DNA from: Geosiphon pyriformis uo1
Taxonomy: Eukaryota > Fungi > Glomeromycota
Assembly: GCA_016748015.1 (NCBI GenBank)
Contig: JAAOMT010000128.1
Location: 2,425,538 to 2,489,537, forward strand
Reading direction: 5' to 3'
DNA length: 64,000 nt
Shown here piece by piece: positions 1 through 64,000 of this stretch; within the stretch, counting starts at the first letter, position 1; each line of letters begins with the position of its first letter. Position numbers and translations under genes: made by a program. The notes beneath the pieces were generated by a model, which saw only the letters and a program-made list of their open reading frames with translations, did no database searches and was not told where the DNA came from.

Positions 1-256
1 TTGCCAATTGCTTTAAACACCAAGTTACAGATTTGTTATTTGATTCAACACCCCAAATAGTCACCTATAACAATGCTAAGAAAGAAATTTGATGGAATTG
101 CAATTTTGAGAGGCTACTAAAACAATTATTGAATCTCTGTCTATTATACAAAGAACTTTACAATAAAATTTTCAGATACCAACACCTATATACTAATTGA
201 GCACCAAGTTACAGATTTGTTATTTGCTTTAAGACTCCAAATAATTATCTGTAACA
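1..256 (+). mobile_element. Two nested LTR 3' ends (1-72 inserted into a second LTR whose remainder is 73-256)
   Basis: Both end in the family terminus (cacctataaca at 72, atctgtaaca at 256) preceded by the (g)a(g/a)caccaagttacagatttgttatttg U5 motif seen in the other LTRs. Confidence 0.8.
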
Positions 257-1349
257 ACATTTTAAGAAGAAAACTTATTTAAGCACCAGTATTAATCTAT
301 TCAGATTACAGCAAGCCATTTATCATTACTACCAATGTATTTGGTCAAGTATTGAGAGCTGTATTGTCACAAAAAAGAGCAAATAGACAAAAAAATCCAG
401 TAGCATATGCCAAGAGAAGTTTAAGTCCAGTTGAAAAAAACTATAAAACTCTAGCATTAAAACATTTAGCTATTTATTAAACTATTATCAAATAGAAAAA
501 ATACTTTAACCAAAAGTTTGATGTATATATTGATCACAAAGAATTGATATTTATTCAGAAACAAGAATTTAAAAACAATTGTCATGCAAGATAGAAAATA
601 AAATTATCACTATTTAATTATACTATACATTATAAAAAGAGAAAAAAAATAGAAATACTGACAGTTTATTGTGAATATAACAAATCTAAAAACATTTTAA
701 CCCAAAAATATAACAAAAGATAAACACACAAAAATATTAAAACTATTTTAGGTCATAAATTAACAATAATTAAACATAGAAATTGTTATTAATCATCAAA
801 CAATTTGCTATTGAAACACCAAAAAAGAAAAAAAAGCAAGAAGCATTCCATATTAGTGACTACAGAATCAAACAAAGTACTGATTAGACAAAGTCATAAA
901 AAAAGTAAAAAACACTTTTGGAAAAATACCACAAATAAGCCCAACAGAAAAGTTAATCAAAGAAAACTAAAAGCTATAAATGAAACAACTTCTAATATTA
1001 TACTGTTATTACTAATTGAAACAAAAACTGAATATTCAGAAATTATATATTAACAAATCCAAAAAAATATTCAATCAAAAAATAATACAACAGATTGAAG
1101 ATTTTATTGGAAAGAAAACAGACTATACATCAAAACAATTTACCAACTACACACTATATTTTAAAACTATTCAGAAATATTACTATACTAAAAAATTGAA
1201 ACAATAACTGTTAACCAGTGAAAAAAATGAACAACTCTCAATGTGAAAAAATAAGAAACAAAATTGAACAAACAATATTAGAAAAAAAGTAATAAACTTA
1301 ATCCAAAATAAAAATTTTAACAAAGCTCAATATTAAAAAAAACGAATAA
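257..1349 (+). pseudogene. Degenerate Gypsy 3' internal region: RNase H, integrase N-terminal stub, deletion, ORF3, PPT
   Basis: Collinear with 57350-57870 (ILRRKLI*APVLIY, PVAYA, EKNY). ORF 1016-1207 matches ORF3 (NIQKLY..K.IF...IIQQIEDFIGK) and the region ends FNKAQY* before a purine tract. Confidence 0.8.
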
Positions 1350-2255
1350 TATTACTCATAGAAAAATACAAAAAAAAAGTAGAAAAAACAATTAGAAAAA
1401 ATAGACCAATAGGAGAATAGTATTTAGCAAGTAAGCACAATATCAGAAATTATAACATATTGTTCAGCAATATGCATATTGTGAATAAATTATGACATAC
1501 TGTTTAGCAATAAAAGTATTGTCAAAAAATCATAGCACATTACTCAGCAATGAGAACATTGTCAGAAAAAATAGAGCATATTGCTTAAGAAAATATGAGA
1601 TCTTATATAACAAAAATTATGTATATATAGCAAGAGTATTAGAAGCAAAAAAGACAAAATCAATACTAACAATCAATTAATTATTCAATACTCTTTTCTT
1701 TAAATAGTAATTTTTTACAACTTGAAACAGAATCAAATTACATATTAATAAAATATTTATTATTATTTGAATTCATGTTATCATTACTTAATTAAGAAAT
1801 ATTAATCACTTTTACTTTATCAACACTCTATGTTAATAAAATTCAACACTTAACCATATTAGATCAATAGTTCTTAATCATAGCTATTAATAAAATACTA
1901 ATTTCTTAATTTTTTATTTTTTTTTATTATTATTTACTAATTAATTAAAAAAATTAAATACTAAGTTATTGATATCAAAAAAAACAGGTAAAAAATCTGT
2001 GAAACAAAGATAAAAACTCGAAAAGTAAAAATAGCTTACCAAAAGAAACTGGCCATTAAGCTAAGAAAAAAATTCACAAAATAAGCTTTTAAAAGAGTAC
2101 TAAAACAATTATTGAATTTCTGTTTATTATATAAAAAACTCAACCAAAATTTTTAAATTATGAAAACTTTTAGAAAATACCAACTATATAAGCTATTGAA
2201 CACCAAATTACAGGTTTGTTATTTGTATTAATACTTTAAATAATTACCTATAATA
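1350..2255 (+). mobile_element. LTR shared by an upstream and a downstream internal region
   Basis: tattactcata (decayed tgttactcata) to cctataata; U3 tandem repeats; TATA tatatatag near 1622; PPT upstream and decayed PBS (tagtgcttcttgtaag) downstream. Confidence 0.75.
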
Positions 2256-5200
2256 TTTAGTGCTTCTTGTAAGATATAATTTAGTAGAGAACAAGCAGTA
2301 TCAACAACTATTTGAAAAAGTAACAAACCAAAAAATCATAGAAAAAAATTACTTAAGATTTGCAAAATTCTTATTTTAATATTATCAAACTTATTTTGGA
2401 CTAACAAATAATTATTGGCCAGCAGAATTAGTTTTTAAGTTCTATGTTAATAAAAAAATTATACACTATTTGGAAGGCCAAAAAAATCTAGAAGCTACTA
2501 GTAAAAATTTCTACAGTAAATTACTACAATACACTAATCTTTTATAAAATCATAGTTTTGTTCCAATAATTACAGAAATAAATTGCAAGATTAAAAACTA
2601 TACCAAACAAAAATTTTCTATTATTATTATTAACAAAGAAAAAAAGAAATTACAAACCCCAGTAGAAACCTCAACAAAAATACAACTACTTATTTAAAAG
2701 AAACCAAAAGTTATTTTACATGCCTAAAAGTACTATTCAGATAATATTAAAAGTTATATTTATAATAAAAACATTATTAACATGAGTACTATTTCAAAAT
2801 AAACAAAAAAAAACCAAATTGTTAAGAACTTATAACAATTATTTTGAAAAATTTAAATTATAATTAATAATATCATTAGAACTTTAATTACTACTAGTTT
2901 AATCTAATTTCAAATTTATTAGTAATTGAGTAAATACTAAATTGGAAAAAAAATAGTGATTAGGAAAATAATAATTAAAATCTAATTCCAAATATCTTTA
3001 AAAATTAAATTCTAATTGTTTGAAATCAGCAAAACCCAAATAATTTAAATTTTGTTTTTATTATCTAACAAAACCTATCTCTAATTATTCAAATCAATCT
3101 ATTACCAATTATACTAATAGCCCTTTTATTACAACAATACCAATAACAATCACTATTAGTATCAATGGCTTATGTACTAATTATAAAACTAAAATAATTT
3201 ACTGGCAAAAAGAACAATATCTAATTATAATTAAATAATATAACAAAAGCTATTACAGCCAATTGATAAGACAATGCTAAAGTTTTTTAAGCCATCTTAT
3301 ATTTTCTACAAGATATTGTTAACTTATAGTATTAAAGTCTTATAAATAAATCTAATAACTTTAACATGTTTAAATCTGTATTTTTATAGTATTTTAGTGA
3401 TTATAATAGCATTAATTAGCTATTAACTGGCTTTACTACAATTAAACAAGGTAATACAGAAGCAATTACTATTTATTTGGAACACTTTCACAGAAATCTG
3501 CACCAAATTCAAGCATTTAATGCTAACTACTTTATAGTATCACATATTTTAAACCAATTTATTTGTAAATTATACAGCAGTTTGTTATAATAAATATGTC
3601 TATTATATTCAAACCCATTTTAAAATACAGTTATCTATGCTAGAAATTTTAAATTAACTAAGTTTAAAGCCACAAAATCCAAGTCATAAATTTAGTAATA
3701 AATAGATCATTTGAATTAAATACCAAATTAAAGCAATTTGGAAAAGCAATTAATTAAAAGATTAAAGAATACTTAGTTAACAACCAAACAATTTATCAGT
3801 TTTTTCAATTTTATAACAATTCAAAAAATTATAATTGTAATATAAATTAGTTATATATATTATTATCAATATCAACAAATTAATTATAGCAGCAAAAAAT
3901 GCATATCTGTTATTATTATCACAAACAAAAACATATTAAAACAGATTACTATTTAAAAATAAATAACTTATGATTGAAAAATCAAAATAGAAATTTTGAT
4001 TGCAAATTTCAAACCCAGAATTATGTCAGTAATTTGTTATCAAAACAATATCAATATTAGTCTTTATTATTCTTAAATAATACAGCCAATATATATATTT
4101 TTAATTTATTAAACTTTAACATCAATAATTTATTAAGTTCTACAGTTATTAGTTATTTATTAATCTCAATAAATTCAAACACTACTTTAAATTTCAACTT
4201 AAATACCAACTGGAAACCAAAGACTAAGAGTTATGTACATTCAACAAAATTGGAAATTAACAATGATTATACACCAATTAATCTTTAGTTTTTCAAACTA
4301 GTTATCAAGATTACACTAACAAAATTCAAGAAATATATATGCCTAAAACCCAAATTTCTAGAACTATTTAAGTTTTCTAGTAATCTCAGAAATTACTACA
4401 CTCAACTTATTAAAAATTAACCAAAAACTACTAATCAACAACATTTTATTAGCAATTATTACAAAAGACAAATCTTTAGCTATTATATTTCTATTTAAGT
4501 TGAAAAACCAAATTAAAATCTCATTATTTAGTAAAGTCATTTTAAACACTAAATTAATTATTGTTATATACATTGATGCCAAAGTTAATGGTTAATTTAT
4601 CAAGTTAATCCTTAATAATAATTTAGCAAACAGCATTATTACATAATAACTTATGAACTAATTAGGTTGTTAAATTGATTAAACTGCTAATGCCAAAATT
4701 ATTACTGCCAATAGAGTAATAAAGACTTTTATTAACAAAATTAATGACTTTTTTTTCAAAATTAATAGTATTATCATATCAATTAAAGTTTTAATTATAG
4801 AAGTCATGTAATATCAAGCTCGAATTAGTAATAATTGATTGTTCAAAACCAATATTATGCTTGACTAAAATACCCAAGAACTTTAGCTCAACTATAATAG
4901 TCAGCAAAATTGAATACTGGCTATTTGCAGTTATTTTAAAATTTCTTTAAAAGAATAATTATTGGTTAAATTGAAAAAAAAAAAGAAAAAATCTATCTGA
5001 AAAGTATACCAAGTATTATGGACTAATAAAAAACACAATAAATTGTTACCAATACTTATTTGAAACAAAAAAAGAAAAAAAAAGAGAAAAATGAATTTTA
5101 AGCCATTAACTCTACAAAAAAACTAGCAAATAATTGGCTTATTCCATATTTAACACCAGTACTAAAAAAACACTCACTCTATATTCCATTTAGATGCATA

Positions 5201-7714
5201 AATTATAACAAAAAGCTTTTATTTATGAAAGTTTGTATTTTGTTAAAAAAAAATACAAAATACATACCTGTTACTATTGTAAACCATGTTACTGAGAATG
5301 CTTTAGATAACCAAAATAACAAGAAAAATAAAACAACAAATCTTGTTTAGTCTGTAAAAAAACTCTATTCAACAAAAAAATATGGAATAACATTTTTGGT
5401 CAAGAAAAAACATGCAATATATTATATTAATATACAATTTTTATTAATAACTAGATAAACAAAGAAACATCTTTTAATGCTATATGGAACCAAGTTCTTT
5501 TATGCTTGAATAATTATCTACATAACAAAGACAAAATTTGGAAAATGACAAGTATTAAAGTCAAAGATGCTTTATTTAATAAAATATTAATAATTAAGAA
5601 CAACTTACTAGAACTTGTTAAAACTGTTTTTATTTCCAATTAAACATTTTTGTTAATATTATAAATAACCTAAAACAATTCCATAAATATTACCAAAATC
5701 TAGCATTTACATAAAAAGAGCAAGAGCAGTATTTAAAATAATTAAACATTAAACTTTGTAAATATTGCTTAATTTCCAATAACTTCAAATACTGTGATAA
5801 TTGTAATTTTATTTACAATCTATTATTGCACATAATATATTTAATTCTCAAAGAAAAAAAACCAATTAGCAGTTGTGCTTCAAAATTGAAATTAAAATTT
5901 AATCTTAATTCAAATTTTGATTTAAACTTTAAATAATACATTATATTTTCTAAAGAACAAAAACTTAAATAATTTAATAATAATAATAAAAATATTATAT
6001 TAGAATGTATACATAATATTAATGCAAGATTCAATCTCAAATATTTTAAAAAAGATGTCATTATCTTAAAATCTAATATATATACTTGTATAGTTCTAAA
6101 AATAGCCTTGGAAATTTTGACAACAATAATAATTTAATTAGGATTTAAATTTAACTTAGCTAAGAAAAAAATCAACATCAAAAAAAGAATAATTAATGCA
6201 GAATATGTAGAAAATATTATTGTAATACTACAAAATAAATCAAAAAAGACTTATACAAAAAAATAATACAGAAAATATTTTTATCTCTGATCAAAATAAC
6301 TTAATTAGTGTTAATAAAAACAAAAAAAAAGTTAAAAATTATAACAAAAAAAATAAATGGATTTGAATTAACAAAAAAAATAGAGATATCAATTAATATA
6401 ACAGAGAGAAAAATAATTGATTAAAGAGAATTTATCTTCACTTATTAATCAATTTTTATTCTATTATATGATTAATATATATTAACAATAGAAAAAAAAA
6501 TAAAGAGTCAAATTCAGATTTTTAAATAGAATCTACTTTTTGTAAGTCAAAAAAAATTGTCATTACCAATCTATATTTGCCAATTAAAAACCACAAACAT
6601 ATTAGAATTTTAATATACAATATCAACAGAAACTCATTAGAATTATTAAGTAGAACTATTATTAGGTATTTAAGCATTAAAATTAAAAATTAAGCACCAA
6701 TTATTATTTCAGATTTTTCACAACTTTGTAAATATGTGGATATTATATTATTAGTTATTTATAAACAAAAAGAATGCTATTTATTACAGTCAAAATAGTT
6801 AAAACAAATAAACTTAAGAAATTTAGAATTACTACAACATATGTAAATTAAGTTGTTACTCAACAATTTTATTAATATCTTTATAAGTGAAAATAAATTT
6901 GGCAGAACTGATATTATTTAACACCAAATTAAAACTGGAAATACTATACTAATTAAACAAAAAACATACTAAATACTATCTTTTAGCCATAAAATAATCT
7001 AATAAAAAATTAATTAAATGTTAAAAAATAAGATAATTTAAGTATCAATAAATTTTTAATTATTATTAATAGTATTTATTTAAAAAAAATAGAAAAATTT
7101 GCTTTTGTGTAGATTACAGAAAACTTAATAATATTATTCATAGAAACAACTATTCAACTCCACAAATTTAGAAATTATTCAATGTTTTTAGTAGAAAAAA
7201 ATAGTTTTTTATACTAGACTTAGATAGTAGTTATTAACAAGTAGTCATAAGTTTAATTGATAAAAAAAAATAGTATTTACCATTAGAGAAAAAATTTTAA
7301 ATTCAATATTATGTTTTTTGGCTTAATTAATATTTTAGTTACTTTTTAATGACTAATAGAAATTGTTTATACTAAATTGCTATAGAAATCAATAGTATTT
7401 TACTTAAACAATACCAATATATTTTTCAAAACATTTAATAATTACTTCTATTATCTTCAACAAATGTTTAAAAGATTAAGAAAAACAGAATTAAAGTTGA
7501 ATACCACTAAATGCTTCTTTGAAAAAACAAAACTTAAGTTTTTGAGATATGTTGTGAGTAAAACAACATAAAAACAGATTCAGACAAGATTGAAATAGTT
7601 AAAAACTTTTTAGTACTAACAAACTTAACTAAATTAAGAGTATTTTTAGGATTTATAAGATACTATTACTTTTCTATTTAAAACTTCTCCAAATTGGCTC
7701 AATTATTTTACCAG
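2256..7714 (+). pseudogene. Element E: heavily decayed gag-PR-Cys-rich-dUTPase-RT
   Basis: Collinear with 35372-39337 and with 48941-46507; recognisable YIDAKVNG (protease), NARFNLKY (dUTPase) and FCVDYRKLN (RT) remnants; interrupted by the LTR at 7715. Confidence 0.85.
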
Positions 7715-8566
7715 TATTATTCATAAAATATAAAAAATATATTAGCATATAAATTAGCCAATCAAAAATAGTCATAGTAAATGTAGAATTCCAGGATTTC
7801 TCTTAAGAAGAATTGCAAGATTCCAAAAATTTCAGAATTCTTATACAAGGAATCACAAGATTCTAAAATTCCAGGATTTTTCTCAAAAAGAATTGCAGAA
7901 TTTCAGAAATTTCAGAATTTCTGATATGAAGAATCGAGGAATTGAGGAATCTCAATTATGTATATATAACAGTAGTATTAGAAGTAGAAAAAAACAGACC
8001 TTTCAGTTTAGATTTAATCTAAGCAACCTTTCTATTCACAAATATTAATAAATAATTATTCACTATCTTAATCTACTCCTTACTATCAACACTTTATATT
8101 GATAGTAATTGATACTTAAAACCATGTTGAAACAATAACTCTTGATTATAGCTATTAACAGGATACTAACATGCAAATTACCTTGGCTTATTTTCTTATT
8201 TTCTTGTTTTTTTTCTTGCTTTATTTTTGTTGTTATTTTGCTAACTTGATTAAAAAAATTTACACATGGAGATATTGACATCAGGATATAGCACTGGTAA
8301 AAGACCCAGAAATAAGAGTAGATACTCGGAATTAAGGATATCTTATCAGGAGAATTACTGGCCATCATGCTAAGAAAAAAATTAACAAAACTGCAGTTTT
8401 GGGAAGCTATAGATAAACCTATCAATTAAATTTCTGTCTATTATACAAAGAACTCAACCAAAACCTTCAGATACAAACAACTTACAGATATTACCAATGT
8501 CATCAATTGAGCACCAAGTTATGAGTTTGTTATTTGATTTAAGATCCCAAATAATCACTTGTAATA
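7715..8566 (+). mobile_element. 5' LTR of element F
   Basis: tattattcata to cttgtaata; CCAAT box agccaatc, gaattccagg repeats, TATA near 7961; followed by PBS. Confidence 0.85.
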
Positions 8567-8568
8567 TT

Positions 8569-8584
8569 TGGTGCTCTCTGTGAG
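8569..8584 (+). promoter_or_regulatory. Primer binding site (TGGTGCTCTCTGTGAG)
   Basis: Begins TGG 2 nt after the LTR end; same motif at 35374, 40181 and 55933 (minus). Confidence 0.85.
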
Positions 8585-8625
8585 ATATAATCTTACAGAG
8601 AACTAGCACTAACAACAATCCAAAA

Positions 8626-11250
8626 GTGGCAAAACCAAAAAAAATAGGGACAAACCATTTAGAATTTGCCAAATTTTTATTTCAACACTACTGTCAACAC
8701 TTGGAATTAACCAGCAATCACCTATCAGCAAAATCAGTCTTTAATTTCTACATCAATGAAAAAATTTCATATTTGCTAGGAGTATCAGTAAAAACTAACT
8801 TAGCCAGAAGAAATTTCTACAACAAATTAATCCAAAATACCAGCCTACTAGCAAATTATAATTTCACAGCAATCTTTACTAAAATCAACAGAGAAATTGA
8901 AAATCACATTGAAGAAAGATACCCAATTACTTATGCAAATAAAGGCAAAAAAAAATTACAAATATCAGCAGCAACACCAAAAAAAATACAATTGCCAATG
9001 TAGAAGAAACAAAGAATTGAATCTCTACTATATTCATTATATTATTATACATCCAGAAGTACCATCAACATTGCATTAATAGGTATATCCATATTAAATG
9101 TGACATTAACATTTGAATGACTTCCATTTCAAAGTAAACAAAAGAAAGCAGAATTATTAAGAACCTACAGCAATTACTTTGAAAAATTTAAATTGCAATT
9201 GCCAATGCCATTAGGATTCCAATCACCACCATCTTCACCAAATTTCGGAACTGCAAGTCCTTGAGAGATAATGGCATCAGAAGAAGAGGAAAAAAAGGAT
9301 CAAGAATTTAATTATCAAAAGCCAATTACAGAAAATTCAAAAGTTGAAACTCTGAATATTCAAACTCAGCAAACACAGAACAATCCAAACTCTGAGTTAA
9401 TTAATCAGCAAAACTTATCTCCAAGAATTGTCATTAATTAGCAACCAATTAATTTGATTGCTAAACAACTTTAACAGCTGCCAATATTATCTTAACAATT
9501 ACCACTTCAACTACCACAACAACCAAACTTGGATTCAATGGTCTACACTTCAATAGCAAAACTTGAAAAATTTACTGGCAAAAAAAACGATGCCCAAGTA
9601 TGGCTAAATGATGTGAAAAAAGCCATCGCAGCCAATAGATAGGATGATGCCAAAGCTATACAAGCCATCTCTTATTTTCTTTAGGATATTGCCAACTCTT
9701 GGTATCAAAGTCTGGTCAACAAACCCCAAGATTTTAATGCCTTCAAGCTTGAATTTCTATGATATTTTAGCAACAATAACAGCATCAACCAGTTAAGCAA
9801 CACCTTTATCACCATAAAACAAGGGGAAACTGAAACTGTCACTACTTACTTGAGATGCTTCTATAGAAATCTGCTCTAAATACAAGCAATTGACACTGAT
9901 TATTTCACAATGGCTTAAATCCTAAATTAATTTATTTGCAGATTACACAGCAGCATTCTGTAATACATACATTTACTGTATCCAGCCAATTTGCAAATCA
10001 CAGTTACCAATGCTAGAGATTTTAAAGCTGCTGAATTAGAAACTAACTATGTCCAAGCCATAAATCTAGTCATGAATAGATTATCTAACTTGAATTCCAA
10101 ATTGAAACAACTTAGTGATTCAATTAATTAGAAATTAGAAAGATACTTAGCTGGCAATCATGTAATTTATCAGCCACCCCAATAATGCAATAATTCCAGA
10201 AATGTGAATTGCTCTTAAAATTAGTCGTGTCTGTCATTATTATTTAATTAATTATGACAGCAAGAGATGTATATTTGTTACAACTGTGGTAAACAAGATC
10301 ATTTGAAAATTAACTGCTGTTCTTATAATAATAATTCATAATTGGGAAATTAATATCAAAACCCCAATCACAGATTTCAAACTCCGAATCAATACCCAAA
10401 TCAGGATCAATACTCACTTTATTACATTACCACAATATAGCATTATTATCTATCAATAATATTTTACAATTAAGAATACAATAAATACTAGTCCAATCAG
10501 ATAAAATTCTACAAGATCTGAAACCAATCATAATTATCAATACAAACATGTTAAATTGATTAATCAAAACAGTATATAAAAATGGTATATGCAACAAAAG
10601 CAACAATAAAAAATGGAAATTACCAATGATATTCACTTATTTACACAATAACTATTTTAACTAATTCAACAACAAAACATAAAAATCACAATCAACCAAC
10701 AAACTATTTGATACAAAGAAAATAAAAAGAAAATTCAATACAAAGTACATGAAAAACCAAAAAACACTATAGACAAGATAATAGCAAAAGTAAAATTGTC
10801 AATGGATATACCAAAAACAATTATATTATATTAAGAAGTGACAAAAAAAAACTTGAAATTGGTGAATATAACAATTTCTAAGAAATTTTTGTTATTATTA
10901 CTTGGGATAAAACCTGAATATTTAGAACTTATATATGGATAAAACAAAATGATTATTCAATACAACAATATTACAACAACTAGAACAATTTGTAAGAAAA
11001 AACAATCTGTTTACATAAGCATGAGCCATATATTGGCTACATACAGGATTTTAAGATTGATCAGCAATTTTACTTAATCTTATGATAGATACAATTACCA
11101 TTAACCAATTGGATAAAATGACCAATACCCAATTTGAAAAATTACAGATCAAAATAACACAAATAATTCTCAAAAAAGAAGTTCAAGAGTTAATCAAAAA
11201 TAAAAAGTTAAAAAATCTCAATAGAACTTAATATTAAAAAGAAGAGATAA
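8626..11250 (+). pseudogene. Element F internal: gag (capsid-like domain, CCHC knuckle) joined near 10420 to an integrase tail, ORF3 and PPT
   Basis: MVYTSIAKLEKFTG...QVWLNDVKKAIAAN; CYNCGKQDHLKINC; 10425-11236 collinear with 59095-59910. Confidence 0.8.
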
Positions 11251-12166
11251 TATTACTCAAAGAATATAGGAACTATATATTAATACACAAATTAGTTAAT
11301 CAGAATAAAACATAGTAAAAGTAGAATTTCAGGATTCTTCTTAGAGGAATTGCAAGATTTCAGAATTACAGAATTTTAATATAAAGGATTACAAGATTCT
11401 TCTTAAAGAATTACAGGATTTCAGAAATTTCAAAATTTTTGGCTAAAGAATAGAAAAATTTAAGAAATTTTATATAATGAAATTTATGTATATATAGTGG
11501 TAATGGTAGAAGCAAAAAAAAACAGAATCCTTAACTAGAATCTTCAGTTCCAATTTCCATATTCATTTCTTAATATGATAGTATTTTATAACTTAAAGTG
11601 AAAACATCAAATACCAATAAAATATTTATTACTATTATAATTCATTCTTTTACTATTAATTATTTATGTTAATAATTGCTAATACTTAACTACACTAGAC
11701 CAATAGCTTTTAATTATGACTATTAATGAAATATTAACTCTTTCTTGTCTTGGCTTATCTATTTATTTATTTATTTATTTATTTTCTTTTGTTTTGTTGA
11801 TTATTTATTAACTGATTAAAAAAAATTAAGCACTAAATAATTGACATTACAGATAGCCTGATAAAAGATCTTAAAGCAAAGGTATAGAGTTTAAAAATTT
11901 AAGAATAGCTTACCAGAAGAACATAACTGCCAGACTAAACTGGCCACTACACTGAAAACAGAAATTAGATGGAATTGCAATTTTAAAAGACTGTTAATTC
12001 AATTATTGAATCTCTGTCCATTATACAAAAAATTCAACCAAAATCTTTAGATTACAAAAACTTTCAGACAATCAAAATCTTCAAAAATTACCAATAATAT
12101 CAACTATTGAGCACCAAGTTATGGATTTGTTATTTATATCAACATCCCAAATAATCACCTGTAACA
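11251..12166 (+). mobile_element. 3' LTR
   Basis: Preceded by PPT aaaaagaagagataa; tattactc to cacctgtaaca; same internal modules as the other LTRs. Confidence 0.85.
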
Positions 12167-12348
12167 TTATCTTTGGATAAGTTTTCTTTTGTTGTATTAA
12201 CTTAGCATAATCTGATCTGGTTTAAATAGCTAATTATATATAGAAAACACATAAGCTATATTTAGTACCAGAATACTTAGTTTGTTTCTAATTTCTAAAT
12301 AGTGGTTGGGCTTTGCTTGTTAAATCTAATAAAAAAAATAATAATAAT
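12167..12348 (+). mobile_element. 3' end of an ORF1-only LINE-like retroposon with TAA/A tail
   Basis: Aligns with 32257-32430 (ctttggataagttttct ... tail). Confidence 0.65.
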
Positions 12349-12539
12349 TTACAGTCAAAATTTTCTGTAAAAAAAGTAACTTTTATTGCAAAATAATTAA
12401 TATTATTAAAAAACTTACAGTTAAAAACTTTTGTAAAAAAATTAACTTTTATTATAAAATAATTACATAAAAATTATTAACATAAAATTGGTTATTTTAT
12501 TATAAGTTTAACAGCATAAACAATTTAAAGTATAAAAAT

Positions 12540-13700
12540 ATTTTAAAAATAAATAAATTGTTAAAAGTTTAAAAATTTCTATTAACAATAGAATTAAAAA
12601 TAGAATTAATATTTACAATATTAAAATAAATAACTAAAATTTTTAGTAAATTAATTAGTTTTTATTTTAATATTTAATAAAATTAAATTGGTTTATATTA
12701 AAATAGTGTTTTAGTTTTTGTATAAATTTATTGATTTAAAATTGGTTATTAAAAAAATATAAAATTTTTTTCTATTAAGTTCATATTTATTAGATTAAGT
12801 TTGTTAAATTATTTTTTTTACTATTATTAAAATTGCAAAATCTTTTATAGTATCTAAATTCGCTTTTTTATTTATTACTATAATTTTTTAATAATATTTT
12901 TTTAAGTGTTTTAATATAATTAAAAATGTTTAATATTAGCTTAAAATTTGTTAGTTTATGATAATATATTATTGTATATTTCAAGTTTTTTGAATTTAGT
13001 TGGTTTTAATAATAAAAATTTTTTTTACTAAATAAAAAAATATAATTGTCTTTAATAATGTATTTAAAACCAAATTAATTAGTTTTTTTGGTTATACAGT
13101 TTGTAAAATTAGTAATTAAACTTGTTTTATTTTTTTGGTTTTCTGATAATTACCAATAAAAATTTGTTATTGTTATTTTTGAGTTCAAAAAAACATCTAA
13201 AAATACTGTTATTAAGATTAATATTTTGTAAAAAAGTTATATTTAATAAAAAACTTTAAAGTATTAACATTGTTATAAGTGTTAAAGTTTTGAATACTTG
13301 GTTTTTGGTTGTAAAGCTGTTTGCTAGTTTACAAGGTTTTTTTTAAGTTTTTTGTTATATTTAAGATTCTGGTGTATTAATTTGCTAATTTAATATTTTA
13401 TGCCAAAACTGCTGTTCTTTTATTGTTGTAAATATTTTTCAATATAATGTATTATTTTAAGTTAGATTTTCTTAAATATAAATTGTAAAATCTGTTTAGT
13501 ACAATAAAATCTGTTGCTAAAAAAATCGGTTTTTTGGTAAATTCAGTTACATTTCTTATAACTGTTCAAATGAATCCATTATTTAAAAAAAATTTGACTG
13601 AAAAAAATGGTTTAATAACAACCAAAAATTGCTGTTATTTTTTAAAAATACTTTTAAAATGTGTTGTTTAGATATCTTTATTATTAAGACAACCTTTTAT
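12540..13700 (+). mobile_element. Very old AT-rich relic of the same ORF1-like element
   Basis: Patches align with 30900-31900, for example ttatattaaaatagtgtttttagtttttgtata and ttaaaattgcaaaatcttt. Confidence 0.55.
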
Positions 13701-14223
13701 TTATTTATAATAACAAAAATAATAGTTTTTTTAAGTTATTAAATCATTTGTGTTAATAAATAATTATTAATTTATCGTATTTAATTAATTATTATTAATG
13801 ATTAAATAATGTCAAATTCTTGTAATTTTATGTTATATAGTATTATCACATTAATATTATATTTAAGATATTGGTTTATCTATAATACATTGAAAATAAA
13901 ACATTGAGATTTTTTTATAAAATTGGTTTTTGGTCGCTAATCATCTTTTTAAACCACCTTTCAATTTCGAAGATTAAAAATACTGCACATAATGTACTAC
14001 CCGATAGCATTCTTGCCAAAAGACCCCTTTCTTTTGTAACCTCCTATTTCTCGTTGTACCATTTTCGTGGGAAAATATGTTAAATGAATTAAAAATTACC
14101 TTGACAAGTTAAAAAAATTCCTACCCGTCTTATTACTTGACGTTTTCTTTTAAAACTAACCGGTTTCATCAATCTTTTACCTCTAACCGTGTATTTTGCT
14201 TAAGGCAACGAATTTAAAAAATA

Positions 14224-15130
14224 ATGAAAAGAACATCTTGGTTCAATTCCAAAGCAACTGAAAAGATGACCAGTGAAAAGATTCTGACTAATGCAAATGT
14301 TACTGCTCCTCTCAGCACAACCTTCACAGGTTTCTCTCAATACTGGAGCAAGGAAAAAAAGGCGAAAACCACCGCCGAACATCATAAAAACTTAGCACTT
14401 TCCATCAAAGATATAATTTTGGGGGCTGAATACGTCTCGCATTCCAAACAACAACATAAACGTGCTTTGAAAGCTCTACAGAAACCCTCAATGGCACAAA
14501 GTATTTTAAATGTTTTGAAAGCAATGCCCCAGCCAGAACTTCCAAAAGTAGAGGTGGTAACTCATTTGTCAACCTCGGCTGCCCAAGCAGGATCGATCGA
14601 TTTGAATGATAAAAAATCTGAGCCGCTCAAAGATAAATTGCAAACAATAGTTGAAAAAGAAATTGTTAAAGTCATTAAACCTTCTGCTCATGAAATATCT
14701 GCTTATACGTATTGGTGGGGTTACGAAATATATGTGCCTCAAGAATGTATGGGAAGATTGGATCAGGCTCAAAGTGTTGGCACTTCTTTTCTTGGTTTTC
14801 TGCAAGTAGTAGCCGGGAATGTGGGCTCCTTACATCCTTACTTTGGATTTATTTCTGCGTGGGTTGGTTTACAATTTACGTTAATCAAATCACAGAACGC
14901 AGGGAAAGGAGTGGTTCTTGCCGCAACTTGGTATGTTTGGAAAAAGGTTTTAAATTCCTTCTTAATAATCTAATACACACTCTTTATGATCTCAGGGTTT
15001 TGCCAGTTGCCTTAATACCTAGAGCATGGTATGTTAATCACGGTCAAATATCTGAAATTTTGTAATACTTGCTCTGTAAAATTTGACACTAATAAGAACA
15101 TGCTTCCCTCTCAGGGATGTTTCCACTTGA
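14224..15130 (+). CDS. Conserved fungal hypothetical protein (exons 14224-14930, 14996-15028, 15115-15130)
   Basis: Intact ORF with CpG retained; GTATGT..CAG introns splice to ...ISAYTYWWGYEIYVP...GVVLAATWVLPVALIPRAWDVST*. Confidence 0.8.
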
Positions 15131-15633
15131 ATAATCAAAGTATCTGCCCACCCTATTTTTCAACGTTATTATTTGTCGAACCCAAACAGCCTCCATTATG
15201 ATTTGACATTTGATGCTTATAATTTCTTCAATGAACTTTATGTATATTACTTAATAATACAAATTTGTAATTTTAATCTTGATTAATATTAATGCTTTGT
15301 TATCACGCTTTTCTCAACCCCATGTTTCTTCATACAGATTAATTAACAAAAACCGTAATAAATGATATTATGGTTTTGAACAAAATCAAGTTACCTGTAT
15401 CTTTATTCAATAGTCGAGCAAATGAACATATTTATTGTACTCTGCCATTAGGGATTTAATTTTTTGACGGAGAAAATAATAAAATTATGAATAGTATTTT
15501 GGGCTTAGACTAAGCGAAAGCAGTAGATTACAATAGATCTATATGGAAATCACTTTGGTCTAGAAGTGAAAATACTAAAAAATTTCTAAATCCTAGACTT
15601 GAGGTTTTTCACTGTTAACCATTTCGAAGAGGT

Positions 15634-16350
15634 TTAATTAGACTAAGAATACCAAAAGCAAGAGTTTCTAAATCAAATTGGCATTCTTACCTCTTCCATG
15701 GCGTCGGGAGAATTAGTAGCCTCCTTCCCTTTTTCTTTTCGGTTAGAGCGGTTCTTTCGTTCTAACAGAGCTTTGCGATCTTTGTCAATCTTCAATTTAG
15801 TGACGACGACTTTAGATGGATGAATGCCAATTGGGACATTTGTCCCATTAACCTTCTCTTTATTGATGCGTTCGATGTGAATTACCCAACGTTTGCGATA
15901 CACTTGGGAAACTTTGCCTTCCCGACCTTTGTTGCTCCCACGAACAATTCGAACTTCATCATCTTTTCGAATCGGGACTGATCGGGTCTTAAGAGATTGA
16001 AAAGAATTTAGTTCAAAGAAAATGGCAAGGGGTGTTGTAAATCTAATTTTAGTTTTCCTTATAAAAACGAGGTATATAATGTAACTCACATTATACTTTT
16101 CCCGAAGATCCTTAGCTAATGCCGCACTCATAATTTTTCTACGGACAGAAGAAGGTGCGCTAAAGTGTGCCTTCCTGCTCTTACGTCTTGAAGAGCTCAC
16201 GTCTAAATACCCACCACCAACATAGAAGTTTATTAGTCTTCCATTGAAAGAGAATAAATGAAATAGCAGGGACATCCATCCTTAATATCTCTTTATCCAT
16301 TAAAGGTTTTCAGGTGGGCCCAACTTCTGACCTTTAGAAAATTTTGCCAT
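15634..16350 (-). CDS. RPL26: 60S ribosomal protein L26 (uL24); exons 16350-16332, 16202-16090, 15987-15691, probable 15642-15634
   Basis: [33 protein letters not shown]; [16 protein letters not shown]; KOW motif; [13 protein letters not shown]; canonical GT-AG introns; last micro-exon less certain. Confidence 0.97.
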
Positions 16351-16946
16351 ATCTTTCACCAGGAGTTATATAAAAGTAAATCAAGCAGGGACGCTTCAAA
16401 AATTTGTACATTTCGTGACTTTAGTGACACAATTTGAATATCAATCAATCAATGTGTAACCTTGATCAGAAGTTGTGCCAAATTTATTATTACCGTCCGA
16501 GAAGCTAACAACCCTAAAATGCAGCCTAAATCTTAAACAAGCACCCATTAGATTTGGCAGCTCATCAATAAATTTGATAGAACATTTTATCATATCTAAC
16601 AGAAAAACTGATGGGTTTTAGAGAAGCGCTAGTTTTGTAATAAGTGATGGGGCCCTCCCCCCCCCTCCCTCCAATATATTGGAGGTGATAGGGCCTGATC
16701 ACATTGACCCACCCATCTCCACATTAAGTTTTCAATCAAGACATGATAACATCAATCCCCAAAATGATTACATTAGACCATGACATAGATCCCAAGGAGG
16801 GGCTACAGGAAGAGTCTTTGCACTTTACTGACTTTAGCATTTGAACCTAAAAACTGCCAACCACCCTTTCCCCCATATCTATCAAAAATACTTGAATTAA
16901 GATACAGGAAAAGTAAACTTGTCTGATATTGTGAAATATGGATGGG

Positions 16947-19900
16947 TTAGATTGAATTATCAGAGTGGAATGCAATTTTATTCTGACGGGTACAAAGTCC
17001 AATCCCAAGCAGGGACCACCCCAATAAATTCCATGGTGCCAGGACCAGAGCGCGCTGTGTCAAAAAAACTGGATCGTCCGTGGGAATCTCCCCCGTAACT
17101 TTTCCTGGCTCCTCTACTTCATTTTCAGCCGAGTTTGCAATTAAAGCAGTTGCAAAGTTACAATATAGCTTGAATTTTTGGATTGTTGTAATACTAAGAG
17201 CGGCCAAAGAAGATGGATTGGAAACGAGAACAAGTGTAGATTTTGCCGAGGAAACTGCGGGTTTAAAAGAGCCAATGCTAATGAGGTGGTCTGTTAGGTT
17301 TAACCAATGCACTAGGTCCGTGGGTTTGACCTGTACTGATCTTATCAGCGATAATGTTGCTTGTTTCTCCGATCCCTTTAAAGTATAATTTTGCCAAAGC
17401 ATTAGTGATTTGATTTAAATATTAGAGTTTGAGTGTAAAAGATCAAGAATGTTAAAAGGAAAATTAATGTTACCTGCAAAAGAAAATAACGAGATAACAG
17501 GAAACTTATTTCATTCTTTTGATCAATTTCATCTGTTTAAAATCAAGAGTATGCTATGAATAAGTCACCCGTTGAGAAACTAAAGAGACAGCAAACTTAC
17601 ATGTGACGTGCAAAGGCAATTTTGTGATCTCCTGCAATGCTGCATTGGCTAGGGTATTGTCTTCTTGAATTAATCCCATAGCGCATAGGCCCAAGATAGC
17701 GGGGAGATGACTGGGGTTGTTGGATATGCTAAATGCAATATAAAGGATGAATGGAAAAACTCTTCAAACCATTTGTAAAATATTTTGTAATAAAATCTTA
17801 CCATCGAAATAGCTCTTCTTTGGCTAGATTCCTATGCTCTTCTCCTCTCAATGCCCAGAGAACTTGGGATAAGAGCACCACAACATCTTTGTGAACCTCC
17901 TCAATCCCTAAGCCAACTTCGGTTGCATTTAAAGCATTTTCGAACATTTCCAAAGAATTTTTTAATTGGTTGCTGAAATAATAAGCTAATCCAGCACCCA
18001 ATTGGCTATATATTTGAAATGAACCAAAATCTCTTCCTTCCATTGCCTTCAACGCTGCCTCATGGGCAGCAATTGAGCCCGTAAAGTCACCAATAGCACA
18101 TAAAACCCGTCCCAGATTGGCTTGTAAACAATCTAAGTATTTTGCTTGAATAATATCACAAAGGCCTTCCGAATTATGAAGAGTCTCTTCGATTGTTTTT
18201 ATAGCATTAGCGAAGGCTTCAGCAGCTTCTGATGACTGATAAAGTTGCTCTAACATTAAACCCGATAAGTTCAATGCAGCTATATCATCGGGCCGTTGCT
18301 CGATTAGCTTTTGTAAGGCAAATAAAGGAGAAACGAGAGAAGTATCCTCGAAAAAAGTCTTAGAACAGATATGTTTAAACGATTGACAGGCAAAACCATA
18401 ATTCCCTTCTACCTTCAGAAACCGAGTTTTACAAATGAAAGTGAAATAAGTAGGAATTTTTTTAACAAATTGGTATACAAATTTGAATAAAAAAATGTAT
18501 ACCAAATCACCGGGTCCGCTAATATCAAAAGCATGCTCAAACAGATCAAGCGCTTCCTCACTTCCTAATAATTTTGCAACGTATGCTTGGCCAAACCATG
18601 CTGGGGCAAAGTCGGGATCAAGAGTATGAGCTGCAGTGAATGCTTGATTTGCCAGCTCTGAATCTGAGTTCATCAGATAAAGAAAGCCAATATTCGTCCA
18701 TGAAACCGGATCCTTAAATAGAAATAATTATAAGTGCAAAGATTAATAATGTTCTGGTATCATCGAGATTTCAGCGAATGAAAGTTGTAAAGAAAACCTT
18801 GGGTGAATAATCCATAGCCATGATGAAAGCATGTTGACTCAGTTTTGTATTAATGGAAGAAGTGATTACGCCGAGATCATTCCAAAAATTATGATTCGTT
18901 GGTTCTAGCCTTAGAGCCCCTTTAATACAGCTTATTGCGATGTTTAAATAGACGGAGAAGTTTTCTTGGGAAAACTTTTTAAATGAATTTTTCATGTGTA
19001 CGAATAGCCAATAATAAGATATTGCAAGGTCATGCCAATAAGCAGAATTGATGTCGGAGTTATTTCCGTTCAAGTAGATCGCATATTTATAAGCAACACA
19101 AGCGCCCTTTAAAAACGTTGTGAGAGTATCATTTTCAAAATCGCCTCCCATATCTTTATTGAATCCAGTGCTATCAAGCCCTTTTGGCATTTGTGAGATT
19201 CTATCAATATCAGATGTATTTGTAATTTCAATGATTTGACTCAAAGCTTCCAAGGGAATCAAATGCAAATAACTGGGTATCAATTTTGCAGTAAAGCAAA
19301 TGTCCCCAATTAATTTCCAAAGGCTCTGAATACTATTGTTGATTTGAACAGCGCGAAGCATATTCTCTAATCCCTCCGCCAAGGCATCAGCCGAACGACC
19401 ATAGTATCCATTGTGATAGTACTCAATTGCAAGTGCTAGATAACAATCACCGCAACCTTTTAACGATGGCAAGTGATTGGGTTGTCCCTTGGTTTCTGCC
19501 TTTTTTATGATCAATTTGTATTGATCGATTGCGTCATTGTACAATCCTAATCGTTGTTTTATATTGGCGATTTGATAGTAAGCATATATAGAAAAAGGAT
19601 CCAATTCGGTAGCTCTTATAAACGCTTTCATGGAAGCGATGAATCGACCTTCTTGTCGATAAGCTTCTGCTAGGCCCTCCCAACAATGGATATCTTTAGT
19701 ATCAGACCTCAAGGCTGTTTGAAAAGCTGTAATTGCGTCGATATTATTTTGTTTTGTCTGCGAATACACCAAGCAAAAAAATTATTATAAAACGAGGAAA
19801 ACTCTTTTAAATTTGAAAGTCTGTTTTACCAATTCTAAAAATCCCAACCGTTTCCAAGCCCACGCTGCTCTAAAGTTTGCTTGTATTGCTGTACGATACA

Positions 19901-22564
19901 CTGCCTCTGCTAATTCAGGCTTCCCATCCGATTGGTAGTAATGACTTAATTGCAATCCAGCCTCTTCGTCATTCGCTTCTAGCGAGAAGGCCTTTTCATA
20001 ACATTTCTTTGCCCTGATAGAGTCACTCGCGATTAGGCGATAATAATGACCAATGAAAGTAAAAGCGTTTGCAAGATGAGGATCAAGCTTAATAGCTTGA
20101 ATAAATTGGTTGTAAGCGTAATTTTTATCACTCCGGTATTCACCTAGATAAAAGAGGTAAAATTATATCAACAGAGAGTATCCTTCAATAGATTAACTAA
20201 ATTTACCATTTTTTTCCCAATATATCCGGCCAAGTCGATAGTAATGAAGCGGGAATGAGTTGGACATCTTAATAGCCTCCGCACACATTCTTTCAGCTTC
20301 TTCCAAGTTTCCTAAGGAAAATTGAATCCATGCTAATTCACCTTGAACCAGGTGATTATCAGGTTCCAATTTTAAGGCTTTATCTAAAGTTGCTAAAGCT
20401 TCGGTATACTGCTTTTGATGCGAAAAGATTACGCTGATACCCTATAATAAGCATTCCCTTGAGAATAAGTTCATTAAATTTACTGCCAAATTAAGTGCTA
20501 AAACTAGAGAAGCTTGCCAAAAGAGCAGATACGCTATACGGATCTTGATTTAATATCTTTTGATATAAAGGAAGTGCGTCTGTATAATGTCTACTACCAA
20601 GATTCAAATAGCAATTGGCGATACATAAGTCTAAAGAACGCTGATACCTAATTAAGGAAATTATTTTTGTGTAATTCAACACTTTTAATTGACGGAGAAT
20701 TAATTAAATTAAATAAAAAAACAAAAGCTTACCGTTTTAGTACTACTCCAGTTAATTTGGATAGATTAGTGGAGTGTTCATGTCCAGCCATAGCATACTC
20801 CAGAGCAGAATCATAATCTTTCGAATTATGATATAACCAGCTTATCGAGAGATGACCAAACAAGCTATTGGACGCTAAGGCAAAACCTTCCTAACAAAAA
20901 ATTGTTTGTAGTGTAAGCAGATTATATCATTTTTACCTAATTTGGCCTGAAAAGGATATATATGTCTTTGATTTACGTTGTAAAGTTCAATTGCTTCATC
21001 TAACAGCCCACCGTTTTTATGCAGAAAATATCCTCTGATCATAATGGAAAGACCAGCATCAGGAAATTTCTCCGAATATTCTCTTAACAAGTTTTCGTCA
21101 TAATCATCTGCATGGATGCTTCACGTTAGATTTCATAAGCATATGAATTTATGATAAAAAGATTTTGATACCCGAAGAATAAGAATCAGTGCTTTCAATT
21201 AGAATTTCATAAGGCAAAGGTGAATCCGTATTTTGCTTGACCAAGATTCTCGCCATTAAATGAAGTTTTTCACGCAACTATGAGAACAAAATCAAATATA
21301 ATTAATGAAATATATAAGCACCGAGAAACTGGTGAAATAAGTAAGTCAAATTATACACGAGACTTCTCCTCGTGAAGAACAGCCATAAGTTTCTTCTGAA
21401 TATGAGCAACATATTTCAAAGTTATATCATTGGAATCGGTATAATCATCAGATGGAGCAAGTTCCAGCAAGCTTTCATATATTTCTTCTAGCTAATATAT
21501 AGTATTTGGAAGTTAAATTTCTCAAATTGGAAAAAAAGTCTGTTTTAAGCACATGAATTTGATGTACCTGAGAATTTGAGTAGACTTCATTCTCTACTTG
21601 AGCTTTGATGGTAACATGCGGGCCAGCATTCAGTCTTTGCCGACGCCTCTCAACTTCTCGCACTAGGGTCTCAGATTCCTCTATCTCAAGCAATTCGCGG
21701 ATTTTTGAAAACGTCTGAATAGGTTTAGGGACCCCTTCCAAATTTTGAATCATCTCAAAGCAAGGACTTCCAGGCAACATATACTTTAAAACGGCAACAT
21801 GCTTTGAATAAAAAAGGGGTTATTTTTTGATGAAATTCATAAAAAATATTCAAATAAAAATTTGTCCAAAAATTTTCATACCGATAGTCGATTTCTTTGT
21901 TTGTCTCGATGCAAATTGATTAGTTTATTGATTGTATCGAGAATATTTTTAACATCTTTTCTAAAATTCCAGGTTTGATAAAAACGTTCATTACAAAAAT
22001 TTTTGGGGATTTCAATCATATTAATTAAATATAATACAAACATGAAAAAGATATATATATTTTTAAGACCTGTCGATGTAACGGTTCAAACATTGATCCA
22101 GGGTTTCAGCTAATTTGACCCAATTATTTTGTTTTTCATAAAACTTCTCAAGGCCCTGATAATGAAATTTACATTAATAATTTTAGTGTTAATAAAATCG
22201 CCCTTTTGATTTTCTTTCAAGGTTAAAAAGCTCAGAATCATCAGAGCTGTAGAGCTCAAATACCTCCCAGGCCAAGGATTTGATACTATTAATCTCGATG
22301 GCTTTTTGATAAGCTTGGAGACTCTCCTCAAGCCGGTTAAGGTTTTGATATATGACTCCAAGAAACACATAGCTTTTCAAAGAAATAAGATTTTTTGAAA
22401 AAATCTAATAAAGGCGGAAACTTGAAAACAAGGACTTACGCATTGTAATTGTCAGGTTCGTATTGTAGAACTTTCTCGCAGTTTTTGAGCGCTTCTTCAT
22501 AATGTTTCACTTGTAATGCGTCCTTAGCTAACTTTAATGCATTTTTAACATAATTCTGCGACAT
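16947..22564 (-). CDS. SKI3: Superkiller protein 3 (Ski complex TPR subunit, TTC37 orthologue), multi-exon
   Basis: N-terminus MSQNYVKNALKLAKDAL..KHYEEAL..CEKVLQYEPDNYNA-YVFLG; many TPRs; AITAFQTALRSD.KD..CWEGLAEAY...GRF..S.KAF.RA.ELDP; LANQAFTAAHTLDPDFAPAWFGQA; C-terminal ALVLAPW. Confidence 0.92.
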
Positions 22565-22763
22565 GATTTGGTATTTAGGAAACTATTAGTTTCACATAAC
22601 TTTAAACCTAATCAAATAACTTTTGATGTGTAGGTTATATTAATAGTAGTGACGTATATTCATATTATCACCGCCGAAATTTGTTTCCCCTCTAAAAATC
22701 AGATTCCAGAAGTGCGAAGGATTTGACCCATAGTTTTTTGACAAATGACCAAATATAAAAAGA
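22565..22763. promoter_or_regulatory. Bidirectional promoter region SKI3/NPR3
   Basis: Head-to-head ATGs separated by 199 bp; contains a GTGACGTA (CRE-like) motif near 22649. Confidence 0.6.
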
Positions 22764-24950
22764 ATGAGTGCGTCCCTTTTGGCCATCATGCTTGTTATTG
22801 ATAACAGTCGTGGGCACCATTTTGTCTTTCATTATCCTAAAGATCCCAAAAGGCGTGTAGAAAATATTTCAGCCCCCCAAAACGACAGTGTTGATCAGGA
22901 TCTTGAACGCAATAATGATTTGCTGGGTAGCTATTTTATCAACTGGCCTTATACCCCTTCCGATGATGCAGAAAAAAGGATAGGAAGATCTCGTTTCGAA
23001 GATGAACCTGACGAGACTGAAAATATAATCGCTAAGCAAGGAACTCTTCAAGGTGCTAGTGAAAATGAATCACATGGAAGAGCAGCATTCGAAGAAAAAT
23101 TATTTGGATTTAAAACTTCCTTTCTTGCTGACATTCTTTCCCCAAAATTGAAGAGCTCGAAAAAGTTTCAATTAACCATAGATGAACTGACATTTGTGGG
23201 ACAACCTGTTTTCTTGAGTAGTGACCGCTCTGGCTCTAATAACGAGAGCACAAAAATAGAATACAATACCAAGGGTGCTCAAAGTCCTAATCAAAAAAAT
23301 CTTGAGCTATTTCAAGAAAATGGTCACGAATCATTAGAAGACCCTTGCGCTGCTCCATCAGATAATAATCATAGCCCTAATTCAACTATGAAATACTCAA
23401 AAGAGCAGCAGTCTCATCTCACCCTCTTTCATCTTGTTTTTGTACTTGAACCACCCGAACTAGAACTCAATCGTCAAATTGAAAATATCTATAAGCACGT
23501 TATTACGAAACTGACAGCTGCCTTGAGATACGAGCAACTCAGATGTGATTATGTCCTTATTGAGGCCGAAAAAATTTTATCCATCAAAGATGAAGGGATG
23601 ATTGCAAGTATGAGTAAAAATTCAACCTATCCATTTCTCGTCTTTACGGTAGTTGCTGAATTATAAAAAATTTTATTTTCGATTTTCTAATCGGAGAAAG
23701 ACAAAACTTTTGACGATATAATGGAAACGACAATTAAACAAAGTTCGCTTGCAAAAACAATCGCGCAAGTTTACCACTCCATTTCTTCTGATTCGATAGC
23801 GCACGTGATAATCAATGATTATATCGATCTTTCTTTACAAATACCACCACTGGCACCTTCGCTCTTTTTCTCTCCTTTGGATAATGATAGAGATTGGTAC
23901 GAATACGCTCATTTTCCAGTAATTGCGCCTTATCACACTTTACTTCTTCTTGAAGATCCCGAAGAAATTTTAAAAAGTATGCCGTTAGATGCAAATCCGA
24001 CATTGGTTCAATTGATTCAAATTTTGACTCCAACGCAACGGTATGTTCAAATTGATTGTCAAGATTTAAAATGTGATTTAACAATTCATAATATGCCAAA
24101 TTTCAAAGTTTGGCAGATCTTTGTACTTTGTTGGACTGTTCATTAGCACAGATTTATAGACTAGCTGCTCATCTTATTTATTGGCGAAAAGCAAAGTTGA
24201 TCAATGTTATAAGCGTGAGGAATGTTTATGTGATTAGTCCCACAGCAGATCTGAACTCGTGGGTATTACTTATTATGAAATATTGCTCTTCAATTCATAT
24301 GATGTTTTTGAAACCATTTATTCTTTTATTTTATGAAGATTATCTAGCCTCAATGCAGATTTTAATCATATATTTGATCGTGATCTTTTCGGTTTTCTTG
24401 CGTTATTGGCTACACCTAAGCCGTATGCTGGGATTATCCCTTCAAAAGATCATCGCACAATGTATTTGGAAGTGATTACATATTTACTGCGCAAGGATAT
24501 TGTAGTGCAGTTGCATGCCTATTTTCTAATAATGATTCCGCATCACATCAAATTGGGACTGAGCTTAGAAGAATATGAAGAAAAGATGCGAAATACCAGT
24601 GTCGAAAATGAGAGTAATGGTCTATCACCAATTATTAGTGATAATAATGCTTTGATATCAGCCCCAGAGCAAGCTAGTCCAATTGAAAAAGAATGGTTGA
24701 AACGAAAAACTTTGAATCAGCCTAAAGAAATAGATGCTTTGTTTGAAAGGTAGGTTTAAAGGGTCAAAATCTTGCCTTTGGATGAAACCTCTAATAAAAT
24801 CTAAAGATTTTTTATTTCAATAGACTTATTAAGTATTTTAATGGAAAACATCACGTGGAGGAGATCCTCTTTCGAGAAAATATATCACGAAGGGATCTTA
24901 AAATGGTGTTGGGTTTGTTTGATGAGTTAATAACTGTTCTGCGCTATTAA
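22764..24950 (+). CDS. NPR3: Nitrogen permease regulator 3 (NPRL3; GATOR1/SEACIT subunit), multi-exon
   Basis: LLAIMLV....RGHHFVFHYP; LADILSPK...KKFQLTIDELTFVGQP; LTAALRYEQLRCDYV..E; PYHTLLLLED; LAAHLIYWRKAK.I; KYFNGKHHVEEILFRENISRRDL. Confidence 0.93.
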
Positions 24951-24976
24951 ATCAGAGCGCAACAAATGTTGATTAA

Positions 24977-25012
24977 TGATGATGATCATGATGATGATGA
25001 TGATTATTATTA
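24977..25012. repeat. (GAT)n/(TAT)n microsatellite
   Basis: atgatgatgatcatgatgatgatgatgattattattat just downstream of the NPR3 stop. Confidence 0.9.
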
Positions 25013-25258
25013 TATTTCAAGAATGCAACATGTTATCAATTTATTGTGCCAATCAGAATTTTAATATGTTAATCCGCACATGTTTCACAGTTATTTTGAA
25101 GGCATACATTCAACTTTGCCCACTGTAGTTTATATTCAGACCACTAGCTTCGCGATTCTCGCCCTAACCATAGCCTTTCTTTAAGTATTTAATCTTGGGC
25201 TAGAAATCTTCAAACTCTTTTCTCCCCATTTCCACTCTGCGATCCGACTGTGGTCCAA

Positions 25259-28200
25259 ATGCACGAACCTTCAAGGTCTGTGGGACCAGATACTGTAAGT
25301 AGATCGTTAGCTCTTTTTTTACTTTTAGTTAAATAACTTTTTTATTGCTCAATTATAGCGTGTCCCAGTACACGATGTGCAGCAATCGCGTCTAAAAGCT
25401 AGCGAAAAAACAAGGAACAATCCTTTGACGGATCTTATAGAAACCGAGAAGCAATACGTGGAAGATTTGAAATGTTTACTACAGGTTCAATAATGTTAAG
25501 GAGTGATTGGAGCTATATTTGAGTTTTAACTAAGTCCCTTCCTATTTTTATTTTTCAGAGAGTGACGGCATGTTGGAGCCCAGATAACCTCCCACCTGCT
25601 GAGCTAGACGCCATTTTTCGATACATGGAAGAGATTTATCGGCAAAATAAACGATTTTGTTCAGTAAATATCTCGTCTCAGGCGTTGAATTATAGATTTA
25701 GTAAACTTTTGAATGCTTTTCTTTTATGATTTGCCTGAATTAGCATGTAATAAATAGCTCTTTCATCTCTAATCCAGGACTGTTGGAAAATTAAGAAATC
25801 ACCTTGTTTGACTTTCTTATCTCTAAAGAGTGGTATTTTCAATAGTTTATTAGATAATTTTCAGAAATTTCTTCACAAAAAAATACTGACTGGATGTTGA
25901 AAGGGCTATTTATTGCAAATTAATTTGTACCAATCAAACAGAAGAAAACCCTTCAAAGCTTTAAAATAGTCAAATTGTCTCCGGTTTCGCTTGGCACTTG
26001 TAAGCTTACTACACCAAATCTGATTCATGATTGATTTAAACCATTTCTCGATCTACTAGAAACTTGTAAAAATTGGGGCAAATCCTCAATCACCCGAAGA
26101 CTTGGGGGATACCTTGATGGCTTGGGTACTTCATTTTTTGACTTCTCCGAATTGACAAATTATAATTATTAATATCTTGTTAAATTTCTAAAATTTGTTT
26201 AGATCGATGATATGGAAGCTCCTTACACACAGTATTGCCAGCATTTTTTAAAGGGTTTTGACAATTGGCTAATGATTGAAGAGCATGAAGCACTTCAACA
26301 AACCTTAATTGTAACTATACCATTTCCTTATATTTTCGCTGTCTTTAAATAATAATAAATTTGAATTGAATTAACTTTAAATAGAGCATCACCGCCGAAA
26401 GAAATCGTCCAGTATCACTGGATTTTTTTTTTGAGATGCCACTCACGCGTCTACATTATTACAAAAAATTATACATGGTATTCAATACTTTTTATATTTC
26501 ACAGATTCTTCTGTGATTATTTTTTAACTTAGTTCATCTATCGCAATAGCGCCTTTTAAAAAGTACAGAGCCTGGACGCTCTGATCATGACCTCTTGGCA
26601 GCAGCAAATGAACGTCTTGACATTCTGGTTGATATGGAAAAGCAAGCCAAAAGTCGTATACAAACGGGCCCAGCCGTCCTTGCTACTCTACCATTTAAGC
26701 AGCTTTCAAAGGATGTCGTCCCAAATTCCCCAAAATCTCCGGTCTCCCCACAAAAAAAAAAGATACAGGAAATAAATGCACAGCAGCAATCTCTATCCCC
26801 CCAATTGCCTAGATCACCAAAATCACCAAACTCTCAAGGAAATATACCACAACCACCATTATCACCACGTTTGCCAAAATCGATGGCTTCAGAAAATTTT
26901 ATGGACAAAGAATTATCAGCACCTTCATCGCTTAATTCCCCTTTTCAAAATAAATTTCCACAAATTTCTGATTTTTCGCGGCAAATCAACTGGAATTATG
27001 GCCTGAAGGAGCTGGAAGAACAATTAAACATCTCTAGAGTCAAAGACCTGTTTACCAAACAGCCCAGGGTAATATGAAATTCCTTCAAAGTTTAATTCTT
27101 CCCTTCTTAGCCATTAAAATCCTAGTTGTTTCACTTCAGAACGTAAAAATTGCGCTTCGGCCTCCTAACCTTCCCTTCCAACGCGAAATACGGCTACATG
27201 ATAATTTCATAGTGATAATACAACATGAAGATCAACCTATAATGCATAAAGCCCATTTATTTTTATTGACTGATCTCTTGCTCATATGTCAAATCCTTAA
27301 CCCGGAGGAAAAACAAAAAAACCCAAACTTTGAATTTTTTCTTTTGTATCCCCCATTAAGTGGGAAACATTTAACAGTCAAGGACTTGGTTGGTTCTAAA
27401 GATGGTTAGGCTTTTAAGGTTTTATAATTTGGCTTGTTACCTTGGTACTAGCAATGTAATTGATACAAAAAATTTTGTTCTACTTTTAGATCTTTTAGAA
27501 TTGAAGGTAATGAAAAGAGAAAAAATAATTATACGTGCCGAAAATGAATCTCTCAAGAATGTGTGGTTAAGAGCACTCGGGGAAATTATAGATTTTGCTA
27601 TCAAAGGTATTTTTGATATTTAGTTTTTCTATTAAAAGCCGAACATTGTTATTTATCGAATTCATTAATTATCAATATAGCAAGTGTAAAACCTCAAGTG
27701 AAAACAGACCCTCGTTCATTAAAAGCAGGACCAAATAAAAATCAACAACGGTCTCCTTTATCAGCAAATTCTATGAGAAGTCTGAATTCTGAGAATACAT
27801 CTCCCCATGAGTCAGTACCATTCCCACAAACTAATACAGAAAATCAATTGCTTTCACCGCCAGGTATTAGGCCACAGTTACCACAACATCTAGTTGGGCC
27901 TCAATCTCCCGCATCTTCAAATATAAATCCACAATTCTCTACTCTTTCCGGTGGTGATGATCATTTGAAACAGCAATTTCCATTTAATCCTACACTACAT
28001 ATGAACTCTGATCCAAGGCAACCTCCTAACTCCGCTACTAACCTAAACAATGGTTATCCCCTTAAATCACCTGCTAATGGCCCCATTACAAGATCTAGAA
28101 CACCTGATCCCCCACGTAATGCAGGAGGTCAATATCCTGGAGATTATAATCCCTACCCAGCAGAACAAGGTGGTCGTCGTAACGATCCCATGGGAACTGA

Positions 28201-29041
28201 CTCTCGAGTACCTAATCGTCAAAGATCGAATTCAATAAATTCTCTTGCTTCTGTTGAGACTATTGCTAAAACTCGCGAAACAATATATCAAACTCCTCCA
28301 AGCAAAGTTTTTATCTGGAAAGAAAATACATGGAAACCTTTAACTACAAAGGAACGATGCATCATAGAAGTTAGGTTAACCAACGCAAACAGATTTTGTT
28401 GGGCTATTATTCTAGAAAAAAGTGGACGTATGGTTCTTAATGCATGGATTGTTCCTACGACGACACTGCACCGTGAAACACCTACTGATCTTAGTATATC
28501 TTGCGAGATAGGTCAAACTAAAGAGTATTATCGAATCAATACACCTCATCCAATAGAGGCTGATCGCTTTCTCCAAAGTCTTAACAAAGCGAAGCACTAC
28601 GAGAATGAAAAAATTCTTCAGGTCCAAAATATACCGCAAAACCTTAGTTTACCTACACCCCCACAAATAATGGTTTCTCGTTCCTCTTCCTTACAAGCTC
28701 AAGAAGCAATTCGAGAAGTTGAGCAAACAGTCACCCAAGTAATGGAAACTAGATGTCGAGTATTTTTGCAAAACGATCATGGTGTATGGACAAATCTCAA
28801 TTGGGGGCACATGAAATTATCCTTAGAGACCCCGTCACATCGAAAAAGAATAGTAATTAGTTCAGACAAGCAACATACCAAACTTATTGACGCTATTCTT
28901 TCTGAGGATGGCGTTACACGAGTAGGAAAAACTGGTGTCGCAATAACATTGCCTACTCTGGGTTTTATCTATATGCTTCAAATGAAAGAAGAGAAAACTG
29001 CGATTAAAGCATTTGAATTAATGAAAGAGAGGGGAAAATGA
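25259..29041 (+). CDS. Dbl-homology (RhoGEF-like) protein with PH domain, Pro/Ser-rich linkers and two C-terminal PH-like folds, multi-exon
   Basis: Spliced N-terminus MHEPSRSVGPDT-RVPVHD...NPLTDLIETEKQYVEDLK; LGDTLMAWIDDMEAPYTQYC; FFEMPLTRLHYYKKLY.RLLKST; AHLFLLTDLLLIC (PH); last exon to 29041. Confidence 0.85.
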
Positions 29042-29449
29042 TTAAATTAAGTGAAGTCTAGTTACATATTTATGTTTGTAAATAGGCTCGCTTTAAACTG
29101 TGATTTTCTAGGACGCCTTCCCTTTTATGATGCTCAAAGACATTTTTGCTGTTCATTCATAGAATTAAACTTTCAGGATTAATTGACTATCAGTACGGAT
29201 TAACTGTAACAACTGAGTTTGTAATGACTATTATTTTAATCTTAGAGATTTATTAATTATAGATAAAAATAATTATATAAAAAAATTTTGTGCATTGATT
29301 TTTTGTACATAAATTCTTTAAAATTTATAAAATGACTTTTTATTTAATGTTTAAAAAGATATTACAATAATAGAACCAGTAATAAGAATTATTTAAGATT
29401 TTATAATTTTTTCATTCAATTAACTTATTGAATTATCTGATTTTAAATA

Positions 29450-30080
29450 TTAGATTAATCAAATAAAAATTAAAGCTATATTTTTTTTTCTGTTTTTTAA
29501 TAGTGTTGCTTAAAAAACAATTACTAGTTATCAAAAATTTTCTAAGTGAATAACTTCTACTTTAATGTTTAATAAAACTATTAAATTCAAATTAACTTAT
29601 ATTAAGACTGTGTTTTAGTTTTTGTATAATTGAATTTAATTATAAAAGACAATATTAAACTTTTTTATATAAAATTTGTATTTTAATGTTGTTATATAAA
29701 TTAAATCAGCTAATCTACTTATTTTTTTACTTTTAAAATTGCAAAGTTTTTTGTAGTTTTTATTAGTTTTTTATTCTTTTTTACTGTTGTTTTTATAATA
29801 TTAAAATTGTCTTGGATATTTTTAATAAAGTTGTTTTTGTTAAATTAAAACTTATTAACTTGTGATTTAATGCTATTGTTCATTTCAAAAAAAAATTTTG
29901 CTGCTAATATTGTTTTTGTTTACTAATTTATATTAGTAAAAAAAATATTATTAGAATTTTTTTCTTTGGTTAATTAAAAAAAATTGTTGTTTTTTATAAT
30001 ATTTTTAAGATCAAATTGATTATTTTTTTTAATTATACAGTTTTTAAAATTAATAAATTAGTTTTTTAAATTTACAATTA
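29450..30080 (+). mobile_element. Old AT-rich ORF1-like relic, continuing at about 32435-32900
   Basis: Aligns with 30900-31460; continuation aligns with 31470-31900. Confidence 0.55.
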
Positions 30081-30089
30081 TATTTAAAA

Positions 30090-32430
30090 TTTTTAAGACT
30101 TAAAGATATTTTTTTTTATCTTTTTAGTTTTATAACTACAATTAAAGCACAGCACTAGGTAGTGTTTGGATCTCACTCATTAAATAAATAAATAAAAAAA
30201 TTAAAGCAAAAAGTAAAAAAGCTATACCTAATATTTTTTTTAAGATATCTAATAAAATCTCAACCAGAAAAGCTCTCTCTGTTGTAGAAACAGCTAAACA
30301 GAATATTTTAAAAGTCTTTTTCTTATTTAATAATCATAAAAAGCTATCTTTAGTATTTATTAAAGCATTTTTTTTATTCTTAACTGGGTTTTTACTAATT
30401 AAAATTTTTTTAAAGAAACATATTTGGGTTAATTTTAGTGTTGTCTCTATTCTTAAAAGTTTTTAATAACAAATTAGTTAACAAACTGATTTTTTTTTTA
30501 TAGCTTTTATATCTGATGCTATTAGTACTACTTCTTTAAAAAATATGATTAAAAAACCAAAGAATCAAAAAAGTGAGAACAATTACTCATCTTTGCTATT
30601 GTTATACCAAACCCTTTTGTAATTCTTAATAAAATTTTTGTTGTATTATTTAGCATATTGTCTAAGATATACCAAAATTAATTATTGGCTATATTATCAA
30701 ATATGGTGTCTTTTGGCAGATTATTATTGGTTTTAGAATTAAAGCAACTATCTTTTATAAAGTTACTTGTTTTTAAGAACTAAACTAACTAAATAGAAAC
30801 TGAATTATCTTTTTTGCTGGTTTTTAATGTTGTTATTGATAATACTTAGAAAATTATTATTAGTTATTAAAGATTTGCTAAGTAAATGGCCTTTACTTTA
30901 GTGTTTGATACCATTTTTAAGATCAAAATAGCTTATGTTAAGACTGTTTTCCAGTTTATACATAGTTTTTTAAATGTAAAGTCAATATTAAAAAACAATG
31001 TGAAGTTCTTTTGTATGGAGTTTGCTTTTTAAGAGTTTTTAAACTTTGCTTTTTTGGTTAAGCTTGCAAGTTTTGTTTATTTAATTATTCTTAAAATTGT
31101 TAAGTTTTTAGTGGTTTCTGAATTTGGTTCTTTTTTTGCTGCTGTTATGCTATGTAATATGTTTTTGAATGTATCTGTTGCTAACATCAAAACAGCTTTT
31201 AGTGTGTTTAGTAAAGTTACTTATATTATGCTAAAGCCTACTGATATTTGGCAATATATAATTGTTTATTTTAATAAACTGGACTTTGCTGTATCTACTT
31301 TGAATCATTGATTAGTTTTAATAAACAAGGATAGTATTAGAATCTTTTTCTTAGTAAATTAGAATAAGACTATTCTGTTTTATAATAGGTTTAAGACCAA
31401 ATTAATTAATTTCTTTTCTGGTTGTACTGTTTTTAAAATTAGTAATATGATTTTTCAAGTTGGTAGTCAGATGTGTTTTATTTTTTACTTTCTTAATTTT
31501 GGTTATCATTTTCAGTTTGCTCTGATTATGTTTGGATCTTAAATTAATTTAGATGCTGTAGCTGTCAAGACTAGTATGCTGAGAAAATGTTATATTTGGT
31601 AAAAATCTTCTGAAAATTGGTGTTGTTTTTGGTATTAAGATTTGGATTATCTGGTTTTGAATTGTAAAATGTCTTTATCTCTCCTTTTTAAGGTTTTTAA
31701 GACTTTTATTTCTTATGTTGTTAGTAACAAGTCTTATGTCAAGACTGTTGCTTTTGTGCTTTCTTTGGCTTCTTGTTTTTTTGTTGGTTTAACTCTTTTT
31801 GTTAGTATAATACCTAATAATTCTATGTATTTTCTCAGTTGTTTTCTTTGGAATTTGAGTTGGCCAAGCTTTTTGCTTTGGTCAATTTTATTGTTAAATC
31901 TGTTGGTTCTATGGTCAAAATGTTCAAACAATTTATTAATGAAAATTTGGGTTTAGATAATACTCTTGGCCTTAAAATTAATATAGTTATAGTACACATG
32001 AGTATTTTTAGTAAGATTATTGATAAGCTAAAACAAGAGATGGCTGTTTTAAAAACTAAATGTGACTATAAGAATATTAATATGTTTGGCCTTCATAAAA
32101 ATTTGTTTTCTGTTAATAATAATGTTTTTTCTAATTTAATGTCTTTTTAAAAACATAAATCTGTTGCTGTTAAGACTGATATTATAAAAACGGTTAAATG
32201 GCTGGTTAGATTAGTTAATAATAATGCTATATTGTTTAAAATTGTTTACAAAATGTTTTCTTTGGATAAGTTTTCTTCTAAAGTATTAATATAATATAGC
32301 ATAAACTGATTTAAGTAGCTAGTTATATGTAGAAAGTGTGTAAATTACACTTAATTTGGAATTAATTTGTTCTATAATACTAGATAGTAGTTAAATTATA
32401 CTTATTAAACTTAATAATAATAATAATAAT
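30090..32430 (+). mobile_element. ORF1-only LINE-like retroposon (decayed RRM-like and CCHC ORF, short 3' UTR, (TAA)n tail)
   Basis: 31054-31311 resembles ORF1 of the neighbouring LINE (IKTAFSVFSKV...IWQY vs VKSVFSKFGRI...LWQK); decayed CX2CX4HX4C near 31624; tail 32412-32430; no ORF2. Confidence 0.65.
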
Positions 32431-32934
32431 TATTATTATATTTGTTTTATTTTTATATAATAATTAAGATTTACTATTATTATTTTTAGTTTTAAAAAAA
32501 ATCTAAAAATTATAATTATTAAAATTAATATTTTAAAAAAGTATTATATTTAATAAAAAAATTTTAATTATTAATATTGTTTTAAATATTAATATTTAGA
32601 TTATTTAACTATTAATTATAAAAGTTTTTATTTAAGTTTGTATTAATTTTAAGTTTTTTAAATTTTGTTTTATTAGAGCTAAGTTTTATATTAAAATTTT
32701 TGCTTTATTAATTTTTTTTGCTGTTGTGTTTTTGATTATTTTGTTATTATTACTATTGTAAATTATTTAAATAATTTTAAGTTGGGTTTTTTAAATTTAA
32801 GTTAACTGTATTAAATTTGTTAATTAGATATATTATTAAATTTATTAGTGTTTTAATTATTTTAATTACTAAGTTATTTAATATTTTTTTTGTTTTATAT
32901 ATTAAATTAAAAAATAATTAAATAAAAAAATTTT

Positions 32935-34497
32935 TTCTCTTGTCAATTCTCTGACCATGACAAGAACAAAATTTTATCGAAGTTTTAATTAGTCTTTTTT
33001 TCTTTTTTCCTTGTTTTTTTTCTAATTATTTCTTCTGACTTTCCTCTTTTTGTTGCTATGGATTCAGTAGGTGCTTCTGCTGGTAGTTTTGGTACTGGTT
33101 TGGCTGGATTGAAGACCCAGTCTAGTGGCAAGAAAAAAGCTTATGTAAATAGTATGTACTTTTGCAGTTTGTTATTTAAGAAGCTGAAGATGTCTGTAGT
33201 TAGTGATATGATTGATTTGTTTATTAACTCTCTGAACTTAAAAGATATTGGTGGTGCTGGTATTAAGCCTATAGTGTCTTGAAAAAGCAAAGTTGGTAGT
33301 GTTTCTAGCAGTGTAAGTAGTTTCTTAGATGTTGAAAATATGGAAAACATAATTGCCGAAGAAACCAGTTATACAGAATCTGGTGAGGATGATAATATGA
33401 ATGAAGCAATGCTGAAAAAAACTCACATGTGAACATACATGCTGGGCAACCCACCAAAGCAATCTTTATTCAAACATATGAATGATGACAATGTTGTGCT
33501 GGACCTTCCTTTCTGTGTAGTTATTGGGCCTAATCAATTGCTGCTGCTCAAGTTATGTGTTCTAAAAAAATGGAGCTTTAATTTGACAAAATCTTTTGCA
33601 CTTAATATTAAGATTTCGGCTGTATCTGAAAAGACTATTATTGACAAGTTAATGACTGTAAAAAAAAAATTTTATTATGTTGATGGGTTTGGAGAAGCTT
33701 TAACTTCTTTAAAATTCCCAAGGATTATTAGATCTTCATTCATTTCTAAATCAAGTTTAAAAAAGGCAAAAAAATTGGCTATCAATGAGAATATTCTAAT
33801 TAATAATAATGTTAAACAGATAAACAAATGCTCAAATCAGGAAATTGTTGTTAAGGAGATTTTTGTCAATCTTCTTAAATCAGCTGTGAAATCTGTTTTT
33901 TCCAAGTTTGGCAGAATTGTATCAATTAAAATGCAATTGGTTGGTTTATGGCAAAAAGCTGATTTGGTTGCAGCTAAATGATTTGTTTTCATGGGAAAAA
34001 ATTCTGTGTGTATGGCAAAGGTGATTGATGACAAACAAATATGAGTACTAAAAGATTATTATTAGACTTTGTTGTATACTCTCCCAATTGGTACTACAGT
34101 TCATGATTTGTCAGATTTGCTGATTTTATATAATAGGAAGATTTGTCTCATTGGCCATAATCTTAGTTTATATGTGCATGATAGATGTGCTATTGTGTGT
34201 TTTGCTGATGAAACATCCAAATTGGCTGTTATTGGTTCTATTCTAGTATTTAAGAGTGTGAATTTGTGCTGGATTAGTCTCTTTTTGGTCTGCTGTACAT
34301 TGTGCAAACAATTTGGTCACATTTTAAGTGATTGTTTTTTAAGTGGGAATTCAGGTGTTCATGGTAAGCAGATGGTGACTACTCAAGATCAGATTTGTTT
34401 AGCCAATATATATAAAAAAAAGCAGGCTCCAATTGTCTATCCAGTTTTTTTTGGTGATAAAACTTGGGCCCAAGTTGCTGGTAGCTCTTCTTTACAT
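32935..34497 (+). mobile_element. LINE 5' part: 5' UTR and ORF1 (ATG 33058; RRM-like region, CCHC knuckle)
   Basis: CTLCKQFGHILSDC; frame continues exactly at 60729 after removing element A (SSLH|VVFLFSS). Confidence 0.88.
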
Positions 34498-35371
34498 TGT
34501 TACTTATAGAAATATAGGAAATATATATTAACATAGTTATTAGCCAATCAGAAATAGACGTAGTAAAATGTGGAATTCCAGGATTCCTCTCAGGAATTGC
34601 AGAATTTCAGGAATTACAGGATTTTTACAAAGAATCACAGGATTCCAGAATTCCAGGATTCCTCTCAAAAAAATTGCAGGATTTCAGAAATTCCAGGATT
34701 CCTGTTGTGAAAAATTGAGAAATTGAGGAATTTCAATTATGTATATATAGCAGTAGGATTAGAAGCTAAAAAGACAGACCTCTTAGTTTAGATTTTATCT
34801 AGACAACTTTCCAAAACCACAAATAAATAAACTGTTTGTTATCTTAAACCTGCTGCCACTATCAACACTTCATGTTGATAGTAATTGATACTTAACCACA
34901 CTGGAACAATAGCTTTTGATCACAGCTATTAATAGAAAACTAACTTGTAAATTGCCTTGGCTTATTTCTTTTCTTTCTTTATTTTTATTTTTTTTCTTTA
35001 TTTCTTGCTTTGATTTTATTGTTGTTTACTAACTCTATTGAGGATTAATGCATGGGGTACTGACATCAAGATAAACATGACTGGTAAAAGACCCAGAAAT
35101 AAGAATAGAACACTTAATTGAGGATAGCTTACCAGGAGGAATACCAGCTATCAAGCTGAGAAAGAAATTGACGAAACTGCAGTTTCAGGAACCTATGAAT
35201 AAAACTATTACCATTGAATCTCTGTCCATTATACAAAAAACTCAACCAAACCCTTCAGATACAAACTTTTCAGACACAAACCTTCAGATCACTATCAACT
35301 GCAACTAGATTTGAGCACCAAGTTATGGGTTTTGTTATTTAATCCAACACCAGAAATAGTCATCTGTAATA
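34498..35371 (+). repeat. Element A 5' LTR
   Basis: Closely similar to 59924-60724; CCAAT near 34544, TATA near 34742. Confidence 0.95.
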
Positions 35372-35373
35372 TT

Positions 35374-35390
35374 TGGTGCTCTCTGTGAGG
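35374..35390 (+). promoter_or_regulatory. Primer binding site of element A
   Basis: TGGTGCTCTCTGTGAGG 2 nt after the LTR. Confidence 0.9.
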
Positions 35391-35430
35391 TATAATCTTA
35401 CAGAAAACCAGTACCAACACAAATCTAAAA

Positions 35431-38400
35431 GTGACAGAATCAGAAAACATAGGAGCAAACCATCTAGGATTCGCAAAATTCTTATTTCAACACTACTGTC
35501 AACATTTGAGATTAAATCACAACCACATATCAGCAGAATCAGCTTTTAATTTCTATGTCAATGAAAGAATTGCCTATCTGTTAGAAACACCAGTAAATAT
35601 CAAATTGGCAAGAGAAGCCTTTTATAGTGAATTAATTCAAAATACCAACCTGCCAACAAATCACAATTTCGCCTCCATTATCATGGAAATCAACAAAAAA
35701 ATTGAACACCATACACAGCAAAAATACCCCATTACTTACGCGAGCAAAGACAAAGGAAAACTGCAAACACCAGCAGTAACACCCAAAAGAATACAACCAT
35801 CTACTTGGAAGAAAACAAGAGTTGAGTCCTCAACTAATCCATTATACCACTATACACCTGGAAGTGCCATTAATATTACATCTACTGGTGCAGCCACATC
35901 AAACATGACATCAGCATTTGAATGATTCTTATTCCAAAGTAAACAAAGGAAAGCAGAGTTATTAGGACCATACCACATGTATTTTGAAGGATTTAACTCG
36001 CAATTATCAATGCCATTAGGACTCCAATTGCCACCACCTCCTCCAGATTTTGGAATTTCTGATCTGTGGGAAGTAATAGAATCAGAAAAAGAGAAAGAAG
36101 AAAAAGCTGAAGATCAAAAATTCACTTACCAGAACCTGATCACTGAAAACCCAGAATTTGAAATCCCAAATCTTCAAACACAGCAAAACCTAAATCCAGA
36201 AAATCTGAAAATCAAAACTCCAAATATTCAGACACTGTCAACTCAGGATAATTGAAACTCTGATTTAATAAATCAACAAAACTTACTTCCAGTAATTGTC
36301 ATTAATCAACCACCAATTAATCCAATAGCCAAATCCGTACAGCAGCCATTTCAACTACCACCCTAACAACCCATGCAACAACAACCACTTCAACAGCCAT
36401 CACAACAACCCAACTTAGATCCAATGGCCTACGCATCAATTGCAAAACTTGACAATTTTACCAGTGAAGAGGATGACATTCAGATATGGCTGAATGACAT
36501 AGAAAAAGCCATCGCAGCCAATGGATAGAATAACGCTCGAGCAATGCAAACCATTCCCTATTTTCTCAAGGATACTGCTGATTCGTGGTATCAGAGCTTG
36601 ATTAATAAACCACAAGACTTTAATGCCTTCAAAGTAGAATTTTTAAGATACTTTAGCAACAATAACAGTATCAACTAGTTAGCCAATACATTTAACACTA
36701 TGAAGCAAAGAGAAACAGAAGCAGTTACTACTTACTTGAGACACTTTCATCGAAATCTGCACCAAATCCAAGCAATTGATGCCAACTATTTTACAGCATC
36801 ACAAATTTTCAACCAGTTTATTCATGGCCTGTGCAGCAGCATCTTGCAACATGTATGTCCGTTACATCCAGGCACCCTTCAAGACACAGTCATATGCACC
36901 AGAGATTTTGAATCTGCTGAATCTAAAGCCAATCATGCCTAAGCTGTTAATCTAGTGATGAATGGATCATCTAATTTAGATTCCAAACTAAAACAATTCA
37001 GTAATACAATTAATCAGAAAATAGAGGGATACTTAGCAGACAATTATGCAATTTATTAACCACCCCAACAATGCAATAATTCAGGAAATGCGAATCATTT
37101 CCCAAATCAATCGTGTCCATCATTCTTCACCAATCAGCTGTGGCAGCCAGAAACATGTGTTTGCTATAACTGTGATAAACAAGGTCACATTAGAGCTGAC
37201 TGTTGATTTTATAGCAACAATTTATGATCAGGAAATCAATATCAAAACCCTGATTGCAGATTTCAGACTCAGAATCACTACCCAAATCAAGACCAATATC
37301 AAACCATTTACCTGCCAATAATGTAGCAACCAATCTATCTACTATTAGTATATCAACCTCCAATTTATCAACTGCAGCCACTGGTAATTTATCAGCCACA
37401 GCCCAAATAATTTATCAGCCCCAACAACCAATTCAAACATCACTTCAAAACCTCACTCAAATGACATCAGGAAACTCAAGACCTAGAATCACTCAAAACT
37501 GGAGATCGGTAATAGTTGTTCATCAACCGATTTCCAGCTCCTCTCACCAATTATCAGGCTCTCAACAGTGGAATCCAAATACTGGTTCCATCCAAAACCC
37601 GAATTCCCAAAACTATTTAAGTCTCCTGGTTACCCCAGAAGATGCCACCACCAACAACTCAGAATCCAACCCACCCCAAACAACACTTCCCAACAATATT
37701 CTACCAGCAACAGTCACCAAAAACGAATCTCTTGCAGCCATCTTTCCTTTCAAATTGGAGAAAACCATCAACTCACTTTTGTTCAGTGGAGCAGCACTCA
37801 AGGAAAAACCCATCACTGCGATGTACACTGATGCAAAAGTTAATGGTCACTCCATCAAACTGATCCTAGATAGTAAATTAGCTGGCAGTATTATCACAAG
37901 ACAACTCATGGATCAATTAGGTCACTGAGTTGATTGTGCTGCCAGTGCCAGAATTATTACAGCCAATGGAGCAACCAAAACACCCATTGGAGAGATTGAT
38001 AATTTCCCCATAGAAGTCAATGGCATTATAGTACTAATTAAAGTACTTGTCATGGAAGCCACTCAATACCAAGCACTTATTAAGAATGATTGGCTGTTCA
38101 AAACCAACATGACACTAGATTGGAACACCCATGAGCTCCAGCTTAGCCAGAATGGTTGACACACATAGGTACCAGCCATGTGTGGCCACTTCAAGCCCAT
38201 CACTATGCCATTAACACTACTTATCAAATTCGAGAAAGAAAAAATGAAACCCATCTGAGAAGCATACCAAGTCTTGTGGACTGACATTGATCACAACAAA
38301 CTGCTGCCAATACTTGCCTGGGACAACAATGACAATGAAAAAGAGAAACAAAGAAAAGAACTTACCTGGGAAGCCACCATTGACACTTGGACTGACAACA

Positions 38401-39337
38401 ACCAAAGTAAGATACCACCAATTCTAGATTGGAAAGAAAATAACAAAAAAAAAGAGAAAAAAAGAGAAGAAAACATACCTGAAGAAACCACCACTGCAGA
38501 AGAAATAACTAGTGGCTGGGAAAGAGAATACTCACATGAACCAATAAAAAAACCACCATATATATCTCTCAAATACAAGAACTGTGGAAAAAAACTGTCC
38601 TCAATGAGAGCTTGAGTAGCACCAGATAAAGACTACTGAACGCAAACCCATTACTATTGCAAGCCCTGCCATAGAAAATGATATGGCTATCCAAAAAGAC
38701 AAGGCAAGTGGGACAACAAACCATGTCTTGCTTGTGGCAAACAATTACTCGATGAAGGAATGTGGAATGACATTCCTGGCCAAGGAGGAACATGCGACAC
38801 TTCATACCAATACACAATTCTTATCAGCAACTGGGTAAGTCATGGAACACCCATCATGGCAGCTTGGCATTAAGCAATCTCTTGCTTAGAAGGATATCCA
38901 CACAACGAGGACAAGATTTGGCAAATGACCAATGCCAAAGTAGAAGGCGCTTCACTCAGTGAAATTCTGGAGATCAAGAATAATCCTTCAGAACCAACAG
39001 ACATTGTTTTGGTTCTTAATCTGGATGCTTTTATCAACTTAGAAAACAGCCCAGAAGAATTTCATGAACACTATTAGAATCTAGCACCCACGAGAGAAAA
39101 GCAAGAGCAATGCTTGGAAGAAATTAACACCCGATTATGTGATCACTGTTTGATTCTATGTGACTTCCAATTCTGTAATAAGTGTGACTTCATCTACAAT
39201 CCACCACCACGCATGATCTACATGATCCCCAAAGAGAAAGAACCAATCAGCAGTTGTGTATTGGAATCGGAATTACCATTCAATCCCAATTCAAACTTTA
39301 ACAACAATGATGACGAAAACACCAGTTCCAGCTTCAT
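35431..39337 (+). pseudogene. Element A gag, CCHC knuckle, aspartic protease, Cys-rich domain
   Basis: MAYASIAKLDNFT..EDD..IWLND; CYNCDKQGHIRADC; IKLILDS(G>K); multiple CxxC; stops mostly W/Q/R>*. Confidence 0.9.
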
Positions 39338-40178
39338 TGTTACTCATAGAATAGAGGAAGTACATTATTATTAGCAAGTAGAGATTAGCCAATCAGAAGT
39401 AAATGTAGTAAATGTGGAATTCCAGGATTCCTCTCAGAGGAATTACAAGATTCCAGAAATTTCAGAATTCTCCAGCAAGGAATTGCAGGATTCCAGAATT
39501 CCAGGATTTCTCTCATCAGGAATCATAGGATTTCTGTTACAAGGAATTGAAGAATTAAGGAATCTCAAATATGTATATATAGCAGTAGCATTAGAAGCAG
39601 AAAAAACAGAATCGACACCAAAAATCCTTAGCTTAGTTATCACAATCCTCAAATAAATAATTATTCGCTAGATCAAATTTATTCTTTACTATTAACACTT
39701 TATGTTGATAGTAACTAATACTTAATCATACTAGAACAATAGCTCTTGATCATGGCTATTGACAGGATACTAACTTGTAAAACCACCTTGACTTATTCAT
39801 TATTTTTTTTTATTTCTTTTCTTTATTTTTATTTTTTATTTTATTGTTGTGCACTAATGAGTTGAATAAGGCACTAGATTACTGATGTCAAGAATTGCCT
39901 GGTAAAAGACCCCTGCAAGAGGGTAGGACACATACAGAAGATATGGAATACTTATTAGAAGATTGCTGACCATCACGCCGAGAGAAGAATTGACAGAATT
40001 GCAATTCTGGGAAGCTACAGATAAAACAACTATTGAATCTCTGTTCATTATACAAAGAACTCAAACCAAAACCTTCAGATACAAAACCTTCAGATTATTA
40101 ACATCAATGCAAATAACTTTTAGCACCAAGTTATGGGTTTGTTATTTGATTAGAGACCCCAAATAATCATCTGTAACA
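39338..40178 (+). repeat. Element B 5' LTR
   Basis: tgttactcatag to ctgtaaca; PBS tggtgcttcctgtaagg at 40181. Confidence 0.92.
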
Positions 40179-40239
40179 TATGGTGCTTCCTGTAAGGTAT
40201 AATTCTACAGAGAACCAGTACCAACAATCCCATCTAAAA

Positions 40240-43200
40240 GTGGCAGAATCAGAAAACGTCAAAGCAAACCATCTAAAATTCGTGAAATCCTTATTTCAAT
40301 ATTATTGTTAACATTTGGGATTAACCCATAATTACATATTAGCAGAATCAGCTTTCAATTTCTACATCAACAAAAGGATTGCCTATCTGTTGAGAACATC
40401 TGTGAATATTAAATCAGCAAGAGAAACTTTTTACAACAAATTAATTCAAAACACCAGTCTACCCACAAATCATAATTTCACATCCATCATCACTGAGATC
40501 AACAAAGAAAATGAACACCACACACAACAAAGATACCCAATTACTTACACAAGTAAAGGCAAAGAAAAACTACAAACACCAGCAGTAACATCTTAAAGAA
40601 TACAACCACCCACTTGGAAGAAAACTAGAGTTGAGTCCCCAAACAACCCATCTTACTACTATATCTCTGGAAGTGCCATCAATATATCATTAACAGATGC
40701 ATCTATATCAAATGCAACATCAACATTTGGATGTTTCCCATTTCAAACTAAACAAAAGAAAGAGGATTTACTAGGACCATATGACAAGTATTTTGAAGGA
40801 TTTAAATTTTGATTGCCAACACCATCAGGATTTCGATCACCACCACCTTAACCGAATTTTGGTATTACAAGTTCTTGGAAAATTACTGAATCAGAAGGAG
40901 AACAAGAAGTAGAAAAGAAAGAAGAACCTAAGGATCAAAAATTTATTTACCAAAACTCAATCCTAGAAAACCTAGAAATTGAAACTCTGAACTTTCAAAC
41001 CCAGCCAAATTTAGACAATCAGGAAAATGACACTCCGAATATTTAAACTCCACCAAATCAGAACAATTCAAACCCTAAAGTAATTAATCAACACTTACTT
41101 CCAGTTATCATCATCAATCAACCACTCATTGAACCAATTGGCCAGCCCATCCAACCACAGAACCAACAAAATCAACAACTATTACCAGTACCACCTCAAC
41201 AACAACAACAACTTTCACCACCACAGCAACAACAAATGGCTTACACACCCATCGCAAAATTCGACAAATTCAACAGTGAAGAAAATGAATCCCAAGTCTA
41301 GTTAAATGATGTAGCCAAAGCCATTACAGCCAATAATTGGAATAATACTAGAGCAATGCAAGCAATCTCTTATTTTTTCCAGAATACTACTGTTACCAGA
41401 TGAAATTAGAGATATTATTTAGCATAAAAATACTTTTATAATTCCTATTATTAATTAGCATATATTATCATTTCAAATTATCACTTATTATATTAGCAAA
41501 ATATCCGAAATTATTATTTAATTAATAACCCAATTTGTACATAACACAAATGTAACCTAACTGTGACAATCAATCATGCAATACCCTGAACTATATAACA
41601 TTCAAAAGTTTGCTGAAATTTGTAGAAATTTGCCGAAATAATTAATAGTTCACTGAAATATCTAATAGTTTACAGAAATAACTTGTAGTTTGCTGAAATG
41701 TATCTTTAGTTCAGCAAAATTGTAGAAATAGCAAAAGTTCAAGTTCATGGAATAGTGTTATAACAAGTTGTATAAAAAAAGAGCTTCTCTCTTCAAGAAA
41801 ATATATCTTACTTTAGACTTATTACTTAAAAACCATTCCTATACACACAAAAATGAAATAAATATCAAATAAATTGAAAAACCCAATTCTTAATTATTTC
41901 CCTTAAAATTAATCAATTCCTACTAACAGTTTGAAATTGAGTAGCTACCAATTTCAGTAAACTGTTAAAAACACCTTCAGGCCTGGATCTGAAACGACTT
42001 TAACAAATCAATTTCTCATTCCTTTTTTTTTTTCTTTTTTTTTTCTTTTTTTTTTTTTTTTTTTTTTTTATCATAATTATTAGAGTAGCCTACAGACAAG
42101 AATTCCTATAGAAGAGTTAACTTTCATAGCAAAGTAACTACACATTTTAGTGAGCTTCCAGATGAGTATTTCTTGGAAAAAAGTTGACATTTACTACAAT
42201 ATAACTATACAAAGTAACTGGCACGAAATTGGCTATTCCACTATAAGCCCAGCAGTTCAAATTATAGGAGATAATTTGAAGAGATAAATTCAGTTATCAG
42301 AGGTTCAAGCACTTTCTATAAGCATGAATTAACAGCATTACAACACTTTACAAGAGCTAAGAAGAGACCAAAAACCTCCAATAACACCATTGATACATGG
42401 TATCAAAGCCTTGCTGTCAAACCCCAAAATTTTAATGGATTCAAAACTGAATTCTTGCAGTATTTTAGCAACAATAATAGTATCAACAAATTAACCAACA
42501 TCTTTACAACTATTAGACAAGGAGACACTGAAGCAGTTACTACCTACTTGGGATGTTTCCATAGAAATCTACGCCAAATACAAGCCATTTAAGCTGACTA
42601 TTTCACAGTACCACAGATTTTAAATCAATTTATTAGAGGATTGTGCAATAGCATCCTACAACAAGTATGTCTAATGTATCCAGTGGACCTTCCAACTGCA
42701 GTCACCTATGCCAGAGATTTTGAAGCAGCTAAACTAAAAGCTAATCATGCTCAAGCTGTGAATCTAGCAATGAATGGATCATCTGAATTGGATTCCAAAT
42801 TGAAGCAATTCAGTGATTCAATTAATCAGAAATTAGAGGGATACTTAGCTGACAATTGCATAATTTATCAACCTCCTTAACAGTGTAACAATCAGGAAAA
42901 TGCAAATCATTTCCAAAATCAGTCATGTCTATCGTTGTCATCTAATCAGTCATAACAGCCAGAAATGCGCATCTGTCACAACTGTGATAAACAAGGACAC
43001 ATCAAAGCCAACTGCCATACTTATAGCAATCCACAATCGGGAAATCAATATAAAAACTCTGATTACCAGTTCCAGACTCCAAACCATCAACCAAATCAAG
43101 ACTAATACTAACTCACTTACCTGCCTATGATGTACTAACCAATTTATCAACCACCAGTTTATCAAACTCCAGTTTATCAACCACAGCCACAAGCAATTTA

Positions 43201-44334
43201 TCAGGTGCAGTCACAAGTAATATATCAACCACAGCCACCAACAATCTATCAAACACCCACCATTCAAATACCACCAGCAAACCCAGCTCAAATGACATCA
43301 GAAAACCCAAGATTGAGGATCACCCAAAACTGGAGATTGGTGATGATTGTACATCAACCGATCTCCAGCTCTTCCCACCAACAATCAGGATCTCGTCAAC
43401 AGAATTCAGACACTAGTTCCACCTAAAACCCGAATTCCCAACACTATTTAAGCCTTCTGGTGACTCCAGAAGATGCCACATTCAGCAATCAGGGAATCGA
43501 ACAACAACAACCACCTACCAATAATATCTCATCTGCTACAATCACTAAAAATGAATCTTTGGATGTCATCTTTTCATTTGAACTCGAAAAACCATCAGAT
43601 ATGCCATTATTCAGTGGAGCAGCACTTGAAAAGAAACTAATCACGGCCATGTACACTGATGCCAAGGTCAATGGCCACTCCATCAAATTAATCCTTAACA
43701 GTAGTTCAGTAGGCAGCATTATCACATGACAACTTATGGATCAATTAGGTCACTAAGTTGATCATGCTGCCAGCACCAGAATTATTACTGTGGATGGAGC
43801 CACCAAAATCCCAATTGGCAAAATTGATGACTTTCCAATTAAAGTCAATGGCATTGTAATACCCATCAAAGTTCTGGTGATGGAAGCCATCCAATACTAA
43901 GCTTTAGTTGGTAATGACTGGCTATCCAAAACCAACACCATGCTCAATTGGATAACTCAAGAACTAGTACTCAGCCAGAATGGTCAACACATGTAAGTAC
44001 CAGCAATGTGTGGTCACTTCAAAGCTACCAATACCACAGCACCACTAATTGACTTTGAAGAAAAAAACCAAAACCCATCTGGGAAGCATACCAAGTCTTG
44101 TGGGCCAATATTGATCACAATGAACTGCTGCCAATACTCTTATGGGATAATAACAGAAAGAGTAAACAAAGAAAAGAACCTACCTGGGAGACAGATAATC
44201 TGACCTGAACTGATCACGACAAAAGCAAACCAATAACAAGCTGAATATGGAAGGAAGAGAACACAAAGAGAAAAGAAAAAGAAAAGAAAGAAGAAGTAAC
44301 CACCACCACTCATAACCCCTACACCTACACTATA
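40240..44334 (+). pseudogene. Element B gag-protease (split by solo LTR C, cut by the inversion)
   Basis: MAYTPIAKFDKF; CHNCDKQGHIKANC; MYTDAKVNGHSIKLIL. Confidence 0.9.
41391..42386 (+). mobile_element. Solo LTR C (third, unrelated LTR family)
   Basis: tgttacc to ataaca; B gag resumes across it (QNT.|DTWYQSL); flanks ctac/ccat derivable from ccgc; U3-like repeats, tataaaa near 41771, T-tract. Confidence 0.85.
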
Positions 44335-45397
44335 GACCCAAAGTGGGACAGTCCATTCCACATACATGAAGTGTTAGGAAATGGAGCTTACAAATTACGA
44401 TTGGAAGACAGAATTTTAAAGAAAGTAGCACATAGAAATCAGTTAAAAATTTATCATGTAAAACAGAAATCATAGTCATCAGTATCTCAACTAGAAACAC
44501 AAATTTCATTAATCAGACCAGAAGATATACCACAAAATTTGGAACCAATCATCATTATTGAAACATAGACAATGGGCAGCAAATTAAATTGGGAAATTCA
44601 AATATATATAGCATCCAAAAAGCAGCAAGAAACAATAGAAATTTCAACATGGACCTTTCAGATCAAATTTTAAAATTATCTAAACAATTATTTGAAACAA
44701 TTCAAAAATTGACATCTCAAATAGAAATAACAATTGATAAAAAAAAGATATGATACAAAGATAAGAGCAGGAGAGGAGAAGATGAGAGTTCAATTAGAAC
44801 TAAATGTTTCCTCCCCTACCCACTACCCGAAAGGCAATGTGGAAGAAAAAATTGCCTTTGGGTGGGAGGTGGACAAGAAAGAGGCAAAGAATGAGAAAAA
44901 AGTTACAAAAGAAGATACTTGGTCCCCGAGCTTGAAAAAATAAAAGAAGCTTTAGCTCGTGAGACCAAACTCTCTGAAACAGGGGAGTGGACACCTGACA
45001 ATGCCCAGGAATGGAAAGAAAGACTTCTTCCAGCTTATTGGTTCTACAAAATTGGAGAACAGCTTGACTTAAAAACACCATACAAAGACCTTAGCCAGAA
45101 AATGTTCAACAAAGAAGCAATACAACAAGTAGAAAAATTCATAGAGAAAAACAACTTGACCCTACATTACAAAGCAGCATATTGACTATATGCCACCTTC
45201 CAACATTGCCCAAACATACTACTAAATGGATCTATGAAAACCATAATGGTTAACAGCATAGGACGAATAACCAATCAACAGTTCAAAAACTTACAAAAGA
45301 CAATACTCAAGGCAACAATCGAACATTACATAAACAAAACCACAATAACAGATACATACGGTTTCGCAGAAGCTCAATTTTAAAAAAAGAGGGATAA
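44335..45397 (+). pseudogene. Element D 3' part (inverted): integrase GPF/Y tail, ORF3 (44649-45383), PPT
   Basis: DPKWDSPFHIHEVLGNGAYKLRL continues D integrase KAEKQWSEKF, which breaks at 48942; PPT aaaaaaagagggataa. Confidence 0.88.
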
Positions 45398-46039
45398 TGT
45401 TACCTGAGTAGAAAAACCAATCCAAAGTTATGAAGAAATGTGACCAAAATGTGACATAACACAGAATAATGCGCAATAACATTGGATAATACGTTATAAT
45501 GTAGAATAATGTGTTATAATACAGGATAACACAAAATAGTGTGCAATAACATAGGATAATGTGTTATAACGCAGGATAACACAGAATAACATGTAATAAT
45601 ATCAAATAATGTGTTATAACATAAGATAACTAGTGATAATGTAGAAAAACAAAGCAATAACAGAAACAACAAAGCAATAGTTAGCAATAACGAGACAATT
45701 GAAAGCAATCCTGTAAAACCAAAAGAATGTATAAAAGCAAGTAGTTGTAGAAGTGAAAAAAGACAGACAAGACAGATACGAACCTTTAGACCAAAATTAA
45801 AAATATTCATACCTTTTCATCCTTTATTATCTTCTCTATTTCATCTCCTGAAATAAACCAATTATTAAAAGAAATCAGAATCATGAATTCATGTTTTCAA
45901 ACTTCGTGGAATTTATGTGAATTAACCCTTGTCTCATACCTCCATTCTAGAACAGATGCTCTTAGCATAACTGCCTTGAACCTATTAACAATTTGGACCA
46001 ATCACTCTTGATCACGGTGATTGACGATACTAATTTATC

Positions 46040-46101
<62 letters not shown>

Positions 46102-46506
46102 CTTTTTTTGTCCTATTTTTGTGGAGTGGCAACATGGTAAAATTGACTGTCTGGGAATAGACTTCGTAATAGCCTGGTAAAAAAGGGAAGCTCTCCCTAA
46201 ATTTTGGATATTAACATTATCTTGTTAGCTTACCAGAAGGGCAAAAAGACAATGCCAGACCCTAATGACTGCACTCATTAGCTCAGAGAAAAAAGCTCAC
46301 ATTTACAAAAAACATTACAATCGATGAAAGACAAACTCTGTGTCTTATAACCAAAGAACTCAACAGGTAAAATTCACATCCAGGAATAGACTTTCAGAGA
46401 CTGATAATCAAGACTAAGCCAACAGAATTACGCAGAAGACGTATCATCAATAATTGAGAGTGCCAAACATTACCATTTCCCATACCCACCAAGTTTATCT
46501 GTAACA
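45398..46506 (+). repeat. Element D 3' LTR
   Basis: Reverse-complement match to 55936-57059; tgttacc to gtaaca. Confidence 0.95.
46047..46101 (+). repeat. Poly(T) tract in LTR D (counterpart poly(A) at 56341-56408)
   Basis: About 55 T and about 68 A homopolymers at homologous LTR positions. Confidence 0.95.
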
Positions 46507-48941
46507 TTGTTGTAGTCTTTCGAACACTTGTTGGAAATGATGTAGATAATCATCAAATGTTTTTGAGAACACATTGGTGTCATTCAAGTATACAACTACT
46601 GATTTCCACAATAAGCTAGTATACACAATTTTCATTAGCCATTGGAATGTAGCTGAAGCATTGGTTAAGCCGAATGGCATAACTTCAAACTCAAAGTTTC
46701 CCTCTCTTGTGGTGAACGCTGTTTTTTCTTTGTCAGCTGAATTTATGGCTATTTGCCAGTAACCACTATCCAAGTCTAATATTAAGAACTATTTGTTTTC
46801 ACCAAAAGTGTCAAATAGTTCTTGTATCTGTGGAGTTAAATAGCTGTCTCCACGAGTTACACTATTGAGTTTCTTGTAGTCTACACAAAATCAGATTTTT
46901 CCATTTTTCTTACAGATGAATACTACTGGTGATGACCATAGGCTCATTGAAAGCTGAATTAACTTGTTGTTAAGCATTCAGTTGATTTTTTGACGGATGA
47001 TTTCATGACTGGTTAGTGGTATCTTGTATGCTCACTGTTTAATTGGCATTGTATCTCTAATCTTAATCTGATGCTAGATAATATCAGTTCTGCCAAATTC
47101 ATTTTTACTGGCAAAGATGTTATTGAAATTATTGAGTAATATCTTTAATTGCATTTGTTGAAGTGGGTCTAGATTTCTTATGTTCATCTGTTCCAATTGT
47201 TCTAACTGTAACAGATAACATTCATTTCGTTCATAGATGGTTTGTGATGTAATGTTCACATATCCACAAAGCTGTGGAAAATCTGAAATGCTGCTTGGTG
47301 CTTGATCTTCAATTTCCATGATTAAATATCTGAGAGTGGTTCCTTCCAGTATCTTTACAATATTTCCAGTGTTGTTGTAGATGAGAATTTTGATATGATT
47401 ATGGCTCTTGGCTGGTATGTGTAAATTGATAAGTTCAATTTCTCCTAATTTACAAAGGGTTGCTTCTGCTTCAAAAATTTGTTCTTGTTTCTTTTCTCTC
47501 CTTTCTATTGCTAACATGTATCGGCTATATGGTGGAATGGAAATTGTTTGACCAGTTGAGATAATTTCTCCTTGGCCAATAATTTTTTCCTCCACCATAT
47601 TGACTGATATATTTATTCTATCTGTTGATCCAAATCTCTGTATCCCTCTTGCTGTTATCCTTAATTCTTCTCTATTTCTCATTAACACTAACTGAGCTAT
47701 TTTAACCAGAAGCAGAAATATTGTCTGTGCTATCCTTTCATTTGGCTCTATAACATAGGCCTTTTCTGAGTCATTTTGTAGTATAGCAATGATATTTCCT
47801 ATATATTCTGCATCAATTATTCTTTCTCTGATGTTTATTCCTCTTTTTGCTAAACTACTCTTCAAAACTAGTTGAACCATTGTTGTTGCTGAAATTTCCA
47901 AGACTATTTTGAGATCTATGTAAGTGTGTGAATGTGGTTCCAATTTAATGGCATCTTTTCCTAAATATTTCAGATCAAATCCAGCATTAGTATTGTGTGT
48001 GCATTCTGGCATGATACCTTCATTATTATTGCTGAACCATTTTAGTTTCAATTCTCTGGTGAGGTCAGGAATTGTGATATATTATTCATATTTTAAATCA
48101 GAGTTTGAATCTGAGTTGGAATCGTCATCATCATTATTGTCATATTGGACGGGACTAGAACTGGTGTTTTTGTTATTATCATTGTCAGAGTTTAAATCGG
48201 GATTGAACAGTAATTCTGATTCCAATGTGCAGCTGCTGATTGGTTTTTCCTCTTCTGGGATTGTGTAGATCATGCATGGTGGTAGATTGTAGATGAGATC
48301 ACACTCATTACAATACTCAAAGTCACTGGGAATTAAACAATGACAACACAGTCTTGTATTTAATTGTTCTAGCCATTGCTCTTGCTCTTCCCTAGTGGGA
48401 GCTAATTCTTGGTAGTATTTGTGAAATTGTTCTGAATCTAGAAGGTTTATGACTGGTTCTGAGTTCCAATCAAGTTCTATAGGTTCTGGTGGATTGTTTT
48501 TAACTGTCCTGATTTCTTCTGATAACGTGCCTTCAATTTTGGTAAGTGCCATTTGCCATATTTTGTCATCGTTGTATGGGCAACTGTCTAATTGATGCAC
48601 AATCCTTTTCCAAGCAGCTTCAATTGGTGTCTCTTTCTTAATCCAGTCACTAATAAGAATTGTGTATTGGCATGATTTATCGCATGTTTCTTCTCTCCCA
48701 GGAATGTCGTTTCACATTCTTTTATCGAAGAGAGTTTCTCCACAAGCTAAACATAGTGTATTATCCCATTTTCCCACTCGTTTTGGTTTTCCAAAGTGTT
48801 CAATGAGGCATGCACAGCAATAGAACTTAATTGTCGTCTGGTATTCCTCATTATTGTCACAGCATATGCCCATTGATGACAATTTCTTACTGCAATCAGT
48901 GCATATTAGCTTTGGACGACAATAAGTGGATTGTTGTAGTA
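46507..48941 (-). pseudogene. Element B middle (inverted): Cys-rich domain, dUTPase, RT N-terminal half
   Basis: RLCCHCLIPSDFEYCNECD; AGFDLKY, SSLAKRG, IIDAEYIGNI, ERIAQ, RGIQRFGSTD; DSGYWQI..KTAFTT..MPFGL..YLND. Confidence 0.92.
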
Positions 48942-51900
48942 AAACTTTTCACTCCACTGTTTCTCAGCTTTTGTATAATGTAACAGTACTTGGTCTCTAA
49001 TTTTGAATTCCATTAGTTGTTCTGATAGGTGTTTATCATGTCTTTCTTTTTGTCATTCTTGAGTGTGACTAATATTGTCAGCTGCTGTTCTTCGATTGTT
49101 TTCCAATGTTTCCATTAGCTGGTATGTTCTTTGGTGTAAGGTAGCCTCAAAATTCTCTTCATTGATTGTTTCTGTTGAATATGATGGTATCACTCGTTCA
49201 ATTGGTAATGTAGCTTTTTTTCCATAGACTAGTTCAAACAGTGTGAACTGAGTTGTATTTTGTTTCAATGTTCAGTATGCAAAGAGTACAGAAGGTATGA
49301 ATAAGTCTCATTCTTGTCTGTTTTTATAACTTATTTTTGCTAGTGCTTCACACAGTGTTCTGTTAAATTGTTCTACCAGTCTGTTCGTTTGTGGGTGGTA
49401 TGGTGACAATAAGGGTTTTTTTATTCCAAACCATTGGCTTAGTTCAGTCAGCGTATTATTAACAAAGTGTGTTTCCTAATCAGATAATAATTCTTTTGGA
49501 CATCCATGTTGGCAAATTAGGTCTTAATGCACAAATTTGGTGACTGTTTTGGCATTGGCCACTTGGATTGCTCTGGCTTCTGGCCATTTTGTAAGATAGT
49601 CTATGGCTACAACGATATAGCGATTTCCTTGGGATGTAATTGAAAAAGGTCCAACCAAATCAATCCTAATTCTATCAAATGGATTTCCAACTGGAATGGG
49701 TCGAAATGGTTCTGTTGATCTTGCTCCTCCTCTTCGCTGACATGTGTCACAATTGAGCACATATTCGAAAATGTCTTTGTACATCATTGATCAATAGTAT
49801 AAGTTTAGTGTTCTTTCGAGGGTAGCGTCTTTGTTAAAGTGTCTTGCAGTCAGATTTGAGTGCACGCTATATAGTATAGTTTCTCTTTTACTGTCCTTGA
49901 TTAGTCATTGTGAATTGGAGTGGTTTCAGTGTTCTCATCGATATAGTTGGTTGTCTTGAATAAAATAATTTCGGGCTTGTTTTCATATGGTACTCTGTTT
50001 TTGTTGAGATAATATCTCCTTGAAATGTAGTGTCAATAGGTACTGATGTAGTCATTGATAAGTAAGTGTGTCCATGGGTCTGGGATTAGATTTGTGGCAT
50101 CCTCAACAAACTATTGACATTGGTGTTCTTGGATCCTTCCTTGTAATGAACTTTGAGTGGGAATTGTTGCAGATAAGTACTCCATCTTACATATTTTCCT
50201 TCTAGTTGTGGATTGTTGAGTAACCAAATAAGTCCTTTGTGGTCAGTATATAGATCAAATGGTTGACTGAGGTAATGTTTCCAAGTCTGTATGGCCCAAT
50301 AAATGGTAAGACATTCTAGATCTGTTGTGCTGTAATTCTTTTCTGCTGAGCTAGTGCTGCAACTAGTGTAGGCAACTGGATGTTCTCTATTGTCTGGTCC
50401 TATCTGTGATAAGACTGCTCCTAGAGCATTTTTCAAGATGTCCATAGTGACAATAAACCATTTAGTGAAATCTGGGTAAATCAGGATTGGGAATGTGATC
50501 AATCGCTGCTTGAGATAGTCGAATGCTTTCTGTTGATCTTCCTTCTACAAGTACAGTACGTATTTGGACAACAATTGATGGAGTGGTTTTGCAATGTTCG
50601 AGAAACCTTTGACAAATCGACAATAATATCCTGCTAATCCTAGAAATCCTTGTAATTCTCTGAGATTGATTGGGGCTGGAAAATTCTTGACTTTTTGTAC
50701 TTTATCTGGATCAGGTTTAACTCTGTCCTTGCCGATTACATGTCCTAGGAATTTTAACTCGGTTTTTCCAAAGAAGCACTTCTCGGGATTGAGTTTCAAT
50801 TCAGCACTATGAAGGCGTTTGAAGACTTGTTGTAGGTGGAGCAGATGGTCTTCAAATGTTTTGGAGAACATGTTTGTGTTGTTTAGGTAGACTACTATTG
50901 ATTTCCAAAGGATTCCTTTGTATACTACATCCATCAGGCGTTGAAACATGGCAGGAGCATTACAAAATCCAAAAGGCATTATGTTAAACTCAAAGTTTCC
51001 GTCTCGAGTGGTAAATGCTGTTTTTTCTTTGTCTTTGGGGTCCATTTCAACTTGCCAATAACCACTTGCTAAATCTAATGACGAGAACCATTTCTTTTTC
51101 CCTAGATTGTCTAGAATTTCCTGGATAAAAGGAGTGAGATAATTATCTCCTTGTGTAATATTATTTAGTTTTCGATAATCTACACAGAATTGCACTTTTC
51201 CATTTTTCTTGGTGACCAAGACTACTGGCAAGGACCAAGGGCTTAATGATTCTTTGATTAGGCTGTTATCAAGCATCTGTTGTATTTCTTGTTTAATTAG
51301 GTTATCACCAGATGGGGGTATGCGGTAAGCTTGTTGCTTAATTGGTTGAGCGTCTCTCGTATCAATCTAATGCTTCACAATGTTGGTGTGTTTGAACTCA
51401 TTTTCACTGGCAAAGACATTGGCATACTGATTCAGAAGGACTTTGAGTTGCATTTGTTACAGGGTACTTAAATTTCCTAAATTCAATTTATTGATCTCTT
51501 CTGGTGTGAACAAGTAACTTTTTTTTGGCAAATTTTATACTTGTGAGGTAATGTCACAGAATAAGAATAATTGTGCAAAATCTGAAATGGACTGGAGTTT
51601 TTCAAGATTCTGAATATCTGTGGATATGGAACTGACAAAAGTCCCTTTGGGGATTTCAATGACATCTTCTGTTGGATTGTGGATGGGGATTTTGAAGTGT
51701 TTATAGGCTTTGGCCAGTAGGTATAGATTAGCAACATCGGCTAGGGAACAGATTTTGGGACTGGCTTCAAATAATAGGGCTTGATCTTGGATCTTTCGAT
51801 TCACCTTGAGGATGTATTGTCAATATAGAAAAATGGAGATGATGGTATTGGTGTGGATAAATTCTACCTGGTCACTGTCTTCCTCCATGAAATTAACTGG

Positions 51901-54900
51901 TACATTTCCTTTTCCACTTGATCCAAACCCATTGATTCCTTAAGCAGTGAGGCCTAACTCTTTTTGGGTTGTTATCAGGGTTAATTGGGGTATTTTAACT
52001 AGGGGTAAGAAAATAGCTTGGGCAATCTTTTCTTGTGATTCTATTTTGTAGGGTCTGTTCAAATTGTTCTGTAGCATCACGATGATGTTTCCCGTGTAAC
52101 CGGCATCAATGATTCCTTCTTTTATGTCGATTTTTTTCTTGGCTAGACTAGATCAAGAGGCAACTTGTACCATTGTACTAACAGGAATTTTTAATGCTAT
52201 CTTAAGATCTATTTTTACGAGGGAATGTGAGGCTATAATAATGGATGATTGTTTGAGATATCGTAGGTTGAAACTGGTATCAGTGTCATGTGCTCTTTCG
52301 GGGCAGATTCTTTTCTCATTGTTACTGTATCATTTTAGCTCTAGTTCTTTGGATAGGTTGGGATATGCGAGATACTGTTCTGTTTTAGTATCCTCAGTTG
52401 GATCTTGGAACGACATGTCCTCGGTGATCAATACCTCTTCTTCGGGCTCAGGTAGTTCAGTGATTGGAAACAGTATTCTTGGAGGTGGATTGAATATAAG
52501 ATCACATTCGTCGTAGTACTGGAAGTAACAGGGGATCAAACAGTAATCACACAGTTTGGTATTCAAATCGGCCAATCTTTGCTCCTGTTCTTCGCGAGTT
52601 GGGGCCAATTCCTGATATCGGTTCTGAAATACGTCTGGGTTATCTGTGAAGAAATCATTCTTGGGGTAGTCTGGTCCAGTATATTTGGGCATCTAAGGAT
52701 TGTCTTTGATTTCTTGTATTTTTTCGGGCATGGCACCTTCAGTCTTGGCACTTCCTATTCTCCAGATTTTGTGGTTATCATGTGGATAACCATCTAGCCT
52801 GTTGAGTGCTCATTTCCAAGTGTCCTTGATGGGAGTTCCCTTTTGTACTCAATTATTGATTAATATGGTGTATTGACAAGCCTCGTCGCATGTTCTTCTT
52901 CTGCCAGGCACATCATTCCAGAGTCTTTTATCTGGCAGGATTTCACCACATGTGAGGCATGATGTGTGGTCCCACTTGTCTTGTCATTTTGGTCGTCTAA
53001 ATCTTTCCAGTAAACAAGGCCTGCAATAGTATTTGGTGGTGGTGGACCATTTTTCGTTGTCCCTGATACATGCATCCATAGTGGATAGTTTTTTTCCACA
53101 TCAACACATATTAGTCTTGGGGGTTGGTAAACTAAGTTTCTTTGGTTCAAGATTACGTATCCTAGTGATGACAATTGGATTCTTCTTCGGCTCTGCCTTT
53201 TCTTTTTTCTTTCCAGATTGGTGGTGGGGGTAGTTCAGTTTGATAATCATCTGCCCATAAAACCTGATAGGTCTTGATAGTTGGTGGCATTGATGTGTCT
53301 TCGAATTCAATAAGGAGTTCCTCGGTACGTTGGGTTTTAAAGTGTCTGCATGTAGCTGGAACTTGGACATACTGTTTGTTGAACGTGAGTTAAAGTTCTT
53401 GGGTGTTCCAGTCGAGAGTAGTATTGGCTTTTAACAACCAGTTATTTCCTACTAGAGCTTGATATTGAGTAGCTTTTATGACAAATACTTTGATAGGGAT
53501 TTGGATTCCATTAATCTTGAAAGGAAAGTTGTCAATTTCTCCTATTGGGGTTTTTGTGTTCCAATCCACTGTAATAATCCAGACAGTAGTGGCATAGTCT
53601 ATTCAGTGACCTAGTTGGTCCATGAGCTGCTTCGTGATTATGCTATGAGCTGATCTGCTATCCAGGATTAATTTAATGTCTATTTCTCCGACTCTGGTAT
53701 TGGTGTATAGGGCCGTTATTGGTTTATCTTGATTGATGGCTGCTCCACTAAAAAGGCTATGGGTGTTCAAATTATCAATGTCAAAAGGAAATATGGCGGC
53801 TAGGGTGGTGTCTTTGGTAATAGTGGCTGGTGGGATATTGCTTTTTGTTTGCTTGGAAGGTTGGGAGATTTGTTCTATATCCCCCCCTTCCACAGGTGTA
53901 GATTTATCAAAACTCTGGTTTTCCATAAGACTGAGATAAGAAGCTTGATTTGGGTATCCAGTTGGTGTTAGTCGAGATTGGGCAGGACTGCGAGAGATTG
54001 GTTGAGACAGTTCACTGTTGGTTTACATCTAATTGTTGTTGGGATTCCTCCATCCCTGATTATAGTTTATAGCTCGAGGTCTGGATGGGCTGTAAGGTGA
54101 AGTTTGATAGTGAGAGATTGCTTGTGTTATTGGTGGTGGTTGATAATAATTCTGGGGTGGTGGTTGAGTGTACGGGACTTGTTGTGCGTATAGGGGCAGT
54201 TGATTCCGAGGTATAGAATATTGAGGTACCATGTTTTGCTGATATCTGAATTGCTGGTATGGGTTTTCTTGATTTTAGTTCATGATCTTTCTTCTGCAGT
54301 CATGGGCAATATGTCTAGGTTTCTGGCAGTAGTAACAGTTGTGGGAATTGGATCTCCAAGATTGTTGCTGTTGCTGACAGTTCTATTGCTGTGGGTATCT
54401 GCTGTTGTTGTTATTTTCTCTCTGTTGGGGTGGTTGGTAAGTTTCTGTAGTTCTGGCTAAAAATCCCTCAATTTTCTGAGTTAGTTTCTCACTCAATTGG
54501 GTTATCTTTGCATCAATGTCAAAGGTTCCATTAATGGCTAAATTAACAGCTTGAGTATGGTTCACTTTTTGTTCCACAGACTCAAAATTGTAAGCAAGAG
54601 TGATGGTGTCTTGTAAACTGGTTGGATGGCAGAGTCTTATGAATCTTAGAATACTATCCCGCAATCTTTTAATGAATTAATTAAGAACTTGCACCGCAGT
54701 GTAGTAGTCTCTTTCGATAGCTAATATTTGATGCAGGATTTGATTGAATTGTCCGAGATAAGTAGTTACTGCTTCGTGATCTTTTTGTTTAATTATGCTG
54801 AATTGATTCTGCAATTGGATTAACGTATTGGGGTCACAGAAGTATTGCAAAAATGTGAGTTTAAACTCAGTAAAGGAGGTAGGCTTCTCTGTCAGGCTCT

Positions 54901-55873
54901 GGTACCATGAATTGGCAGTTCCAGTCAGAAAAAACAGCAGTGCCTGAACTGTACAGTTGTCATTCCAACCATTAGTGGTAATTGCTTTCTTGGCGTCTGT
55001 GATCCAAGAATATGCATTATTTTCTTCACCAAAAAATTTTTCCAATTTAGCAATATCTCAGTAAGCCATGATCCGGTTAATGGGTGGGGTGTTACTGGTT
55101 ATGTTTAAAAGGATTGGTGTCTGTGTATTTGAGTATTCTCTGGGTGCTAATGCTGGTTGCTTTCCTTTGTCACTTGAACCAATAGGTTGTAAGATAGCTG
55201 TTTCTGCCGTCAGGAAAGATGCTGATTCTGCTAGGTTTTGTGCTGGTGGCTGTTCTCAAGTTGATGGGTTTCTTTCTATTTGACTGGCTGCTGGGGTAAG
55301 ATTTCCAAACAGCAATCCATATTCTTCTAGTGATTTGGTCCAACTGTGTTGATTCTAAGGGTGTGGATTTTCAGGAGTTTGTGGTGTTTCTGACTGGGTT
55401 TCCAGGAATGGGTTGAATACAATTCTACTTTGGGGTGTCTGATGGTATGATGGAGTTGTTGGAAAGAGGACCCTTGGTTTCTTGTTGACTGTGAACTTGG
55501 CTTGGGCAGTTATGGAGTTGTTGGATTCGTTTTTGTATTCCTCAGGGTCAGATTCCACTGGTTGTTGTACTTGAGGGAATTATTGTGCCATGTAATATTT
55601 AATGTCTGTATCGATTATGCACAGAGTTTCAGCAATTGCTTGGGTAGTCATGGCTGTTGAGTACTCTAGTAAGCTTTGATGGATTTGTTCTCCAAGTCTT
55701 CTTGTATCAGTTGTGCGGCCTAACAAGCAGTCAATTTTTGCATTGATATAGTTACAAAAATCACTTTCTGCATAAGCAGTTCTTGCTGGTATTTCTAGGT
55801 CTTTTCAAAAGTATTGAAATAGTGCTTTTCTATATGAGGAGTGGTCCTTTCCTATTGTTCTAATAGTTGCCAC
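48942..55873 (-). pseudogene. Element D internal: gag-PR-Cys-rich-dUTPase-RT-RNase H (55873-50086) and integrase (50075-48942)
   Basis: FCVDYRKLN, LDLASGYWQ, YLNN (decayed YLDD), GFLGLAGYY; RNase H LGAVLSQ..EKNYSTTDLE; HHCC CDTCQRR, IDLVGP, TKWPEA. Confidence 0.95.
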
Positions 55874-55935
55874 TTTTATGTATTTTTGGGGGTGCTCTGT
55901 CTCTGTGGATTTATAATCTCACAGGGAGCACTAAA

Positions 55936-56340
55936 TGTTATGGGTAAACTTGGTTGGTATGGGAAATGGTAACGTTTGGCACTCTCAATTATTGATGATG
56001 CATCTTCTGTGTAATTCTGTTGGCTTAATCTTGATTATCAGTCTCTGAAGGTTTATTCCTGGATGTGAATTTTACCCATTGAGTTCTTTGGTTATAAGGC
56101 ACAGAGTTTGTCTTTTATCAATTGCAATGTTTTTCATAAATGTGAGCTTTCTTCTTCAAGCTAATGAGTGCAGTCATTAGGATCTGGCATTGTCTTTTTG
56201 CCTTTCTGGTAAGCTAACAAGATAATGTTAATATCCAAAATTTAGGGAGAGCTTCCCTCTTTTACCAGGTTATCATGAAGTCTATTCCCAGACAGTTGAT
56301 TTTACTATGTTGTCACTCCACAAAAATAGGACAGAAAAAG

Positions 56341-56410
<70 letters not shown>

Positions 56411-57059
56411 AAAAAAAGATAAATTAGTATTGTCAATTGTCATAATCAAGAGCAATTGGTCCAAATCATTAATAGATTTGAGGCGGTTATGCTAAAAGCA
56501 TCTGTTCTAGAACAGAGGTACGAGACAAGGGTTAATTCACGTAAATTCCACGAAGTTTGAGAACATGAATTCATGATTCTAATTTCTTTTAATAATTGGT
56601 TTATTTCAGGAGATAAAATAGGGAAAATAATAAAGGATAAAGGAATATGGATATTTTTAATTCTGGTCTAGAGGTTTGTATTTGTTTTGTTTGTCTTTTC
56701 TCACTTCTATAATTACTTGCTTTTATACATTCTTTTGGTTTTATAGGATTGCTTTCAATTGTCTCGCTATTGCTAGCTATTGCTTTGTTGTTTCTGTTAT
56801 TGCTTCATTTTTCTACATTATCACTAGTTATCCTATGTTATAACATGTTATCTGACATTATTACATGTTATTCTGTGTTATCCTGCATTATAACACATTA
56901 TTCTACGTTATTGCGCACTATTCTGTGTTATCTTGCATTATAACACATTATCCTATCTTATAATGCATTATCCAACATTATTGCACATTATTTTGTGTTA
57001 TGTCATGTTTTGGTCACGTTTCTTCATAACTTTGGATCGGTTTTTCTACTTGGGTAACA
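55936..57059 (-). repeat. Element D 5' LTR
   Basis: Followed on the minus strand by PBS tagtgctccctgtgag (55933-55918). Confidence 0.95.
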
Positions 57060-57782
57060 ATAAGCAGAATTAAAATTAAATGCAACAAAGTATTTTTTTG
57101 GCAAAACAGAACTAAAATTCTTAAAACACATAGTTAGCAAAGATGGCATAAAAACAGATCTGGAGAAAATAGAGATAGTAAAAAACTTTCCAATACCAAC
57201 CAACGTAACCAAGCTGAAATTATTCTTAGAATTCATGAGCTATTATAGATGCTTCATAAAGAACTTTTCAAAGATAGCACAACCATTCAATGATCTTCAA
57301 ACCAAAAATGCAAAGTATGAATGGACTGAAACCTAGCAAAAAGCATTTGACATTTTAAGAAGAAAGCTTATTTAAGCTCCAGTATTGATTTATCCAGATC
57401 ATAGTAAACCATTCATTATCACCACCAATGCATCAGGTCAAGCATTGGGAGCAGTACTATTTCAGAGAAGACCAGATAAAAGAAAACATCCAGTTGCATA
57501 CACCAGCCAAGGTTTAACACCAGCTGAAAAGAACTATAGAACACCAGAATTAGAACATTTAGCAATCTATTGGGCAGTTATGAAATAGAAAGAATACTTG
57601 AGCCAAAAGTTTGAGGTGTATACAGATTACAAAAGATTAACATCACTCCAAAACAAGAATTTGGAGATGGAAGACAGTCAAGATAGAAAATGGCACTTTC
57701 GCCACATACTTATACCATACATTATAAAAAGAGAAAAGACAATGGAAATGCTGATGGTTTGTCGTGAATAGAACAATTCTAA
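57060..57782 (+). pseudogene. RT C-terminal half and RNase H resuming after the element D insertion
   Basis: FERLQQ (46507, minus) joins AELKLN; TSD acaa/ataa; ASGQALGAVL..AEKNY..ELEHLAIYWA. Confidence 0.9.
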
Positions 57783-57843
57783 GAACATTTCAACCCAAAA
57801 ATATAACAAAACCAAAACAATACTCACAAAAATATAACAAAAG

Positions 57844-59226
57844 ATGAACACACAAAAATATTAACAACTTCAACATTATATAGATACTCAATAGTTCAAG
57901 AAGAAATTATCTCAACTGAAACAAAAGAGGATCAAACAACAATCCAAATATTTTATCACTCACCAAAATATACTTTATCAGAAAAATAGAAAAGATTCAG
58001 ATCAACCAACCAGAATAATTACAGAATCAGAAAAAAAGACAATACTGTTCAACATGCACTCAGATCCAACTGCAAGACATTTTTATAAAGAAGCAACCAT
58101 GGAAAGAACCAGAAAGAGATACTATTGGCCATCAATGTATCCAGACATTATCCAATATGTGCAAAATTGTGATGCTTGTCAAAGAAGAGGAGGAACAAGA
58201 CCCAGCAAACCATTGAGACTAATCAAAGTGGGACAACCATTTGACTGCATTGGAATCAATTTAGTCGGACCATTGACAATTACCAGCAGAGGCAACAGAT
58301 ATATTGTAGTAGCTATGGACTATCTTACTAAATGGCCAGAAGCAAAAGCAATTCAAAGAGCAGATGCAGAATCCGTTGCCGAATTCGTCCATCAAGATCT
58401 GATTTGTTGACATAAATGTCCAAAAGAACTATTATCAGACCAAGAAACCCATTTTGTGAATAAAACATTAGCAAAATTAAGCCAAAGATTCGGAATTAAG
58501 AGACCACTATCATTACCATACTATCCACAAACCAATGGATTAATTAAAAAATTTAATAGAACATTGTGTAAAACAATAGCAAAACTCAGCCAAGAAAACC
58601 AAAATGAATAAGATTTGTTCATACCATCAGTATTATTTGCTTATTGGACAATAAAGCAAGACACCACACAAGCAACACCATTTAAATTAATATATGGTAG
58701 AACAGCAACATTACCAGTTGAGATAGAGGTTAACACATATCTAACTGAACCAATAACAGAAAAAAGTTTCCAAGAAACATTGTTAAAAAGAACATATAAC
58801 TTAATAGAAACATTGGAAAACAAATGAAAAAGAACAGTTGATAACATACAAAAGTCACAAGAGAAACAGAAAGAAAGACATGATAATCAACTACCAGACA
58901 AACCAGTTGAATTCAAGATTGGAGACAAAGTACTTTTACATCATACCAAAGCGGAAAAACAATGGAGTGGAAAATTCGACTCCAAATGGAATAGACCATT
59001 TCACATAGAAGAAATTCTAGGGAATGGGACTTACAAATTAAGACTGAATAACAAAATCTTAATCAAAGCAATACATAGAGATCCACTAAAACCATACCAT
59101 AACATCACATTACTATTCACCAGTAATATTCCACAATTAGGAGTACAGAGGATACTAGTCCAACCAGAGGAAATTCCATGAGATCTGGAACCAATTATTA
59201 TCATTGACAACAACACGTTAAATTAA
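57844..59226 (+). pseudogene. Integrase ORF (HHCC, DDE, GPF/Y tail; no chromodomain seen)
   Basis: ATG 57844; HSDPTARH..YYWPSM..CDACQRR; GINLVGP; YPQTNGLI; single frame with point-mutation stops. Confidence 0.9.
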
Positions 59227-59250
59227 TCCATCAAAAAAATATATAAAGAC

Positions 59251-59910
59251 ATGGTAGATGTGACAAAAAATATCAGAAAAATAGAAATTACAGACAACAT
59301 CCACTCACTAGCACAACAACTCTTTCAATTGATTCAACTCCAAGAGATGGAAATTACAATTAATCAACAAACCATCTGATATCAAGACACTAGAAAGATA
59401 TTGCCACATAGAACACAGAAAAAAACAGAAAATACTGTTGACAAAATCATTGCAAAAGTAAAATTAGCAATAAAAGAGTCGACAAAAGAGTCACTATACC
59501 AAGAATTAACTAAAGAAACTTGGAATTAGTGAATACAACAATTTCCAAGAAACTATTGTTATTTTTACTTGGGACAACACGTGAATATCCAGAATCTATA
59601 TACAGATAAAACAAAGCAATTATTCGACACAAGAATACTACAACAATTAGAACATTTTGTGGGAAAGAACAACTTATCCACACAGGCCCAAGCCATATAC
59701 TGAATACACACAGCATTTCAGGATCAACCAGAAATTTTACTCAATAAAGCAATGGATACGGTTACCAATAATTAATTAGGAAAGATCACTAATGCTTAAT
59801 TTGAAGAATTACAAACTCAAATAACACAAGTAATTCTCGAAAATGAAATTCAAGAAATACTTTAAGAAAAGAAATTAACAGAATTAGATTTCAATGGAGC
59901 TCAATATTAA
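59251..59910 (+). pseudogene. ORF3, uncharacterised protein of about 219 aa in the env position
   Basis: One frame from ATG to TAA abutting PPT aaaaggagggaa; homologous to 44649-45383, about 10590-11237 and about 770-1336. Confidence 0.8.
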
Positions 59911-59923
59911 AAGGAGGGAATAA

Positions 59924-60724
59924 TGTTACTCATAAAAATATAGGGAATATATATTAGCATAGTTATTAGCCAATCAGAAGTAGATGTAGTAAAATGTAGA
60001 ATTCCAGGATTCCTCTCAAAAATTACAGGATTCTCACAAAGAATCATGGGATTCCTGTTGTAAAGAATTGAGGAATTGAGGAATCTCAATTATGTATATA
60101 TAGCAGTAGGATTAGAAGCTGAAAAAACAGACCTCTCAGTTTAGATTTCATCTAGACAACTTTCCAAAACCACAAATAAATAAACTATTTGTTATCTCAA
60201 ACCTGCTGCCACTATCAACACTTCATGTTGATAGTAATTGATACTTAACCACATTGGAACAATAGCTCTTGATCACACCTATTGATGGAAAACTAACTTG
60301 CAAATCGTCTTGGCTTATTTCTTTTCTTTCTTTATTTTTATTTTTTTTCTTTATTTCTTGCTTTGATTTTATTGTTGTTTACTAACTCTATTGAGGATTA
60401 ATGCATGGGGTACTGACATCAAGATAAACATGACTGGTAAAAGACCCAGAAATAAGAATAGAACACTTAATTGAGGATAGCTTACCAGGAGGAATACCAG
60501 CCATCAAGCTGAGAAAGAAATTGACGAAACTGTGGTTTTGGGAAGCTATAGATAAAACTATTATCATTGAATCTCTGTCCATTATACAAAAAACTCAACC
60601 AAACTCTTTGGATACAAACCCTTCAGACACAAACCTTCAGATCACTATCAACTGCAACTAGATTTGAGTATCAAATTACGAGTTTTGTTATTTAATCTAA
60701 CACCAGAAATAGTTATCTGTAACA
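59924..60724 (+). repeat. Element A 3' LTR
   Basis: tgttactc to ctgtaaca; 73 bp shorter than the 5' LTR, in the U3 repeat array. Confidence 0.95.
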
Positions 60725-63700
60725 ACATGTAGTTTTTTTGTTCTCTTCTAGTACTGATTTGTCTTCTAATACTGGAATCTTTTCTGCAATCCTTGTTTCT
60801 CTTAGTAATTTTGACTTGTATGACTGTTTGGCTTCTTTGAAATGCTCTGTAGAGCTTCTGTCAGACCAAGTTTCTGGTATTTTAAAAAAGTTGAGCTTTG
60901 TTGAGTTGGTGCCTTTGGCAATCTTATTTCTTATTCCCTTTTTTGTTGTTTCTGCATTTTTGAAGTCAGGTTTGAATTTGAATATGGCTGTGAATAATGT
61001 GTTGGTGCCACCTATTCTTCTTCTTACTGGTATTAATGTTGATGTGTCTGGTTTTAGCTCTAGTAGTTCCAAGATTCTGACCACTAAGATGAGTAGTTTG
61101 GAGTCTAAAATAGTGGTGTTAGATGTATCAGTTAATTCGGTTTTGGTGAGATTGGATCATTTGTGTTCTGGTTTGGATTTATCAGTTCTTCTTAATCCTT
61201 AATAAGTGATTTGGTTTGGAAAATTGTCACATGCAATATTAGAGATATGAACAATTTTGCAAAACAGGCTGATATAATTCATTGGCATAAAGGAGTGAAC
61301 AATTTGATTTCTGTTGTTACTGAGATTAAGTTGAAGGATAAAGTCTGTCCATAGATTATAAATAAGTTTGATAGTATCCAGGTCTTCACTTTTGGTTTAG
61401 ACTCTGGTCATTTGGGTTTTGGTATTGCAATTATCATAAACAATTTGTTGGCAAGGCATGTGTGTAAAATTTCTGAGATACCTGGTTGGCTTTTTTCTTT
61501 TAAGTTACTCTTCAAAAATAAACTTTCTGTTTCAATTCTGGGACTCTATGCTGGTACTTCTCCTGTGGTTTGATTCTCCCAAGCTGGTAATATCAATTCT
61601 ATGATTGCTAAAGCCGTAAATGAATCTTTTTTCATTGTTTTGGGTGGCAACTTTAATGAGAATAGTTCTTATAAGTATGCCAGTTTCAAAAAGTGTCTGA
61701 ATCTTGGTTTGGTTAATTCCTTGGATAAAAGTTCTTATGTAAAAGCACCAATATGGACTAACTCTTAAAATGTGGCTAAGACAATCAATTTTTTGTTTGT
61801 TTTTTTGAACTTAGTTAATGCTGTGGTGGATTGCAATATATTTGATGTTGAAGAATTTTTTAATACTGATCATTAAGCTGTTTCCATGTTGGTGGGTTTG
61901 GGTGGATTGCTTAATATGCAGCTGAACTTCTTTTGCAAATAAACAAATAGGGATCATTAGAAATTTGACTACAGAGATGCAGATAATGTCAGATAAATTA
62001 AGTTTAAAGAGGATATAATGGCAAATACTACTATGTTTTATGATGAGTTTTTTGCATTTGAGAAGCATTTGAACTTGAATGCAATGTGAAATACACTTTG
62101 CAGAGTGGTGTGTCTATTAACTGATACAGTTTTTAAGAGAAAATAGTCCAAGGGCTATGACAGTGTTTTTACAAAGGAGTTGTCTAAGTTTCACAAGCTG
62201 AAGCTTTTGGTGTTTAAAATTGTTAAGGCCTCTTATTTGGTTTTTAGTAAGAAGTTTGCATTTTTGCTTGTTAAGTGGCACAGTTTGAATGTAGTCAATG
62301 TTTTTGTGGTGAAGTCTCTCTTTTTTTCAGGTTCTTATTTTAACACTATTTGTTCAGTTTTGGCTAAGATTAGAAGTTTTATCATTCTTCTAAGATATTA
62401 AAATTAGAGTATGCTAGAGTTTTTTAAATCAGATTGTCAATCAATAAGAGGATGGAAAACTTTGAATTAAACAAGGGTCATATTATTAGGAGTATATTAA
62501 AGCACTCTTTTTGCAAGATTATTTTGGATTATCTGATTGTTAATGGCAAATTGGTTCTAGATTCTGATCTGGTTAAGGCCAAGGTGAATGTAATTATAAA
62601 GGGGTAGATTAGAAAGCATGTAGTGGTAACTGATGTATTTGATGACTGGTGTTACTAATATTAACCTTTGGAGTACATTTTTGATAATGCTTTTTCTGGT
62701 GTGATGTGTCTGATTGGTTTTGATGAGATTCTTGGTGTGATTTTGAATCTGCTTGATGAAAAAACAGCTGGTCTCTTTGGCATCTCAAATGAATTATGAA
62801 AACATTGTGACAAGTCAGTTTTGGATATGTTTTTGGTGCTTCTGAATTTTTGTTTATGTTGTGAGTCTGTTCCTAAGTCTTAGAGGGAAACTTGGGTGTT
62901 AATAATCCTCAAACTATATGAGTGAAAAAGAGTTCTTACAAATATCTGTCTGATTGCTTTGATTGAAACAGTTTGCAAGATTTTTTCTAAAATACTTTCA
63001 GACAGAATTTTTTCAGCATGCAGTGTTTTTGATGTTTTTAAGAGGGATAATTTTTCTGTTTTAAAAGACACAATGATGTAATTTCCTATTTTTGCAATTG
63101 GTTTGGTTATTAAAGATGCCTTAAAGAAGGACCATAAACTATAACTTGTCTTACAGAACATGCGGAAGGCTTATAACTATGTTGGATGGAAGCATCTTAG
63201 AAAGAGCTTGGTTAGGATAAAGATATGTGATAAATTTATTCAATTTTTTGGCAGTATTTACAACAATTAGGTTAACAGAGTTATGACTAATTTTGGATTG
63301 ACAAGTGATTACCAGGTGCATAATGGTTTGAACCAAGGGAAGATATTCTCATCTTTTCTTTGGCACATATTTTATGATCCTCTGTTGTGTAAAGTCAAGA
63401 AACAGAAAAGTGTGTGTGGATACAGGTTGAATTTGCACTTTATTGCCAGAACTGATCACTCAAAATTTTAAGCTGGTTTGACATCTTTTCTTGCTGCTGG
63501 TGTATTTGTCGATAATACAATTTGGGTTGGTAGTAACCAAACTGCTACTCAACATATTCTCAACATTGCTTGTAAATTTTTTTGGCTCAATAATATTTCA
63601 ATCAACAATAACAAGACTGTGGCCATTTTCATTAATTGTAAAGTTATACACTCTTCCTTATTAATTAGTGGCCTGCCTATTTCTATTGCTAAAAAAGGGG

Positions 63701-64000
63701 AGTCTCATTAGTACTTGGATATCTTTCTGTTTACTAAAGGCTTGTCAAAGCCCAGCTTGGTTAAAACTTATATGAATGTTTGTTTTTTTGCCAATTTTGT
63801 GTTGAAAAAAACTATCTTTAATAAACAGTTCTCATATTTGGTGTCAATAGTTTTTTTCTCAATTGTCAGCTATAGATCTCAATTCAGTTTTGTTTCTGTT
63901 AGTGTGTTGAATAAGTGAGACATTTTGATTCACAAGGGCTTAAAGTCTAAATCTGGTTTTTTGTGTGACTTTTCCAATAATGCACTTCATTATCTCTTAT
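60725..64000 (+). mobile_element. LINE continued: ORF1 end (to 61202) and decayed ORF2 with AP-endonuclease and RT, running off the window
   Basis: WKIVTCNIRDMN, VTEIKL, LGGNFNE, TDH*AV (APE); KTAGLFGISNEL, IALIETVCKIFSKIL, QNMRKAYN, GLNQG, FVDN (decayed FVDD). Confidence 0.92.

Follow-up and report, generated by a model that had tools for sequence, protein, structure and literature searches.

Stand-alone integrase ORFs in dead, nested Ty3/Gypsy elements of Geosiphon pyriformis, possibly translated by termination-reinitiation

Retrotransposon integrase normally enters the particle within Gag-Pol. In yeast Ty3 and other canonical Ty3/Gypsy elements, LTRs with TG...CA ends enclose a primer-binding site (PBS), a Gag with a CCHC knuckle, the order protease, reverse transcriptase, RNase H, integrase (PR-RT-RH-IN) and a polypurine tract (PPT). 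The elements described here share these features, but their integrase lies outside Pol, they carry in addition a Cys-rich domain and a third ORF (ORF3), and their target-site duplications (TSDs) measure 4 bp, compared with 5 bp in Ty3. A dUTPase between PR and RT, which they also possess, is already known in fungal Gypsy elements from the literature: it occurs in PosPlaTy3-5 of Postia, in elements of Phanerochaete and in Tmt1 of Tuber, and the relevant part of PMC2864245 draws fungal elements with this dUTPase, with CCHC knuckles and with additional ORFs lacking an assigned function. A first-pass annotation of the present DNA, according to which canonical fungal Gypsy elements do not have such additions, is not supported on this point. 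The same part of that source gives the dUTPase-bearing elements one or two ORFs, places their integrase in Pol and treats them with the chromodomain group (PMC2864245); the elements studied here have no chromodomain and a split integrase, and are set apart from them by these descriptions.

The window is the whole stretch of 64,000 nucleotides that we analysed, from a genome of which 41.2% is LTR elements (PMC11952901, in part). It holds nested, dead Ty3/Gypsy copies, all rich in C-to-T stops, and no tRNA genes were found in it. Their full layout runs LTR, PBS, a gag-CCHC-PR-Cys-rich-dUTPase-RT-RNase H frame, stop, ATG-integrase, stop, ORF3, PPT, LTR. Copy A is flanked by perfect ACAT TSDs (34494..34497 and 60725-60728) and bounded by A-type LTRs on the plus strand (34498..35371 and 59924..60724) that are 93.9% identical. 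Its PBS (35372..35390, +) is followed by a decayed gag-CCHC-protease-Cys-rich region (35389..39337, +), which has one frameshift near 37250-37400 and is split by the 5' LTR of copy B (39338..40178, +), also A-type and 78% identical to that of A, whose partner 3' LTR is absent from the window. Sites resembling the PBS of A are also present directly after the LTRs of B and D and those lying upstream. The gag-CCHC-protease of B (40180..44333, +) occupies a single frame and contains a solo LTR, C (41391..42386, +), with a decayed 4-bp TSD.

A 4.6-kb inversion (44334..48940, approximate limits) interrupts this arrangement, and reversing it joins B to copy E as well as the two integrase halves of copy D. 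In E (46507..48940, -), a single frame with 7 stops in 811 codons encodes the Cys-rich domain, the dUTPase and RT as far as its N-terminal half. Copy F continues with the C-terminal RT and RNase H (57060..57782, +; stop TAA, ending at 57782), a stand-alone integrase of about 460 codons in one frame with H2C2, rve and SH3 domains (57844..59226, +; ATG 61 nt past the pol stop), ORF3 (59251..59910, +; 28% identical to the D-type ORF3) and a PPT (59911..59923, +) before the 3' LTR of A. Because B, E and F form a single internal sequence between the LTRs of A once the inversion is undone, these four copies cannot be counted as separate genomes, and the complete layout is therefore present in two composite elements, D and B/E/F; a third element, outside 34498..60724, has it in part.

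D has a 5' LTR on the minus strand (55936..57059) adjoining a PBS near 55935-55915, with a 4-bp TSD inside a host RT. Its gag-CCHC-PR-Cys-dUTPase-RT-RNase H frame (50086..55900, -) has one frameshift near 53170 and ends at a TAA (50088-50086). The N-terminal part of its integrase starts at its own ATG, at 50075, 10 nt past that stop (48940..50075, -), and the C-terminal part lies on the plus strand (44332..44568), closing with an EPIIII-type motif and a stop. ORF3 (44649..45383, +; 244 codons, 3 internal stops), the PPT (45384..45397, +) and the D-type 3' LTR (45398..46506, +; 90.4% identical to the 5' LTR) complete the element. Of the duplication lengths tried (3, 4, 5 and 6 bp), 4 bp alone restores the host frame at both D and C; together with the ACAT repeats of A, this bears out the 4-bp TSDs proposed in the first-pass annotation. 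It also described the LTR U3 regions of A/B and D as unrelated, and blastn gave no match between the two LTR types. The single shared layout that it read from copies A, B, D, E and F is confirmed by LTR pairs, Pfam domains, frames and stop/ATG positions, but the five copies reduce to the two composites and the partial third.

Pfam matches identify Gag, dUTPase, RT, RNase H, integrase H2C2/rve and an SH3 (GPY/F-type) domain. As had been proposed, a chromodomain is absent: none was found by Pfam in the integrases of F or of the metagenome locus L003, and the same scan detects one in locus L034. Gag through PR is in a single frame in B and D, as are Cys-dUTPase-RT in E and dUTPase-RT-RH in D; in an uninterrupted relative from outside the window (P0337), PR-Cys-dUTPase-RT form one ORF. 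The elements belong with Ty3/Gypsy (Metaviridae) by their RVT_1-type RT, whose best PDB match is Ty3 RT (4ol8, E 1.8e-59), by the order PR-RT-RH-IN and by LTRs with TG...CA ends, PBS, PPT and a short TSD; the canonical plan is departed from in window D, F and the intact loci, where integrase is not inside Pol. In the RT tree the window group lies far from chromovirus-like outgroup rows, which were picked by inspection and are not named references.

In D, in F and in the third copy, near position 690, four codons separate the pol stop from the DxLSR-type motif of RNase H, so that three window copies spanning two LTR families have the stop codon at the same position; an ATG follows it in D (50075) and F (57844). 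Among 120 listed RT relatives, of which 109 were scored, 70 end no more than 30 residues from the RNase H end, 30 continue and 9 were not callable; all 70 fall inside one 101-tip group (FastTree). R. irregularis gene models on contigs of 95-182 kb likewise end at the RNase H stop, and named relatives come from hosts that include Rhizophagus, Cetraspora, Paraglomus and Geosiphon; a scan of IMG/VR yielded no relatives. In place of a consensus of genome-wide copies, we used intact relatives, and found seven metagenome loci (L003, L006, L007, L008, L011, L028 and L065) in which an open pol is accompanied by a separate, open integrase ORF of 403-433 aa. By quick SH-aLRT, our only measure of support, the RT-RH tree contains a 34-row clade (100) with an inner group of 28 rows (95), and the integrase tree a 13-row clade (96). 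Two fused members, L034 and P0109, lie within the 34-row RT clade, and P0109 is nested among the split integrases. We conclude with high confidence that the integrase split is a genuine lineage trait. The shared stop, the open loci and both trees uphold the view that this is an old and diversified clade, and its having an expression strategy of its own follows from a stand-alone integrase, which requires non-canonical expression. Stand-alone integrase is the trait that defines the clade; dUTPase, Cys-rich domain and ORF3 have been gained or lost within it, as L003 and L006 have no dUTPase match, L029 leaves no space for ORF3 and L003 has gag in a separate ORF. No description of the layout was found in a literature search that covered papers outside the element libraries (Repbase, Dfam, GyDB) and other than those on the G. 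pyriformis genome.

At 14 of 14 junctions the integrase begins with Met followed by Asp, Asn or Glu, and Tyr is at position 6 in 13. The distances from stop to ATG are -8, -8, -4, -4, -1, 9, 10, 18, 30, 61, 62, 63, 163 and 727 nt. A single fixed readthrough or frameshift into integrase is excluded because all three phases occur. The integrase ATG overlaps the pol stop in 5/14 junctions (TAATG, ATGA or ATGnnTAA), two of which (L002, L025) come from partial or damaged copies; the gap is at most 30 nt in 9/14 and at least 61 nt in 5/14. In AT-rich DNA, chance alone can produce such overlaps. Reinitiation after long ORFs has UAAUG and AUGA overlaps as a known signature; CHV1, a fungal virus, and SART1 both use it (PMC10275272, PMC2699510, each in part). 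We hypothesize, on the strength of these junctions and with about even confidence, that these dead Glomeromycotina non-chromodomain Ty3/Gypsy elements made integrase by termination-reinitiation: polyprotein translation would stop at the RNase H end, and ribosomes terminating on pol would restart at the integrase ATG of the same RNA. Integrase output would then be tied to that of Pol, and integrase might be packaged in cis without fusion to Gag-Pol. The TURBS core motif, which is complementary to 18S rRNA, was absent from 12 of 12 junctions tested; such a motif is not used by every reinitiation system (PMC10275272, in part).

A somewhat unlikely alternative is that integrase is translated from its own subgenomic mRNA, transcribed from an internal promoter in or past the RNase H coding region. 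The gaps spread widely, purines occupy -3 at 9/14 integrase starts, and TATA-like motifs precede downstream ORFs by 46-150 nt in L003, L006 and window D; the L028 spacer, whose 727 nt include TATA-like runs and 12 ATGs, is better explained by a separate promoter than by reinitiation. Such an mRNA would, however, need no overlap, yet overlaps occur in three geometries and most starts are close to the stop.

Splicing, either from leader to integrase, as in foamy virus pol, or by an intron fusing RNase H to integrase, we regard as unlikely. In R. clarus and Cetraspora, gene models do use predicted introns to connect RT-RH with integrase (P0074, P0075, P0088, P0103, P0112, P0108), but these joins vary by family and remove the RNase H DxLSR motif, the R. 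irregularis models stop at the pol stop, four spacers have no YAG acceptor, and a fusion would not need the invariant integrase Met. By introducing such joins, gene predictors appear to mask the split.

Internal ribosome entry, by which integrase would be translated from genomic RNA independently of termination at pol, is highly improbable: the spacers are A-rich and 7 of the 9 positive gaps are ATG-free, but Rfam gave no match in the 4 loci scanned and the overlaps would be left unexplained. We discount the joint P of 0.018 calculated for ATG-free spacers, as it is a product over the 7 ATG-free of 9 only. Decay of an ordinary gag-pol-integrase polyprotein is hardly credible and already largely refuted, since, for all the C-to-T stops in the window copies and the 8 of 18 loci scored as split that lie among fused kin and resemble damaged copies, the 70 database proteins and the open intact loci have the stop in common, the start is invariant and both trees group the trait.

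The Cys-rich block, a triple zinc domain, is mostly Geosiphon-specific. Its model (pLDDT 72, third zinc site below 50) predicts three C4 zinc sites and a helical bundle. Foldseek ranks GATA, LIM and PHD-like fingers highest, none with an E better than 0.13, the best VIA Z is 6.4, on the helical part, and there is one sub-threshold PHD-like Pfam match; the modelled block probably binds nucleic acid or chromatin. The dUTPase would serve to keep uracil in the cDNA low.

ORF3 proteins have 147-244 aa, and that of D shares 81% identity, across its whole length, with a G. pyriformis gene model that is open. The AlphaFold2 model (pLDDT 81) is small and mostly helical, from which we predict a small, soluble helical regulator. 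No Pfam match above cut-off was obtained for 17 members, no PDB sequence matched, and Foldseek runs against PDB and BFVD returned nothing at E<=0.001; the best VIA Z was 4.8. Viral folds, which bear on an envelope-like role as in errantivirus-like Gypsy elements, gave no match either. Geosiphon ORF3 aligned to the other ORF3s with an hhalign probability of 1.7% (E 0.029), and in a shuffle test of five proteins 7, 330, 16, 0 and 43 of 400 shuffles reached the score; because of these counts, homology of ORF3 across the clade is weak, and probable at best. We do not count the 'FAGAQ' likeness at the C-terminus as evidence at the protein level, as the same DNA motif lies past the stop in L003. In some members ORF3 is probably driven by its own promoter.

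A widespread lineage with integrase unlinked from Gag-Pol needs another route for making and packaging integrase, and its junctions, with their naturally varied stop-start geometries, lend themselves to tests of fungal reinitiation downstream of long ORFs. Fragments of the elements are also annotated as numerous hypothetical host genes, our searches having given 40 hits for ORF3 and 374 proteins for the Cys-rich block.

A Pol that ends at RNase H is shared with the clade having integrase upstream of RT, which we take to be Gmr1-like. That order occurs in 6 of 80 loci and is not seen in the window elements; Gmr1-like elements keep integrase in the polyprotein, ahead of RT in one ORF, and form a separate clade in the RT and integrase trees. 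Caulimoviruses such as CaMV resemble the present elements in being reverse-transcribing, with dense ORFs and reinitiation aided by TAV (PMC10275272, in part), and differ in having neither integrase nor LTRs. That the lineage is polycistronic, equals the arbuscular mycorrhizal fungi in age and reads integrase from its genomic RNA by termination-reinitiation, with the product of its 3'-terminal ORF3 acting as a reinitiation transactivator convergent on TAV, is in our judgement quite unlikely; the searches run gave no sequence or fold link between ORF3 and TAV. The closest parallels to the termination-reinitiation that we favour are the non-LTR element SART1, CHV1, caliciviruses and influenza B M/BM2, which use a UAAUG or AUGA overlap for it (PMC10275272, in part). 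None of these is an LTR retrotransposon, and the overlap that is fixed in them is variable here.

With the reverse transcriptase (RT) query, 7169 matches were obtained among 7943 candidates scored, and 120 were listed, 109 of which aligned well enough to score. In 70 of these 109 the protein stops no more than 30 residues from the end of RNase H, while 30 continue and 9 are uncallable. The continuing relatives are mostly animal elements; the other such rows are five R. clarus gene models in which the DxLSR motif or the sequence after it is skipped, two rows that extend past RNase H but lack integrase, and a single true fusion, the database protein P0109. A metagenome scan, from which 80 of 573 confirmed stretches were kept, yielded 28 loci with integrase inside Pol (fused) and 18 with integrase in a separate ORF after the pol stop (split); in 6 integrase precedes RT, 2 show the stop only and 26 are not callable. 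Eight of the 18 split loci, located among fused kin, are taken as damaged copies. One split locus, L003, comprises a whole element: gag, a pol in its own ORF that overlaps gag in the -1 frame, an integrase of 426 aa joined to pol by a TAATG junction, and two further ORFs, followed by the polypurine tract (PPT) and LTR. The first-pass annotation had placed integrase in an ORF of its own within a distinct lineage; the intact L003 and the 70 terminating relatives bear out the former, and the phylogeny agrees with the latter. In an RT-RNase H tree of 70 rows, our selection out of 189, the window copies fall inside a 34-row clade (SH-aLRT 100; 29 split, 3 gene-model or extension and 2 fused rows); a clade of 28 rows nested in it has a support of 95. 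An integrase tree of 62 rows contains a clade of 13 rows (support 96) that includes P0109 but not the locus L065. Integrase thus came down together with RT and was not captured, and the split integrase is very probably a lineage trait. Members of the clade are mostly metagenome records; named hosts in or adjoining it are Rhizophagus irregularis, R. clarus, Cetraspora pellucida, Paraglomus brasilianum and Geosiphon.

Several loci depart from this arrangement. L034 (1545-5087) encodes a fused RT-RNase H-integrase with a chromodomain (E 9e-13), and its RT groups with the split-integrase clade, not with chromovirus-like rows; independent chromodomain capture or a long-branch artefact is possible. 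In a sub-clade comprising L006:137-4441, L028:3394-6705, P0056 and P0120, pol runs 170-580 residues past RNase H through unrelated sequence before its stop; in L006 and L028 integrase is separate despite this extension. L065 (291-7345) is a divergent split-integrase element with a gap of 9 nt and two overlapping long ORFs downstream, of 418 and 567 aa, the former without a Pfam match.

Fourteen pol-integrase junctions were readable, nine starts being assigned by rule (first in-frame ATG) and five by eye. Integrase begins Met-Asp/Asn/Glu in all 14, with Tyr at position 6 in 13; in the fused P0109, inspection by eye shows no Met at the corresponding residue. The stop-to-ATG gaps are -8, -8, -4, -4, -1, 9, 10, 18, 30, 61, 62, 63, 163 and 727 nt, and the overlaps at the analysed loci include ATGA and ATGAATAA. 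Fixed readthrough or frameshifting into integrase is excluded, since all three phases are present among the junctions. According to PMC10275272, overlaps of the UAAUG/AUGA type are the hallmark of reinitiation downstream of long ORFs in caliciviruses and influenza B; reinitiation is also reported there for CHV1 and SART1. Ribosomes would, by analogy, terminate on pol and then restart at the integrase ATG, a route to which we give an even chance. Against reinitiation count the five long gaps, the failure to find a TURBS core at the 12 junctions tested and the L028 spacer, which holds 12 ATGs and TATA-like runs; transcription of integrase from an internal promoter is a less probable alternative, its production by splicing is rather unlikely, and internal ribosome entry is very improbable. 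Sublineages may differ in their route of integrase expression.

The window contains a gene island at ~14-30 kb (eukaryotic RPL26, NPR3 and TPR proteins) with CpG-poor repeat blocks on either side, the CpG o/e being 0.04-0.45 in the repeats at 30-64 kb versus 0.47-0.93 in the island. The element layout proposed in the first-pass annotation proved real with corrections, and its 4-bp target-site duplications and absence of a chromodomain were likewise recovered. The LTRs of element A (34498-35371 and 59924-60724) are 93.9% identical, 96% of the mismatches being transitions, and a perfect ACAT duplication lies at its ends. B is inserted within A downstream of the Cys-rich block, and the solo LTR C is located in the gag of B. 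Inverting segment 44334-48940 joins the B protease region to E and reunites both halves of the integrase of D, a full-length minus-strand element inside the RT of E/F; at C and D the host frame is restored only by a 4-bp duplication. B has no 3' LTR, and therefore B/E/F most likely recombined with A. B and D each keep gag and protease in a single frame; the frame is likewise continuous through Cys-dUTPase-RT in E and through dUTPase-RT-RNase H in D. The database relative P0337 has an unbroken protease-Cys-dUTPase-RT. In D, in F and in a further copy near 690, pol terminates 4 codons past the DxLSR-type motif of RNase H. The F integrase occupies a single frame of ~460 codons that encodes H2C2, core and SH3 domains; a domain scan of it gave no chromodomain.

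Further, much more AT-rich and decayed copies of the lineage occupy 1-12166, in the order LTR, RNase H-integrase (deleted)-ORF3, shared LTR 1350-2255, gag to RT, and an inserted element whose own two LTRs are just 74% alike. The flanks of the A insertion (30000-34497 and 60725-64000) show long decayed low-stop frames, and the target of A was probably another retroelement. Long T (or A) tracts occur in the C and D LTRs (42010-42069, 46030-46100, 56366-56425), with lengths differing between the two D LTRs. A DNA motif conserved just 5' of the PPT (45364-45397, 59890-59923; L003:9183-9228), within ORF3 in the window and past the stop in L003, is probably a cis element.

No conserved in-frame ATG follows the primer-binding site in the gag frame of the window copies (35430, 40239, 8625, 55874 on the minus strand, 2319). 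A, B, D and one copy upstream share a GTG in A-rich context at the corresponding position, which has mutated in a fifth copy; this GTG is a possible non-AUG gag start. Gag N-termini at L003:478-900, L006:6804-7100, L028:505-800, P0044 and P0056 have in common a CxxC motif with an aromatic helix after it, to which no Pfam name corresponds; the Geosiphon N-terminus looks different.

The earlier interpretation stands in part: the split integrase as a lineage trait is retained, on the trees and the 70 of 109 relatives, but the statement that fungal Gypsy elements lack these extras is contradicted for dUTPase, whose position between protease and RT in such elements is already described in PMC2864245. 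The domain is found in the window families, P0063, P0105, P0107 and P0337, and is lacking in most relatives. P0084 carries a NUDIX domain (PF00293) N-terminal to protease, a second nucleotide-sanitising enzyme in the clade. The Cys-rich block, between protease and dUTPase, has 374 relatives, and nine of ten distant ones looked up are G. pyriformis models. Its twelve cysteines form three groups of four, 82-100% conserved. The top matches of its predicted model are weak, to GATA, LIM and PHD-like fingers, so that the block can reasonably, though without proof, be read as tandem treble-clef zinc fingers.

ORF3, the last ORF before the PPT, gave in the window (read through with X) 40 protein matches, every one from Geosiphon pyriformis, at 46-88% identity, which makes this member of the Glomeromycotina very likely the host of the window elements. 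An ORF last before the PPT or directly after integrase occurs in L003, L006, L008 and L028 and forms the tail of one Cetraspora model; L029 lacks it. In the L003 family its length of 195 aa is kept across many clusters at 74-93% identity; position, a common pattern and weak scores hint at homology with Geosiphon ORF3. Between integrase and this ORF, L003 has a fourth ORF (7458-8258, 266 aa), preceded at 83 nt by a TATA-like motif. The long C-terminal half of its product is rich in glutamine/glutamate and resembles a coiled coil; a Pfam scan of this ORF returned nothing above cut-off.

Full-text literature searches turned up no description of the split-integrase layout; curated TE libraries, which lay outside the search, may already hold such consensus entries. 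The window elements do not belong to the Gmr1-like elements, and differ from chromodomain-bearing elements in having no chromodomain. They share with Ty3/Gypsy the RT, the domain order and the terminal features, but depart from its canonical plan, in which integrase lies inside Pol.
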